Source: Nemertoderma westbladi (lineage: Eukaryota; Animalia; Xenacoelomorpha). Taken from it: a DNA stretch of 64,000 nucleotides. This document shows, one piece after another, positions 1-64,000 of the stretch (positions are counted from its first letter, which is position 1; the number at the start of each line of letters is the position of its first letter). Made by a program: the position numbers and the translations under genes. The notes beneath the pieces are model-generated. The model was not told where the DNA came from and searched no databases. It saw only the letters and a list, made by a program, of their open reading frames with translations. The DNA lies in NCBI GenBank assembly GCA_032718475.1, contig JAUCBJ010006781.1, forward strand, positions 62,001-126,000, given 5' to 3'.

Positions 1-221
1 ACGGACAGTAAGGAAAGAGAAAAATAATTATTTCTTCGCCGTCGCACTAAATATAATATAAGTAATTACGTACGTAATAAACACGAATATATTGCACTAT
101 TCTACAAAATAATCGCTAAATAATATTCTACTAAATTAAATAAAACGATTATAATAAAATTACATAGTAATACATACATAAATATAAAAATAATAAAATA
201 ATATAAAATAATAGAGTCACA
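1..221 (-). mobile_element. Probable start of the BEL 3' LTR (runs off the window)
   Basis: Right after the stop codon the minus strand reads purine-rich GGAGTGGGCG, then TGTGACTC at 221 (PPT followed by TG). No matching 5' LTR was found in the window. Confidence 0.5.
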
Positions 222-239
222 CGCCCACTCCGAACGATA

Positions 240-3200
240 TTAAGTTGGGGAGTCCCTAGATGTCGGTTGGATTAGGGAAGTGGTCGTGGGAAGAGTTTCT
301 TGCCTTCCATAGTTTCCGGAGAGCTCTCTGTCTCTTTCCAGTAAACATAAACGTCCCACTGGGCGATTGAGCTGTTGAGTCTCAAAGACTATCCCTGGTT
401 TCTTAAAGTTCCGCCGCATGACGACGAGCTCTACTGATCGCACCAAACCATCGCTCGAGATATAAGTCTCGATGATACGTCCTGTTTGCCATCGCTTACG
501 TGGGAGATCGGGGTCCACAATAAGCACCATGTCTCCAGCGCTGACGTTTTCTTGCTGCGCAAACCACTTAGTTCGAAGTTGTAGAGTGGGCAGGTAATGT
601 TTCTCGAAATGGTCAGCGAAACGACGGGATAGCAACTGCATAAGTTGCCAGGTTCGACGGCAGTACTCGTCTCCGTCTGTGATCTCCGATCGTGGGAGCA
701 TGGCTACGGGTTTCTTCAGTAGAAAGTGCGCGGGTGTTAGCGCTTCCAGGGAATCAGGATTTGAAGAGACTGGCATAAGCGGTCTTTCGTTGAGATAGGC
801 GGCGATTTCCTCCATTAACGTCCGCAATAGTTCGTCGGTGAGATAAGCGCGACAGGGCACAATAAAATGGAACGCAGTCTTCACGCTCCTAATCAATCTC
901 TCCCAACTTCCTCCCCACCAAGGGGCGTCGGCGGCGTTGAAGGTCCAGCTAGACGCTGTTATCCTTAGCTGATCGTCCACCTGTCTTTTGTTCCAGTCCT
1001 TTACGTAAGCTTGAATTTCGTTGTTGGCGCCAATGAAGTTCGTTCCCTTATCCGATCTCATCGTGTTACTGGTTCCGAAGCGAGCGATCTGTCGTCGTAA
1101 ACTCAACACGAAGCTGTTGGTGGATAGATCGTTTACCATATCGAGATGAATGGCTCTACAAGTCATACAAACGAAGATGACACACCATCTCTTGACTATA
1201 GTCCGGGCACGATATACTTCAATAGGGCCAAATAAATCCACACCGGTATTAGTAAAGGGTGGTTCATAGAAGCTTACTCTTTCCCTAGGTAATTCTGCCT
1301 CTCGCTGCGTTAAAGGCCTACTGAATGCTTTCCTACAGGGTATGCAGTTCCTAAGAACTTGGTTCAGAGCCCTACGGGGTTTATAAAAATAGTAGCGAGT
1401 TCGAATTTCGCTCAGAACTCGTTCTCTACCCGCATGGTACAGTTTGCTATGAACATCTACAATCATCTTGATTTGTATATCAAGATTTCTAATGAGTATG
1501 GGAAACTTGGTGTCAAAGGATAACGGGGCGTTGGTAAGCCGACCTCCAACACGTATTAACCCATCTATCATGGTACTAGAGAAGCGATCCCTTAAGCGCA
1601 TCTGTGGATTTCTTAACAACAGGAAATACTTATCGGAATCCTCATAGCATTGTAGGAGTCTCAGCATCTGTTTGTTGGTTTCATCATGCTCCTGGTAACT
1701 GATCTTTTCCTTTAGAAACCTGTCGGATATCTTGTATTTAGGAAGATCTTTAACAACATGGACTCGTGCAGATGTTGATGGAGCATCATCACTATTGGTC
1801 TTTGTTCCGGAGTAACGATGATGAAAACATCGTTTCAAATAGGTCACAGCTTTACAGAGCCGATTCCAGGAACTGTAGTGACGTATCGCTCTCTGCAAGA
1901 GAGGTGAGAGTCCTTGTGCGATATCTGGTATTCCAGATTTCCAATCCTTGTCACGGATTTCCAAGACTTCTTTAGTCGTGGCAGTGGGTTTCTGATCCAA
2001 AGCATCCTCTCCGGAAGTAAATAATACAGATAGATCAACCGCAGGTTTAAACAACTTCGATTTACTCGCTCGAGTTTTGGGTTTAACTTTCTCCGCTCCC
2101 TTGGCCTGTCTGATCTCTGCTGTTGTGAGATGGGGAGGCCATTCTTCTTCTTCTCTGTAGAGAAAGTCGGGTCCTCCTAACCATTCGGGAGTATTTACCA
2201 ATTCCTTTGGAGTCGCTCCCCGGGAAGCGATGTCTGCTGGATTAATCGTTCCGGGGCAATGTCTCCATTGGTCCATCGTCGTGCGACTAAGTATGATGGC
2301 TACTCTGTTGGTAACGAAGACGCTGAACTGACAGACTTCATTGGTTATATACTCTAACACGAGTAAAGCGTCGGTCCAATAGACAGTTTTCTCTAATGGA
2401 TAGTCAATCTGTTCGGTTACATTCCGGCCGATGGCTGTAGCGTATAGAGCCGCTTTTAACTCCGCTCGAGGAACTTTCAACTTGTTGTTGATTAATGCCT
2501 TAGAAGTAACCAAGGCGACTTTGATTCCATCCGGAGTTTCCACTCTTAGGTAGGCTACTATACCGATTCCCATATCGCTGGCGTCTCCAAACACATGGAG
2601 TTGATAGGAATACGTAGGGAGAACATGACCAAAATATGAACGGGAAATTATAAAATCCTCGATCGCTGGCAGAGAATCTTCCCATTTCATCCACTGCTTC
2701 AATAATTCCCCCTTAAGTGGATCGTCCCATGAGTGGTTTTCAAGCCACATTTGTTGTACCAAACTACGAGCAATCAATATAACTGGGCTAATAAATCCCA
2801 ATGGATCGAAATAAGTGCTCAGTATACTTAAGCAAATCCGTTTGGTTCGAACTGGATTATCTCGCTGTTTTAGCTGGAAAAACAGGATATCTCTCTCTGT
2901 GTCCCATTTCAAGCCGAGTGTCTTGGTCTCTGGCAGATCATCTTTGATCAAATCGAGATCTTTCGCTCCGCGATCTTCCGCAGGGATCGACTCCAGAAAC
3001 TCACGGGAGTTGCTGGTGAATTTTGTTAATCGAAAACCACCTCTTTTTAAGCACTCTACCGTTCCTTTAGCGACCTCAATGGCTTCCTCAACTGATGGAA
3101 GGGACTTCAGATTGTCGTCCATGTATATGTCTCTCTTGATGTTGTCGATCACTTCCTTAGAGAAGGCCTCTCTGTTGTCCTCTGCAGTGGTACGCACTAC

Positions 3201-6200
3201 CGAACAGGCGTTGGAAGGGCTTGAGATTATCCCAAAGGCCTGGATGGTCATCCAGTACTCCACCGGTTTCTGGTTGAGGTCTCCTTCGGGCCACCATAGA
3301 AATCGTAAGCTATCCCGATCCCTATCCAACACTTTGACTTGCAAGAACATGCCTTCTATATCGGAGGCGAAAGCAATCGAATATTGTCTCAATCTTAAAA
3401 GAATTCCCAACAAAGATTGAAGTAAGTTGGGTCCGGGTAACAATTCAGAGTTAAGGGATTGACCCATGTAAAGAGCGGAGCCATCAAACACTACTCTCAC
3501 TTCATTGGGTTTACCGGGTTTAGGAACGTAATGGTGAGTTAAATAATACGTTCTTTCAGTCACAGGTGTTTCTTCCGGTACTCTCTCCGCGTATCCCTTA
3601 TTAATAAATTTTTCCAGCTGTGTTTGATACATTGCTTTAGCTGAAGAATTAGCCGTAAGGCGTCGATGGAGTTGCGCGATTCTTTTTTCCGCCAAAGGTC
3701 TGTTATTAATGAACTTCGGTTCTCTCTTGCGAAAAGGTAAACCGACTTCGTACCTTCCTTGATCTTTGAGGAAACGTGTAGTTGTCTCTTGGATCTGCTT
3801 GGCCCTTTCCTCTTCCACCGACAAGGCTTTATCGTAGGAATTGGGCTCTACCACCTCTTGCGTAAAGAATCGTACGGCATGTTCATCCCGAATCTTGGCA
3901 TTATGACGCTCAATGACGTCATTTAACTCGTCGTTATAAGCTTCTCGTTCAGATGGATAGAGAAGTTGACATAAGTTCACTTGGTTTTGCCAAGCCTCGT
4001 TTTCCTTAAGGAGATCGATGGTATTCTCCTCATCAAAAAGCTGGTGAACGTCGTCATTATCTGAGGAGTATGGAATTCCCTCAGTTGAGTTGTCTCCCTC
4101 ACTGGTATCATCTTCCCATTCACTCACCTGGCAGACTCTCTCTTGCGGTAGTCTTTCTCTGAGTGTTCTACGGGAAGGGCCAGTAAAGTACCAACCTACT
4201 CTAGTTCTTACCGCATAGGTCTGTAGGGGCTGCGGTTGAGCAGGCCGTTTCTCTAATGTCTCCAGCGCCTCATGCGCGTTTTGGCCGATGAGTATTTGCA
4301 CTCCAGGATAATCAGTCTGGAATCGAGGAATGTTAAGATGTTGGATGCTCTCATCCTCGTCCCAATTATAAAGGTCTGCTTGAGTAGTAGCGAAGTTCTT
4401 TATAGCCACCATTTTCACTGACCTTATGCTGTTTTCTCCTAGTTCGTCCTGGGGGGTGGACAACGCTCCTACATAATAATCAGCTGTCATTGTAGATTTC
4501 CAAACTTGCATAATGCCTGACATGTTGAGCTTAGTTTGGAACTTGGGTTGTCCAGCAAATATATATTCGGCTAACTCTTTATCGATGAATGTTCCTGTGC
4601 TGCCGGAGTCCAGGAGGGCGTTCACTACATAACTCCTCTTAGGTCCGTGAACCCTTACTTGCACCACAGGAAACTCTCGGATCCCTACATTGGAAGATGA
4701 CTCTTTCCCAAATGGTTGTCGCTCAGAAGTAGTTAGAGTAAAGTCGTTGTCTGTATCCTTTTCATACGTGAGTGCTCGATACACTGCGGTATTTATCATG
4801 TAACAGGATTCGTTTTCGTCGGAGAACTCGTCTGTATAGAATCCTTCCATCTCAGATTGATCAGTGTCGTTCACATCACTGAATTGGACATGTAGCTCGG
4901 AATCACTTACCTGATTCGGACTATTTCGATCGAATTCAGCGTGCAACAAGATATGATGTTTCGCACCACACTTTGCACACCTTATGTCAGAGAAACAGGT
5001 TCGCCGTTGGTGTCCTTGTCTGAGGCAATTATAACATAACCGCTTATCCCACATGACTTCGCGTCTCTCTGTTAATGATTTCTTTAGAAATTCATCACAC
5101 CTATTCAAATGGTGGGTCCCGTCGCACAGCGCACATTTCGGTTTGATGTTACTTACCTTATTCTGAGTCACATTGTGTACACTTGCCTTTTCTTCGGGCT
5201 TTCTCACCTGAATTCTCTTGGGAGACGTGGGAGGAGTTTTTCTTACCTGTTCCCTCCTGTCATTTGTTCGAGACTTGAATTTACTTACCTGATCTTTAGG
5301 CATTTTATTCACATAATAAGATCTATCCGTGTCCTTCCCGCTATCTTCTCCTTGAGAAGTCTGGCTTTCGCCGTCATCAGTATAACATACTGGTGTTACC
5401 TTTCTCCTAGAGACGGGTTTTTCACTTACCTTGTTTTCCGGTGTCTTCTCTCTGGACAGTTTCAGGAGCTGTAATTTCACTTCTCCATCTAGGAATGACA
5501 TGAGATCAGCCATGGTAGGGTCTCGCCGTTGTTGTTCTATCATATATAACACTTTCTTATCCCAGCGTGTACCTACTCCACCTTTCGGTAAAGTAGAAGC
5601 CACTGCTCTAATAACCATAGTGTTCTGATACTCATGAGACTTACCTAGCCAATCTAATTGTCTGCAGATCTCCTGGATCTCATTGGAAAACTCGATAATT
5701 CCGCTACTAATAAACTTTCGGGGCGCTACTAACTTTGCATACAAGTACCCAGCGATATTATTCCTTTTACCATACCTGATGTTTAGTGTATCCCAAACTT
5801 GTCTTAATCCGTCTGGATGTCCAATAAACTTTAACGCCATTAACTTGGGAGATCCTTCCAAGCACTCGATGAGGTATCTAAGTTTTTCTCCATTAGATAG
5901 TACAGAGTTCTGTATGTTATCTTTGTAATATTCATTAAAAGGTAACCATTTCATCTCATCTCCATTGAACTTGACGATCTCTCCAACCTTTACCGCTTGA
6001 CGGGCTTCGGTTCTAGCCATTTGACGAGTAAAACTTTCTTGGGCCATCGTGCTATTTAATATCGAGTTATCGGTATATAAATTTCTCGGATTATGATCCG
6101 ATCTATAGGGAATATCACTATCAACAGGTCTATAATTACCCCTAATAGGGTTCACTATAGGAGTTTCTACTTCGCTAGCAGTGTAGATGCGTGTAGGCTC

Positions 6201-8306
6201 CACACCTTGCGCATGAGATACTTCAGACCTAACGGGTTGACACATTGTTACAGAGGGTGGTGGTATACCCTTTTGTAAATTTACTAATTTATCGCGCTCT
6301 AGCGCGATATTTTGCTGCACTTCTTGTAACTCTAACTTACTTTCCCTCACTGTTCCCTTTAAATGTTGGACAGTCCCTTCCAACTCTCGGACCTGTTGGG
6401 AGGAGCGTATCCGATTCTCCTTCATCTCTCCGAGGAGAATATCCATCCCCCGCCGTCTCTCGTCTACCCAATCAACCGCCGAAACGGGATCCGCCAACGT
6501 CGTAGCGGGCAGACGAGGGACAACGGGCGACAAATTTGGAATATTTCGCTCGGGGTCCAGGACCTGAACTGTCTCCTGGGCAGTTCTACGGGGCACAGGT
6601 AGCTTAGTGCTATGCAGAGGGAATTTATAGGTAGCTTCAGGGAGCACAGGTGTATCTATTACCGAAGGGGTGATTTCAAGAACAGGCCTACTTATTTCAG
6701 GCTCATCTACTATAGTAGGGAGTCTTTCTATTGTAATTATTTGGTCTGTGGGTTCTGTACTCTCTAAGTTGGTGTTATTTAGTTGCCTTCTAACAGCTGG
6801 AGGCAAATCAGGCAATTTCTGACGGTGGAATGTTCTTTTACGTCTGCTTAGGCGGGATCGATTTCCTCCGCCTTCAGTGTCGGTGGTATCGCCTTCCTCA
6901 GATGATGTATAACCTTGTCGTTTGGGAGTAGATCGATTCATCATCTGCACATTACTAGCTGTTAACTGTTTATTAAAGTTATCTTGCCTCTCTTGAAGAT
7001 TTTCCAACTCTAGTTGGGTTGTCTCTTCAGATGCCCTCCGTTCTGCTTCTGCCACTGCTATCTTTCTTTCCGCTTCTGCTGCTGCCGCTTTCCTTTCCGC
7101 TTCTGCCGCTGCCACTGCCGCGGCTGCTGTCTTTCTATCTTCTATACGTTTTTTCCTTACTTGTTCTTCCTTTTCTCTAGCGATGCGGAGTTGTTCATCG
7201 AATTTAGCTTGGTTCGCCGCTAACCTATCCACATCAATCGCATCTAACACAAGTTTGGCTCCTTCGCTGTTAGGGCTAAGTCCCTCTAGCCTTCTCCTCA
7301 ACTCTTCATCTCCCAAAAAACGCTGATAGTCTGACAGATAGATATCAATGGCATCCTTCTTATGCGGTTTCTCTGCCGTCGCTTCACTTTCCACTTGGGA
7401 AAAAGTAGCGTCCGTCGATTCTCCATGGGTTGAGCGCTCCTCCAACTGAGCTTTCCACTGAGCTGCTCCTTGAACCTGGCGTCTCACCCTTTGAAGCCAA
7501 GTCTTTACGGCAACTTGCAACGACGTGTCTTGTCTTCTTTTAGAAGCCTCCTCAAAGGCGGATAAGATTAGCCTAATTCGCAGAACTCTTTCTCTAACTT
7601 GATAAAGCAGCTGTCCCTGCTCTTGAGGTCCTTGAGGTTGTTTAAACAGTTGTCTTTCTACTCGCTCCATAGAGCTGAAGAATCCCTGTGCGTATCCGGC
7701 TGCGGACCTCTTCCATACAGCTGGATCGATGGTTTCCTTGGCTACTCCCATCCGGTGTATGTCTTCCCAGGCAGCTTCTGATAAATCAAACGGGAGTCCG
7801 GGTCCGGGGAAGTTCCATTGCGACTCGACAATAGACTTCAGTTCTTCACTCGTGTATCCCGCGTAACTATCTCTAGTTGACCGTTGACTTCTCGCCCAAT
7901 CGATCTGGTGTTCTTCCACCACGATCAATAACCTAGTGAGTACGGCTGCAGGAAGGATGAGAAGTGGATCCGTATAAACCGCATCCGTCATCTCTGCTCC
8001 GCGCTCGGGTGTCAGCTCTACAGTATCCTCACTACTGGAGCTGCTGGGCCGCTGAGGAATAAGTTCTTGACTCGCGGGTTGTTGCTGTTCCGCTGCTTCT
8101 TGGTCCCGCTTGACCTGAGCTCGAGTGCTTATGATAGACCTACGATGTTGGACTAGCCTAGGTTCTGTTATTACTACTGGAGGGATGACCTTCCTCACAG
8201 TGGGAGGTGAACTGAATTTACGACCAGAAGGTTGTACGTCTCTATCTGAGTCGCAGATAGTTACATCTAATATACTGTCTGACAGGTTCTGCTTAGTATC
8301 AGACAT
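240..8306 (-). CDS. BEL/Pao LTR retrotransposon gag-pol polyprotein (2688 aa, uninterrupted)
   Basis: BEL-type triple Zn knuckle (CALCDGTHHLNRC, CYNCLRQGHQRRTC, CAKCGAKHHILLH); aspartic protease ALLDSGS; RT (RVVFDGS, DIEGMFLQV, YMDD); RNase H FGDAS; integrase HHCC plus GVDLFGP/SDKGTNF/GGSWERL; C-terminal PRKRWQTGRI...DGLVRSV. Domain order PR-RT-RH-IN in a single ORF. Confidence 0.96.
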   Translation of the reverse strand: MSDTKQNLSDSILDVTICDSDRDVQPSGRKFSSPPTVRKVIPPVVITEPRLVQHRRSIISTRAQVKRDQEAAEQQQPASQELIPQRPSSSSSEDTVELTPERGAEMTDAVYTDPLLILPAAVLTRLLIVVEEHQIDWARSQRSTRDSYAGYTSEELKSIVESQWNFPGPGLPFDLSEAAWEDIHRMGVAKETIDPAVWKRSAAGYAQGFFSSMERVERQLFKQPQGPQEQGQLLYQVRERVLRIRLILSAFEEASKRRQDTSLQVAVKTWLQRVRRQVQGAAQWKAQLEERSTHGESTDATFSQVESEATAEKPHKKDAIDIYLSDYQRFLGDEELRRRLEGLSPNSEGAKLVLDAIDVDRLAANQAKFDEQLRIAREKEEQVRKKRIEDRKTAAAAVAAAEAERKAAAAEAERKIAVAEAERRASEETTQLELENLQERQDNFNKQLTASNVQMMNRSTPKRQGYTSSEEGDTTDTEGGGNRSRLSRRKRTFHRQKLPDLPPAVRRQLNNTNLESTEPTDQIITIERLPTIVDEPEISRPVLEITPSVIDTPVLPEATYKFPLHSTKLPVPRRTAQETVQVLDPERNIPNLSPVVPRLPATTLADPVSAVDWVDERRRGMDILLGEMKENRIRSSQQVRELEGTVQHLKGTVRESKLELQEVQQNIALERDKLVNLQKGIPPPSVTMCQPVRSEVSHAQGVEPTRIYTASEVETPIVNPIRGNYRPVDSDIPYRSDHNPRNLYTDNSILNSTMAQESFTRQMARTEARQAVKVGEIVKFNGDEMKWLPFNEYYKDNIQNSVLSNGEKLRYLIECLEGSPKLMALKFIGHPDGLRQVWDTLNIRYGKRNNIAGYLYAKLVAPRKFISSGIIEFSNEIQEICRQLDWLGKSHEYQNTMVIRAVASTLPKGGVGTRWDKKVLYMIEQQRRDPTMADLMSFLDGEVKLQLLKLSREKTPENKVSEKPVSRRKVTPVCYTDDGESQTSQGEDSGKDTDRSYYVNKMPKDQVSKFKSRTNDRREQVRKTPPTSPKRIQVRKPEEKASVHNVTQNKVSNIKPKCALCDGTHHLNRCDEFLKKSLTERREVMWDKRLCYNCLRQGHQRRTCFSDIRCAKCGAKHHILLHAEFDRNSPNQVSDSELHVQFSDVNDTDQSEMEGFYTDEFSDENESCYMINTAVYRALTYEKDTDNDFTLTTSERQPFGKESSSNVGIREFPVVQVRVHGPKRSYVVNALLDSGSTGTFIDKELAEYIFAGQPKFQTKLNMSGIMQVWKSTMTADYYVGALSTPQDELGENSIRSVKMVAIKNFATTQADLYNWDEDESIQHLNIPRFQTDYPGVQILIGQNAHEALETLEKRPAQPQPLQTYAVRTRVGWYFTGPSRRTLRERLPQERVCQVSEWEDDTSEGDNSTEGIPYSSDNDDVHQLFDEENTIDLLKENEAWQNQVNLCQLLYPSEREAYNDELNDVIERHNAKIRDEHAVRFFTQEVVEPNSYDKALSVEEERAKQIQETTTRFLKDQGRYEVGLPFRKREPKFINNRPLAEKRIAQLHRRLTANSSAKAMYQTQLEKFINKGYAERVPEETPVTERTYYLTHHYVPKPGKPNEVRVVFDGSALYMGQSLNSELLPGPNLLQSLLGILLRLRQYSIAFASDIEGMFLQVKVLDRDRDSLRFLWWPEGDLNQKPVEYWMTIQAFGIISSPSNACSVVRTTAEDNREAFSKEVIDNIKRDIYMDDNLKSLPSVEEAIEVAKGTVECLKRGGFRLTKFTSNSREFLESIPAEDRGAKDLDLIKDDLPETKTLGLKWDTERDILFFQLKQRDNPVRTKRICLSILSTYFDPLGFISPVILIARSLVQQMWLENHSWDDPLKGELLKQWMKWEDSLPAIEDFIISRSYFGHVLPTYSYQLHVFGDASDMGIGIVAYLRVETPDGIKVALVTSKALINNKLKVPRAELKAALYATAIGRNVTEQIDYPLEKTVYWTDALLVLEYITNEVCQFSVFVTNRVAIILSRTTMDQWRHCPGTINPADIASRGATPKELVNTPEWLGGPDFLYREEEEWPPHLTTAEIRQAKGAEKVKPKTRASKSKLFKPAVDLSVLFTSGEDALDQKPTATTKEVLEIRDKDWKSGIPDIAQGLSPLLQRAIRHYSSWNRLCKAVTYLKRCFHHRYSGTKTNSDDAPSTSARVHVVKDLPKYKISDRFLKEKISYQEHDETNKQMLRLLQCYEDSDKYFLLLRNPQMRLRDRFSSTMIDGLIRVGGRLTNAPLSFDTKFPILIRNLDIQIKMIVDVHSKLYHAGRERVLSEIRTRYYFYKPRRALNQVLRNCIPCRKAFSRPLTQREAELPRERVSFYEPPFTNTGVDLFGPIEVYRARTIVKRWCVIFVCMTCRAIHLDMVNDLSTNSFVLSLRRQIARFGTSNTMRSDKGTNFIGANNEIQAYVKDWNKRQVDDQLRITASSWTFNAADAPWWGGSWERLIRSVKTAFHFIVPCRAYLTDELLRTLMEEIAAYLNERPLMPVSSNPDSLEALTPAHFLLKKPVAMLPRSEITDGDEYCRRTWQLMQLLSRRFADHFEKHYLPTLQLRTKWFAQQENVSAGDMVLIVDPDLPRKRWQTGRIIETYISSDGLVRSVELVVMRRNFKKPGIVFETQQLNRPVGRLCLLERDRELSGNYGRQETLPTTTSLIQPTSRDSPT

Positions 8307-8389
8307 GACTATGTATACCGTTGAATGTCTACTGCTTTATTACAGTCTGAGCAAGTCTAGTAACTCAGTATTAACTGCTAGCCTAATAA

Positions 8390-8690
8390 TTAATTACCGG
8401 TACTGCTACTCAGTCTAGCGTGATATATATATAATATATTAGAATACCGGTATGCTTATAGTATATATAACTATTATTACAGACTAGGTTTATCACCGAA
8501 TACCGGTATAATTTTAGCACAAATATATACAAATATATAATAGGCCTATCGGGAATACCGGTACACAGCTTACAGTTTATAGTATATATAATTCTGGACT
8601 AGAATTAATTACAAGTACCGGTATAATGTAAGCCTAAAATTTACAGAAATAAAGATAATAGGCCTATCGTAAATACCGGTATATCAATTA
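8390..8690. repeat. Degenerate ~55-60 bp tandem repeat with TACCGGTA palindromes, upstream of the BEL ORF
   Basis: TACCGGTA at about 8395, 8445, 8501, 8556, 8617 and 8674. Alternate copies share ATAATAGGCCTATCG. Confidence 0.65.
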
Positions 8691-9659
8691 TTTTAGAATA
8701 ATTGAATTTCTGAACTTTAGGGTTACTTGGTTACTTTAACTTACTTTATTACCGTTATTTAAGCAGTAGTCCAACTGATATTGAGACCTAATTGTTATAT
8801 GGTAGGCCTACTATTTATAAATCGTTAGATTTGATTTATAATATATATATACCCGTTTTATGGGTTTTGTCAATGTTGAAATAAATGTTATTGTTTCTGG
8901 GGGGTAATCACTGCACAAAGCGGTACGCTTTCAGTGAAGTGTTACGTACAGGACACTAAAACAAATGATTCTAATTTACCTAAGTTACTTAATACTACAA
9001 ATTACGTACAATTCGGGTGAGATTACAATCTCTAAATAAACACAAAAATTTACAAAAAACACAAATACGAATTTTTAGGGTAATTTTACAAGAAGTCTAC
9101 AAACCAGCCTAACAAAGGGTTAGAAATCTGGTTATTACAACGGACAGGGTACTACGGTATTTGAAATAATAAGTAGTAGTAAATACACTGCGTTGTCCAG
9201 ATAGAAAAATACCACCGCCTGACGACCTATAGCCGTATCGCTATAGGTTCTACGTTATGTATCACGGAGTGTTCCTACCTAGAAGTTAATAGAGCTAATC
9301 GAACGTGCCTATCAACCACTTTACAACACAAATATAATGTCTACACTAATTACTTCGGAAAGTACTGTACACTAAACCCTAAATTAGGTACGAGTACTTG
9401 TATAACATATAATCTATAGTTAAATATACTTGAACAGCTAAAAGAACCACGGCATCTGCTGGAGTGACCGATGCACAAAATCACCAGTCTTTACCTACGC
9501 CAAGCAGCCCGTGTAGTACCGGGGTTAATTTAACTATAGCGGTATGTATAACAAACACAATTACTGTAGGAACAAACTTGGGGAATATGAATGTTGCGAA
9601 TAATCGCATAAACTCTGAATAATAAATATTACGCTACGCGTACAAACTACTCAAATAAA

Positions 9660-10190
9660 ATGCAGACCGAACACTGACAGACTACTATCAAGCCTAAACA
9701 AACTACGGTATATGCAGACTCCGAAATAATTAGGTAGTATGCGTTCTAACCCAGTAGTACGACTTATTCTTTAATTGGGGGTTTACCTTACAGCATTCGC
9801 TGCCCCTACTTCCTAACCGTTCTTTATCGGACAAGTGATCTACACACGCTGCAATCCGTTCAGACCTAATAACAGCCAGACAACTATCTAGCCTACAAAT
9901 TATCTAAATAAAATTATACGCTAACCGTACAGACTTACACAAACAAAGTACAGACTAAACGATGGCAGACTACTCTCAAGCCTAAATAAACTACAGGACA
10001 TGCAGACTCCGAAATGATTAGGGAGTATGCGTTCTAACCCAGTAGTACGACTTATTCTTTAATTGGGGGTTTACCTTACAGCATTCGCTGCCCCTACTTC
10101 CTAACCGTACTTAATCGGACAGGTGATCTACACACACTGCAATTCGTTCGGACTTAACAGCAATCAGACAACAGCTCAGCCTACAAATCG
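9660..10190. repeat. Direct duplication (~240 bp, period 288 bp) in the BEL leader region
   Basis: GCGTTCTAACCCAGTAGTACG...CCTAACCGT occurs at 9741 and 10029 as an identical ~80 bp core with diverged flanks. Confidence 0.9.
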
Positions 10191-12170
10191 TCTGTACAAT
10201 CTGATCAGGTTTACACGCCTTCTGTTCAATACTGGCCTACAAACAAATAAAACTTGACAGAAATAAGTAAAATCTCAATAAAAAACCAGGGCTGCAGTCC
10301 CTGATTAATTATTAAGGCCTACTGGTATATAATTATCAAAATCGAATAATACTGCTGTACCTATACTGCTGTAGGTACCGGTCCGGATGATCAGGCAGTC
10401 AGGCCTACTGGTTACCGATCGACCGGTACTTTCGACTAGATTGCTTACACCGCAATCCAGAAGCAATATCTGTTATTGTTTGCGCTTTTAAAGACCTTTG
10501 ACAGTTTAACCTGCCAAAATTAGAATGTCTTTTGGATGATAGATAGTCTTTAGCCTATGACGAGTATTTGATACACTACATTAGCCGAAGCCAGTCTATG
10601 CGCAATCATTCACCCGTTGGATATACCCGGGAGACTGAGTTCGGGGCTTAATGATTGATGGTGTAAGCCTACTGTATTATTCGACTGATCGTAATATATA
10701 ATCTCTGACAAATATTATTCACTTTCGGGAAATATTAACAGTTCCTTTAGGACGTGGCGCTCTAAATATATAAACAGAGTTATGACTTAAACTAGTCACA
10801 ACGAAAAGGCTATAGATTCACGTATATGGCACATTCTTTAGGAGATGTTTTGTTATCAGTTACACTCATACACAATGCTGCACAATACTGCACACTAATC
10901 TGCCGACCTTCACTAAATTTGGTCACGTATAAAGAGAGCAACAGACAATTTATGTTGGGCATATGAAATAGCATTAGATTCACTTCAAACCACTCAACAC
11001 AGGTCGCAATCGTTTATCTGTAACCGGTCTCTCTAACCTTTAGTATATCAAGAAGGTGGGGTGTCTGACTATTGATCAGTATTCCGATATAATATTTCAT
11101 CAACCAATATAATGAATAACCGACAGTAAAAGCAGTAATATTAATGTATAAATGATTATTAAGTGAATGAGTTAACTTGTGTAACTCGTGTTTCGATTGA
11201 TAACAGATATACGTTCTATAATTGAGCCTACTAATGTAAGACTAAAGACTGAAAACACGGAGGTGCCAAAAGCCGGTTCTTAGGCTCTGGGCAAAAACAT
11301 AACACTGAACACTGATAAGAATAACCTTATTTACAAAGGCTTCCACCCACCACAGAGAATGAGCATAAAGATAGGAAATTCAGTTCAGTAGATCTGTGAT
11401 AGGTCGAAATCAAAACTAACTCAAATCCTATTGGCAGATACAGAAAGTTGCAACGTGGCAATATCAGCCGTTAGCCGTCGTCATGGTAGCGACACTGTTT
11501 TCAAGAGTATCGAGCCTTTTACGTCACGAAATTGCAGATTATGTCCTCTAAAGTACAAATACAGAAGAAATGGCTTTTATGTCCTCCAAAACACCAGTAC
11601 AGCAAGGACACGGCCCTTTTATGCCTGGTAAACCAACCACAGAGTACTTTACGGGGATAATAACCGGCTAATTACGCAAAAGCTTTTACAAGGGGGTGGC
11701 ATTTCAAATCTCAAATTTTGCAAAAGATGCACCGCAAATTTGACTAATTATATGGTTGGGTAATTACTGCTATTCTACACTAGAAGGGAGCCTTTTCGAC
11801 CCCCCCCCCCCCCCCCCCCCGGGTTTAAAAAGTTAAAGCAATCATGCAATAAACTAGCCTGACTTCCTAATAACTGCAGCTAAAAAATAAGCAACGCACA
11901 AACGTTTTTTAAATGACCAACAAACCTATAAAAAACACAGCTATCTTACCTTTAAAACAAGAGGCAATGGGAGATACGTAATAGTTTATACTCAAAGATA
12001 ACTAACTAGGTAACTATACAGATAGTATATAAGTCTTATCTTAATCAACTAATTCAGTATCTCCAACAAACAATCTATACAGTCAGCATTCCTCTTCACG
12101 AACTGCAGTAACTAAGACACTAATTAATCTCCAACAAACAAAGACAGTATCTCAATTCGATTTCAATAAT

Positions 12171-13080
12171 CTATATGCGTCCGAAAACGAGGCCTCCTTT
12201 ATAGTAGCTATTGAGAAGCAAGTCCTTCATATCATTTTCAGAATAAATGTGGTAAGGAACCATCATCTGGTAAGCACAAGTAGAGTAACTTAAACGGCAT
12301 TTGCAATTCACTTCACTACACTCTTTAAACATTATGAATAGCCGGGGTATAAACGAGGGGGTTACTGATCAAAATAGCCATTTAAACAGAGCATCCTTCG
12401 ACAAACTCAGATTTCCAACAACTAACTGTGTGGATTCCAGGTCGGTTAAAATAGAACTCATCCAATACCGGATGTCGGTTTCCTTGTTGAACGAATTCGA
12501 GCCAGCTACAGAGCGGTTCATACAAGTAGCACTATCCCATATCTTGGCAAGCTTTAAGACCGGTGGTGGAACACACAAAAACTTATATAATATACATTTC
12601 TTAAGGTTCACTTTGCTAACGACTTTAAGAAACTCATCTTTCAGTGGGTCAATTGCTCCTTTATTTTTTAATATAAGCGATTGCAAAAATAATTCTGAAA
12701 TTCTCCGTTTATCTGCCAATGTTGGATTCTGTGGAATCAGAATGCCGGCCTCAATGCATTGCTCTCTAACTTCTTCTGAAAAGACGCCCGCCAAGATATC
12801 ATTCGAAATAATATTTGGCACCTTACCAACTCCTTCTAAAAAATTCAAACAATTTGACCACTCATCGAACACAATATACCTGCTCACAATAGGATGCAGG
12901 ATGCTAAGCAACTGTTCGCCGTGTAGAAGAATGCTACCAATAATTTTACCGATTTTACCAATCTCCTTTAATTCTGTAGTAGTAAATTTTGTCATTTTCT
13001 TGACATCATATTGTTTAGCAACAGAATCTTCTTCTATAACCGCGACATCGGAATCAATTACATCATCCGGGCTAGCTTCA
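12171..13080 (-). pseudogene. Intronless HECT-domain E3 ligase fragment (G2E3-like) with an in-frame stop
   Basis: ORF 12995-12369 (IGKIIGSILLHG...LHP) ends LFKWLF*. Reading through the TGA continues in frame SVTP...YSTCAYQMMVP...GLVFGRI* to 12171. This matches the HECT C-lobe (FxTGS, HTCxxxLxLP catalytic Cys, terminal FG). The 5' end is cut off by a satellite. Confidence 0.7.
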
Positions 13081-13104
13081 AGAATGTTAATTAGAATGCT
13101 TCAA

Positions 13105-13628
13105 GAATTAATTATTTTCTCGCGAGTTTAATAATTTATCTCGCGAGTTTAAACATTTATCTCACGAGATTAATAATTTTATCGCGAGTTTAATAATTTA
13201 TCTCGCGAGTTTAAACATTTATCTCGCGAGATTATTTATTTTCTCGCAAGTTTAATCATTTATCTCGCGAGTTTAATTAATTTCTCGCGAGATTAATGAT
13301 TTTCTCGCGAGTTTAATCATTTACCTCGCGAGATTAATTATTTTCTCGCGAGTTTAATCATTTATCTCGCGAGATTAATTAATTTCTCGCGAGTTTAATA
13401 ATTTATCTCGCGAGATTAATTATTTTCTCGCGAGTTTAATCATTTATTTCGCGAGATTATTTATTATTTATTATAATTTTATAATTATAATTTATCACGA
13501 GATTATTCTTTATAATTGTCTCGCGAGTTTAATGATTTTTTTCGCGAGTTTAATTATTTTCTCGCGAGTTTAATAATTTTCTCGCGAGTTTAATAATTTT
13601 CTCGCGAGTTTAATCATTTATCTCGGGA
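13105..13628. repeat. ~21-22 bp minisatellite with palindromic TCTCGCGAG(A) core
   Basis: About 20+ copies of (TTTAATAATTTATCTCGCGAG)-like units. Confidence 0.93.
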
Positions 13629-13679
13629 CTAAATTCAGAAGAATATCAAGGGGAATTAAAATGTCGAATAAAAATACTA

Positions 13680-14100
13680 AAAGTATGCCATATAATACTT
13701 CCCAAGTTGCAAACACATGTCCAGGGTCTTCATTTGATTGTAATAGATCACGAAAGTCTGCCATTATTTGGTAAGCATTGGCTTGACGAGTTAGTAATAG
13801 GAGTCGTTCAATTACGTCATGATATGACAAGAGATGTACCAGTCAAATCCAATTACTCCTCCAAAGACTGCCTATCAAATATCAAATATGATTTTGCTGA
13901 TGTATTTACAGTACATTATCCTTATACAGATATCGCAAGCTACATTTTCATTACAAGATAACAACACCAAACCACGTTTCTTCAATTGTCATCGATAGCT
14001 CATGGATACAAAGATAAAGTCTAAGAAATTTTACAAGAAGATATAGAAAAAGGAATTTTATGCAGTTATAGCAACAACGAATGGCAAACTAAAAGTCTGT
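13680..14100 (+). pseudogene. Degraded Ty3/Gypsy pol fragment (protease end / RT start)
   Basis: LPLFGKHWLDEL resembles LLGRDWL; then YDFADVF and KPRFF, with stops and frameshifts. Confidence 0.5.
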
Positions 14101-14119
14101 GATGATTAAATTTGAAGTT

Positions 14120-14770
14120 AGGAGAATTCCGACCCAGAAAATTCCGACCCGGACAATTCCGACCCGGACAATTCTGACTCATTCAAAGATCTAATGAAAT
14201 TTTCATGGGTCGGATTTGTCCGGGTCGGAATTGTATGGGTCGGAATTGTCCGGGTCGGAATTGTCCGGGTCGGAATTGTCCGGGTCGGAATTGTCCGGGT
14301 CGGAATTGTCCGGGTCGTAATTGTCCGGGTCGGAATTGTCCGGGTCGGATTTGTCCGGGTCGGATTTGTCCGGGTCGTAATTGTCCGGGTCGGAATTGTC
14401 CGGGTCGTAATAGTCCGGGTCGGAATTGTACGGGTCGGAATTGTCCGGCGGAATTGTCCGGGTCGTAATTGTCTGGGTAGCAATTGTCCGGGTCGGATTT
14501 GACCAGGTCGTAATTGTCCGGGTCGGAATTGTCCGGGTCGGAATTGTCCGGGTCGGATTTGTCCGGGTCGTAATAGTCCGGGTCGGAATTGTACGGGTCG
14601 GAATTGTCCGGCGGAATTGTCCAGGTCGGAATTGTCCGGGTTAGGATTTGTCCGGGTCGTAATAGTCCGGGTTGGTATTGTACAGGTCGGAATTGTCCGG
14701 CAGAATTGTCCGGGTCGGAATTGTCCGGGTCGGATTTGTCCAGGTCGTAATTGTCCGGGTCGGAATAGTA
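14120..14770. repeat. 15 bp minisatellite (GTCCGGGTCGGAATT)n with a short inverted block; foldback/MITE-like
   Basis: About 4 copies AATTCCGACCCGGAC at 14122-14185 face about 38 reverse-complement copies at 14200-14765. Confidence 0.88.
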
Positions 14771-14774
14771 CGAC

Positions 14775-16803
14775 GCTGAGTGTCGTCAACTAAAGAGTTC
14801 ACTAATGGTAGCAATGCGAGCTCGCAACGTATCGACAGGCGACAACCAGCGTTTTTGGAACCTACGCAAAGAGTATAAACAGGTTATAAAATCAAAGCGA
14901 TCACAGTACGACGAGAACCAACTCCTCGATAAGATAAACCGAGCTGAAGTGAAGCCGTGGTCTCTTTTTCAAACGCACATTCCCACTGTAGCACCCATTG
15001 ATACAACCAAACTCGAAACCCATTTCACTAATTTATTTAGCGAGCCGAATAATCTGCCAAACTGCCCACAGATCCCTACAACAAGCAATTCCGAGCTCGA
15101 CGCCGATGAATGGTTCAACAATGACTTTACAACGAACGAGGTTCTGGAGGCCATCTCAGAATCGACAAACAACAAATCGTGTGGACTAGACCAAATCTTC
15201 TACGAACACTTAAAACTTGTGGCGCCATTTATTATAACCTTTCTCACGATACTATATAACGTATGTCTCCACCTCGGAAGAATCCCAGTGGCCTGGGAAC
15301 AGAGTTTAATTAAAATTTTGTACAAGGCCACCGGAGCAATTACAAACCCTGATAACTACAGCGGCATTGCCTTGCTTTCGGTTTTCTTTAAAGTTCTAAC
15401 CGCGATTATAAACAAGCGAGTACGCAAAGAAATAAAGAACCGCATCCCTGACGTCCAGTATGGCTTTGTGCCGGGTAAGTCAACTCGCCACGCAGCCGAT
15501 AAACTACTCTCCGACATATCCTCCAGCAAACACACCACACCTTTGCAGCTTTCGACGACTTTCGTAAAGCCTTCGATGTCGTTAGCAGGGCTATGCTACT
15601 CTATAAATTATACAGTTTCGGTATCAAAGGGAAATTATTAAATATCATCAGAGACATACTAGACAACTGGATTCAGGTTTACGACGGTCTAAGTTTATCC
15701 AACATCATCCACCAACTACGAGGTATATTACAGGGGGACTGCTTTTCGCCAACTGCCTTCATTATATTTATAACAGACCTAGCTTGTGCAATCCGAATAG
15801 CTACCGACCTCGTTAAACTAATATTTTACGCCGATGACTTAGTGCTCTACTCCGACAACCGCGAAGAACTACAGCGCGCCCTTAATGCCTTACACAGCTG
15901 GTGTCTAATCAATGGTATGACAGTCAATCTTAAAAAGTTCAATCTTAAATTATAAAGTTTCGAAGAGCCGGTCGCCTCGCCCTTTCTGATAAATTCACCT
16001 ATGATGGGAAAATAATTGAAATCGTAAACAAATATGAATATCTCGGTTTAATTCTACAACCTTCTCAATGTTTCTCAGAACACATCCAGCAAAAGAAAAT
16101 ATAGGCTCACTCAATTACTGGCTCCATGCGACACCTCCCGCTTCTCTCAATCGAAACAGGACTAGAAATATTTAACATGAAAATCTACTCCGCAGCACTA
16201 TATCTCATAACATCGTATGGCAAATATCTTTCTTTCAAAAATCTAAAGGAACTGGACAAAATTAAAACAAGTTATATCAAGAGAATGTTGTCACTGCACT
16301 CGTCATCCTCCTCCACTCTCGCTTTAATGTTAGTTGGGGAAATCTCTCTAATGGAAACCGTCATAAATAAATACCCGGACCTAATCACTGCCAACGTCCG
16401 CACATCATACCTCGATTTCCGGCGCAAACGCGAAGCCAACGTCATATCGGAAGGCTACCTAAACGGCCCTGCCTTTGCTTGTTCCGTATGGAAGCAACCG
16501 GGCCAACAGACACGCCACCACATCACCCGGGCCACGTCGCACGGATTCCACCATCTGATCTGCGCCACCAACACTCGCTTCCACACCATCTCTGTAGACT
16601 GTCTGTGCCGCCACTGCCACAACCAATGTGGGAACCGCTACCACGCCCTTAACTGAGCCGCTTGTCCCAACCTCGCACTTCTCGCCTCGACCATTAACTT
16701 AAGAAACTAATATTTATTTTATTTTATATCCATTTTACTGTTAAAATAATATTGATTTTACCGAATTTCATTTACCCCGTTGCGGAGTGTATATTATTAT
16801 TAA
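14775..16803 (+). mobile_element. 5'-truncated, frameshifted non-LTR retrotransposon (LINE RT + C-terminal Cys/His finger)
   Basis: Motifs KSCGLDQI, NYSGIALLS, QYGFVPGKST, DFRKAFD (at a frameshift), GILQGDCFSP, FYADD, YEYLGL and CRHC...H, spread over three frames. Ends in a (TAT)n-like tail near 16790-16803. Confidence 0.88.
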
Positions 16804-16809
16804 TGGATA

Positions 16810-17500
16810 TGTAGATATGAAACAAATGAAGGAGTTAGCGCGTGATGTAGTGTGGTGGCCTGGTCCCAATAGAGACAATGAGTTTATACTTCTTTAAATC
16901 CAATGCCTGAACCCCGTGAAGCATTTGATAGAATTCATTCAGAATTTCCGGCATTTGAAGGATCAACACTTTCTGGCATTATCTGCACTAAGACGAAATG
17001 GTCACGAGTTATCGCTGTGAAAACAAATCCAACTTCTCAAACTGTTATTAAAGAAAGCCGTGGTTTCTCCGCTGATTTCTCTGTCCCTCGCATTGTGGAT
17101 TCCGATAATGTGCCGCAATTTCGATGTGATTAGTTTGCAGATTTTCTGAAAGAAAATGGTATCACACACTGTCTATCACCAGCATATAAGCCAAATTGTA
17201 ATGGGGCATCGGAAAGACTAGTACAGTCTTTTAAACAACATTAAAAATAAACTGGCTGAATCAAATCTAAACATTCAGGAGAAAGTGTCAACTTATCTGT
17301 CAACATCACAACCAAGAGTAAAGTAACGGTCTCAGCCTCGCTGAAATGGTATTTGAAGGAAGGAAAACCCGCCTAAATCGACTTTTAGAATTCCCTTTCA
17401 AACCCAATCCGACCAACAACATTCTTACTAATTTCAACGAAGGAGATGCTATATAGGTTCGAAATTTTTCTCGAATCAATAACAAGGAAAACAAGGGGTT
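16810..17500 (+). pseudogene. Degraded Ty3/Gypsy integrase fragment
   Basis: MKELARDVVWWPG, FDRIHSEF, IVDSDNVPQF, FLKENGITH, PNCNGASERLVQSFK, with stops. Confidence 0.8.
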
Positions 17501-17604
17501 ACCTGCTGGTTACCTATTTTTGGATTCAGCAACTTACACTAAACATTGGAATTCTAGAATACTATATGGAACTTCTAAAAATTCGTAGCTTATTTTCTCA
17601 TTTA

Positions 17605-18034
17605 AGGCCATGATACACCACAGGAGCGGCGAGCGGCAGCGGCGAGCGGCTGCGGCGAGCGGCCGCGGCAAGCGGCAGCGGTGTGCAGCAGCGGCGAGCG
17701 GCCGCGGCAAGTGGCAGCGGCGAGCGGCAGCGGCGAGCGGCCACAGCAAGCGGCAGCGGCGAGCGGCAGCAGCGAGCAGCCGCGGTAAGCGGCAGCGGCC
17801 GTGGCAAGCAGCCGCGGCAAGCGGCAGCGGCGAGCGGCAGCGGCAAGCGGCAGCGGCGAGCGGCCACTTTTTAAAAATAGAACACATTATTTTCTATGGG
17901 TGATGATACACCACAAATTACACCACCGCTCGCCGCTCCTCTGGTGTATCCAATCAAAAGTCGCCGCTCACAGTGGCCGCTCGCCGCGGCCACCCGCCGC
18001 TGCCGCTCGCTGCTCCTGTGGTGTATCATGGCCT
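17605..18034. mobile_element. PIF/Harbinger-type MITE with an internal GCGGCA/GCGGCGA repeat
   Basis: TIR AGGCCATGATACACCACAGGAGC(G/A)GCGAGCGGCAGCGGCG at both ends; TTA target duplication at 17602-17604 and 18035-18037. Confidence 0.85.
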
Positions 18035-18684
18035 TTAGGTAGTGATATATTTCTCAATCCCTTGGTTTTTTGAACTGAACAATTTCCAGAGGGGATGTTG
18101 TTAGGTGTTTATACTGTACTGTACAGTGTATATTAGACCTTTGCATATATTAGATTACCAGTACCGCAATATGAAATACAGAAATATACACATGAAGCAA
18201 GTCGGAGAGTGAAATCATACTGGTTGTTGTTCAATTACTCCTCACATAAATTGTTAGCATATTATGGAAGAGGACGCCTAAAAATCCGTTTCTTAGCAAC
18301 GCTTTGAACAAATTGATTACTACAATAGACCCAATAAAAGACAGTCAGATCCAGATATCGGTCGGAACATACAGGAAATCAAATACGAAATAACAAGTCT
18401 TTAGATGGGATAGATTATTAACCTTAGCCCATGTAGCCCCATGGCTACATGGGCCCATGTACCGAAACAAAACGGATAATTTGTTTAAAATCTCTGATGG
18501 GCGGCTATGATACTATTAAATATTTTGTTAGCATCCTTATAAAATACATGGAAAGAAAAGTAGGCCTACACTAAGCAAGCACATGCATTCATACTAAAAA
18601 TATTCAAAATTTATTCGAATGTTAATAATAGTTTGATAGCTGCATGCAGAATATTTGACGAGTAACTCAGTTATTGTTACATGA

Positions 18685-18845
18685 ACCTTATTGCGGCATT
18701 CGAGCTACTTTAGCAACTTTTATTCATAAATCTCGTTAAGTGCACTTTGTACATCTGCTAAAATGGTTCATGTTTATTTAATTAAAATCCATTATCAGCC
18801 GCTCTAAGCCACGATGAGGCTCTTCCTAGGCGGTAATTTGATTGT
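18685..18845 (+). repeat. Dispersed repeat, diverged copy at ~22597-22760
   Basis: Shared TTATTGCGGCATTC...TTAAGTGCACTTTG...CCGCTCT.AGCCA..ATGAGG. Confidence 0.7.
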
Positions 18846-21494
18846 TCTTCAAATATGTATCACTACCACACTGATGATAGTTTGAGTGGTAGAGCTAACC
18901 AAGATTTCCATGGAATTTCTCAAAAGCAAGAACTAAGCGAACTCCTACAATTACTACGTTTATATTTTGGCATTGTTGCTGTTTCGCAGCTGTGAAATTT
19001 AATTATTTCTGCTATAAATCAACAATTTATACCAATTTATCAGCGCAGTATTTTATGAAAAATAAAAATCAAGATAAAATGTAAAAACTTAACGTTTTTT
19101 ATCAATATAATAAACTTTTATTGACGAAAATATAGTGATTGGTTACTGCTTTACCCAATCGGAGCTTCGCTTCTTACGGAACGGCTCCAAGGTTTTGGAC
19201 CGGGGAGGAGCCCAGGTCCAAATGAAATATATCAACTGGAACTGCTCGCGGTCGAGTGCTAGAATCCTGGACGTCTGATTGGCTATTAAGGTACACCATT
19301 TTCGGACAACTCTTGGATATATCACTCTCAGCGTTTCAAAATTGTTTGGTTTTGGCTAAAATTTGGCATATAGGTGCCTAAGATGCTATTCTACATGACA
19401 GGTCAGAAAAAAAATATCGCTATTTAATATTAGTTAAAACTAGTTAACAATAAAAAAAAACTTGGTTGCCTTAAAACCCTAAGACTTTTATAGTTTTGAA
19501 TCTAATCACATGGAAGTCTTTTTATATGATAGATCAAAGATGGGGCAACATAACTATCAGGCGAAATTTTGTTAAAATAATTCTGCACCGCTAGGTGGCG
19601 CTGCAAATTTATGCAAATTTTTAGGTTTTTTATAAATAGTATTAAATTTTATTAACAAAAAATTTCGAAAAGTTGTAATTGACCATTTCGACATATTTTG
19701 GACCAAAATGGTGTACCCCCCCCCCCCCCCCCCCTTAAACATATTGTAGCGGCCCACAAGTGCATTGTACTCCGTTTTGGTGCAAAATAGTAAAATATCA
19801 TACCAGTATAGTATACGATTATCTTATGTTACAGTGGATTACTAAAAACCGATGTTGTTGACTGTAGAGATTTAGGTGTTATGATTTAAAGCTTCATCAG
19901 CATTGAATGAACAAGCAGCAAAAGTTTTTAAATATTCAATTTTTTTTCCGGTGTTTTTAATGTTCTATTTTAATATATTTATTAACTGCGTATAAATCCT
20001 ACGTATTACCTCTAGTAGAATCATCCACTACTCCCCAAGTTTGGTATCATCCAATAATTTGAGATATAAATTAATTGAAATCGAAAGTTTGCAGCCCTAT
20101 TTCACCCGCAGGATATTTGCTCGATGTGGATTGGGTGCTCATAGTAACTTGAGGTTATTAATTTGATCTAAAAATGATTTTATTGCATTAACCATAAATT
20201 TATTCATTTAATTCGACTAGTCACTTTTTTAACATGTGCAATTATTTCAGATTCAAGAAGTTTTCAAATATTTTATATTACACAATATTGTCGCTCTAAA
20301 TTACAGATCAACCATTATGTTTTTTGTAATCGAGTTGTTTCAGTTTGGAATCATTTATTTTCAAACAAATCATGCTATCTACGCCAAAATACATCTTTAT
20401 TTCCCGTCTCAAAATTACTAACTTGCGGTAAACCTGCTGCTACATTTTATTGTAAATTTAATTGTAAACTTAAATAAAATTAAATTTAATTGTAAATTTA
20501 ATTGTAACATTTTATTGTAAATTTAATATATCGAATTATATAATTATTGTATTTTTGTTTATTGAGTGTAATTATTTCATCACATACTGTTACAGCTACA
20601 GGCCTACTATATTGTTTCCTCCCACGAATGTCGAATCTGCTTTATTCTTGTTGAACGTGTAGAATTCTACATATAATAGAAGATGGTTTTTTATATTCGA
20701 ATCCTTTTCATGTTTTTAAAATCTTCACACCTATACATTCCCTTTACCAAGCTTAGAAATCTTCTCTAAAATGCTAAATTACAACACAAATTATGACTGA
20801 CTGGTACTAATAATGCATGGTACAGTAGGCCTAATATTAGAAGGATCAGTTTTATATAGTCATACATTAAGCCATGCTCTGGTCAATGTCGTCGTGGTGT
20901 CAAAGACAATATCCTTTCAACCAAATCTTATGGTTCCGTCTCAACACCGAAATCACAAAAAACTCTCAACAAATCACACTGCCACTGGAGCGAGTCGGTG
21001 GTAAAGGCTGCCGCTCCACTGCTGACTGGTTGAGTGCGACCGTTCGTTTCTAATTGAGCGATTAACGGGATCCTATCTCGGAGAAGAGTAGAACACAAAA
21101 GCGGCATACCTTGATCTATTGCACTTCTAGTATTCTCACCATGACAGGATATATATTTACTAACTTAGATACTACAGTATCATGATGAAAACGCAATGCC
21201 AATGACACTTAAAAAATGTACACCATTTTTTGTTGAAAATCTATTCGAATGCTCACGTAGTTTGACAGCTATGCAGACTAAATTACAACAGAATATAGTC
21301 GAACAGGGTGGATCTAGGACACCCCCCCCCCCCCCCCCCCCCCCCCCCCAGTTAAAGTGTTAAAATAAATCTGGGTGCATCAAAGCAATAAACAATAGTT
21401 AACGATGGTTCCAGGAAAAGTTGTATCTAGACAAGTTTTTTCAAAATTATAAAAGAAACATTTTTATAGTCAAATTTTGTTTGTTTTTCTTTTA

Positions 21495-21670
21495 ATTAGG
21501 GGCTGCCGCCCCCAAACCTCCGCTTCTTTTGTTGGGTGCTGCCGCCCCCAAACCCCTGCTTCTATTCTTGGGAGCTGCCGCCCCCAAACCTCCGCTTCTT
21601 TTCTTGGGGGCTGCCGCCCCCAAACCCCCGCTTCTTTTCTTGGGGGTTATTGCCCCCAGACCCCGGCATT
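21495..21670 (+). repeat. ~36-37 bp minisatellite GGGGCTGCCGCCCCCAAACC.CCGCTTCTTTT, about 5 copies
   Basis: Direct inspection; each unit carries a GGGGC-TGCC-GCCCC hairpin. Confidence 0.85.
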
Positions 21671-22337
21671 TCCCTGAGTGCCCGTGGTGAAAGACTTAAG
21701 ACCATTTTGAAATAATAAGTTCATGTTTGTATCATCAGATAATAAATTGACTAAGCCTAAAGTAGGAGCTGTATTGAATGTTAACCAAATTAATATATAA
21801 ATTACTACAATATTATATAATTCAACAAAATCCTATTAAAAATATTGCAAGTAATCAGGAAATGTATTATGTAGTGTGTATAATATCTATAGTATGTATA
21901 GTAATATATATATCAATATGTAATGCTGAACACAGAATACAGGTCGACGCATGTCGATTTTACCCTGGAGAGGTATAATTTTCATTGCAACAATAATATT
22001 CTATTCATGCCCATCTGCTACAATTTGAAGAAGACTATTACATAATAATACCTATAATTAAAACTATTAATTATTATAATTCTATAGTTAATAAAAATAG
22101 TATATCATTCGGGGGATGGAATTTATAGGTCATCTAATTAATTGTTTAAAGATTAGCAAACAATACAATGTAGCATTGATAAAACCCATAAATAAAACTC
22201 GGATATAAAATGTAAAATCGGGATGAAAAAGATCACTTTCTGAGCTACGAAAGGAAAATAGGTTACAACTTATCTGGATACAAGCGGTCCGTTTACCTTA
22301 CAAAATGAAAAATACGAATGTGCGAAGTTAAGAACAG

Positions 22338-22560
22338 TCGGGGGGGAAGTGTCCGGGGGGAAGTGTCTGGGGGGGGAAGTGTCCGGGGGGAAGTGTCTGG
22401 GGGGGAAGTGTCCGGGGGGGGGAAGTGTCCGGGGGGGAAGTGTCTGGGGGGGAAGTGTCCGGGGGGGAAGTGTCTGGGGGGAAGTGTCCGGGGGGGAAGT
22501 GTCTTACTTGAGCGGGGGGGAACTGTCCGGGGGGGAAGTGTCCGGGGGGGAAGTGTCCGA
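22338..22560 (+). repeat. G-rich ~15 bp minisatellite (GGGGGGAAGTGTCC/T)n, G-quadruplex capable
   Basis: About 14 copies with G6-G9 runs. Confidence 0.9.
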
Positions 22561-25324
22561 ACACCGAACAGAGTAACTATTTTATTGTCACACGATCTTT
22601 ATTGCGGCATTCAGCCTACTCTAGGAACTAACTGTTACTTAGAAAATCTCCTTAAGTGCACTTTGCACTTCTGCTAATGATTAATGTTTATATTATTATA
22701 AAACACATTATCCGCCCGCTCTCAGCCATAATGAGGTTTTTCAAGGCGTTAATTTATCATGTTCTGTTCAAGGTCCCACCCATATCATAGGGTTGTGGGG
22801 CGAGCGACGAAAGTAAGCGAGCTTAGCATACAGGTACCACTAACTCAATCGGTGTGTCTGTTGATCTGTCGATCTGTTGATCTGTCGATCTGTTGTTCTG
22901 TCGTTCTGTTGTTCTGTTGTTCTGTCGTGTCCAATTTTAAACGTTAATAACTCAGCCAAATGTTAATGAAATTTAACCAAACTTGGTACACATTAGTCTG
23001 GCCAAAGTTTAGAAATTTTCCAAGTTGAATTTTCGCGTGGCCTTCGAGAAGCTAAGATAATAGCAGTTAATTAGTTAATTAAGTTGATTAGGGTAAAAAC
23101 ATCAATTTCAACCTGCCTCCTTAAAGGATATTAATTATTTTCTAGTATAAGATTTAAATAATTATACTTAAAAGTTATACAGCTGTAATCCCCATACAAC
23201 ATTCCATTATAGTTTTTAATTAGTTCAAGTGATTTGCTTTAATAAATGTGTCTTTAATTGATCTAAACGTAATTAAAGCGGCACAATTATTGAGTACAAA
23301 TTTAATCCTTCCCATTATTGGTCAACATAGTCTCTGCGGGGTGTAGAGCTGCTAGCTGGCACCAGGGCAGAGGGGAATTGTACTGTAATAGGTATGGCTG
23401 TTGTAGGCTTATATCTGAAGTAGTTTATTCCGCAATATATTTGTCTGGTTATTTTTTAATTGAATTTTTGCAAAGTAGTAAAATTAATGTTCTTAAAAAT
23501 AATATTATTATTTATATGTAACCTAGGAAATTGGCTACTTATTTTCGCTGCAGCTTTAAGAGTGTACATTGATTTAATATTATTTCAATACCCATATTAC
23601 TACATCGGCATACGATGCGTTGGCGTTGTATCACACATCTCCACATAGATGTATCAGCAGTTACTCGCACAGTTTCGAAACTTCGCATAGTTATAACTGT
23701 ATAAAGATCGTCAGTCTTGGTTTAGGAAAAATATTTTAATGAAAAACAGGACGAGCGACGAGCGCAACGAGGCATATAATGAAGACCAGTACTGCGTAGA
23801 CTATGTTCCTATAAACCATACCTGGCTGCGCCTATTGAAGACATCGGTAGTTATAAAGATCGTCCGTCAGTCTGCGTTTAGGAAATATGTTTAACTACAA
23901 AACAGGACGAGCACAACGACGTTTATAATAATGAAGACGAGTACTGCCTACTGCGTTGAAGGCATTGGTAGTTATAAATTACTGGTGGGTGGGAAGGGTG
24001 GGGGGGGGGGGGGGTGCAGATTAAAAGGGGTGAACACGTACTGTCCCCCTTTCTTTGATTGATTGGTGGTGTGGGTAAATTTTTCAAAACCTGGTTTTGT
24101 GATACAGTCGCTCAATTTTAATCTGTATCTGATAACTGAGCCTCGTCCTGCGCGATGGCCCCGCGAACGTGTTAAGCAGTACCTACAGTTAATCAAGACT
24201 TTCTTCTTAAAGGCCTAAGACGAAATTGCATTTTTCTCAAACTAAACAACAATTTTTCAAGTAACTATTTTGGTTCAATTTCGAAAAAAAATCTGTTGGC
24301 GTATTTGATGTTTCATATGTGAAATTTAACACTTGATATTGTAAAACGATTAATTCAAAATGAAAATGAAAGATTAATTTATGCTATAATTTGTAATTTT
24401 GGTTAAAATCTATTCACTATGATATACAGCAAAAAGAATAGGTAAAAATTAATAAACTAATTTAATTCAAAATGACACCTTGATAACTAAAAAAATTCCA
24501 CATCTTAATAGCAACTCTGTAATTTTGGAAAATAATAGTCGAGATAAAATACAACAACCTAAAATTTCTTTGTAAATATATAATGTTTTATTTACGAAAA
24601 TAATGTGATTGGGTACTGCGTATATACTGAAATGTTTGGATACTGCAATAGGAGATTTAAAAAAAATAAAAAAAATTTGGGCTAATTATATCATAATAAT
24701 AATATCTATATTTGGCTAAATTTATGATACATAGTGAAGCAGAAGAAATAAAAGGCATTATAATTATATATGACAGCAGTGTTGATGGAGATATAATTGG
24801 ATAATGCGTTTAACTACTGAATATTTGCCTTTTATAGATTATTTAATAGCTAGTTTAGTGGGTAATTGCTTAGTGCTTACTGGGTTTATGTATATATATT
24901 GAGTTTTTAAATTTATAATTTACTTTTTAGATGATTGACAGGTTGTTGTCATTTGCAGGAAGAAGATGTCGATATGCACCCAGGAAACTCATTACTTCTT
25001 GCGATCAATGCCCTAACCCCACCACCCTAACTCACAACCTAGGCCTATCTATAAAGATTTGATTATCCCCGTAGTTAAATATCGATTATGATATTTATTC
25101 ATTACAACTTTAGCAAATTAATACCTTAGTCGGCGGCACACAAAATAACTTTTATTTAGTCAATGACAGTAAAATGTGTGAAAGAGAGTGGCAGTAAAAG
25201 ATTGACAGACAAGAATTCTATGGGGTATAAACTTAAGGAAGTAAATACATCATGGCTCGGCACCATACAGTCATTTCAAAGTCAACATTATACTATTAAT
25301 ATTATTTACTGGGTTCTATTGGTT

Positions 25325-25450
25325 GTAGGTTCAGCCCCGCCAGGGTCCACTCAGCCTTTCATCCACTGGGGTCGATAAAATGAGTACCAGTCAATAACTG
25401 GGAGCAAATCTTGGGATAGGAGTAGCGCCCACCCCTACCCTCGGGTAGCA
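25325..25450 (+). mobile_element. SINE-like body fragment split by the RTE insertion (continues at 26828-26940)
   Basis: GGGTCCACTCAGCCTTTCATCC...GGGGTCGATAAAATGAGTACCAG resembles a conserved segment of widespread tRNA-derived SINEs (recalled, not searched). The continuation ends in a T-run. Confidence 0.5.
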
Positions 25451-26827
25451 CTCTATGGTTCTTTTCGGGGAATCTCATTGATCTCGATTGCGGCAAAGCT
25501 ATACAATACGATTCTATTAAATCGCATAAGGGATCCCATTGAGAGACTGCTCCGTGGAAATCAGAATGGGTTCCGTAAAGGTCGTGGGACCATGGAGCCC
25601 ATTTTGGCACTTAGAAGGATAATTGAAGAGTTATCAAAAGAGAAAGACAGGCATCTGGCTGTTATCTTTGTTGACTTCTTCAAGGCCTTTGATTCAGTCT
25701 CTCGCTCACGTATGTTCAGCATACTTTCATTATATGGGATTCCTGATGAAATTATTGCAGCAATCAGATCAGTATACGATGGTTCGACAACATTTGTGTC
25801 TACTGTTGACGGTGACACAGAACCATTTGAAGTGTTATGGGTGTCCTCCAAGGAGACACACTTGCACCATTCTTGTTCATTATTGTGGTTGACTATGTTC
25901 TACGCATGTCCTTAGATCATTATAATGATGATGGGGTGATGATAACTCCACCTACTGGCTCCAGAAGTCGAGGAAATCCTGCCAAGTACCTAACTGATCT
26001 AGACTTTGCTGATGACTTAGGAGTACTCTCAGAATCATTAGAGGGAGCCCAACGGCTCCTCAGCTCATTAGAACATGCTGCTTCTAGTGTTGGTCTTTTT
26101 ATTAACTCCAGAAAGACCAAAATTCTGACAGTTAACTTTGAAAGTCCTCAGCAAGTCTCTGATCGGTTGAGCATAAGCTCAAAGGATGGTATGCTTGAGC
26201 ATGTGGACGACTTCTGTTACCTGGGATCATGGATCCGGAAGTCAGGTGAGGACCTTCGAATACGTAAGGGAAATGCATGGGCAGCCTTGAATAGGCTTTC
26301 CAGGATTTGGAAGTCACCGAGAATTAATCGGAAACTTAAGGTCCGATTATTTAGAGCAGCAGTAGTTCCAGTACTCCTCTACGGGAGTCCATGCTGGGCT
26401 CTAACTGCTGAGGACACCAAATCTCTGGATGGCACATTCACAAGAATGCTACGCCGGGTTCATTGTGTCAAGTACAATGCACACATCTCCAACCAGACAC
26501 TATATAACATTGGAGGTGTCTCATTGGTTCCCCCAAGCTTGACACTAGAACAAAATCGCCTCCGCTTTGCAGGACATTGCTTTCGCCGTGAGGACCAGCC
26601 AGTGCATAATCTTGTACTTTGGCAGCCTCATGGAGTGAATAAGCATGGTGGACAGCCCATGACTTTCTTGAGACGCATCTTAAAGGACACTGGCCTTAAA
26701 GATGCGGATGATCTACAAATGTCATGGGTGATAGGGAGTTGTGGCGGTGCAATTTTGTTGACAAGCCGGCACAGCATTCTTAAAAATGCAGCTGCAATGC
26801 AGCATGCCGATCCTAGTAGTAGTAGTA
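25451..26827 (+). mobile_element. 5'-truncated RTE-clade LINE with a (TAG)n tail and a 51 bp target duplication
   Basis: Motifs RGISLISIAAKLYN, NQNGFRKGR, FVDFFKAFDSV, GVLQGDTLAPFLF, DLDFADD, FCYLGS, RLRFAGHCFR. Frameshift near 25835. Identical 51-mer at 25400-25450 and 26828-26878. Confidence 0.92.
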
Positions 26828-26987
26828 GGGAGCAAATCTTGGGATAGGAGTAGCGCCCACCCCTACCCTCGGGTAGCAGCTATCGAAAGAGGAGCCTTCG
26901 GGTCGCCTCCGGCTTCGGCCGACTGTTTGCTTTTTTTTTGCTACAGTACAGTATCCCCCTAACGCAGGTTGGATGCAATCTTCGCCC

Positions 26988-27313
26988 GGGGGAAACCCAC
27001 AACGCAATCTTCGCCCGCTAGTAACCTTCGCCCAATAAAATTTGTGTTAGAAACCATTTTAGATACCAATTGAAGGAAATTAGCAAGTTACAAAGACAGT
27101 AAAAAATAAAAAATAATAAAACAATAAACGATGTTTTTACCAATTGAGGGAAAGGAGCAGGTTACAGAAACGGCCTGTTTCTAACCAAAACAATAAACGA
27201 TGTTGTTACCAATTGAGGGAAACGAGCAGATTACAGAGACGGCTCGTTGTAACCAAAACAATAATTGTTTAGTGGGCGAAGCTTTCTCGCGGGCGATGTT
27301 TGCTGTGTTCCCC
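26988..27313. mobile_element. Degenerate MITE-like element
   Basis: Imperfect TIRs GGGGAA..C..CAA..(T/A)TCGCCCGC.AG.AA.CTTCGCCCA.TAAA; internal ~70 bp duplication. Confidence 0.5.
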
Positions 27314-28405
27314 AACGCATACTTCATGCAAACACACACCCCTACCCAATAAGATATTACAGCACGCGTAAGGGCCGTGCCCCATTAGTAAATCCTAAGT
27401 ATAAATAAATTATAGAACACAATCGTTTTAAGGGCGTCTCCACTGAAGTTATAAGTCGTACAGGAAGTTATTACGAATCAGATCAAGATTGGAGCTACAA
27501 TTTTGACATCCAGTCGGATTAGACATTTATATATTTAATCCTAAGTAAAATAGTTCCTCTATTTTTGTCGCACAAATGTGTATTATAGAAATTATCAATG
27601 CGTAACTTCAATGTTATTTCTACCCAGAGCGGGAGAACCATAAAACAAGAACAATCGGTGTAATCACTGATATATTCAAATCAACTGATATATTGTGACG
27701 GTTTACCAAGTTACTGGCACGAATTGGGTAACATCTAATGAATTCAACCGCCTAATTTATAATTATCATTACAGGTAGGTGACCTTTATAAGTATTATTA
27801 TAATTTTTCAGAAAACGCCGCAATGATTTTCGTCACAATTATAAATGATTTTCCTGCAGTTCTGCCAAATTTTGCGATTACGTAGAACCTATCATAACAG
27901 TGTGAATGAATAGGCCTACGCCTGTGTACTCTATGGGGTGATGTAAAGATTATTTATACCGTGCACTATAATGTAACTGTAATCTTGGAAAATTATCAAA
28001 TATTCAAATCAATAAAACTATTATGTCATATGCATTAGAAAGCGGCTTGCCAATAATATCTCTATAAGCTCACACCTAATTTATCTAAACTTATAATTAC
28101 AACAATAACTTATTAACATATTTAAACAAACTTAATTAAATTCAATCAATACATGCTTGTGTTTGGTTAGAGATTGGAAACACTTTGTTGACCATACGAT
28201 TTGGTACGATGTTTACAACAGAGAAAAAACCTAAAAATATATTCGGTTATTAATTACTTTTTTAAAAATTTAATTTAATTTTCTTAACTAATTAATTAGG
28301 AGTGAGCGGAAAATTCACTAACCCCTCTAAGCTAAACCTGTTAATAATTTTTTAATTTTCTTCTTTATTTTTTAAATATTTTATTAAACTTATAAAATCA
28401 TCACT

Positions 28406-28747
28406 ATGACTGGATGTTGTGGAGACGAAGTTGAAAGAAAAGATGAACCTAAAAAATTCGACCCGAATTTCAAAGGGCCAATCAAAGATCGAGGTTGTAC
28501 TGACGTCATATGTTGCGTCATCTATACAGCGTTCCTGGTCGGTCTCGGTATAGTCAGTTACTTCGCATACAGTCAGGGTGACCCAAACAGACTGCTACAC
28601 CCTACAGACTCACAGGGGAATCTATGTGGCAACAATAATGTCGAGAGCGGGAAAGATTTTACCAACAAACCCTATATGATGTATTACGATATTACCAAAT
28701 GTATCAGTCCGACAACTCTTCTTACTGGGGGCTGTCTCACTCCACAG
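28406..28747 (+). CDS. SLC44A2: Choline transporter-like protein (SLC44A2/4/5-type), coding exon 1
   Basis: KFDPNFKGPIKDRGCTDVICC, GDPNRLLHPTDSQGNLCG, CLTPQ; donor CAG|GTATGT at 28748, phase 0. The symbol is approximate (invertebrate co-orthologue of A2/A4/A5). Confidence 0.93.
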
Positions 28748-29040
28748 GTATGTAGGGGAAGATATACTAATAAAAAGATCAGTGATAATAGATCGTAGTA
28801 GATCAAAATATAACGTTGGAAGTATGTGAGAAAACGAGCGCTCATATAATGTACCGAATTGTTTTCTAAAACAGGTTATCCGTATTCCTTCCGACTCACT
28901 TCTTCTTGACAACAGGAAGAATCAAACACTAAACTATTTGTTGTTATTCCTCTAACCCCCACCACTCATACCACCTCCCCGCTACAATCACCCCTCCGGC
29001 CTTACCCAACCCACACAGAACCCCATTGCCCGATTCCTCA

Positions 29041-32000
29041 TCCCCTCTCCCACAACCCTCTCCCACAACCCTCTCCCACAACCCTCTCCCACGACCGTCT
29101 CCCACAACCCTCACCCACAACCCTCTCCCACAACCCTCTCCCACAACCCTCTCCCGCAACCGTCTCCCTCAACCGTCTCCCACAACCCTCTCCCACAACC
29201 CTCTCCCACAACCCTCTCCCACAACCCTCACCCACAACCCTCACCCACAACCCTCTCCTACAACCCTCTTCCACAACCCTCTCCCACAATCCTCTCCCAC
29301 AACCGTCTCCCACAACCGTCTCCCACAACCCTCTCCCACAATCCTCTCCCACAACCGTCTCCCACAACCGTCTCCCACAACCCTCACCAACAACCCTCTC
29401 CCACAACCCTCTCCCACAACCCTCTCACCCAACCCTCTCCCACAACCCTCTCCCACAACCCTCTCCCACAACCCTCTCCCACAACCCTCTCCCACAACCC
29501 TCACCCACAACTCTCTCCCACAACCCTCTCCCGCAACCGTCTCCCTCAACCGTCTCCCACAACCCTCTCCCACAACCCTCACCCACAACCCTCTCCCACA
29601 ACCCTCTTCCACAACCCTCTCCCACAACCCTCTCCCACAACCCTCTCCCACAACCGTCTCCCACAACCGTCTCCCACAACCCTCACCCACAACCCTCTCC
29701 CACAACCCTCTCCCACAACCCTCTCCCACAACCCTCTCGCACAACCCTCTCCCACAACCCTCTCCCACAACCCTCTCCCACAACCCTCTCCCACAACCCT
29801 CTCCCGCAACCGTCTCACTCAACCGTCTCCCACAACCCCCTCCCACAACCCTCACCCACAACCCTCTCCCACAACCCTCTTCCACAACCCTCTCCCACAA
29901 CCCTCTCCCACAACCCTCACCTACAACCCTCTCCCACAACCCTCTCCCACAACCGTCTCCCACAACCCCCTCCCACAACCCTCACCCACAACCCTCTCCC
30001 ACAACCCTCTCCCACAACCCTCTCCCACAACCCTCTCCCACAACCCTCTCCCACAACCCTCTCCCACAACCCTCACCCACAACCCTCTCCCACAACCCTC
30101 TCCCGCAACCCTCTCCCACAACCCTCACCCACAACCCTCTCCCACAACCCTCTCCCACAACCCTCTCCCACAACCCTCTTCCACAACCATCTCCCACAAC
30201 CCTCTCCCACAACCGTCTTCCACAACCCTCTCCCACAACCCTCTCCCACAACCCTCTCCCACAACCCTCTCCCGCAACCCTCTCCCACAACCCTCTCCCA
30301 CAACCCTCTCCCACAACCCTCTCCCACAACCCTCTCCCACAACCCTCTCCCACAACCCTCTCCCACAACCGTCTCCCACAACCGTCTCCCACAACCCTCT
30401 CCCACAACCCTCTCCCACAACCCTCTCCCACAACCCTCTCCCACAACCGTCTCCCACAACCCTCTCCCACAACCCTCTCCCACAACCCTCTCCCACAACC
30501 CTCTCCCACAACCCTCTCCCGCAACCCTCTCCCACAACCCTCTCCCACAACCCTCTCCCACAACCCTCTCCCACAACCCTCCCACAACCGTCTGCCGCAA
30601 CCGTCTCCCACAACCGTCTCCCACAACCCTCTCCCACAACCCTCACCCACAACCCTCTCCCATAACCCTCTCCCACAACCCTCTCCCACAACCCTCTCCC
30701 ACAACCCTCTCCCACAACCCTCTCCCATAACCGTCTCCCACAACCGTCTCCCACAACCCTCTCCCACAACCCTCTCCCACAACCCTCTCCCACAACCCTC
30801 TCCCACAACCCTCTCCCGCAACCCTCTCCCACAACCCTCTCCCACAACCCTCTCCCACAACCCTCTCCCACAACCCTCTCCCACAACCCTCTCCCACAAC
30901 CCTCTCCCATAACCGTCTCCCACAACCGTCTCCCACAACCCTCTCCCACAACCCTCTCCCACAACCCTCTCCCACAACCCTCTCCCACAACCGTCTCCCA
31001 CAACCCTCTCCCACAACCCTCTCCCACAACCCTCTCCCACAACCCTCTCCCACAACCCTCTCCCGCAACCCTCTCCCACAACCCTCTCCCACAACCCTCT
31101 CCCACAACCCTCTCCCACAACCCTCCCACAACCGTCTCCCGCAACCGTCTCCCACAACCGTCTCCCACAACCCTCTCCCACAACCCTCACCCACAACCCT
31201 CTCCCATAACCCTCTCCCACAACCCTCTCCCACAACCCTCTCCCACAACCCTCTCCCACAACCGTCTCACACAACCCTCTCCCACAACCCTCTCCCACAA
31301 CCGTCTCCCACAACCGTCTCCCACAACCCTCTCCCACAACCCTCTCCCACAACCCTCTCCCACAACCCTCTCCCACAACCCTCTCCCGCAACCCTCTCCC
31401 ACAACCCTCTCCCACAACCCTCTCCCACAACCCTCACCCACAACCCTCTCCCATAACCCTCTCCCACAACCCTCTCCCACAACCCTCTCCCACAACCCTC
31501 ACCCACAATCCTCTCCCATAACCCTCTCCCACAACCCTCTCCCACAATCCTCTCCCACAACCCTCTCCCACAACCCTCACCCACAACCCCCTCCCACAAC
31601 CCTCTCCCGCAACCGTCTCCCTCAACCGTCTCCCACAACCCCCTCCCACAACCCTCTCCCACAACCCTCTCCCACAACCGTCTCCCACAACCCTCTCCCA
31701 CAACCCTCACCCACAACCCTCTCCCACAACCCTCTTCCACAACCCTCTCCCACAACCCTCTCCCACAACCCTCTCCCACAACCGTCTCCCACAACCCTCT
31801 CCCACAACCCTCACCCACAACCCTCTCCCACAACCCTCTCCCACAACCCTCTCCCACAACCCTCTCACACAACCCTCTCCCACAACCCTCTCCCACAACC
31901 CTCTCCACAACCCTCTCCCACAACCCTCTCCCGCAACCGTCTCCCTCAACCCTCTCCCACAACCCTCTCCCACAACCCTCTCCCACAACCCTCTCCCACA

Positions 32001-35000
32001 ACCGTCTCCCACAACCCTCTCCCACAACCCTCTCACACAACCCTCTCCCACAACCCTCTCCCACAACCCTCTCCCACAACCGTCTCCCACAACCGTCTCC
32101 CACAAACGTCTCCCACAACCCTCTCCCACAACGCTCTCCCACAACCCTCTCCCACAACCCTCTCCCACAACACTCTCCCACAACCGTCTCCCACAACCGT
32201 CTCCCGCAACCGTCTCCCACAACCCTCTCCCACAACCGTCTCCCACAACCCTCTCCCACAACCCTCTCCCACAACCGTCTCCCACAACAGTCTCCCACAA
32301 CCCTCTCCCACAACCCTCTCCCACAACCCTCTCCCACAACCCTCTCCCACAACCCTCTCCCACAACCCTCTCCCACAACCCTCTCCCACAACCCTCCCAC
32401 AACCGTCTCCCGCAACCGTCTCCCACAACCGTCTCCCACAACCCTCTCCCACAACCCTCACCCACAACCCTCTCCCTTAACCCTCTCCCACAACCCTCTC
32501 CCATAACCCTCTCCCACAACCCTCTACCACAACCCTCTCCCACAACCCTCTCCCACAACCGTCTCCCACAACCCTCTCCCACAACCCTCTCCCACAACTG
32601 TCTCCCACAACCCTCTCCCACAACCCTCTCCCACAACCCTCTCCCACAACCCTCTCCCGCAACCCTCTCCCACAACCCTCTCCCACAACCCTCTCCCACA
32701 ACCCTCCCACAACCCTCTCCCACAACCCTCTCCCACAACCCTCTCCCACAACCCTCTCCCATAACCGTCTCCCACAACCGTCTCCCACAACCCTCTCCCA
32801 CAACCATCTCCCACAACCCTCTCCCACAACCCTCTCCCACAACCCTCTCCCACAACCGTCTCCCACAACCCTCTCCCACAACCCTCTCCCACAACCCTCT
32901 CCCACAACCCTCTCCCACAACACTCTCCCGCAACACTCTCCCACAACCCTCTCCCACAACCCTCTCCCACAACCCTCTCCCACAACCCTCCCACAACCGT
33001 CTCCCGCAACCGTCTCCCACAACCGTCTCCCACAACCCTCTCCCACAACCCACACCCACAACCCTCTCCCATAACCCTCTCCCACAACCCTCTCCCACAA
33101 CCCTCTCACACAACCCTCTCCCACAACCCTCTCCCACAACCCTCTCCCACAACCGTCTCCCACAACCGTCTCCCACAAACGTCTCCCACAACCCTCTCCC
33201 ACAACGCTCTCCCACAACCCTCTCCCACAACCCTCTCCCACAACACTCTCCCACAACCGTCTCCCACAACCGTCTCCCGCAACCGTCTCCCACAACCCTC
33301 TCCCACAACCGTCTCCCACAACCCTCTCCCACAACCCTCTCCCACAACCGTCTCCCACAACAGTCTCCCACAACCCTCTCCCACAACCCTCTCCCACAAC
33401 CCTCTCCCACAACCATCTCCCACAACCCTCTCCCACAACCCTCTCCCACAACCCTCTCCCACAACCCTCCCACAACCGTCTCCCGCAACCGTCTCCCACA
33501 ACCGTCTCCCACAACCCTCTCCCACAACTCTCACCCACAACCCTCTCCCTTAACCCTCTCCCACAACCCTCTCCCATAACCCTCTCCCACAACCCTCTAC
33601 CACAACCCTCTCCCACAACCCTCTCCCACAACCGTCTCCCACAACCCTCTCCCACAACCCTCTCCCACAACTGTCTCCCACAACCCTCTCCCACAACCCT
33701 CTCCCACAACCCTCTCCCACAACCCTCTCCCGCAACCCTCTCCCACAACCCTCTCCCACAACCCTCTCCCACAACCCTCCCACAACCCTCTCCCACAACC
33801 CTCTCCCACAACCCTCTCCCACAACCCTCTCCCATAACCGTCTCCCACAACCGTCTCCCACAACCCTCTCCTACAACCATCTCCCACAACCCTCTCCCAC
33901 AACCCTCTCCCACAACCCTCTCCCACAACCGTCTCCCACAACCCTCTCCCACAACCCTCTCCCACAACCCTCTCCCACAACCCTCTCCCACAACACTCTC
34001 CCGCAACACTCTCCCACAACCCTCTCCCACAACCCTCTCCCACAACCCTCTCCCACAACCCTCCCACAACCGTCTCCCGCAACCGTCTCCCACAACCGTC
34101 TCCCACAACCCTCTCCCACAACCCACACCCACAACCCTCTCCCATAACCCTCTCCCACAACCCTCTCCCACAACCCTCTCCCACAACACTCTCCCACAAC
34201 CGTCTCCCACAACCCTCTCCCACAACCCGCTCCCACAACCGTCTCCCACAACAGTCTCCCACAACCCTCTCCCACAACCCTCTCCCACAACCCTCTCCCA
34301 CAACCCTCTCCCGCAACCCTCTCCCACAACCCTCTCCCACAACTCTCTCCCACAACCCTCTCCCACAACTCTCCCACAACCATCTCCCGCAACCGTCTCC
34401 CACAACCCTCTCCCACAACCGTCTCCCACAACCCTCTCCCACAACCCTCTCCCACAACCGTCTCCCACAACAGTCTCCCACAACCCTCTCCCACAACCCT
34501 CTCCCACAACCCTCTCCCACAACCCTCTCCCGCAACCCTCTCCCACAACCCTCTCCCACAACCCTCTCCCACAACCCTCTCCCACAACCCTCCCACAACC
34601 GTCTCCCGCAACCGTCTCCCACAACCGTCTCCCACAACCCTCTCCCACAACCCTCACCCACAACCCTCTCCCTTAACCCTCTCCCACAACCCTCTCCCAT
34701 AACCCTCTCCCACAACCCTCTACCACAACCCTCTCCCACAACCCTCTCCCACAACCGTCTCCCACAACCCTCTCCCACAACCCTCTCCCACAACCCTCTC
34801 CCACAACCCTCTCCCATAACCGTCTCGCACAACCGTCTCCCACAACCCTCTCCCACAACCCTCTCCCACAACCCTCTCCCACAACCCTCTCCCACAATCC
34901 TCTCCCACAACCGTCTCCCACAACCCTCTCCCACAACCCTCTCCCACAACCCTCTCCCACAACCCTCTCCCGCAACACTCTCCCACAACCCTCTCCCACA

Positions 35001-37125
35001 ACCCTCTCCCACAACCCTCTCCCACAACCCTCTCCCACAACCCTCCCACAACCGTCTCCCGCAACCGTCTCCCACAACCGTCTCCCACAACCCTCTCCCA
35101 CAACCCTCACCCACAACCCTCTCCCATAACCCTCTCCCACAACCCTCTCCCACAACCCTCTCCCACAACCCTCTCCCACAACCGTCTCCCACAACCCTCT
35201 CCCACAACCCTCCCCCACAACCGTCTCCCACAACAGTCTCCCACAACCCTCTCCCACAACCTTCTCCCACAACCCTCTCCCACAACTCTCTCCCACAACC
35301 CTCTCCCACAACTCTCCCACAACCATCTCCCGCAACCGTCTCCCACAACCCTCTCCCACAACCGTCTCCCACAACCCTCTCCCACAACCCTCTCCCACAA
35401 CCGTCTCCCACAACAGTCTCCCACAACCCTCTCCCACAACCCTCTCCCACAACCCTCTCCCACAACCCTCTCCCGCAACCCTCTCCCACAACCCTCTCCC
35501 ACAACCCTCTCCCACAACCCTCTCCCACAACCCTCCCACAACCGTCTCCCGCAACCGTCTCCCACAACCGTCTCCCACAACCCTCTCCCACAACCCTCAC
35601 CCACAACCCTCTCCCTTAACCCTCTCCCACAACCCTCTCCCATAACCCTCTCCCACAACCCTCTACCACAACCCTCTCCCACAACCCTCTCCCACAACCG
35701 TCTCCCACAACCCTCTCCCACAACCCTCTCCCACAACCCTCTCCCACAACCCTCTCCCATAACCGTCTCGCACAACCGTCTCCCACAACCCTCTCCCACA
35801 ACCCTCTCCCACAACCCTCTCCCACAACCCTCTCCCACAATCCTCTCCCACAACCGTCTCCCACAACCCTCTCCCACAACCCTCTCCCACAACCCTCTCC
35901 CACAACCCTCTCCCGCAACACTCTCCCACAACCCTCTCCCACAACCCTCTCCCACAACCCTCTCCCACAACCCTCTCCCACAACCCTCCCACAACCGTCT
36001 CCCGCAACCGTCTCCCACAACCGTCTCCCACAACCCTCTCCCACAACCCTCACCCACAACCCTCTCCCATAACCCTCTCCCACAACCCTCTCCCACAACC
36101 CTCTCCCACAACCCTCTCCCACAACCGTCTCCCACAACCCTCTCCCACAACCCTCCCCCACAACCGTCTCCCACAACAGTCTCCCACAACCCTCTCCCAC
36201 AACCTTCTCCCACAACCCTCTCCCACAACCCTCTCCCGCAACCCTCTCCCACAACCCTCTCCCACAACCCTCTCCCACAACCCTCTCCCACAACCCTCCC
36301 ACAACCGTCTCCCGCAACCGTCTCCCACAAGCCTCCCACAACCGTCTCCCGCAACCGTCTCCCACAACCGTCTCCCACAACCCTCTCCCACAACCCTCAC
36401 CCACAACCCTCTCCCATAACCCTCTCCCACAACCCTCTCCCACAACCCTCTCCCACAACCCTCTCCCACAACCGTCTCCCACAACCCTCTCCCACAACCC
36501 TCTCCCACAACCGTCTCCCACAACAGTCTCCCACAACCCTCTCCCACAACCCTCTCCCACAACCCTCTCCCACAACCCTCTCCCGCAACCCTCTCCCACA
36601 ACCCTCTCCCACAACCCTCTCCCACAACCCTCTCCCACAACCCTCCCACAACCGTCTCCCGCAACCATCTCCCACAACCGTCTCCCACAACCCTATCCCA
36701 CAACCCTCACCCACAACCCTCTCCCTTAACCCTCTCCCACAACCCTCTCCCATAACCCTCTCCCACAACCCTATACCACAACCCTCTCCCACAACCCTCT
36801 CCCACAACCGTCTCCCACAACCCTCTCCCACAACCCTCTCCCACAACCGTCTCCCACAACCCTCTCCCACAACCCTCACCCACAACCCTTTCCCATAACC
36901 CTCTCCCACTACCCTCTCCCACAACCCTCTCCCACAACCCTCTCCCACAACCGTCTCCCACATCCCTCTCCCACAACCCTCTCCCACAACCCTCTCCCAC
37001 AACCGTCTCCCACAACCCTCACCCACAACCCTCTCCCATAACCCTCTCCCACAACCCTCTCCCACAACCCTCTCCCACAACCCTCTCCCACAACCGTCTC
37101 CCACAACCCTCTCCCACAACCCTAT
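29041..37125 (+). repeat. 13 bp satellite (CCCTCTCCCACAA)n, ~620 copies, within the SLC44 intron
   Basis: Direct inspection. Variant CCCTTAACCC recurs at about 32475, 33548, 34671, 35614 and 36724, indicating ~1 kb higher-order duplications. Confidence 0.98.
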
Positions 37126-37194
37126 CCCTGCAATTCCGCTGTATTTTGAACGTCATTATCTATCTCTATCTATCGTAATCAACTTTATCTTCCC

Positions 37195-37619
37195 TTCACC
37201 TTACGTACACTTTATTACACTGTATTTTTAACTTTATTTTTTCCAGTTCTGCATGGACTCCTGCGTTCTCCTTACGTACACCTTATGCCATTTTATTTTC
37301 AACTTTATTTTCTCCAGCTCTGCATGGACTCCTGTGTTCTCCTTGCGTACACCTTATGCCATTGTATTTTCAACTTTATTTTCTCCAGCTCTGCATGGAC
37401 TGTTGCGTTCTCCATACATACACTTTATTCCACTGTATTTTCAACTTTATTTTCTCCAGTTCTGCATGGACTCCTGTGTTCTCCTTACGTACACTTTATG
37501 CCACTGTATTTTCAACTTTATTTTCTCCAGTTCTGCATGGACTCCTGTGTTCTCCTTACGTACACCTTATGCCATTGTATTTTCAACTTTATTTTCTCCA
37601 GGTCTGCGTAGACGCTTGC
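37195..37619 (+). repeat. 71 bp tandem repeat of the SLC44 3' splice junction (6 acceptors)
   Basis: TTTATTTT(C/T)TCCAG ends at 37246, 37317, 37388, 37459, 37530 and 37601. The bases after each AG resemble the exon start (TTCTGCATGGACTCCTG vs GTCTGCGTAGACGCTTG). Confidence 0.95.
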
Positions 37620-39473
37620 CCAAAGGACTACTGGATTGCCCTAACAGACATTCTAATGCAAAAAGTTGTCGCAACTTCAACTGTATTCTACGCCCAGTAC
37701 TGCACAGAAACATTGGCTGCGAAAATAAGCAATCTGGAAACGCTAGTAGCAGAAGGAAAGTGTCCCGCATATATACTAAACAGCGAGGCCGTTCTAGGGA
37801 GATGCATACCAACGCTAATTAAAGATATACTAACATCAGGAGTTTCAACGGTTTATGAATTAAATAATGCGGAAATGACGGTGAAGACGTATCTACAAGC
37901 TCCAGGTGGATTCGAGATTGTCATCCCAGCTGGAACCGGAGGTTTATTCGAAAATATCGATGTTAACACGATTCAACAGGCAGGAACAGCCCTAACTACT
38001 TTATTAGACTTTGAAGACATAACTGCGAAAATATTCAAAGACTTCGGCTCTTGTTGGCCTTGGATAGTGGGTTTGCTCACAATGGGTATGATTTTCGCTT
38101 TATTCTGGGTTATCATAATGCGTTGGATCGCGGGTATAGTTGTGTGGATCCAGCTGATAGCGCTGCTGTTAGGTTTGGTGTTCGGGTTGTGGTACACGTG
38201 GGAGCAATACATAGCCGTATCAGCTAGCACTGTAAACGCAACAGCGTTCGCATTCTCGACAGACTTCTCTTACTACACAGGTCGAACGGAGTTCTGGCTA
38301 GCTTGCGCGATCACAGATGGTGTCATCCTTATCATTCTAATAATTTTACTTCTGTTTCTTTGCAAAAGAATTCGACTCGGAATACAAATGATTAAAGAAG
38401 GAAGTAAGGCGATTTCCGCTATGATGTTAACCTTATTCTACCCCTTGTTTGGTTATCTTCTTATATTGATAATTTTCGGAGGGTTTGGTGTAATAGCTGT
38501 CTATCTAGCTAGCAATGGAACACCGTACTATACTATAAGTTCCACCGACACAAACATAGCTGATACTACTTGCGATCCCGCGACATTCTCGCCGGCAAAC
38601 ACCGGAGATACATGTATGTTCAAGAACTACGGGGGTGATCCAAACATATTTCGTCTTCAAATCTACAATCTTTTCGCTTTGTTCTGGAATATGAATTTTG
38701 TAATGGCTTTCACTCAAGTTTCTTTAGCAGGCGCTTTCGCTTCTTGGTTCTGGGCTTTCGTTAAGCCAGACGATGTCCCTCTATTCCCACTCCTTTACGC
38801 CCAAGGGAGGGCGTTAAGATATCATCTGGGATCCTTGGCATTCGGTAGTCTTATCATTGCGATTGTTCAAATGATTCGAGTTATTCTAGAATACATTGAG
38901 TTCAAAGTTAAAGACAATGATAATATCATTGCGAAGTTCGTATTGAAATGTTTGAAATGTTGTTTTTGGTGTCTTGAAAAGATTATACGTTTTCTCACAA
39001 AGAACGCCTACATAATGATAGCAGTTCATGGAAAGAATTTCTGCCGTTCTGCTAAAGATGCGTTTTTTCTTCTTCTAAGAAATATAGTAAGAGTAGCGGT
39101 TCTCAACGGAATTACAGGGTTTCTATTGCTGATCGGGAAACTCGTTGTTACGGCAGCGATTGGAGTTCTAAGTTTCTTTTGTTTCAGCGGCCAGATTAAG
39201 ATTCCGTATTACAAGGTCGGAGTTGTTCCTCTTAATTACTACTACGTTCCAATGATAGTTGTTATTATCGGAACCTACGTGATCGCCTCAATGTTCTTTA
39301 GTGTCTATGATATGGCGATAGATACGCTATTTCTATGTTTTTTGGAAGACATGGAGCGGAATGATGGAAGTCCTGAGAAACCGTATTTTATGTCGAAAAG
39401 TTTGATGAGCCTAGCAGGAAAGAAAAACAAAAAAGAAAAAAAGAAAAAAGAAAAGGAACAGAAAACTGATTAA
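37602..39473 (+). CDS. SLC44A2: Choline transporter-like protein, coding exon 2 (total 737 aa)
   Basis: Acceptor TTCTCCAG|GTC gives TPQ|VCVDACP. Multiple TM helices; LAGAFASWFW, RYHLGSLAFGSLI, CCFWCLEK, NAYIMIAVHGKNFCRSAKDAF, DTLFLCFLEDMERNDGSPEKPYFMS. Confidence 0.96.
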   Translation, partial: VCVDACPKDYWIALTDILMQKVVATSTVFYAQYCTETLAAKISNLETLVAEGKCPAYILNSEAVLGRCIPTLIKDILTSGVSTVYELNNAEMTVKTYLQAPGGFEIVIPAGTGGLFENIDVNTIQQAGTALTTLLDFEDITAKIFKDFGSCWPWIVGLLTMGMIFALFWVIIMRWIAGIVVWIQLIALLLGLVFGLWYTWEQYIAVSASTVNATAFAFSTDFSYYTGRTEFWLACAITDGVILIILIILLLFLCKRIRLGIQMIKEGSKAISAMMLTLFYPLFGYLLILIIFGGFGVIAVYLASNGTPYYTISSTDTNIADTTCDPATFSPANTGDTCMFKNYGGDPNIFRLQIYNLFALFWNMNFVMAFTQVSLAGAFASWFWAFVKPDDVPLFPLLYAQGRALRYHLGSLAFGSLIIAIVQMIRVILEYIEFKVKDNDNIIAKFVLKCLKCCFWCLEKIIRFLTKNAYIMIAVHGKNFCRSAKDAFFLLLRNIVRVAVLNGITGFLLLIGKLVVTAAIGVLSFFCFSGQIKIPYYKVGVVPLNYYYVPMIVVIIGTYVIASMFFSVYDMAIDTLFLCFLEDMERNDGSPEKPYFMSKSLMSLAGKKNKKEKKKKEKEQKTD

Positions 39474-39714
39474 ACTTAACTGTACTTAAATGTGTTAGCT
39501 GTTCACCAAGTCTTATAATTAACCCTAATTACACTTAATTAATTAATAAATTACTGTAGGGCAATTGGTGGATGATGCATAATGGGGTGATACGTGGATT
39601 CTAGAATGGTTAATCAACCAATTAACTGTCGGAGATCAATAGCTACCTAACGTGGAACGATTATCGGGATAACTTCACAATTTAAAAATTAATGACATAA
39701 TTAATTGATGATAA

Positions 39715-41250
39715 ACAAAAGTAAACAATTACACAAGTGAACAAGTACATAAGTGAACTAGTAAAATAGTGAACAAGTAAACTAGTACACAAGTGAACAA
39801 GTACAAAAGTGAACTAGTGAACAAGTAAACTAGTACACAAGTGAACAAGTACATAAGGGAACTAGTAAATAAGTGAACAATTAAACTAGTACCCAAGTGA
39901 ACAAGTACATAAGTGAACTAGTAAACAAGTGAGCAAGTAAACTAGTACACACGTGAACAAGTACAAAAGTGAACTAGTAAACAAGTGAACAAGTAAACTA
40001 GTACACAAGTGAACAAGTACAAAAGTGAACTAGTAAACAAGTGAGCAAGTAAACTAGTACACAAGTGAACAAGTACAAAAGTGAACTAGTAAACAAGTGA
40101 ACAAGTAAACTAGTACACAAGTGAACAAGTACATAAGTGAACTAGTAAACAAGTGAACAAGTAAACTAGTACACAAGTGAACAAGTACATAAGTGAACTA
40201 GTAAAATAGTGAACAATTAAACTAGTACACAAGTGAACAAGTACATAAGTGAACTAGTAAAATAGTGAACAATTAAACTAGTACCCAAGTGTTAAAGTAC
40301 ATAAAGTGAACTAGTAAACAAGTGAACAAGTAAACTAGTACACAAGTGAACAAGTACATAAGTGAACTAGTAAACAAGTGAACAAGTAAACTAGTACACA
40401 AGTGAACAAGTACATAAGTGAACTAGTAAACAAGTGAACAAGTAAACTAGTACACAAGTGAACAAGTACATAAGTGAACTAGTAAAAAAGTGAACAATTA
40501 AACTAGTACCCAAGTGAACAAGTACATAAAGTGAAATAGTAAAAAAGTGAACAATTAAACTAGTACCCAAGTGAACAAGTACATAAGTGAACTAGTAAAT
40601 AAGTGAACAATTAAACTAGTACACAAGTGAACAAGTACATAAGTGAACTAGTAAAAATGTGAACATTTAAACTAGTACACAAGTGAACAATTAAACTAGT
40701 ACACAAGTGAACAATTAAACTAGTACACAAGTGAACAAGTACATAAGTGAACTAGTAAAAAATTGAACAATTAAACTAGTACACAAGTGAACAAGTACAT
40801 AAGTGAACTAGTAAAAAAGTGAACATTTAAACTAGTAAACAAGTGAACAAGTAAACTAGTTCACAAGTGAACAAGTAAACTAGTTCACAAGTGAACAAGT
40901 ACATAAGTGAACAAGTAAACTAGTACACAAGTGAACAAGTACACAAGTAAACTAGTAAAAAGGTGAACATTTAAACTAGTACACAAGTGAACAAGTACAT
41001 AAGTGAACTAGTAAAAAAGTGAACAATTAAACTAGTACACAAGTGAACAAGTACACTAGTTCACAAGTGAACAAGTAAACTAGTACACAAGTGAACAAGT
41101 ACATAAGTGAACAAGTAAACTAGTACACAAGTGAACAAGTACATAAGAGAACTAATAAAAAAGTGAACAATTAAACTAGTACACAAATAAAACAAGTAAA
41201 CTAGTACACAAGTGAACAACAAAAAAAGTACACAAGTGAAACAAGTACTA
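39715..41250. repeat. 8 bp-monomer satellite with a 56 bp (7x8) higher-order unit, downstream of SLC44
   Basis: AAGTGAAC-AAGTACAT-AAGTGAAC-TAGTAAAC-AAGTGAAC-AAGTAAAC-TAGTACAC. Confidence 0.93.
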
Positions 41251-44184
41251 TACATTACTGTAATTCGCGTTGGTAACCTGTTATGACGGATTTTTATACC
41301 AATTTACATGTAAATTGTATTATAATAATTGAATTATTAATATTATTACATTGAATGTTCCGCTATGGATTTATACTTTAGCTCTATGCGTTGAAAATTA
41401 TTCACTTTGTTCAATGAAACGCACCTCTATTGTTTATTTCAATATGACTGCCATAAACTGTGCCTCTAGATATCTTACAGTATCTTATTCGAAAGAACGC
41501 TAGTTCCTAATATTTTTCGTAACACGAAAATTAATAATCTATAAATTTTTGTAAAAACTTTAACAAAAATTATAATATATCTTATTTCGGAAAATTATAT
41601 TTAATTTCACAGAGCCGACTAGCTTGTATATTAATCGCTGTTAGCCAAATCCACCACCTCCACTCGCTTTTCATTATTTATTCTAAATTTTCATTGCGTA
41701 TTAATTAATTGGCGATGGTATGATCCTACTGTAATAATAATAATTAAATCCGTGAACTTGAACTACTTTGAACAGTATAGGCTCGTATAATGTGGCTCGC
41801 CACATATAATAACAGAGTTGTCCATGAAGTGTTTTATGTAACATGTTTGAATTTTACATGTCAAAGTACAATTAGAAAGATAACATCCATGCAGAGCATT
41901 CTGTAATTAAATGATGTAGGCCTAACTAAATATTTCGCAAATATTTTTCATACAGAATGATTGACTTTATTAAATTTTGCATGGCCCCATGTAGGATGGA
42001 AGGGAGGTAGCAATACCAGATTATTGAGATACTAAACATACAAATTAAGAATTTTTGTATTAACAACATTACGAAAAAAATGAGCACCAATTTAATGAGG
42101 TTTACTATCTGCCAGGAATGAATCACCTTTAATTGCCACATCGATATATATTGCCTAGAATTCGTTACAACAAACCGGCAGTCCATTAAACTGATGTTCT
42201 AATTGAATATTAACGGTAACCAGATTAACTTTATGATACGACCACGGAAACGAACTAAATTCCAGGAACGCTATACTAATTTCCAAAGATGTTGTCGCAC
42301 CGAGCCCCTATTCACTTACAGACTTAATTACGAGTTACTACTGTAGCCCGCATACTATTAGATTTCTTGATTTCATTCCATTTTAGGATTCTAACAAATA
42401 GCATTACATGAATTTTAGTCGCCCCTTTTACCCAATGGATATTCCTGTAGGTTACGAATCTGACTTCTTAGATTAAATTATGGGTGTCGCGTCACACGTG
42501 ACACATTACAAGTAACGTAATTAATAATGAATGTTAGATTCTCATCGAAACTGGTTGGCATGGCGTACGTATGTAATTTGACAGACTCTTTTTTGTCTTC
42601 AAAGACACCAGAGTGTTTATATAAAAACACACTGGGGATTTTTATAAAAATATTTATATGAAAAAAAAAACAATTTTCGAAAGCGAGTAAAGAAAGGCGA
42701 CCTCTCGCAAATTAGTGAATTTATTAATTCCATGAGTCAAAATGAAACTAAACTTGTAACCAGAAAGGTTAATAATCTACATGACTTAAAAAACAAACTA
42801 AACAATTAACTACCGAAATACATAATTATAATAAATATATATAAATAAATATATTATAATAAATATAATTTCGCGTTTTCTGTAATCCCCCCCCCCCCCC
42901 CCCCCCGCCCTATATACAAAAATTTTATGTGTACCAGATTGTCAACAAGATAACGAATCAGTAAACAAAATTATTTTTCATCGACTTGTTTTTTATTAAT
43001 TTTTCAAATAAACTTTTCAATGAATACGAATTGGCTAAGAATACGAATCCCATTGACGCACGTGAAATAACATGGTGTGTTGACTTTTACTATGATATCG
43101 GCTCTGTAAAAACTGGTGTAAGTAGAAAAAGGTGTATTGTTCTATTTATTCTACTTGTTTTTTTAGATACCTGATGCAAAATACAATTTGTTTACGCCGC
43201 CTGCACTAGGGTAGTATAGGGACTTCTACACCATCTCAGATTAATGGTTGTATTTAATGCAGTAACTTTCTGTTAGATTCTTAGCAGTGATTATACGCAT
43301 GGTAAAAAACAATAATAAGATGCAGAAATAAGTTTTCTTCACTTTTCTTTAAACTTTTTCAGAATTATTTTTCAGAGATAAGTTTTGTTAATTTTGCTTT
43401 GCCACTACTTTTTGTCTCGCCATTACTATGTGTTATATAGCATTCTATATTGTAAAAAGGACACACTCAATGGCCGTAATATGTGTTACTTTTCACCGAG
43501 ACTTTACAACAGCTCTGACAAGTTGATGATATGTAACAAATATTAATAAAAACAATGAATTTTAATTAAATTATATTTATTAAAATCATAAAATTCGATA
43601 TAAACAAATAAATATTTCAAAACCCACATATACTACAATACAGACAAAGTATATATTATGCCTCCATACCTGTACACCTTTATAGTATTATGTGGTGTAC
43701 AACATTGAAGTGGCTACTTTATATATAACAAGAAGGAACATTTAAGACAATGTTTGCTATTAACATTTTATATAAGGCACCAAGTTTTGCATCACCGACA
43801 ATATAATAATATCGAATTTACAATTCGTTACGCTTGCGTTACCAGCTTATAAATTCAAATAGGGAAGCAAAATAAATAAATAAATATACATTTATCGACT
43901 TACATATACAAGCACTGTTTCTATTTATACATAATATATGCAACTAAAACACCAACCAAATATTATTTATGTCAAACAAAACGTTTTTCAGTAATTCTTT
44001 TTGGATTATTATCAATTTAGAATAAAACCACGTACTCGGTGTGGAGTCCCGAATAGACGGGGCGACACGGCAATGAATTTTTGAAATAAAATCCACCCAC
44101 AATTCTCCTATTCCAGCCACCCCGACTATTAGCATAATGAAATTTTTCCACCCAACCCGTTTATTAGGGACTCCAGAGTACATA

Positions 44185-44980
44185 TATACTTGTAAAGTAC
44201 TTTACAGTGTTATTATCCTCGTATCAGTACTAGCACTCACTCGCTATGTTCTTTCTTGTAACAAACAACTCGGATTAGAACATAGAAACTATAATTAAAG
44301 TGCTACTTTTTTCCCGGTATGTATATAGTTATCATGAATTTATTCCAAAATTGTAACATTACTCAACGCCGTTAATATTAACAACGAGTTTTGTTATTTA
44401 GCACTTTACAAGTACAGTAGTACTAGTTAGTCCATTACAACCGGTACATTTAGTGATATAATATTATGTTGTAATGTCCCAATAGAGCGACTTTACAGTG
44501 CACCCGTTCAATGTAAGTGAATCTTTGGGATCGCCATGGTTACCACATAAACAAAAGTTGGTATTTATTATTAATTGCCTGACATGACAGCCAGATAGGT
44601 CTACTGCATTACCTACTGGTAGGCGGGGTATAGCTATTAATAACCAGTAGCTATAAACTATTAACATGGCTCCAAACGCCACCATAAATATAAGCTAACT
44701 TATTTATAACATAATTTATGTCATTTTTACATTTATTTATACAGCAACTAATATAATTTGTGCAGTTTCTATCACTTATAATGTATATGTACAATAATTT
44801 CGTAATGTTAAAATTTTGGAATAAAACTACATACATACTTGTTGCAAAGTACTTTACAGTGTTCTGATCCTCGTGGCTTTATTTTCACTCACTCACTAAC
44901 GTTCGTTCGTGTAACAAAGCCACTCGAATCATCACACTGTGAAGTGCTACTTTACACACAACTATGTAAATAGTTTTTAT
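44185..44980 (+). repeat. Pair of diverged ~140 bp dispersed repeats (~44185-44330 and ~44835-44980)
   Basis: Shared AAAGTACTTTACAGTGTT..ATCCTCGT...CACTCACTC...GTAACAAA..ACTCG...AAGTGCTACTTT. Confidence 0.7.
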
Positions 44981-45248
44981 TTACAAATATTTTTTTCGTA
45001 CAATAAAACCCTTTAAATTAATTTTTCACAAAATTGGTATTATATATATATAAATCTTGAGTGAATAAAAACCGTTAAATATGCAAATGGATTGTGAAAC
45101 GAATTTTGCAGCAAAAATTAAGGAAAAAAGAACTGCCTTATTATTTATTAATTGCCACGAACATATTTACAATATTAATTTAATTTATTTTTCTCTTTTC
45201 TATTTATTTATTTTTATACTAAATATTATTTATATCAATTTTGATTGA

Positions 45249-45393
45249 TTATTTGGTTGATATGTCTCCCCTGACCACATCCGTCGGTGCATTGTATTGT
45301 AACCATGACAACTGCATTCCTCTCTTGAACTGCTCGAAGAGAACAAACATACAAATATTCCAGGTCCCCAAACGCATAAACGACGGCATAAAC
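45249..45393 (-). CDS. UCP2: Mitochondrial uncoupling protein (UCP1-3-like), last coding exon
   Basis: Acceptor TTTCCAG|G, phase 2, giving FYKG|FMPSFMRLGTWNICMFVLFEQFKR...STK*. Confidence 0.93.
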
Positions 45394-47372
45394 CTGGAAA
45401 TAAAGTAAACAATGACATAAACCTGGAAATAAAGTAAACAATGACATAAACCTGGAAATAAAGTAAACAATGACATAAACCTGGAAATAAAGTAAACAAT
45501 GACATAAAGCTAGGAAATAAAGTAAACAATGACATAAACCTGGAAATAAAGTAAACAATGACATAAACCTGGAAATAAAGTAAACAATGACATAAAGCTA
45601 GGAAATAAAGTAAACAATGACATAAAGCTAGGAAATAAAGTAAACAATGACATAAACCTGGAAATAAAGTAAACAATGACATAAACCTGGAAATAAAGTA
45701 AACAATGACATAAACCTGGAAATAAAGTAAACAATGACATAAACCTGGAAATAAAGTAAACAATGACATAAACCTGGAAATAAAGTAAACAATGACATAA
45801 ACCTGGAAATAAAGTAAACAATGACATAAACATGGAAATAAAGTAAACAATGACATAAACCTGGAAATAAAGTAAACAATGACATAAACCTGGAAATAAA
45901 GTAAACAATGACATAAACCTGGAAATAAAGTAAACAATGACATAAACCTGGAAATAAAGTAAACAATGACATAAACCTGGAAATAAAGTAAACAATGACA
46001 TAAACCTGGAAATAAAGTAAACAATGACATAAACCTGGAAATAAAGTAAACAATGACATAAACCTGGAAATAAAGTAAACAATGACATAAACCTGGAAAT
46101 AAAGTAAACAATGACATAAAGCTAGGAAATAAAGTAAACAATGACATAAACCTGGAAATAAAGTAAACAATGACATAAACCTGGAAATAAAGTGAACAAT
46201 GACATAAACCTGGAAATAAAGTAAACAATGACATAAACCTGGAAATAAAGTAAACAATGACATAAACCTGGAAATAAAGTTAACAATGACATAAACCTGG
46301 AAATAAAGTAAACAATGACATAAACCTGGAAATAAAGTAAACAATGACATAAACCTGGAAATAAAGTAAACAATGACATAAACCTGGAAATAAAGTAAAC
46401 AATGACATAAACCTGGAAATAAAGTAAACAATGACATAAACCTGGAAATAAAGTAAACAATGACATAAACCTGGAAATAAAGTAAACAATGACATAAACC
46501 TGGAAATAAAGTAAACAATGACATAAACCTGGAAATAAAGTAAACAATGACATAAACCTGGAAATAAAGTAAACAATGACATAAACCTGGAAATAAAGTA
46601 AACAATGACATAAACCTGGAAATAAAGTAAACAATGACATATACCTGGAAATAAAGTAAACAATGACATAAACATGGAAATAAAGTAAACAATGACATAA
46701 ACCTGGAAATAAAGTAAACAATGACATAAACCTGGAAATAAAGTAAACAATGACATAAACCTGGAAATAAAGTAAACAATGACATAAACCTGGAAATAAA
46801 GTAAACAATGACATAAACCTGGAAATAAAGTAAACAATGACATAAACCTGGAAATAAAGTGAACAATGACATAAACCTGGAAATAAAGTGAACAATGACA
46901 TAAACCTGGAAATAAAGTAAACAATGACATAAACCTGGAAATAAAGTAAACAATGACATAAACCTGGAAATAAAGTAAACAATGACATAAACCTGGAAAT
47001 AAAGTAAACAATGACATAAACCTGGAAATAAAGTAAACAATGACATAAACCTGGAAATAAAGTAAACAATGACATAAACCTGGAAATAAAGTAAACAATG
47101 ACATAAAGCTAGGAAATAAAGTAAACAATGACATAAACCTGGAAATAAAGTAAACAATGACATAAACCTGGAAATAAAGTAAACAATGACATAAACCTGG
47201 AAATAAAGTAAACAATGACATAAACCTGGAAATAAAGTAAACAATGACATAAACCTGGAAATAAACCTGGAAATAAAGTAAACAATGACATAAACCTGGA
47301 AATAAAGTAAACAATGACATAAACCTGGAAATAAAGTAAACAATGACATAAAGCTAGGAAATAAAGTGAACA
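45380..47372 (-). repeat. 29 bp tandem repeat of the UCP last-intron 3' splice junction, ~68 copies
   Basis: Minus-strand unit GTTTATGTCATTGTTTACTTTATTTCCAG. Degenerate copies continue to 47540 and again at 51216-51275. Confidence 0.97.
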
Positions 47373-47537
47373 AAAGCAAAAATACGGAAAATTAGGTAAA
47401 GAACAGCTTAAAGTTTGAGAATAATGTCACCGATGACATTAAAATGGAATATAAAGTAAATAAGGATTAAACTTGGAAAAAATCAAACAATGGCATAAAA
47501 CTGTAAATTAAAACTGAGAAATAAAGTTAACTTAATG

Positions 47538-47540
<3 letters not shown>

Positions 47541-47579
<39 letters not shown>

Positions 47580-50500
47580 ATAAATTCCCGGCTTACGCCC
47601 CGGTGGCTATATTCACTTAACCGCAAAATAAAATGTTCGTGCACTGGTTAAAAGAAGAACAATATGTGACAGAGGGTAGTATATGAATTAAAAATATTTA
47701 AGGAAGATGCCAAATCATGACTTTAAGATTAATATAGATTACCATATTATATGCCATAACGTTCCATTACTATACAATATCTATTATTATCGCGTATCTA
47801 TTTATTAACGAATATATGAAAAACCCCGTCACTTGTAAACAAAATAGGATAGTGTACAGGTAAATTATTGCACAAATGTAAAAAATTAAACAATTTATAA
47901 TATATAGAGCGATAGTGTAATAAAATCATAGAGCGCGTTATATAATAACGTTCAACTAAATAAATGATTATATACTTTTTAAACAAAAATTAACGATCAT
48001 ATTACGATCATTACAATTAAAGTCGAAAATAGTGTCATAAAATATCAGTCACTTAGTTATTTTTTATGGTAATTAATCTAAATAAGAATCAAATAGTAAC
48101 TGTAATAGTTAGTAACAAGAAAAAGTGAGGCTTAATAAAAATATTTATAATTCGATTAAATTGTATCAGAAAATAAATAAAATATGAAACAAGCACGCAT
48201 ACATGTACTGTATGTTATGATGGATGCTAGATGCACAAACTGTTGTATATATCTATACCAATATACCAACTATAAAATAATAATAACAATATCATTAACA
48301 ATATATATATATATATTAATCTCATAGATTATATGATAAAAAGAAGACTTTATGGTTAGAAACGGTGTCTAAATCAGTCTGTAAAAGTTTGATGTGTAGG
48401 TTTAGTCTAGCCCAAAGAACGATAATATTGTAGTATGTTTGGATGTATGGTCATTATTGCAGTTGTTTAGGATTGATCGGAAATAAGAGCTATGAAACTT
48501 TTCTTTGAAGGTTAGGGGGATGTTTCCAGCTTTAGTTCTGACCTTTGCTCCTTTTAACACCTTCTTCACACAGTATTGTGAGGTAGCAATACTAGTGAGT
48601 GTCGGGAGACCTTCTTGCCACGATAAAAGTTCATGGGGTGGTGCGTCCAGTGGTTCAGCTATTTCTGATTGTGGGGACATTGAACACGCATCTATAGTTG
48701 CATAGTCTGTACTTTCATCAGTATCACTCTCAAAGGTAAATTTACTGCTCCTGCTCTTCTTTTTGTAACGTTTCGACTTTTTCTTTTTTGACTTTTTGTT
48801 GCTGTTTTTGTTATTATTCAAGATAGTTTCTTTGGTGATACCTTCATTCCTTAGTTGTGTGTTGTCTGAGTGAGTAGTCTCTGAGTCTGAGTCATTGTGA
48901 TCTTTTCCCTGCATGGGATTGGTCGAATTACAGCAAAATCTACAGGTAGATGTAGGTTGTTGTGTCTGTAACTCGTCTAGGCCGTTTTCCATGGCATCCA
49001 CCTTATTTTGTGTTACTCGCAATTGGCTGTTTATTGTTTTCACTTCGACTTGCAGGTTGGCTACAAGGTCCACAAGTTGGAAAAGGCTGAAGGTGTCGAG
49101 GGTTCCTATATGCACCCTTTTCTTAAAAATGGGTGTAATTGCGGAGCTTTCAGCAACCAGTGCAAACTCAGCCACGTCAGCTGCTAGTTCATCAATGGAG
49201 CGACGGTTTATTGCACTTATGTTGAGGCTTGGAGTGCTCCCCAGAATATTTGTCTTTATATGTTCAAAGAGCATCTTTTGTATGTTATTTAAAGATTCAA
49301 GGCCTATAGGTAATAGTGCCCGAATAAGTATGTCTTTAGGGTTCCTTAGAATATTCGAGTCGATTAGAATTTTTAATACATCCAGTGCTGTGTTTGCTTT
49401 TCGCAATTTTGTGTGGCTCCCTTGGAAGCCAGCGTTGTGGATTTCATTCTGGGTGGATTCGTTTTGAGATCGGGTGTGTGGGGCATGGTGACCCTGGGAT
49501 TTATTTGTTGGTACTCGTCCAGTTGTGTTCTCTGCAGATTTAGTTTTTTGTTGTTTGCCGGTCTTTATTCCAAAGTTTGGGCCAGTGTTTAAGAATCTTT
49601 CATCTTGAGGTGCATTTGGTTTCATTACCGATTTTCTTTCTATGGAAGTTGCCATCCAAACTCTACCCTGTGCACATTCGTTATTTGTCATTTTCTTGGC
49701 AAAAACGTTATTTTCTTTAGGGAAAGCAAGCATATAGGAATACACACACACGAAAATCCCACAGTCGACGTTATTTGTTTGCTTTGGGAATTGAGACATG
49801 TTTGGGGCTTGTATTGGGCGCCATTGGTCAAAGTTTAGACTTGAGGGTAAAGTTTTCGTAGAGGGGGTCAGGTTATCAATTGTGTTAAGGACGTTGCATA
49901 GTGCTTTTGTTGTGTTTGTGTAATATGGGTTTCCCATTGGACAGAGAGTATAAATTTCTTTGTCCTTAGGGATAGCGACATGTAATACAAAGTGCCCTAT
50001 TGGAGTATTAGAATATTGTCTACACTCTGGGATTAGCAAAATTTCTATGTCTGGTCGTTTGTATCTACTACTGGCAAATTTGACCAAGGAAAACATATCA
50101 CTTAGTGGTGTACTGAGCTTGGTCGAAAACTCTGTAGGTAAAATGCCTACACGAAAATTTGTGCTTTCCTCTAGGAGGTAGAGAACGGAGTTTACTAGTG
50201 CATCGTTTATACATGTACCTGGGCTCAACAAAATCATATCGTCCTTTGTAAGTTTGGTTAAAATATTCTCCATGTTTGTTGGCTTGCACTTTGTATTTAA
50301 TAGAGTCAAATATTTCTCACTAGCCAGGAAACGTTTAATTTTAACTCGTTTTTGATCTTCATCACTGTTGTCTATCGGTGGGTGGTACGTTTCATACAAA
50401 AGTTCGATGGGATTGTGGTCGTCATCGCTTAGGAGATCATCTCGGTTCCTTGGCTTGATCTTCTCCGAAACGTCACCTCTGTGTTCGGCGGATTCGGCCA

Positions 50501-51215
50501 GGTTCCGTGGGTTTATCTTCTCCGAATCGTCTCCACGGTGTTCGGCAGAATCAGCCCGGTCCAGTGGATTTACCTTCTCCGAAATGTCACCGTGGTGTTC
50601 GGCGTGATTGATCCGATCCTGTGGGTTTATCTTTTCAAGATCGTCGCTGCGGTGTTTGGCGGAATTGACCTGGTTCCATGGGTTGATCTTCTCTGAATCA
50701 TTGCCATCGTGTTCGGGGGAAATGGCACGGTTCCGTGGGTTTGTCTTCTCAGAAAGTTCTCCACGGTGATCGGTGGAATCGGCACAAATCTGTTGGTTTA
50801 TCTTCGCCAAATCGTCACCGCAGTGTTCGGCTGAAACAGCCTGCTCTCGTGGGTTTATCTTCTCCAAATCGCCAATGCGTCGTTGTTCGGCAGAAACGTC
50901 CCAGTCCTGTGAGTTTATCTTCTCTGAATCGCCGCTACGGTGTTCGGCAGAATCGGCCCTGTCCCGTGGGTTTATCCTCTCTGAATCGTCACCACGGTGT
51001 TCAGTGGAAACGGCCCGGTTTTGTGGGTTTATCTTCTTTGTGTTGGTGCCTGGTGGTGGTGTTCTCGGTATCTCCCATTTAACCACCAGAGGCGATTTCA
51101 TCGTGTGGCTTAATGTAGTAATGCCGTAATGTCGTAAGTAGTTATATTTAAACAGGATCGTTACAGCGCATCAATTAGTAGATATTTTTTTTTTTTTTAA
51201 TTACGGGCTAGTGTT
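47541..51215 (-). mobile_element. ~3.7 kb insertion with a 35 nt poly(A) tail (minus strand) in the UCP intron
   Basis: T35 at 47541-47575. The flanks rejoin into one degenerate 29-mer (TAATGGTA|TAAGACTGGAAATAAAGT), with GTA(T) present on both sides. Confidence 0.75.
48402..51101 (-). CDS. 899 aa ORF: N-terminal ~20 aa repeats, Ulp1/C48-like cysteine protease domain, coiled coil, basic tract
   Basis: CINDALVN (cf. WLNDEVIN), GHFVLHV and PKQTNNVDCGIFVC; about 10 EHRGDDSEKINPRN-like repeats; KKSKKKKSKRYKKK. Confidence 0.8.
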   Translation of the reverse strand: MKSPLVVKWEIPRTPPPGTNTKKINPQNRAVSTEHRGDDSERINPRDRADSAEHRSGDSEKINSQDWDVSAEQRRIGDLEKINPREQAVSAEHCGDDLAKINQQICADSTDHRGELSEKTNPRNRAISPEHDGNDSEKINPWNQVNSAKHRSDDLEKINPQDRINHAEHHGDISEKVNPLDRADSAEHRGDDSEKINPRNLAESAEHRGDVSEKIKPRNRDDLLSDDDHNPIELLYETYHPPIDNSDEDQKRVKIKRFLASEKYLTLLNTKCKPTNMENILTKLTKDDMILLSPGTCINDALVNSVLYLLEESTNFRVGILPTEFSTKLSTPLSDMFSLVKFASSRYKRPDIEILLIPECRQYSNTPIGHFVLHVAIPKDKEIYTLCPMGNPYYTNTTKALCNVLNTIDNLTPSTKTLPSSLNFDQWRPIQAPNMSQFPKQTNNVDCGIFVCVYSYMLAFPKENNVFAKKMTNNECAQGRVWMATSIERKSVMKPNAPQDERFLNTGPNFGIKTGKQQKTKSAENTTGRVPTNKSQGHHAPHTRSQNESTQNEIHNAGFQGSHTKLRKANTALDVLKILIDSNILRNPKDILIRALLPIGLESLNNIQKMLFEHIKTNILGSTPSLNISAINRRSIDELAADVAEFALVAESSAITPIFKKRVHIGTLDTFSLFQLVDLVANLQVEVKTINSQLRVTQNKVDAMENGLDELQTQQPTSTCRFCCNSTNPMQGKDHNDSDSETTHSDNTQLRNEGITKETILNNNKNSNKKSKKKKSKRYKKKSRSSKFTFESDTDESTDYATIDACSMSPQSEIAEPLDAPPHELLSWQEGLPTLTSIATSQYCVKKVLKGAKVRTKAGNIPLTFKEKFHSSYFRSILNNCNNDHTSKHTTILSFFGLD

Positions 51216-51470
51216 GTATAAGACTGGAAATAAAGTAACCAATAGCAAAAAACTGAAAATAAATTAAGAGTAATGTATCGGTCAGACTAAGCGATCGTTA
51301 TCGGGTTGATTAGAATTGCTTGAATCAATTAATGTGGTAATAAGTGATTAAATAATTTGCAACAGAAGGTGCGCTCAAGGTTCGTTCGTTTACTAACCTC
51401 TCTGAGTGCAAACTGAAACGATTCACTTTACTTACAAATATATAAAACCTATAAATATTATGTAACTGAC

Positions 51471-51753
51471 CCTTTGTAAAACGTAAGGAGGCCGTTTTCT
51501 TTAAACATTTTCACGGTGCAGTCTATCAAACCGCGATACTGCCCGGGGGACGAATTCATGTAACGAGTTTTAATAACATCAACGGGAGACGCGACGCAAG
51601 TAGTAAACAGCCCTGCTGAGAAAGCCGAGACGAAATGGCAGGGAAAGTTATCCGACATGAGTTTCCGCTTCAGAATGGCCTCCTTTACGAGATCGTAACA
51701 CACCAATTCGCAGCAGTTAACAACAGCGTTACGGGCCATATTGGGTGTCGTAC
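51471..51753 (-). CDS. UCP2: UCP internal coding exon
   Basis: TTACAG|GT ACG ACA CCC gives [24 protein letters not shown]...[13 protein letters not shown]...FYKG; donor GTCAGT at 51470. Confidence 0.95.
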
Positions 51754-54700
51754 CTGTAATAATTACCAAAATAGTTACATGTATGTCGTACCTGTAATAA
51801 ATACCAAAATAGTTACCATGTGTGACGTACCTGTAATAAATACCAAAATAGTTACCCTGTGTGTCGTACCTGTAATAAATACCAAAATAATTACCATGTG
51901 TGTCGTACCTGTAATAATTACCAAAATAGTTACCATGTGTGTCGTACCTGTAATAATTACCAAAATAATTACCATGTGTGTCGTACCTGTAACAATTACC
52001 AAAATAGTTACCATGTGTGTCGTACCTGTAATAATTACCAAAATAGTTACATGTATGTCGTACCTGTAATAAATACCAAAATAGTTACCATGTGTGACGT
52101 ACCTGTAATAATTACCAAAATAGTTACCATGTGTGTCGTACCTGTAACAATTACCAAAATAATTACCATCTGTGTCGTACCTGTAACAATTATCAAAATA
52201 GTTACCATGTGTGACGTACCTGTAATAAATACCAAAATAGTTACCCTGTGTGTCGTACCTGTAATAATTACCAAAATAATTACCATGTGTGTCGTACCTG
52301 TAACAATTACCAAAATAGTTACCATGTGTGTCGTACCTGTAATAATTACCAAAATAGTTACATGTATGTCGTACCTGTAATAAATACCAAAATAGTTACC
52401 ATGTGTGTCGTACCTGTAATAATTACCAAAATAGTTACCATGTGTGTCGTACCTGTAATAATTACCAAAATAGTTACATGTATGTCGTACCTGTAATAAA
52501 TACCAAAATAGTTACCATGTGTGTCGTACCTGTAATAATTACCAAAATAGTTACCATGTGTGTCGTACCTGTAACAATTACCAAAATAGTTACCATGTGT
52601 GTCGTACCTGTAACAATTACCAAAATAATTACCATCTGTGTCGTACCTGTAACAATTACCAAAATAGTTACCATGTGTGTCGTACCTGCAATAATTACCA
52701 AAATAGTTAACATGTGTGTCGTACCTGTAACAATTACCAAAATAGTTACATGTGTGTCGTACCTGTAATAATTACCAAAATAGTTACATGTGTGTCGTAC
52801 CTGTAATAATTACCAAAATAATTACCATGTGTGTCGTACCTGTAACAATTACCAAAATAGTTACCATGTGTGTCGTACCTGTAATAATTACCAAAATAAT
52901 TACCATGTGTGTCGTACCTGTAACAATTACCAAAATAGTTACATGTGTGTCGTACCTGTAATAATTACCAAAATAATTACCATGTGTGTCGTACCTGTAA
53001 CAATTACCAAAATAGTTACCATGTGTGTCGTACCTGTAACAATTACCAAAATAGTTACCATGTGTGTCGTACCTGTAATAATTACCAAAATAGTTAACAT
53101 GTGTGTCGTACCTGTAAAAATTACCAAAATAGTTACATGTGTGTCGTACCTGTAATAATTACCAAAATAGTTACCATGTGTGTCGTACCTGTAATAAATA
53201 CCAAAATAATTACCATGTGTGTCGTACCTGTAACAATTACCAAAATAGTTAGCATGTGTGTCGTACCTGTAATAATTACCAAAATAATTACCATCTGTGT
53301 CGTACCTGTAACAATTATCAAAATAGTTACCATGTGTGTCGTACCTGTAATAATTACCAAAATAGTTACCATGTGTGTTGTACCAGTAACAATTACCAAA
53401 ATAGTTACCATGTGTGTCGTACCTGTAACAATTACCAAAATAGTTACCCTGTGTGTCGTACCTGTAACAATTACCAAAATAGTTACCATGTGTGTCGTAC
53501 CTGTAATAAATACCAAAATAGTTACCATGTGTGACGTACCTGTAATAAATACCAAAATAATTACCATGTGTGTCGTACCTGTAACAATTACCAAAATAGT
53601 TACCATGTGTGTCGTACCTGTAATAATTACCAAAATAGTTACCATGTGTGTCGTACCTGTAACAATTACCAAAATAGTTACCATGTGTGTCGTACCTGTA
53701 ATAATTACCAAAATAGTTACCATGTGTGTCGTACCTGTAACAATTACCAAAATAGTTACCATGTGTGTCGTACCTTGTATTCTTGTATTCTTGTATATAT
53801 ATTTAGTGATTTAAAATTCACACGGTAGAACTCGTAGAGCACACCAAATTAAGTACATAAACCTAAAAACTGCAGTATATCAAATAATTAAGTACGGGCC
53901 TACAGTTGTAAAAATTACGCAAATAAGGCACAAAATGCACATAACTAATAATAAGAAAAAAAACATTACAGTAAAAATATACATTGTATACAAATTGTGC
54001 AAAAACTGGCTAATTCTTCTGTTTAAATGGACAATGCAATGAAAGAAATGTAGTCCATTTAATTTATTTTAATACTTGTACCTTAGTTAGGGAGTTTGAC
54101 TGGATAGGTCTCGAGTCAGTGTATCCAGGCGAGCCGGGACAATCTGGGACGGTGAAAAGATATGCATCAAGATGCTTTTTAAAAGTCTCCAGTGCGCAGC
54201 ATGTCAAGTCTCTTATATGTTTTGGGATGGTGTTAAATAATTTAGGTCCAATAACACAAAAACTGTTGTCTATAAGAGAGGAGACGCGACATGTAGCCTT
54301 ACTTGCAAGGGACGGTATGGTACAAAGTCGACCTCTGCGGATGTTTTTTGTAGATTTAATTTTATAGGTTAAATCTGAAATATTTGGAACTCTATTTTCG
54401 ATAATTTTCCATGTATATATTATTATATACCTTTCTCTCCTCCGCTGTACCTGTAACAATTACCAAAATAGTTACCATGTGTGTCGTACCTGTAATAAAT
54501 ACCAAAATAATTACCATGTGTGTCGTACCTGTAACAATTATCAAAATAGTTACCATGTGTGTCGTACCTGTAACAATTACCAAAATAGTTACCATGTGTG
54601 TCGTACCTGTAATAAATACCAAAATAGTTACCATGTGTGTCGTACCTGTAATAAATACCAAAATAATTACCATGTGTGTCGTACCTGTAACAATTACCAA

Positions 54701-57700
54701 AATAGTTACCATGTGTGTCGTACCTGTAATAATTACCAAAATAATTACCATGTGTGTCGTACCTGTAACAATTACCAAAATAGTTACCATGTGTGTCGTA
54801 CCTGTAATAAATACCAAAATAGTTACCATGTGTGACGTACCTGTAATAAATACCAAAATAATTACCATGTGTGTCGTACCTGTAACAATTACCAAAATAG
54901 TTATCATGTGTGTCGTACCTGTAATAATTACCAAAATAGTTACCATGTGTGTCGAACCTGTAACAATTACCAAAATAGTTACCATGTGTGTCGTACCTGT
55001 AATAATTACCAAAATAGTTACCATGTGTGTCGTACCTGTAATAATTACCAAAATAGTTACCATGTGTGTCGTACCTGTAACAATTACCAAAATAGTTACC
55101 ATGTGTGTCGTACCTGTAACAATTACCAAAATAGTTACCATGTGTGTCGTACCTGTAATAATTACCAAAATAGTTACCATGTGTGTCGTACCTGTAACAA
55201 TTACCAAAATAGTTACCATGTGTGTCGTACCTGTAATAATTACCAAAATAGTTACCATGTGTGTCGTACCTGTAATAATTACCAAAATAGTTACCATGTG
55301 TGTCGTACCTGTAATAATTACCAAAATAGTTACCATGTGTGTCGTACCTGTAATAAATACCAAAATAATTACCATGTGTGTCGTACCTGTAACAATTACC
55401 AAAATAGTTATCATGTGTGTCGTACCTGTAATAATTACCAAAATAGTTACCATGTGTGTCGAACCTGTAACAATTACCAAAATAGTTACCATGTGTGTCG
55501 TACCTGTAATAATTACCAAAATAGTTACCATGTGTGTCGTACCTGTAATAATTACCAAAATAGTTACCATGTGTGTCGTACCTGTAACAATTACCAAAAT
55601 AGTTACCATGTGTGTCGTACCTGTAATAATTACCAAAATAGTTACCATGTGTGTCGTACCTGTAATAAATACCAAAATAATTACCATGTGTGTCGTACCT
55701 GTAACAATTACCAAAATAGTTACCATGTGTGTCGTACCTGTAATAATTACCAAAATAATTACCATGTGTGTCGTACCTGTAACAATTACCAAAATAGTTA
55801 CCATGTGTGTCGTACCTGTAATAATTACCAAAATAGTTACCATGTGTGTCGTACCTGTAACAATTACCAAAATAGTTACCATGTGTGTCGTACCTGTAAT
55901 AATTACCAAAATAGTTACCATGTGTGTCGTACCTGTAATAATTACCAAAATAGTTACCATGTGTGTCGTACCTGTAACAATTACCAAAATAGTTACCATG
56001 TGTGTCGTACCTGTAATAATTACCAAAATAGTTACCATGTGTGTCGTACCTGTAATAATTACCAAAATAATTACCATGTGTGTCGTACCTGTAACAATTA
56101 CCAAAATAGTTACCATGTGTGTCGTACCTGTAATAATTACCAAAATAGTTACCATGTGTGTCGTACCTGTAACAATTACCAAAATAGTTACCATGTGTGT
56201 CGTACCTGTAATAATTACCAAAATAGTTACCATGTGTGTCGTACCTGTAATAAATACCAAAATAATTACCATGTGTGTCGTACCTGTAACAATTACCAAA
56301 ATAGTTACCATGTGTGTCGTACCTGTAATAATTACCAAAATAGTTACCATGTGTGTCGTACCTGTAATAAATACCAAAATAATTACCATGTGTGTCGTAC
56401 CTGTAACAATTACCAAAATAGTTACCATGTGTGTCGTACCTGTAATAATTACCAAAATAATTACCATGTGTGTCGTACCTGTAATAATTACCAAAATAGT
56501 TACCATGTGTGTCGTACCTGTAATAATTACCAAAATAGTTACCATGTGTGTCGTACCTGTAACAATTACCAAAATAGTTACCATGTGTGTCGTACCTGTA
56601 ATAATTACCAAAATAGTTACCATGTGTGTCGTACCTGTAATAAATACCAAAATAATTACCATGTGTGTCGTACCTGTAACAATTACCAAAATAGTTACCA
56701 TGTGTGTCGTACCTGTAATAATTACCAAAATAATTACCATGTGTGTCGTACCTGTAACAATTACCAAAATAGTTACCATGTGTGTCGTACCTGTAACAAT
56801 TACCAAAATAGTTACCATGTGTGTCGTACCTGTAATAATTACCAAAATAGTTACCATGTGTGTCGTACCTGTAACAATTACCAAAATAGTTACCATGTGT
56901 GTCGTACCTGTAACAATTACCAAAATAGTTACCATGTGTGTCGTACCTGTAATAATTACCAAAATAGTTACCATGTGTGTCGTACCTGTAATAAATACCA
57001 AAATAATTACCATGTGTGTCGTACCTGTAACAATTACCAAAATAGTTACCATGTGTGTCGTACCTGTAATAATTACCAAAATAATTACCATGTGTGTCGT
57101 ACCTGTAACAATTACCAAAATAGTTACCATGTGTGTCGTACCTGTAATAATTACCAAAATAGTTACCATGTGTGTTGTACCAGTAACAATTACCAAAATA
57201 GTTACCATGTGTGTCGTACCTGTAACAATTACCAAAATAGTTACCCTGTGTGTCGTACCTGTAATAATTACCAAAATAATTACCATGTGTGTTGTACCAG
57301 TAACAATTACCAAAATAGTTACCATGTGTGACGTACCTGTAATAATTACCAAAATAGTTACATGTATGTCGTACCTGTAATAAATACCAAAATAGTTACA
57401 TGTGTGTCGTACCTGTAATAATTACCAAAATAATTACCATGTGTGTCGTACCTGTAACAATTACCAAAATAGTTACCATGTGTGTCGTACCTGTAACAAT
57501 TACCAAAATAGTTACCATGTGTGTCGTACCTGTAATAATTACCAAAATAGTTAACATGTGTGTCGTACCTGTAACAATTACCAAAATAGTTACCATGTGT
57601 GTCGTACCTGTAACAATTACCAAAATAGTTACCATGTGTGTCGTACCTGTAACAATTACCAAAATAGTTACCATGTGTGTCGTACCTGTAACAATTACCA

Positions 57701-60044
57701 AAATAGTTACCATGTGTGTCGTACCTGTAACAATTACCAAAATAATTACCATGTGTGTCGTACCTGTAACAATTACCAAAATAGTTACCATGTGTGTCGT
57801 ACCTGTAACAATTACCAAAATAGTTACCATGTGTGTCGTACCTGTAATAATTACCAAAATAGTTACCATGTGTGTTGTACCAGTAACAATTACCAAAATA
57901 GTTACCATGTGTGTCGTACCTGTAACAATTACCAAAATAGTTACCCTGTGTGTCGTACCTGTAATAATTACCAAAATAGTTACATGTATGTCGTACCTGT
58001 AATAATTACCAAAATAGTTACCATGTGTGTTGTACCAGTAACAATTACCAAAATAGTTACCATGTGTGTCGTACCTGTAATAATTACCAAAATAGTTACC
58101 ATGTGTGTTGTACCAGTAACAATTACCAAAATAGTTACATGTGTGACGTACCTGTAACAATTACCAAAATAGTTACCCTGTGTGTCGTACCTGTAATAAT
58201 TACCAAAATAATTACCATCTGTGTCGTACCTGTAACAATTACCAAAATAGTTACCATGTGTGTCGTACCTGTAATAATTACCAAAATAATTACCATGTGT
58301 GTCGTACCTGTAACAATTACCAAAATAGTTACCATGTGTGTCGTACCTGTAATAATTACCAAAATAGTTACCATGTGTGTTGTACCAGTAACAATTACCA
58401 AAATAGTTACCATGTGTGTCGTACCTGTAACAATTACCAAAATAATTACCATGTGTGTCGTACCTGTAACAATTACCAAAATAGTTACATGTGTGTCGTA
58501 CCTGTAATAATTACCAAAATAATTACCATGTGTGTCGTACCTGTAACAATTACCAAAATAGTTACCATGTGTGTCGTACCTGTAACAATTACCAAAATAG
58601 TTACCCTGTGTGTCGTACCTGTAATAATTACCAAAATAATTACCATGTGTGTCGTACCTGTAACAATTACCAAAATAATTACCATGTGTGTCGTACCTGT
58701 AACAATTACCAAAATAGTTACCATGTGTGTCGTACCTGTAACAATTACCAAAATAGTTACCCTGTGTGTCGTACCTGTAATAATTACCAAAATAATTACC
58801 ATGTGTGTCGTACCTGTAACAATTACCAAAATAATTACCATGTGTGTCGTACCTGTAACAATTACCAAAATAGTTACATGTGTGTCGTACCTGTAATAAT
58901 TACCAAAATAGTTACCATGTGTGTCGTACCTGTAATAATTACCAAAATAGTTACCATGTGTGTCGTACCTGTAATAATTACCAAAATAATTACCATGTGT
59001 GTCGTACCTGTAACAATTACCAAAATAGTTACCATGTGTGTCGTACCTGTAACAATTACCAAAATAGTTACCCTGTGTGTCGTACCTGTAATAATTACCA
59101 AAATAATTACCATGTGTGTCGTACCTGTAATAATTACCAAAATAGTTACCATGTGTGTCGTACCTGTAATAATTACCAAAATAGTTACCATGTGTGTCGT
59201 ACCTGTAATAATTACCAAAATAGTTACCATGTGTGTCGTACCTGTAATAATTACCAAAATAGTTACCATGTGTGTCGTACCTGTAATAATTACCAAAATA
59301 ATTACCATGTGTGTCGTACCTGTAATAATTACCAAAATAATTACCATGTGTGTCGTACCTGTAATAATTACCAAAATAGTTACCCTGTGTGTCGTACCTG
59401 TAATAATTACCAAAATAATTACCATGTGTGTCGTACCTGTAACAATTACCAAAATAATTACCATGTGTGTCGTACCTGTAACAATTACCAAAATAGTTAC
59501 CATGTGTGTCGTACCTGTAACAATTACCAAAATAGTTACCCTGTGTGTCGTACCTGTAATAATTACCAAAATAATTACCATGTGTGTCGTACCTGTAACA
59601 ATTACCAAAATAATTACCATGTGTGTCGTACCTGTAACAATTACCAAAATAGTTACATGTGTGTCGTACCTGTAACAATTACCAAAATAGTTACCCTGTG
59701 TGTCGTACCTGTAATAATTACCAAAATAATTACCATGTGTGTCGTACCTGTAATAATTACCAAAATAGTTACCATGTGTGTCGTACCTGTAATAATTACC
59801 AAAATAGTTACCATGTGTGTCGTACCTGTAATAATTACCAAAATAGTTACCATGTGTGTCGTACCTGTAATAATTACCAAAATAGTTACCATGTGTGTCG
59901 TACCTGTAATAATTACCAAAATAATTACCATGTGTGTCGTACCTGTAATAATTACCAAAATAATTACCATGTGTGTCGTACCTGTAATAATTACCAAAAT
60001 AGTTACCCTGTGTGTCGTACCTGTAATAATTACCAAAATAGTTA
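51745..60044 (-). repeat. 39 bp (some 38 bp) tandem repeat of the UCP 3' splice junction, ~195 copies
   Basis: Minus-strand unit GTACGACACACATGGTAACTATTTTGGTAATT(A/G)TTACAG. The last copy supplies the real acceptor at 51754. Confidence 0.97.
53776..54446 (-). mobile_element. 3' fragment of a CR1/L2-group LINE inserted in the 39 bp array
   Basis: QRRRERYIIIYTWKII...SFCVIGPKLFNTIPKHIR...FKKHLDAYL; 8 bp tail (AATACAAG)n; GTACCT on both sides (53770-53775 and 54447-54452). Confidence 0.85.
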
Positions 60045-60130
60045 ATATTCATATTGTGTGGCGGACTTTTTGTACATGTATCAAAATAATTACAGAATGT
60101 CGCCGGATTATATTCTGGAACTTTACTAAC

Positions 60131-60334
60131 CCTTCCACAAGCCTCTTCGTATACCTTCGTCTCGAGCTATTGAGGAATAGGCCTGCCAGGTTTTACGGTA
60201 CCGTCTAGGCTGTCCAGGCACAAAAGCCTGAAACCGAACTTTAACAACGTCAGTTGGCTGAGCGAATAGGACAGCTGAAGAGCCGGTAGTGACGCCGGCT
60301 AGAATGCGGATAAGTATGTCGACGTTCTTCAATT
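60131..60334 (-). CDS. UCP2: UCP internal coding exon
   Basis: TTCTAG|AA acceptor; [28 protein letters not shown]...RRY...GLWKG (carrier signature PxDVVKVR); donor GTTAGT at 60130. Confidence 0.95.
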
Positions 60335-61130
60335 CTAGAAAAAATTTTATGATAATAAAATCACTTTATGACATTGCAGTAAAAAAGTTACACTTTATAC
60401 AAAACTTTGGGAATTATATAATATTGTATCATGTAATGCATGCGTTAAGTCTTTAGATAATGATATTAGCTTCAATCTCAGTGTTACTTAATAATTATTA
60501 CATATAATAAACCATGTGAAATCTGTAGTTATGTATTAAATAGTTTATAAGATACTACGTGAAGATAATTAATTCAGTTAAAACTGAATTCGCCACCTAG
60601 TGAGCACATTAGGCATAAACTATCAATCATCACTATCAATAGATAGATATGCTTACAGTGTACACGAGATGGCGCACTTAAATGATATTTAAATATAAAA
60701 TGATGGTTCCATGACTTCTTGGTAATAGGTACTACAAACTGATTGGCTACTGCAAACTAGGTTCGTTTCAATACAAATTTGATTGGTTGAAATAAATTGC
60801 TGGTAAAAGTTTAGTTTTATCGATCATAATAATTATTACTTACGAAAAAAGCCCATATCATGGCCCATGTGAAGTCAAGTGAAGAAATCCTGGTATTCTT
60901 CACATGGGCGCATATCATAGCATGTTGTAATTTTTATCTTTAGATTTTTTAATTGTATGTATATTTAGTATCTGCATGTCTCTGCATGTCTCTTCATCTG
61001 TCCGTATATGCCCTGTCCAACGTTTAAACTCAAAAATATGTAGGTTATTTATAGTTATTGAATTAGGGTAATTAAATTAGTAATTTATAGAGTAAAAACA
61101 ATCACAATAATTCGATTACATCTGTATTAC

Positions 61131-61258
61131 CTTTATTATTATTCAATTGGGTTAACTTGGTTGTGTAGATTTCCTTAACTCGGTCATATAAACCAATTCG
61201 TATCGAGGCGAAACACATTTGTCGATGGAGCCCAGCTATTAAACCGTTATACATTCCT
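61131..61258 (-). CDS. UCP2: UCP internal coding exon (not in the ORF track); upstream exons probably lie beyond the window
   Basis: TTACAG|A GGA ATG translates [32 protein letters not shown]; donor G|GTAATA; phases match the next exon. Confidence 0.92.
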
Positions 61259-61734
61259 CTGTAACATATAAATCATTATGTGGCTTAGACTGCATCAATC
61301 AACACGGGAGATTCGAAACTATTTTAGGTGTCTAGCAGCGGAAGCTATCCACATTGACTAATATCTCAAGAAGATCCACCCTAATCTCTCAAGAAGATCC
61401 CCCAATTAACTTAAATTAGTCTTAAATAAAATTTGAACACAAGTAAGCTGAATCTTTGCAATTATCAGCTGATTAGCGCCAAAAATTAAACTGTAGCCTT
61501 GAAACATTTGTTATAGAATCTCGATTATTATTTTTGGTTTGAATAAATTTGCCACTGTGACCAGCTCCTTTCCCTTAATTGGTTAGGAACATGGTTAATT
61601 CGCCGAGATAGGATTTGAATCAATCTGAAATGCTCGAGGCCCCCCAGAGGGGCCATCCTAGAGGAGCCATTGCCCCTTCCTAGAGGAGGCCTGTGGGTGG
61701 TAATGGAGGACTGCTTTATTATATATTAAAGATA

Positions 61735-62285
61735 TCGGTAATGGTGAAAAATATCGAGACTTGAAAAATATCGAGAGTAAAAATATCGAGAGTAAAAATA
61801 TCGAGAGTAAAAATAACGCGAGATGAAAAATATCGAAAATAACGAGTGTTGAAAAATATCGAGTGTTGAAAAATATCGAGAGTAAAAATAACGAGTGTTG
61901 AAAAATATCGAGAGTAAAAATATTGCATTTTGCTTGAGCATTTTATTTAGAATTATGGGATAATATTGCAGTGCATGGGTTACAACAGTGAATGGCATTA
62001 ATACACCTTGGGTACCCATTCACCAGATTTATTATACTAGCTAGTTTTTGCTATTTTTATAATAAATATTATGGAAGAAGTTCTAGCATCAATTTTGATA
62101 AATATTTTTGTTCTAGAACATTTTTAGGAAAAAAAATTATTATACAATCCTTATTTTAAAAAATTGTTACTCTCGATATTTTTCAACTCTCGATAATTTT
62201 ACTCTCGATATTTTTACTCTCGATATTTTTACTCTCGATATTTTTACTCTCGATATTTTTACTCTCGATATTTTTACTCTCGAAA
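61735..62285. mobile_element. Foldback/MITE-like element with inverted arms built of 15 bp repeats
   Basis: (AAAAATATCGAGAGT)n at 61745-61925 and (ACTCTCGATATTTTT)n at 62168-62283. Confidence 0.75.
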
Positions 62286-62615
62286 TAACCAAGATATTTG
62301 GAGAAAATAAAAAAAATTATAAGAAAATATATTATATCTCTCCTTTCTTTATGGATTATCATATTTCATTCAGATAATGGCGTGATAATGAAAACCTAAT
62401 AATTCTTCAATTATTTACCCCGAGACAAAATCTCTCATCATTAATAAGTTCTACAGTAGATGGCGTGTCCCCTGATGTGTCCCCTTTAAATTGGTTTTGC
62501 GTGTTTGAGTATTTGGAGCTCATCCACCCGATTATTCTGGACATGTACTGGACAAAGATAGTCAGTCCCTCAAGAAATTAAATCAAATAAGTTGGTCTCA
62601 GCCCGAAAGAAGTCG

Positions 62616-62785
62616 CGCCTCCGCTTTGCAGGACATTGCTTTCGCCGTGAGGACCAGCCAGTGCATAATCTTGTGCTTTGGCGGCCTCATGGAGTGAATA
62701 AGCATGGTGGACAGCCCATGACTTTCTTGAGACGCATCTTAAAGGACACTGGCCTTAAAGATGCGGATGATCTAGCAAATGTCAT
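62616..62785 (+). mobile_element. Second, near-identical fragment of the RTE element at 25451-26827
   Basis: Matches ~26557-26725 (RLRFAGHCFRREDQPVHNLVLW...). It carries CTAGCAAAT where the first copy has CTACAAAT. Confidence 0.92.
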
Positions 62786-64000
62786 TATAACTTTTTGTTG
62801 GGCACAGCTTTTGCAAAGTCGAGGGACATGACGTCCAGGTGGGATCGAACTGGCGACCGGTATATTTAATAATTTATAATTGGTTGGATGGGTGAATGCG
62901 TGCGTGGTTTTTATGTTATTATAACTTTTTGTTGGGCACAGCTTTTGCAAAGTAAAGGTGGAATCGAACTGGTGATCTCCGGGTTGAGCACAGTGGTAGC
63001 ATATGATGGTATGACAGATGGGAGGACATGAGGACGTCAATAATTGCGGACATACAAGGTATCAGATAGTTTAGTGTAATTTATATATAATAAAACAGAT
63101 TATTTAATGAAATAATTTAGAATTACATAAACAGTTCTAATAATATCTCCCCGTATTATCAATTACCATAACTTTTATTCTTAGTCCGTATTAAAATGTT
63201 TAAAAATGGATATATTTAAAACTTAATATTTCTTTGTGTTTCTCTAAAAATCGATAAGTTATTCACACAGCCGGTGGCTACCTCAACACCATGCATATAG
63301 TGTCGTAATTCGAATCCAAATATATAACACAATATGAAATTCGTCATAAAATAGCTGAGATATACGGGCGTTCAAAAGTGGCATGGTTCTACATCTGCGC
63401 GAGGCTATTTTAATAAATGCACCATATTCTGGCACCTTTTTTTATACAATACAATCCAATACCTCTCTAATCTAACTTAATTGAACTGTTATTTGTTATT
63501 TTGTACGGATATTTTGTATGAGTGACTATTATTTCGTCTGTTATAACACGTCCGAGGACGACATAATAGCTTTACGAGTAAAATAAAAATTTTGGCTCAC
63601 CCAGTACAGTAAAGAGGAGGTGGGTGAATCTATCTCTGTTTCAAATTTCACGTAATTTAATAAGGATTTCTTGAAAAAAATTGGCCTGCAGTTGAATTGG
63701 CCTGCTGTCATTGAATTATGACACTATATTCCTTGGCATGGTGAATAGGATAAAAACAGATAAAAACAATAAATATTATTTCACAAAATTACTTGTATTT
63801 AACAGATTTATATCTATCTGGAATATTTATAGAAATCTGGGTCACCAAAAAAAGCTTAATTTGGTTTACTTGTAATAAATAGTTACAATATACAAAATTA
63901 AAATTATTATCAAATATTCATAATCGAATCAACAGTAAACAACAAAAATATATAATGACAAAAGTCAATAAAATAAAATAAAATCATATTACCACAATCA

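Follow-up and report, generated by a model that had tools for sequence, protein, structure and literature searches.

The window, the 64,000-nucleotide stretch of Nemertoderma westbladi DNA analysed here, carries an SLC44 (choline transporter-like) gene and a UCP gene, with three tandem arrays, A1 to A3, lying across their intron/exon boundaries (Table 1). Joining SLC44 exon 1 to exon 2 through the last A1 copy yielded 737 aa with no internal stops; the closest homologs of exon 2 are hemichordate and lancelet proteins (46–48% identical, best lancelet 47%). The best PDB match of the UCP exon that follows A3 is UCP2 (E=3e-39), and UCP spliced via the last array copies reads open through four exons. 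Size arithmetic placed the end of the last UCP exon near 44911; no clear poly(A) signal was found there, which is not diagnostic.

Table 1. Exons, arrays, relics and insertions in the window
Feature	Position	Strand	Remark
SLC44 coding exon 1	28406..28747	+	GTATGT donor at 28748; free of junction arrays
13-bp minisatellite, ~625 copies	29043..37128	+	91% of SLC44 intron; not splice-junction-derived
Array A1	37195..37607	+	71-bp unit; SLC44 intron 3′ end and exon 2 start
A1 internal acceptor copies, ends	37246, 37317, 37388, 37459, 37530	+	CAG|TT or CAG|CT
A1 predicted true acceptor	37601	+	CAG|GT, last copy
SLC44 exon 2, final coding exon	37602..39473	+	Pfam PF04515, E=9e-102
UCP last coding exon, to stop	45249..45393	-	open in spliced model
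Array A2	45387..47373	-	29-bp unit (TRF); UCP
Decayed older A2-junction copies	47374..47530	-	0/1000 dinucleotide shuffles reach alignment score
Block of ~3.6 kb, likely mobile insertion, splits A2 copies	47580..51220	-	edges approximate
Stranded relic A2 unit	51224..51252	-	24/29 identical; donor side of insertion, 218 nt from donor
UCP exon after A3	51471..51753	-	donor GTCAGT at 51470; PF00153
Array A3	51745..60044	-	39-bp unit (TRF); UCP
Insertion inside A3, 639 bp	53815..54453	-	6-bp flanking duplication, short tandem tail
Decayed A3 relic, founder unit about 46 bp	60045..60093	-	0/2000 dinucleotide shuffles reach score
Donor-side non-repeat remainder of A3 intron, 37 nt	60094..60130	-	begins with donor GTTAGT
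UCP exon	60131..60334	-	acceptor TAG|AA without array; PF00153; covered by X3 spliced contig
UCP exon	61131..61258	-	acceptor CAG|AG without array

Array units and their founders

TRF and unit counts confirmed the three arrays, unit sizes and approximate copy numbers of the original prediction. A1 comprises 5.8 copies by TRF, with 6 acceptor copies counted, and its unit joins about 53 nt of intron end to about 18 nt of diverged exon start. The A2 unit consists of 17 nt of intron end and then 12 nt of exon start; 14 of the 17 first unit bases are identical to the exon, and about 68–69 units are present, 69 of them containing the core. In A3, 197 pattern matches were found, one of them spurious and inside the insertion, leaving ~196 acceptor copies. 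Unit length is 39 bp in 179 and 38 bp in 15 units, and the 29 distinct variants are arranged in higher-order patterns, with a 38-bp variant adjoining the exon. Across the three arrays, each unit holds 9–17 exon bases, the rest being the intron 3′ end, and all three span the boundary in the manner of "mirage" minisatellites. This composition, with the last copy serving as the acceptor, had been proposed before and agrees with the open spliced models of SLC44 and UCP.

Some descriptions in the original prediction required qualification. The introns were said to be filled with copies of their own acceptors; this applies to one intron only, because the junction arrays occupy 92% of the A3 intron, 35% of the A2 intron and 5% of the A1 intron. 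Growth by junction arrays was indeed great in the 8.4-kb A3 intron. Tandem arrays of all kinds make up 37% of the window. The arrays were also called unrelated. The A1 and A2 units, however, are more alike than shuffled sequences (20/10000, 1/5000 and 3/1000 shuffles reached their score), a result that is borderline counting 28 pairwise comparisons. When a core common to all window arrays was sought by shuffles, only this pair stood out (shuffles reaching the score: A1/A56, 707/1000; A1/A3, 885/1000; A2/A3, 493/1000; A56/A2, 25/1000). The A1/A2 resemblance has no explanation in a reading by boundary duplication.

Inner units are 88–98% alike (TRF), the decayed older copies sit farthest from the exon, and the internal A1 copies have common changes that the exon lacks. 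Alike inner units with decayed outer relics are the pattern of concerted evolution with diverged edge copies. CpG decay was considered as the source of the unit-versus-exon changes and is unsupported, because CpG observed/expected was 0.94–1.27 in four window regions.

The relics and short identities point to the founding units. At A3, the same 5 bases occur at intron −25 and exon +22, delimiting a 46-bp founder, and the decayed A3 relic retains exon bases that the modern 39-bp unit has lost. Apart from the 37-nt remainder, there is no non-repeat sequence at the 5′ end of this intron, which was probably ~60 nt at first and has grown to its present size. At A2, identical 5 bases at intron −17 and exon +13 delimit exactly 29 bp; microhomology was not visible at the A1 founder boundary. 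Elsewhere in the window, unit 14-mers were found only in one A2 relic and as a single isolated A3 14-mer. Within the window, the microhomologies, the relics and the unit bases that match the exon together indicate a local origin of the arrays from their own gene boundaries.

A2 and A3 are both interrupted by insertions. The ~3.6-kb block encodes a 922-aa ORF (48402–51170) with a weak Ulp1/C48 peptidase match (Pfam, E=1.7e-5) and also carries a 57-bp coding repeat; the relic unit stranded beyond it is the best A2 match in the window outside the array. A Pfam search of the 639-bp A3 insertion returned no families, and this segment is likely a 5′-truncated LINE fragment.

An assembly artefact in the arrays, or in their copy numbers, is very improbable. 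No array-spanning read or contig was seen, and the copy numbers are those of the assembly. The 29 variants, their higher-order arrangement, the insertion with its flanking duplication and the decayed outer copies are nevertheless unlike collapse or stutter. Contigs of the DNA runs X2 and X4 both extend 35 letters beyond the aligned stretch and, judged indirectly, would end at 60015. A 31-mer graph is expected to break at this point if it is the beginning of A3, and the X4 contig shows 9 differences from the window.

Splice sites and RNA at the array junctions

Three junction-spanning arrays were seen in the window when 0.15 were expected (P=5e-4, a value that takes no account of the window being picked), so that the proposed seeding of arrays at splice acceptors is above chance inside this window. 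A bias towards acceptors was non-significant (3 arrays at acceptors, 0 at four donors; nine splice sites, p=0.12). The two array-free acceptors are TAG|AA and CAG|AG, as claimed, and the association of arrays with AG|GT (3/3 vs. 0/2) was likewise non-significant (p=0.10). The original prediction that all amplified junctions read CAG|GT holds for the three used junctions and for most internal copies of A2 (59/68) and A3 (188/195), but for none of the five internal A1 copies (3 CAG|TT, 2 CAG|CT).

At the A3 junction, the last acceptor is used in assembled mRNA. A single spliced contig of run X3 (1373 nt, depth 492) joins the donor at 60131 to the true exon start, from which the internal units diverge at base +10, with no unit sequence after the donor, and skips all ~196 A3 copies bar the last; it also skips the 796-nt intron below exon 61131..61258. 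X3 bears no RNA label on record and was treated as RNA for the sole reason that its contig leaves out a GT-AG intron and contains nothing but exons. The contig fits the distal-acceptor option of the original prediction. This RNA evidence consists of assembled contigs of one run, from which rare forms are dropped, and covers A3 alone of the three junctions; the last-copy acceptors of A1 and A2 are predicted from the spliced models.

The original prediction also offered, as one option, that AG|GT units are tolerated through re-splicing. The upstream donor would be joined to an internal acceptor, the regenerated GT would then serve as a donor and the array would be removed stepwise, by recursive or dual-specific splicing, a process that would favour amplification at AG|GT acceptors. 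We consider this unlikely. CAG|GT stands at the used junctions and at neither of the array-free acceptors, and the internal A3 copies that keep the junction read CAG|GTA/T, a fair donor match. The internal CAG|GTACGA in place matches 7/9 donor consensus positions, no fewer than in three of the four real ones, which makes cryptic use possible, and A3 offers such a potential downstream donor every 39 nt. Ratchet points depend on a donor further downstream by which a cryptic exon is defined (PMC8605326). In human UBC, splicing of a tandem array of AGGT sites is stochastic, and expansions of this kind are, as its authors suggest, less harmful (PMC10809524). Against these points, the donor regenerated by ratcheting would be weak in A2 (5/9 consensus positions) and borderline in A3 (6/9), vs. 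7–8/9 in the four real donors. The true A3 exon has the same six first bases as the units, so a strong re-splicing donor would cut the correct mRNA too. AG/GT signals were present in "many, but not all" amphioxus repeats (PMC3087553). Judging from the copies themselves, with no GT after the acceptor, recursive splicing would be impossible at the internal copies of SLC44, and it is unlikely in the 29-bp A2 array. A recursive path would yield an identical mature mRNA at A3.

It is still less probable that the internal copies act as low-level alternative acceptors or small cassette exons that, by way of decay or short insertions, tune the output of UCP or SLC44. The A3 unit is 13 codons long, so 39-bp cassettes would stay in frame, and exon extension from any of the 188 internal A3 acceptors would meet a stop, since a 38-bp variant forms the last unit. 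Use of one of the five internal A1 acceptors would lengthen the protein by 71 in-frame aa. On the other hand, the A3 donor appears in a single contig among the X3 matches listed, and 59 of 60 internal A2 acceptors would break the C-terminus. The 38-bp variant accounts for 15 of 194 units overall and for 8 of the 51 closest to the exon, and chance could therefore have placed it at the end.

Origin of the arrays and comparison with known repeats

We favour, as the probable reading, that the arrays are mirage minisatellites, head-to-tail copies of an intron/exon boundary that arose by local duplication and minisatellite turnover, with splicing to the last acceptor. One local tandem duplication of each boundary likely founded each array, guided probably by 5-base microhomologies such as those seen at A2 and A3. 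Ordinary minisatellite turnover, with slippage or unequal crossing-over as its engine, would then have expanded arrays that may be near-neutral. The last acceptor is probably chosen because the full exon follows that copy only, as exon definition would have it, and decay of mis-spliced RNA may play a role. In this reading AG|GT is not needed, and A1 persists with no GT in its internal copies. With a duplicated 3′ splice site of beta-globin, splicing in vitro went to the distal copy only, and inefficiently (PMC5389562). Plain minisatellite turnover leaves unexplained why junctions seed arrays (three among nine splice sites).

The same structures have been published for amphioxus, so that the claim of a process in "this lineage" was too narrow. 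Mirages are described there in Adh3 (Canestro et al. 2002, via citing passages), in the globins BflGb6 and BflGb9 (PMC3087553), and in troponin C and PGBD5 (PMC3902484). They are tandem copies across an intron/exon boundary and include the acceptor-plus-exon-start type, to which BflGb6 belongs; they are length-unstable and leave splicing undisturbed. Adh3 units of 10–72 bp overlap the unit sizes found here. As in our arrays, splice signals occur in some copies only and edge copies escape homogenisation. Normal mRNA is made in amphioxus, and here the one X3 contig shows it at A3. In contrast, copy numbers reach ~69 and ~196 here and 2–7 in the amphioxus globin and PGBD5 cases, all three of our arrays lie at acceptors whereas amphioxus mirages occur at both intron ends, and the animal lineage differs. 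No genome-wide study of junction-spanning repeats was found by title or abstract start, in a search outside which most subscription papers fall.

A comparable choice of copy is made in human F7 intron 7, where the terminal unit of a 37-bp VNTR spans the real splice site, identical pseudo-sites are silent and the exon-adjoining copy wins (PMC1557585). That array is on the donor side and its behaviour was explained by 5′-to-3′ scanning; the last acceptor is not the one that such scanning would select, and its choice here calls for a different explanation. Drosophila ratchet points (PMC8605326) and UBC dual-specific AGGT sites (PMC10809524) have juxtaposed AG|GT within an intron or a repeat, like the A2 and A3 units, a likeness of sequence only, which A1 lacks. 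The UBC repeats are coding units that yield variable isoforms, whereas the contig here skips all units.

The original prediction also mentioned intron gain by tandem duplication of AGGT (the Rogers model, in which the AGGT is exonic), which we regard as exceedingly improbable for these introns. The used junctions are AG|GT, duplication spans AG|GT in both cases, and the model has been demonstrated for ATP2A (PMC3265369). There, however, a new intron is made inside an exon, and here an existing intron with a separate donor is lengthened. The model predicts that the intron start equals the downstream exon start and the intron end equals the upstream exon end. This test failed, with only 4–8/20 identities between intron ends and neighbouring exon ends in all six comparisons, and every intron carries an unrelated donor of its own. 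Vertebrate UCP genes presumably have introns at both of the UCP positions.

A broader proposal, that systematic, acceptor-biased amplification is a main route of intron growth in this genome, appears unlikely. Boundaries with microhomology would duplicate, and arrays with good AG|GT donors (A3) would outgrow arrays that have lost them (A1), because re-splicing would rescue mis-splicing into the array. If this were true, array size would scale with the strength of the regenerated donor, and the locus would allow stochastic recursive splicing, and the picking of the last among ~190 identical acceptors, to be tested in nature.

As mirage minisatellites, the arrays are a large example of a repeat type known from lancelets, and their scale stands out. 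They extend such repeats to another animal lineage and to far larger size: one intron, which probably began at about 60 nt, consists mostly of copies of its own acceptor. Proof of recursive intermediates, or of a bias towards acceptors or AG|GT across the genome, would give the finding more weight. Such loci are a warning for gene predictors. First-come acceptor choice would predict the opposite of last-copy use, and A3 provides a clean, naturally occurring substrate for the question of how 188 intact decoys are passed over by the spliceosome.

Anchoring and copy state of the junction arrays

Tandem Repeats Finder recovered all three junction arrays (A1 to A3, with units made of an intron 3′ end plus the start of the next exon) where the original prediction had placed them.

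Features along the window (blank cell, no entry)
Feature	Position	Strand	Details
BEL/Pao-type LTR retrotransposon ORF	240-8336	-	intact, 2698 aa; Peptidase_A17, DUF1759, DUF5641, integrase zinc finger
243-aa ORF	12369-13100	-	no Pfam match
Broken non-LTR reverse-transcriptase element	14769-16656	+	RVT_1 match
Broken non-LTR reverse-transcriptase element	25379-26847	+	RVT_1 match
SLC44 coding sequence	28406-39473	+
A1 array	37195-37607	+ (SLC44)	71 bp x5.8, Tandem Repeats Finder
56-bp higher-order array	39719-41247		from 8/16-bp subunits; begins ~245 bp past SLC44 stop; not junction-derived
A2 array	45387-47373	- (UCP)	29-bp unit, Tandem Repeats Finder
922-aa ORF	48402-51170	- (UCP strand)	intact; in A2 intron
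A3 array	51745-60044	- (UCP)	39-bp unit, Tandem Repeats Finder

The A1 host is a choline-transporter-like SLC44 gene (PF04515 match); its best homologs among the 120 matches listed, 46–48% identical, came from hemichordates and lancelets, with no close relative there. A2 and A3 lie in an uncoupling-protein gene, UCP (PF00153 match; best relative of solved structure, UCP2). When spliced to the last A1 copy, the SLC44 model encoded 737 aa without an internal stop, and the UCP model, spliced to the last copies of its arrays, kept its frame open across four exons. The SLC44 coding sequence has one intron only and the neighbouring UCP gene retains at least four. Vertebrate SLC44 genes have ~20 exons; the single intron suggests that many introns were lost or that the gene arose as a retrocopy. 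Between 28406 and 64000, CpG observed/expected was 0.94–1.27 in four exon and non-coding regions; this absence of depletion hints at low DNA methylation.

The window holds 15 tandem arrays, together 37% of its length. Three spanned a splice junction where 0.15 were expected (P = 5e-4, within this selected window), in agreement with the proposed anchoring at junctions. No junction array was found in the window at the acceptors at 60334 (TAG/AA) and 61258 (CAG/AG), nor at any of the four donors. The acceptor-versus-donor bias gave p = 0.12, and the AG/GT signature expected of amplified acceptors was not borne out (p = 0.10). All three used junctions (the last copy of each array, a predicted acceptor in A1 and A2) do read CAG/GT, but not all copies do: 59 of 68 internal A2 copies and 188 of 195 internal A3 copies (197 pattern hits, one spurious removed) kept it, whereas GT was present in none of the five internal A1 copies (CAG/TT in three, CAG/CT in two). 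Similarly, the introns had been described as filled with their own acceptors; this holds for A3 (92% of the intron), but not for A2 (35%) or A1 (5%). In the SLC44 intron, 91% is a 13-bp array unrelated to the junction.

Origin of the arrays

At the A2 junction, five identical bases lie at intron −17 and exon +13, and this microhomology predicts a duplication of exactly 29 bp; 14 of the first 17 bases of the unit are identical to the exon. Decayed copies were detected distal to the array (score reached by 0/1000 shuffles), and another relic (24/29 identical) survives on the far side of a ~3.6-kb block, 218 nt from the donor; the duplication thus likely predates that insertion. The block, likely part of a mobile element, contains the 922-aa ORF (weak Ulp1/C48 peptidase match, E = 1.7e-5; 57-bp, or 19-aa, coding repeat x10) and a 35-base A run at its far end.

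The A3 junction has five identical bases at intron −25 and exon +22, which predict a 46-bp founder. A relic of this longer unit at 60045–60093 contains exon bases absent from the present 39-bp unit (0/2000 dinucleotide shuffles). Now 8377 nt long, the intron has just 37 nt of non-repeat sequence at its 5′ end, which points to a founder intron of probably ~60 nt. Among 194 units there are 29 variants, arranged in higher-order patterns. A 639-bp insertion inside the array, with a 6-bp flanking duplication and a short tandem tail, had no Pfam match; we take it to be a truncated LINE.

The exon-like part of A1 is diverged, with identity at 12 of its first 17 bases, and no microhomology is visible flanking its unit. 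A 12-base motif and the tract preceding CAG are common to the A1 (37531–37601, plus strand) and A2 (45394–45422, minus strand) units, although the motif comes from the exon in A2 and from the intron in A1; the likeness exceeds shuffles (20/10000; 3/1000) but is borderline once multiple comparisons are counted.

It is quite probable that, for each array, a single microhomology-guided duplication across the old acceptor was followed by minisatellite expansion and homogenisation of units; outer copies would then have decayed, with selection holding the copy that adjoins the exon. The proposed link to intron gain by tandem duplication of AGGT (the Rogers model; source, PMC3265369) fails, since intron ends match neighbouring exon ends at only 4–8 of 20 positions.

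Splicing across the arrays

The SLC44 exon was present in five of eight listed sequencing runs, none recorded as RNA, and four of the five were compared with positions 60050–61700 of the window. Run X3 gave one contig (1373 nt, depth 492) that held exons only, lacked the 796-nt GT-AG intron and joined donor 60131 directly to the sequence of the true exon, with some bases that the A3 unit does not share. X3 therefore behaves as RNA, and the main mRNA, in this run's contig, bypasses every internal A3 copy, as the original prediction had allowed in its distal-acceptor option. Forms of low abundance are lost in contigs, the listing leaves 25 loose-end rows and 933 pieces outside, and a recursive path yields an identical mRNA, so the contig is also compatible with recursion or minor isoforms.

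Contigs of X2 and X4 (the latter with nine differences from the window) both ran on for 35 letters outside the compared region, which, given colinearity, puts their ends at 60015. Since the edge of A3 is where a 31-mer graph is expected to break, these ends fit a real edge, an indirect sign that it exists in other DNA too. At 60850–60915 and 61550–61625, summed depth was very high in every DNA run (up to 37,000 against a base of 14–31), which indicates high-copy dispersed repeats; a 57-bp part (60854–60910), absent from the X4 and X1 contigs, is therefore polymorphic.

Choice of the distal acceptor is likely explained by its being the one copy with the whole exon behind it. Duplicated beta-globin 3′ sites with a 14–205 nt proximal exon used the distal site only, in vitro and inefficiently (PMC5389562). 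Internal acceptors taken as exon extensions meet a stop in 4/5 (A1), 59/60 (A2) and 188/188 (A3) cases, the last because the final A3 unit is a 38-bp variant. This variant makes up 15 of 194 units, and its terminal place may thus be chance; if 39-bp units were spliced in as in-frame cassettes, that stop would be avoided. As read from the sequence, mis-splicing into the arrays would yield mostly broken products.

Recursive splicing at internal copies (ratchet-point features, PMC8605326) is improbable overall. It is impossible at A1 copies and unlikely at A2, where the donor left after a recursive step matches the consensus at 5/9; at A3 it is possible, with matches of 6/9 regenerated and 7/9 in place, compared with 7–8/9 for real donors. 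Copy number rises with donor quality (6, 69, 196), though n is only 3 arrays. Acceptor-biased intron growth licensed by re-splicing appears equally doubtful.

Relation to known junction repeats

Amphioxus mirages are minisatellite-like duplications of intron/exon boundaries (Ebner et al., 2010; PMC3087553), and that of BflGb6 is of the acceptor-plus-exon-start type, like the arrays here. Their AG/GT signals occur in many copies, not all, splicing is regular, lengths are unstable and edge copies escape homogenisation; the link to the Rogers model was already made there. PGBD5 and troponin C are additional cases (PMC3902484), the human F7 equivalent is on the donor side (PMC1557585), and tolerance of expansions of AGGT-containing repeats was proposed for UBC (PMC10809524). 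The literature searched, with most subscription papers outside its coverage, yielded no genome-wide study of junction-spanning arrays. The feature in N. westbladi is real, and is an unusually large member of the known mirage kind.
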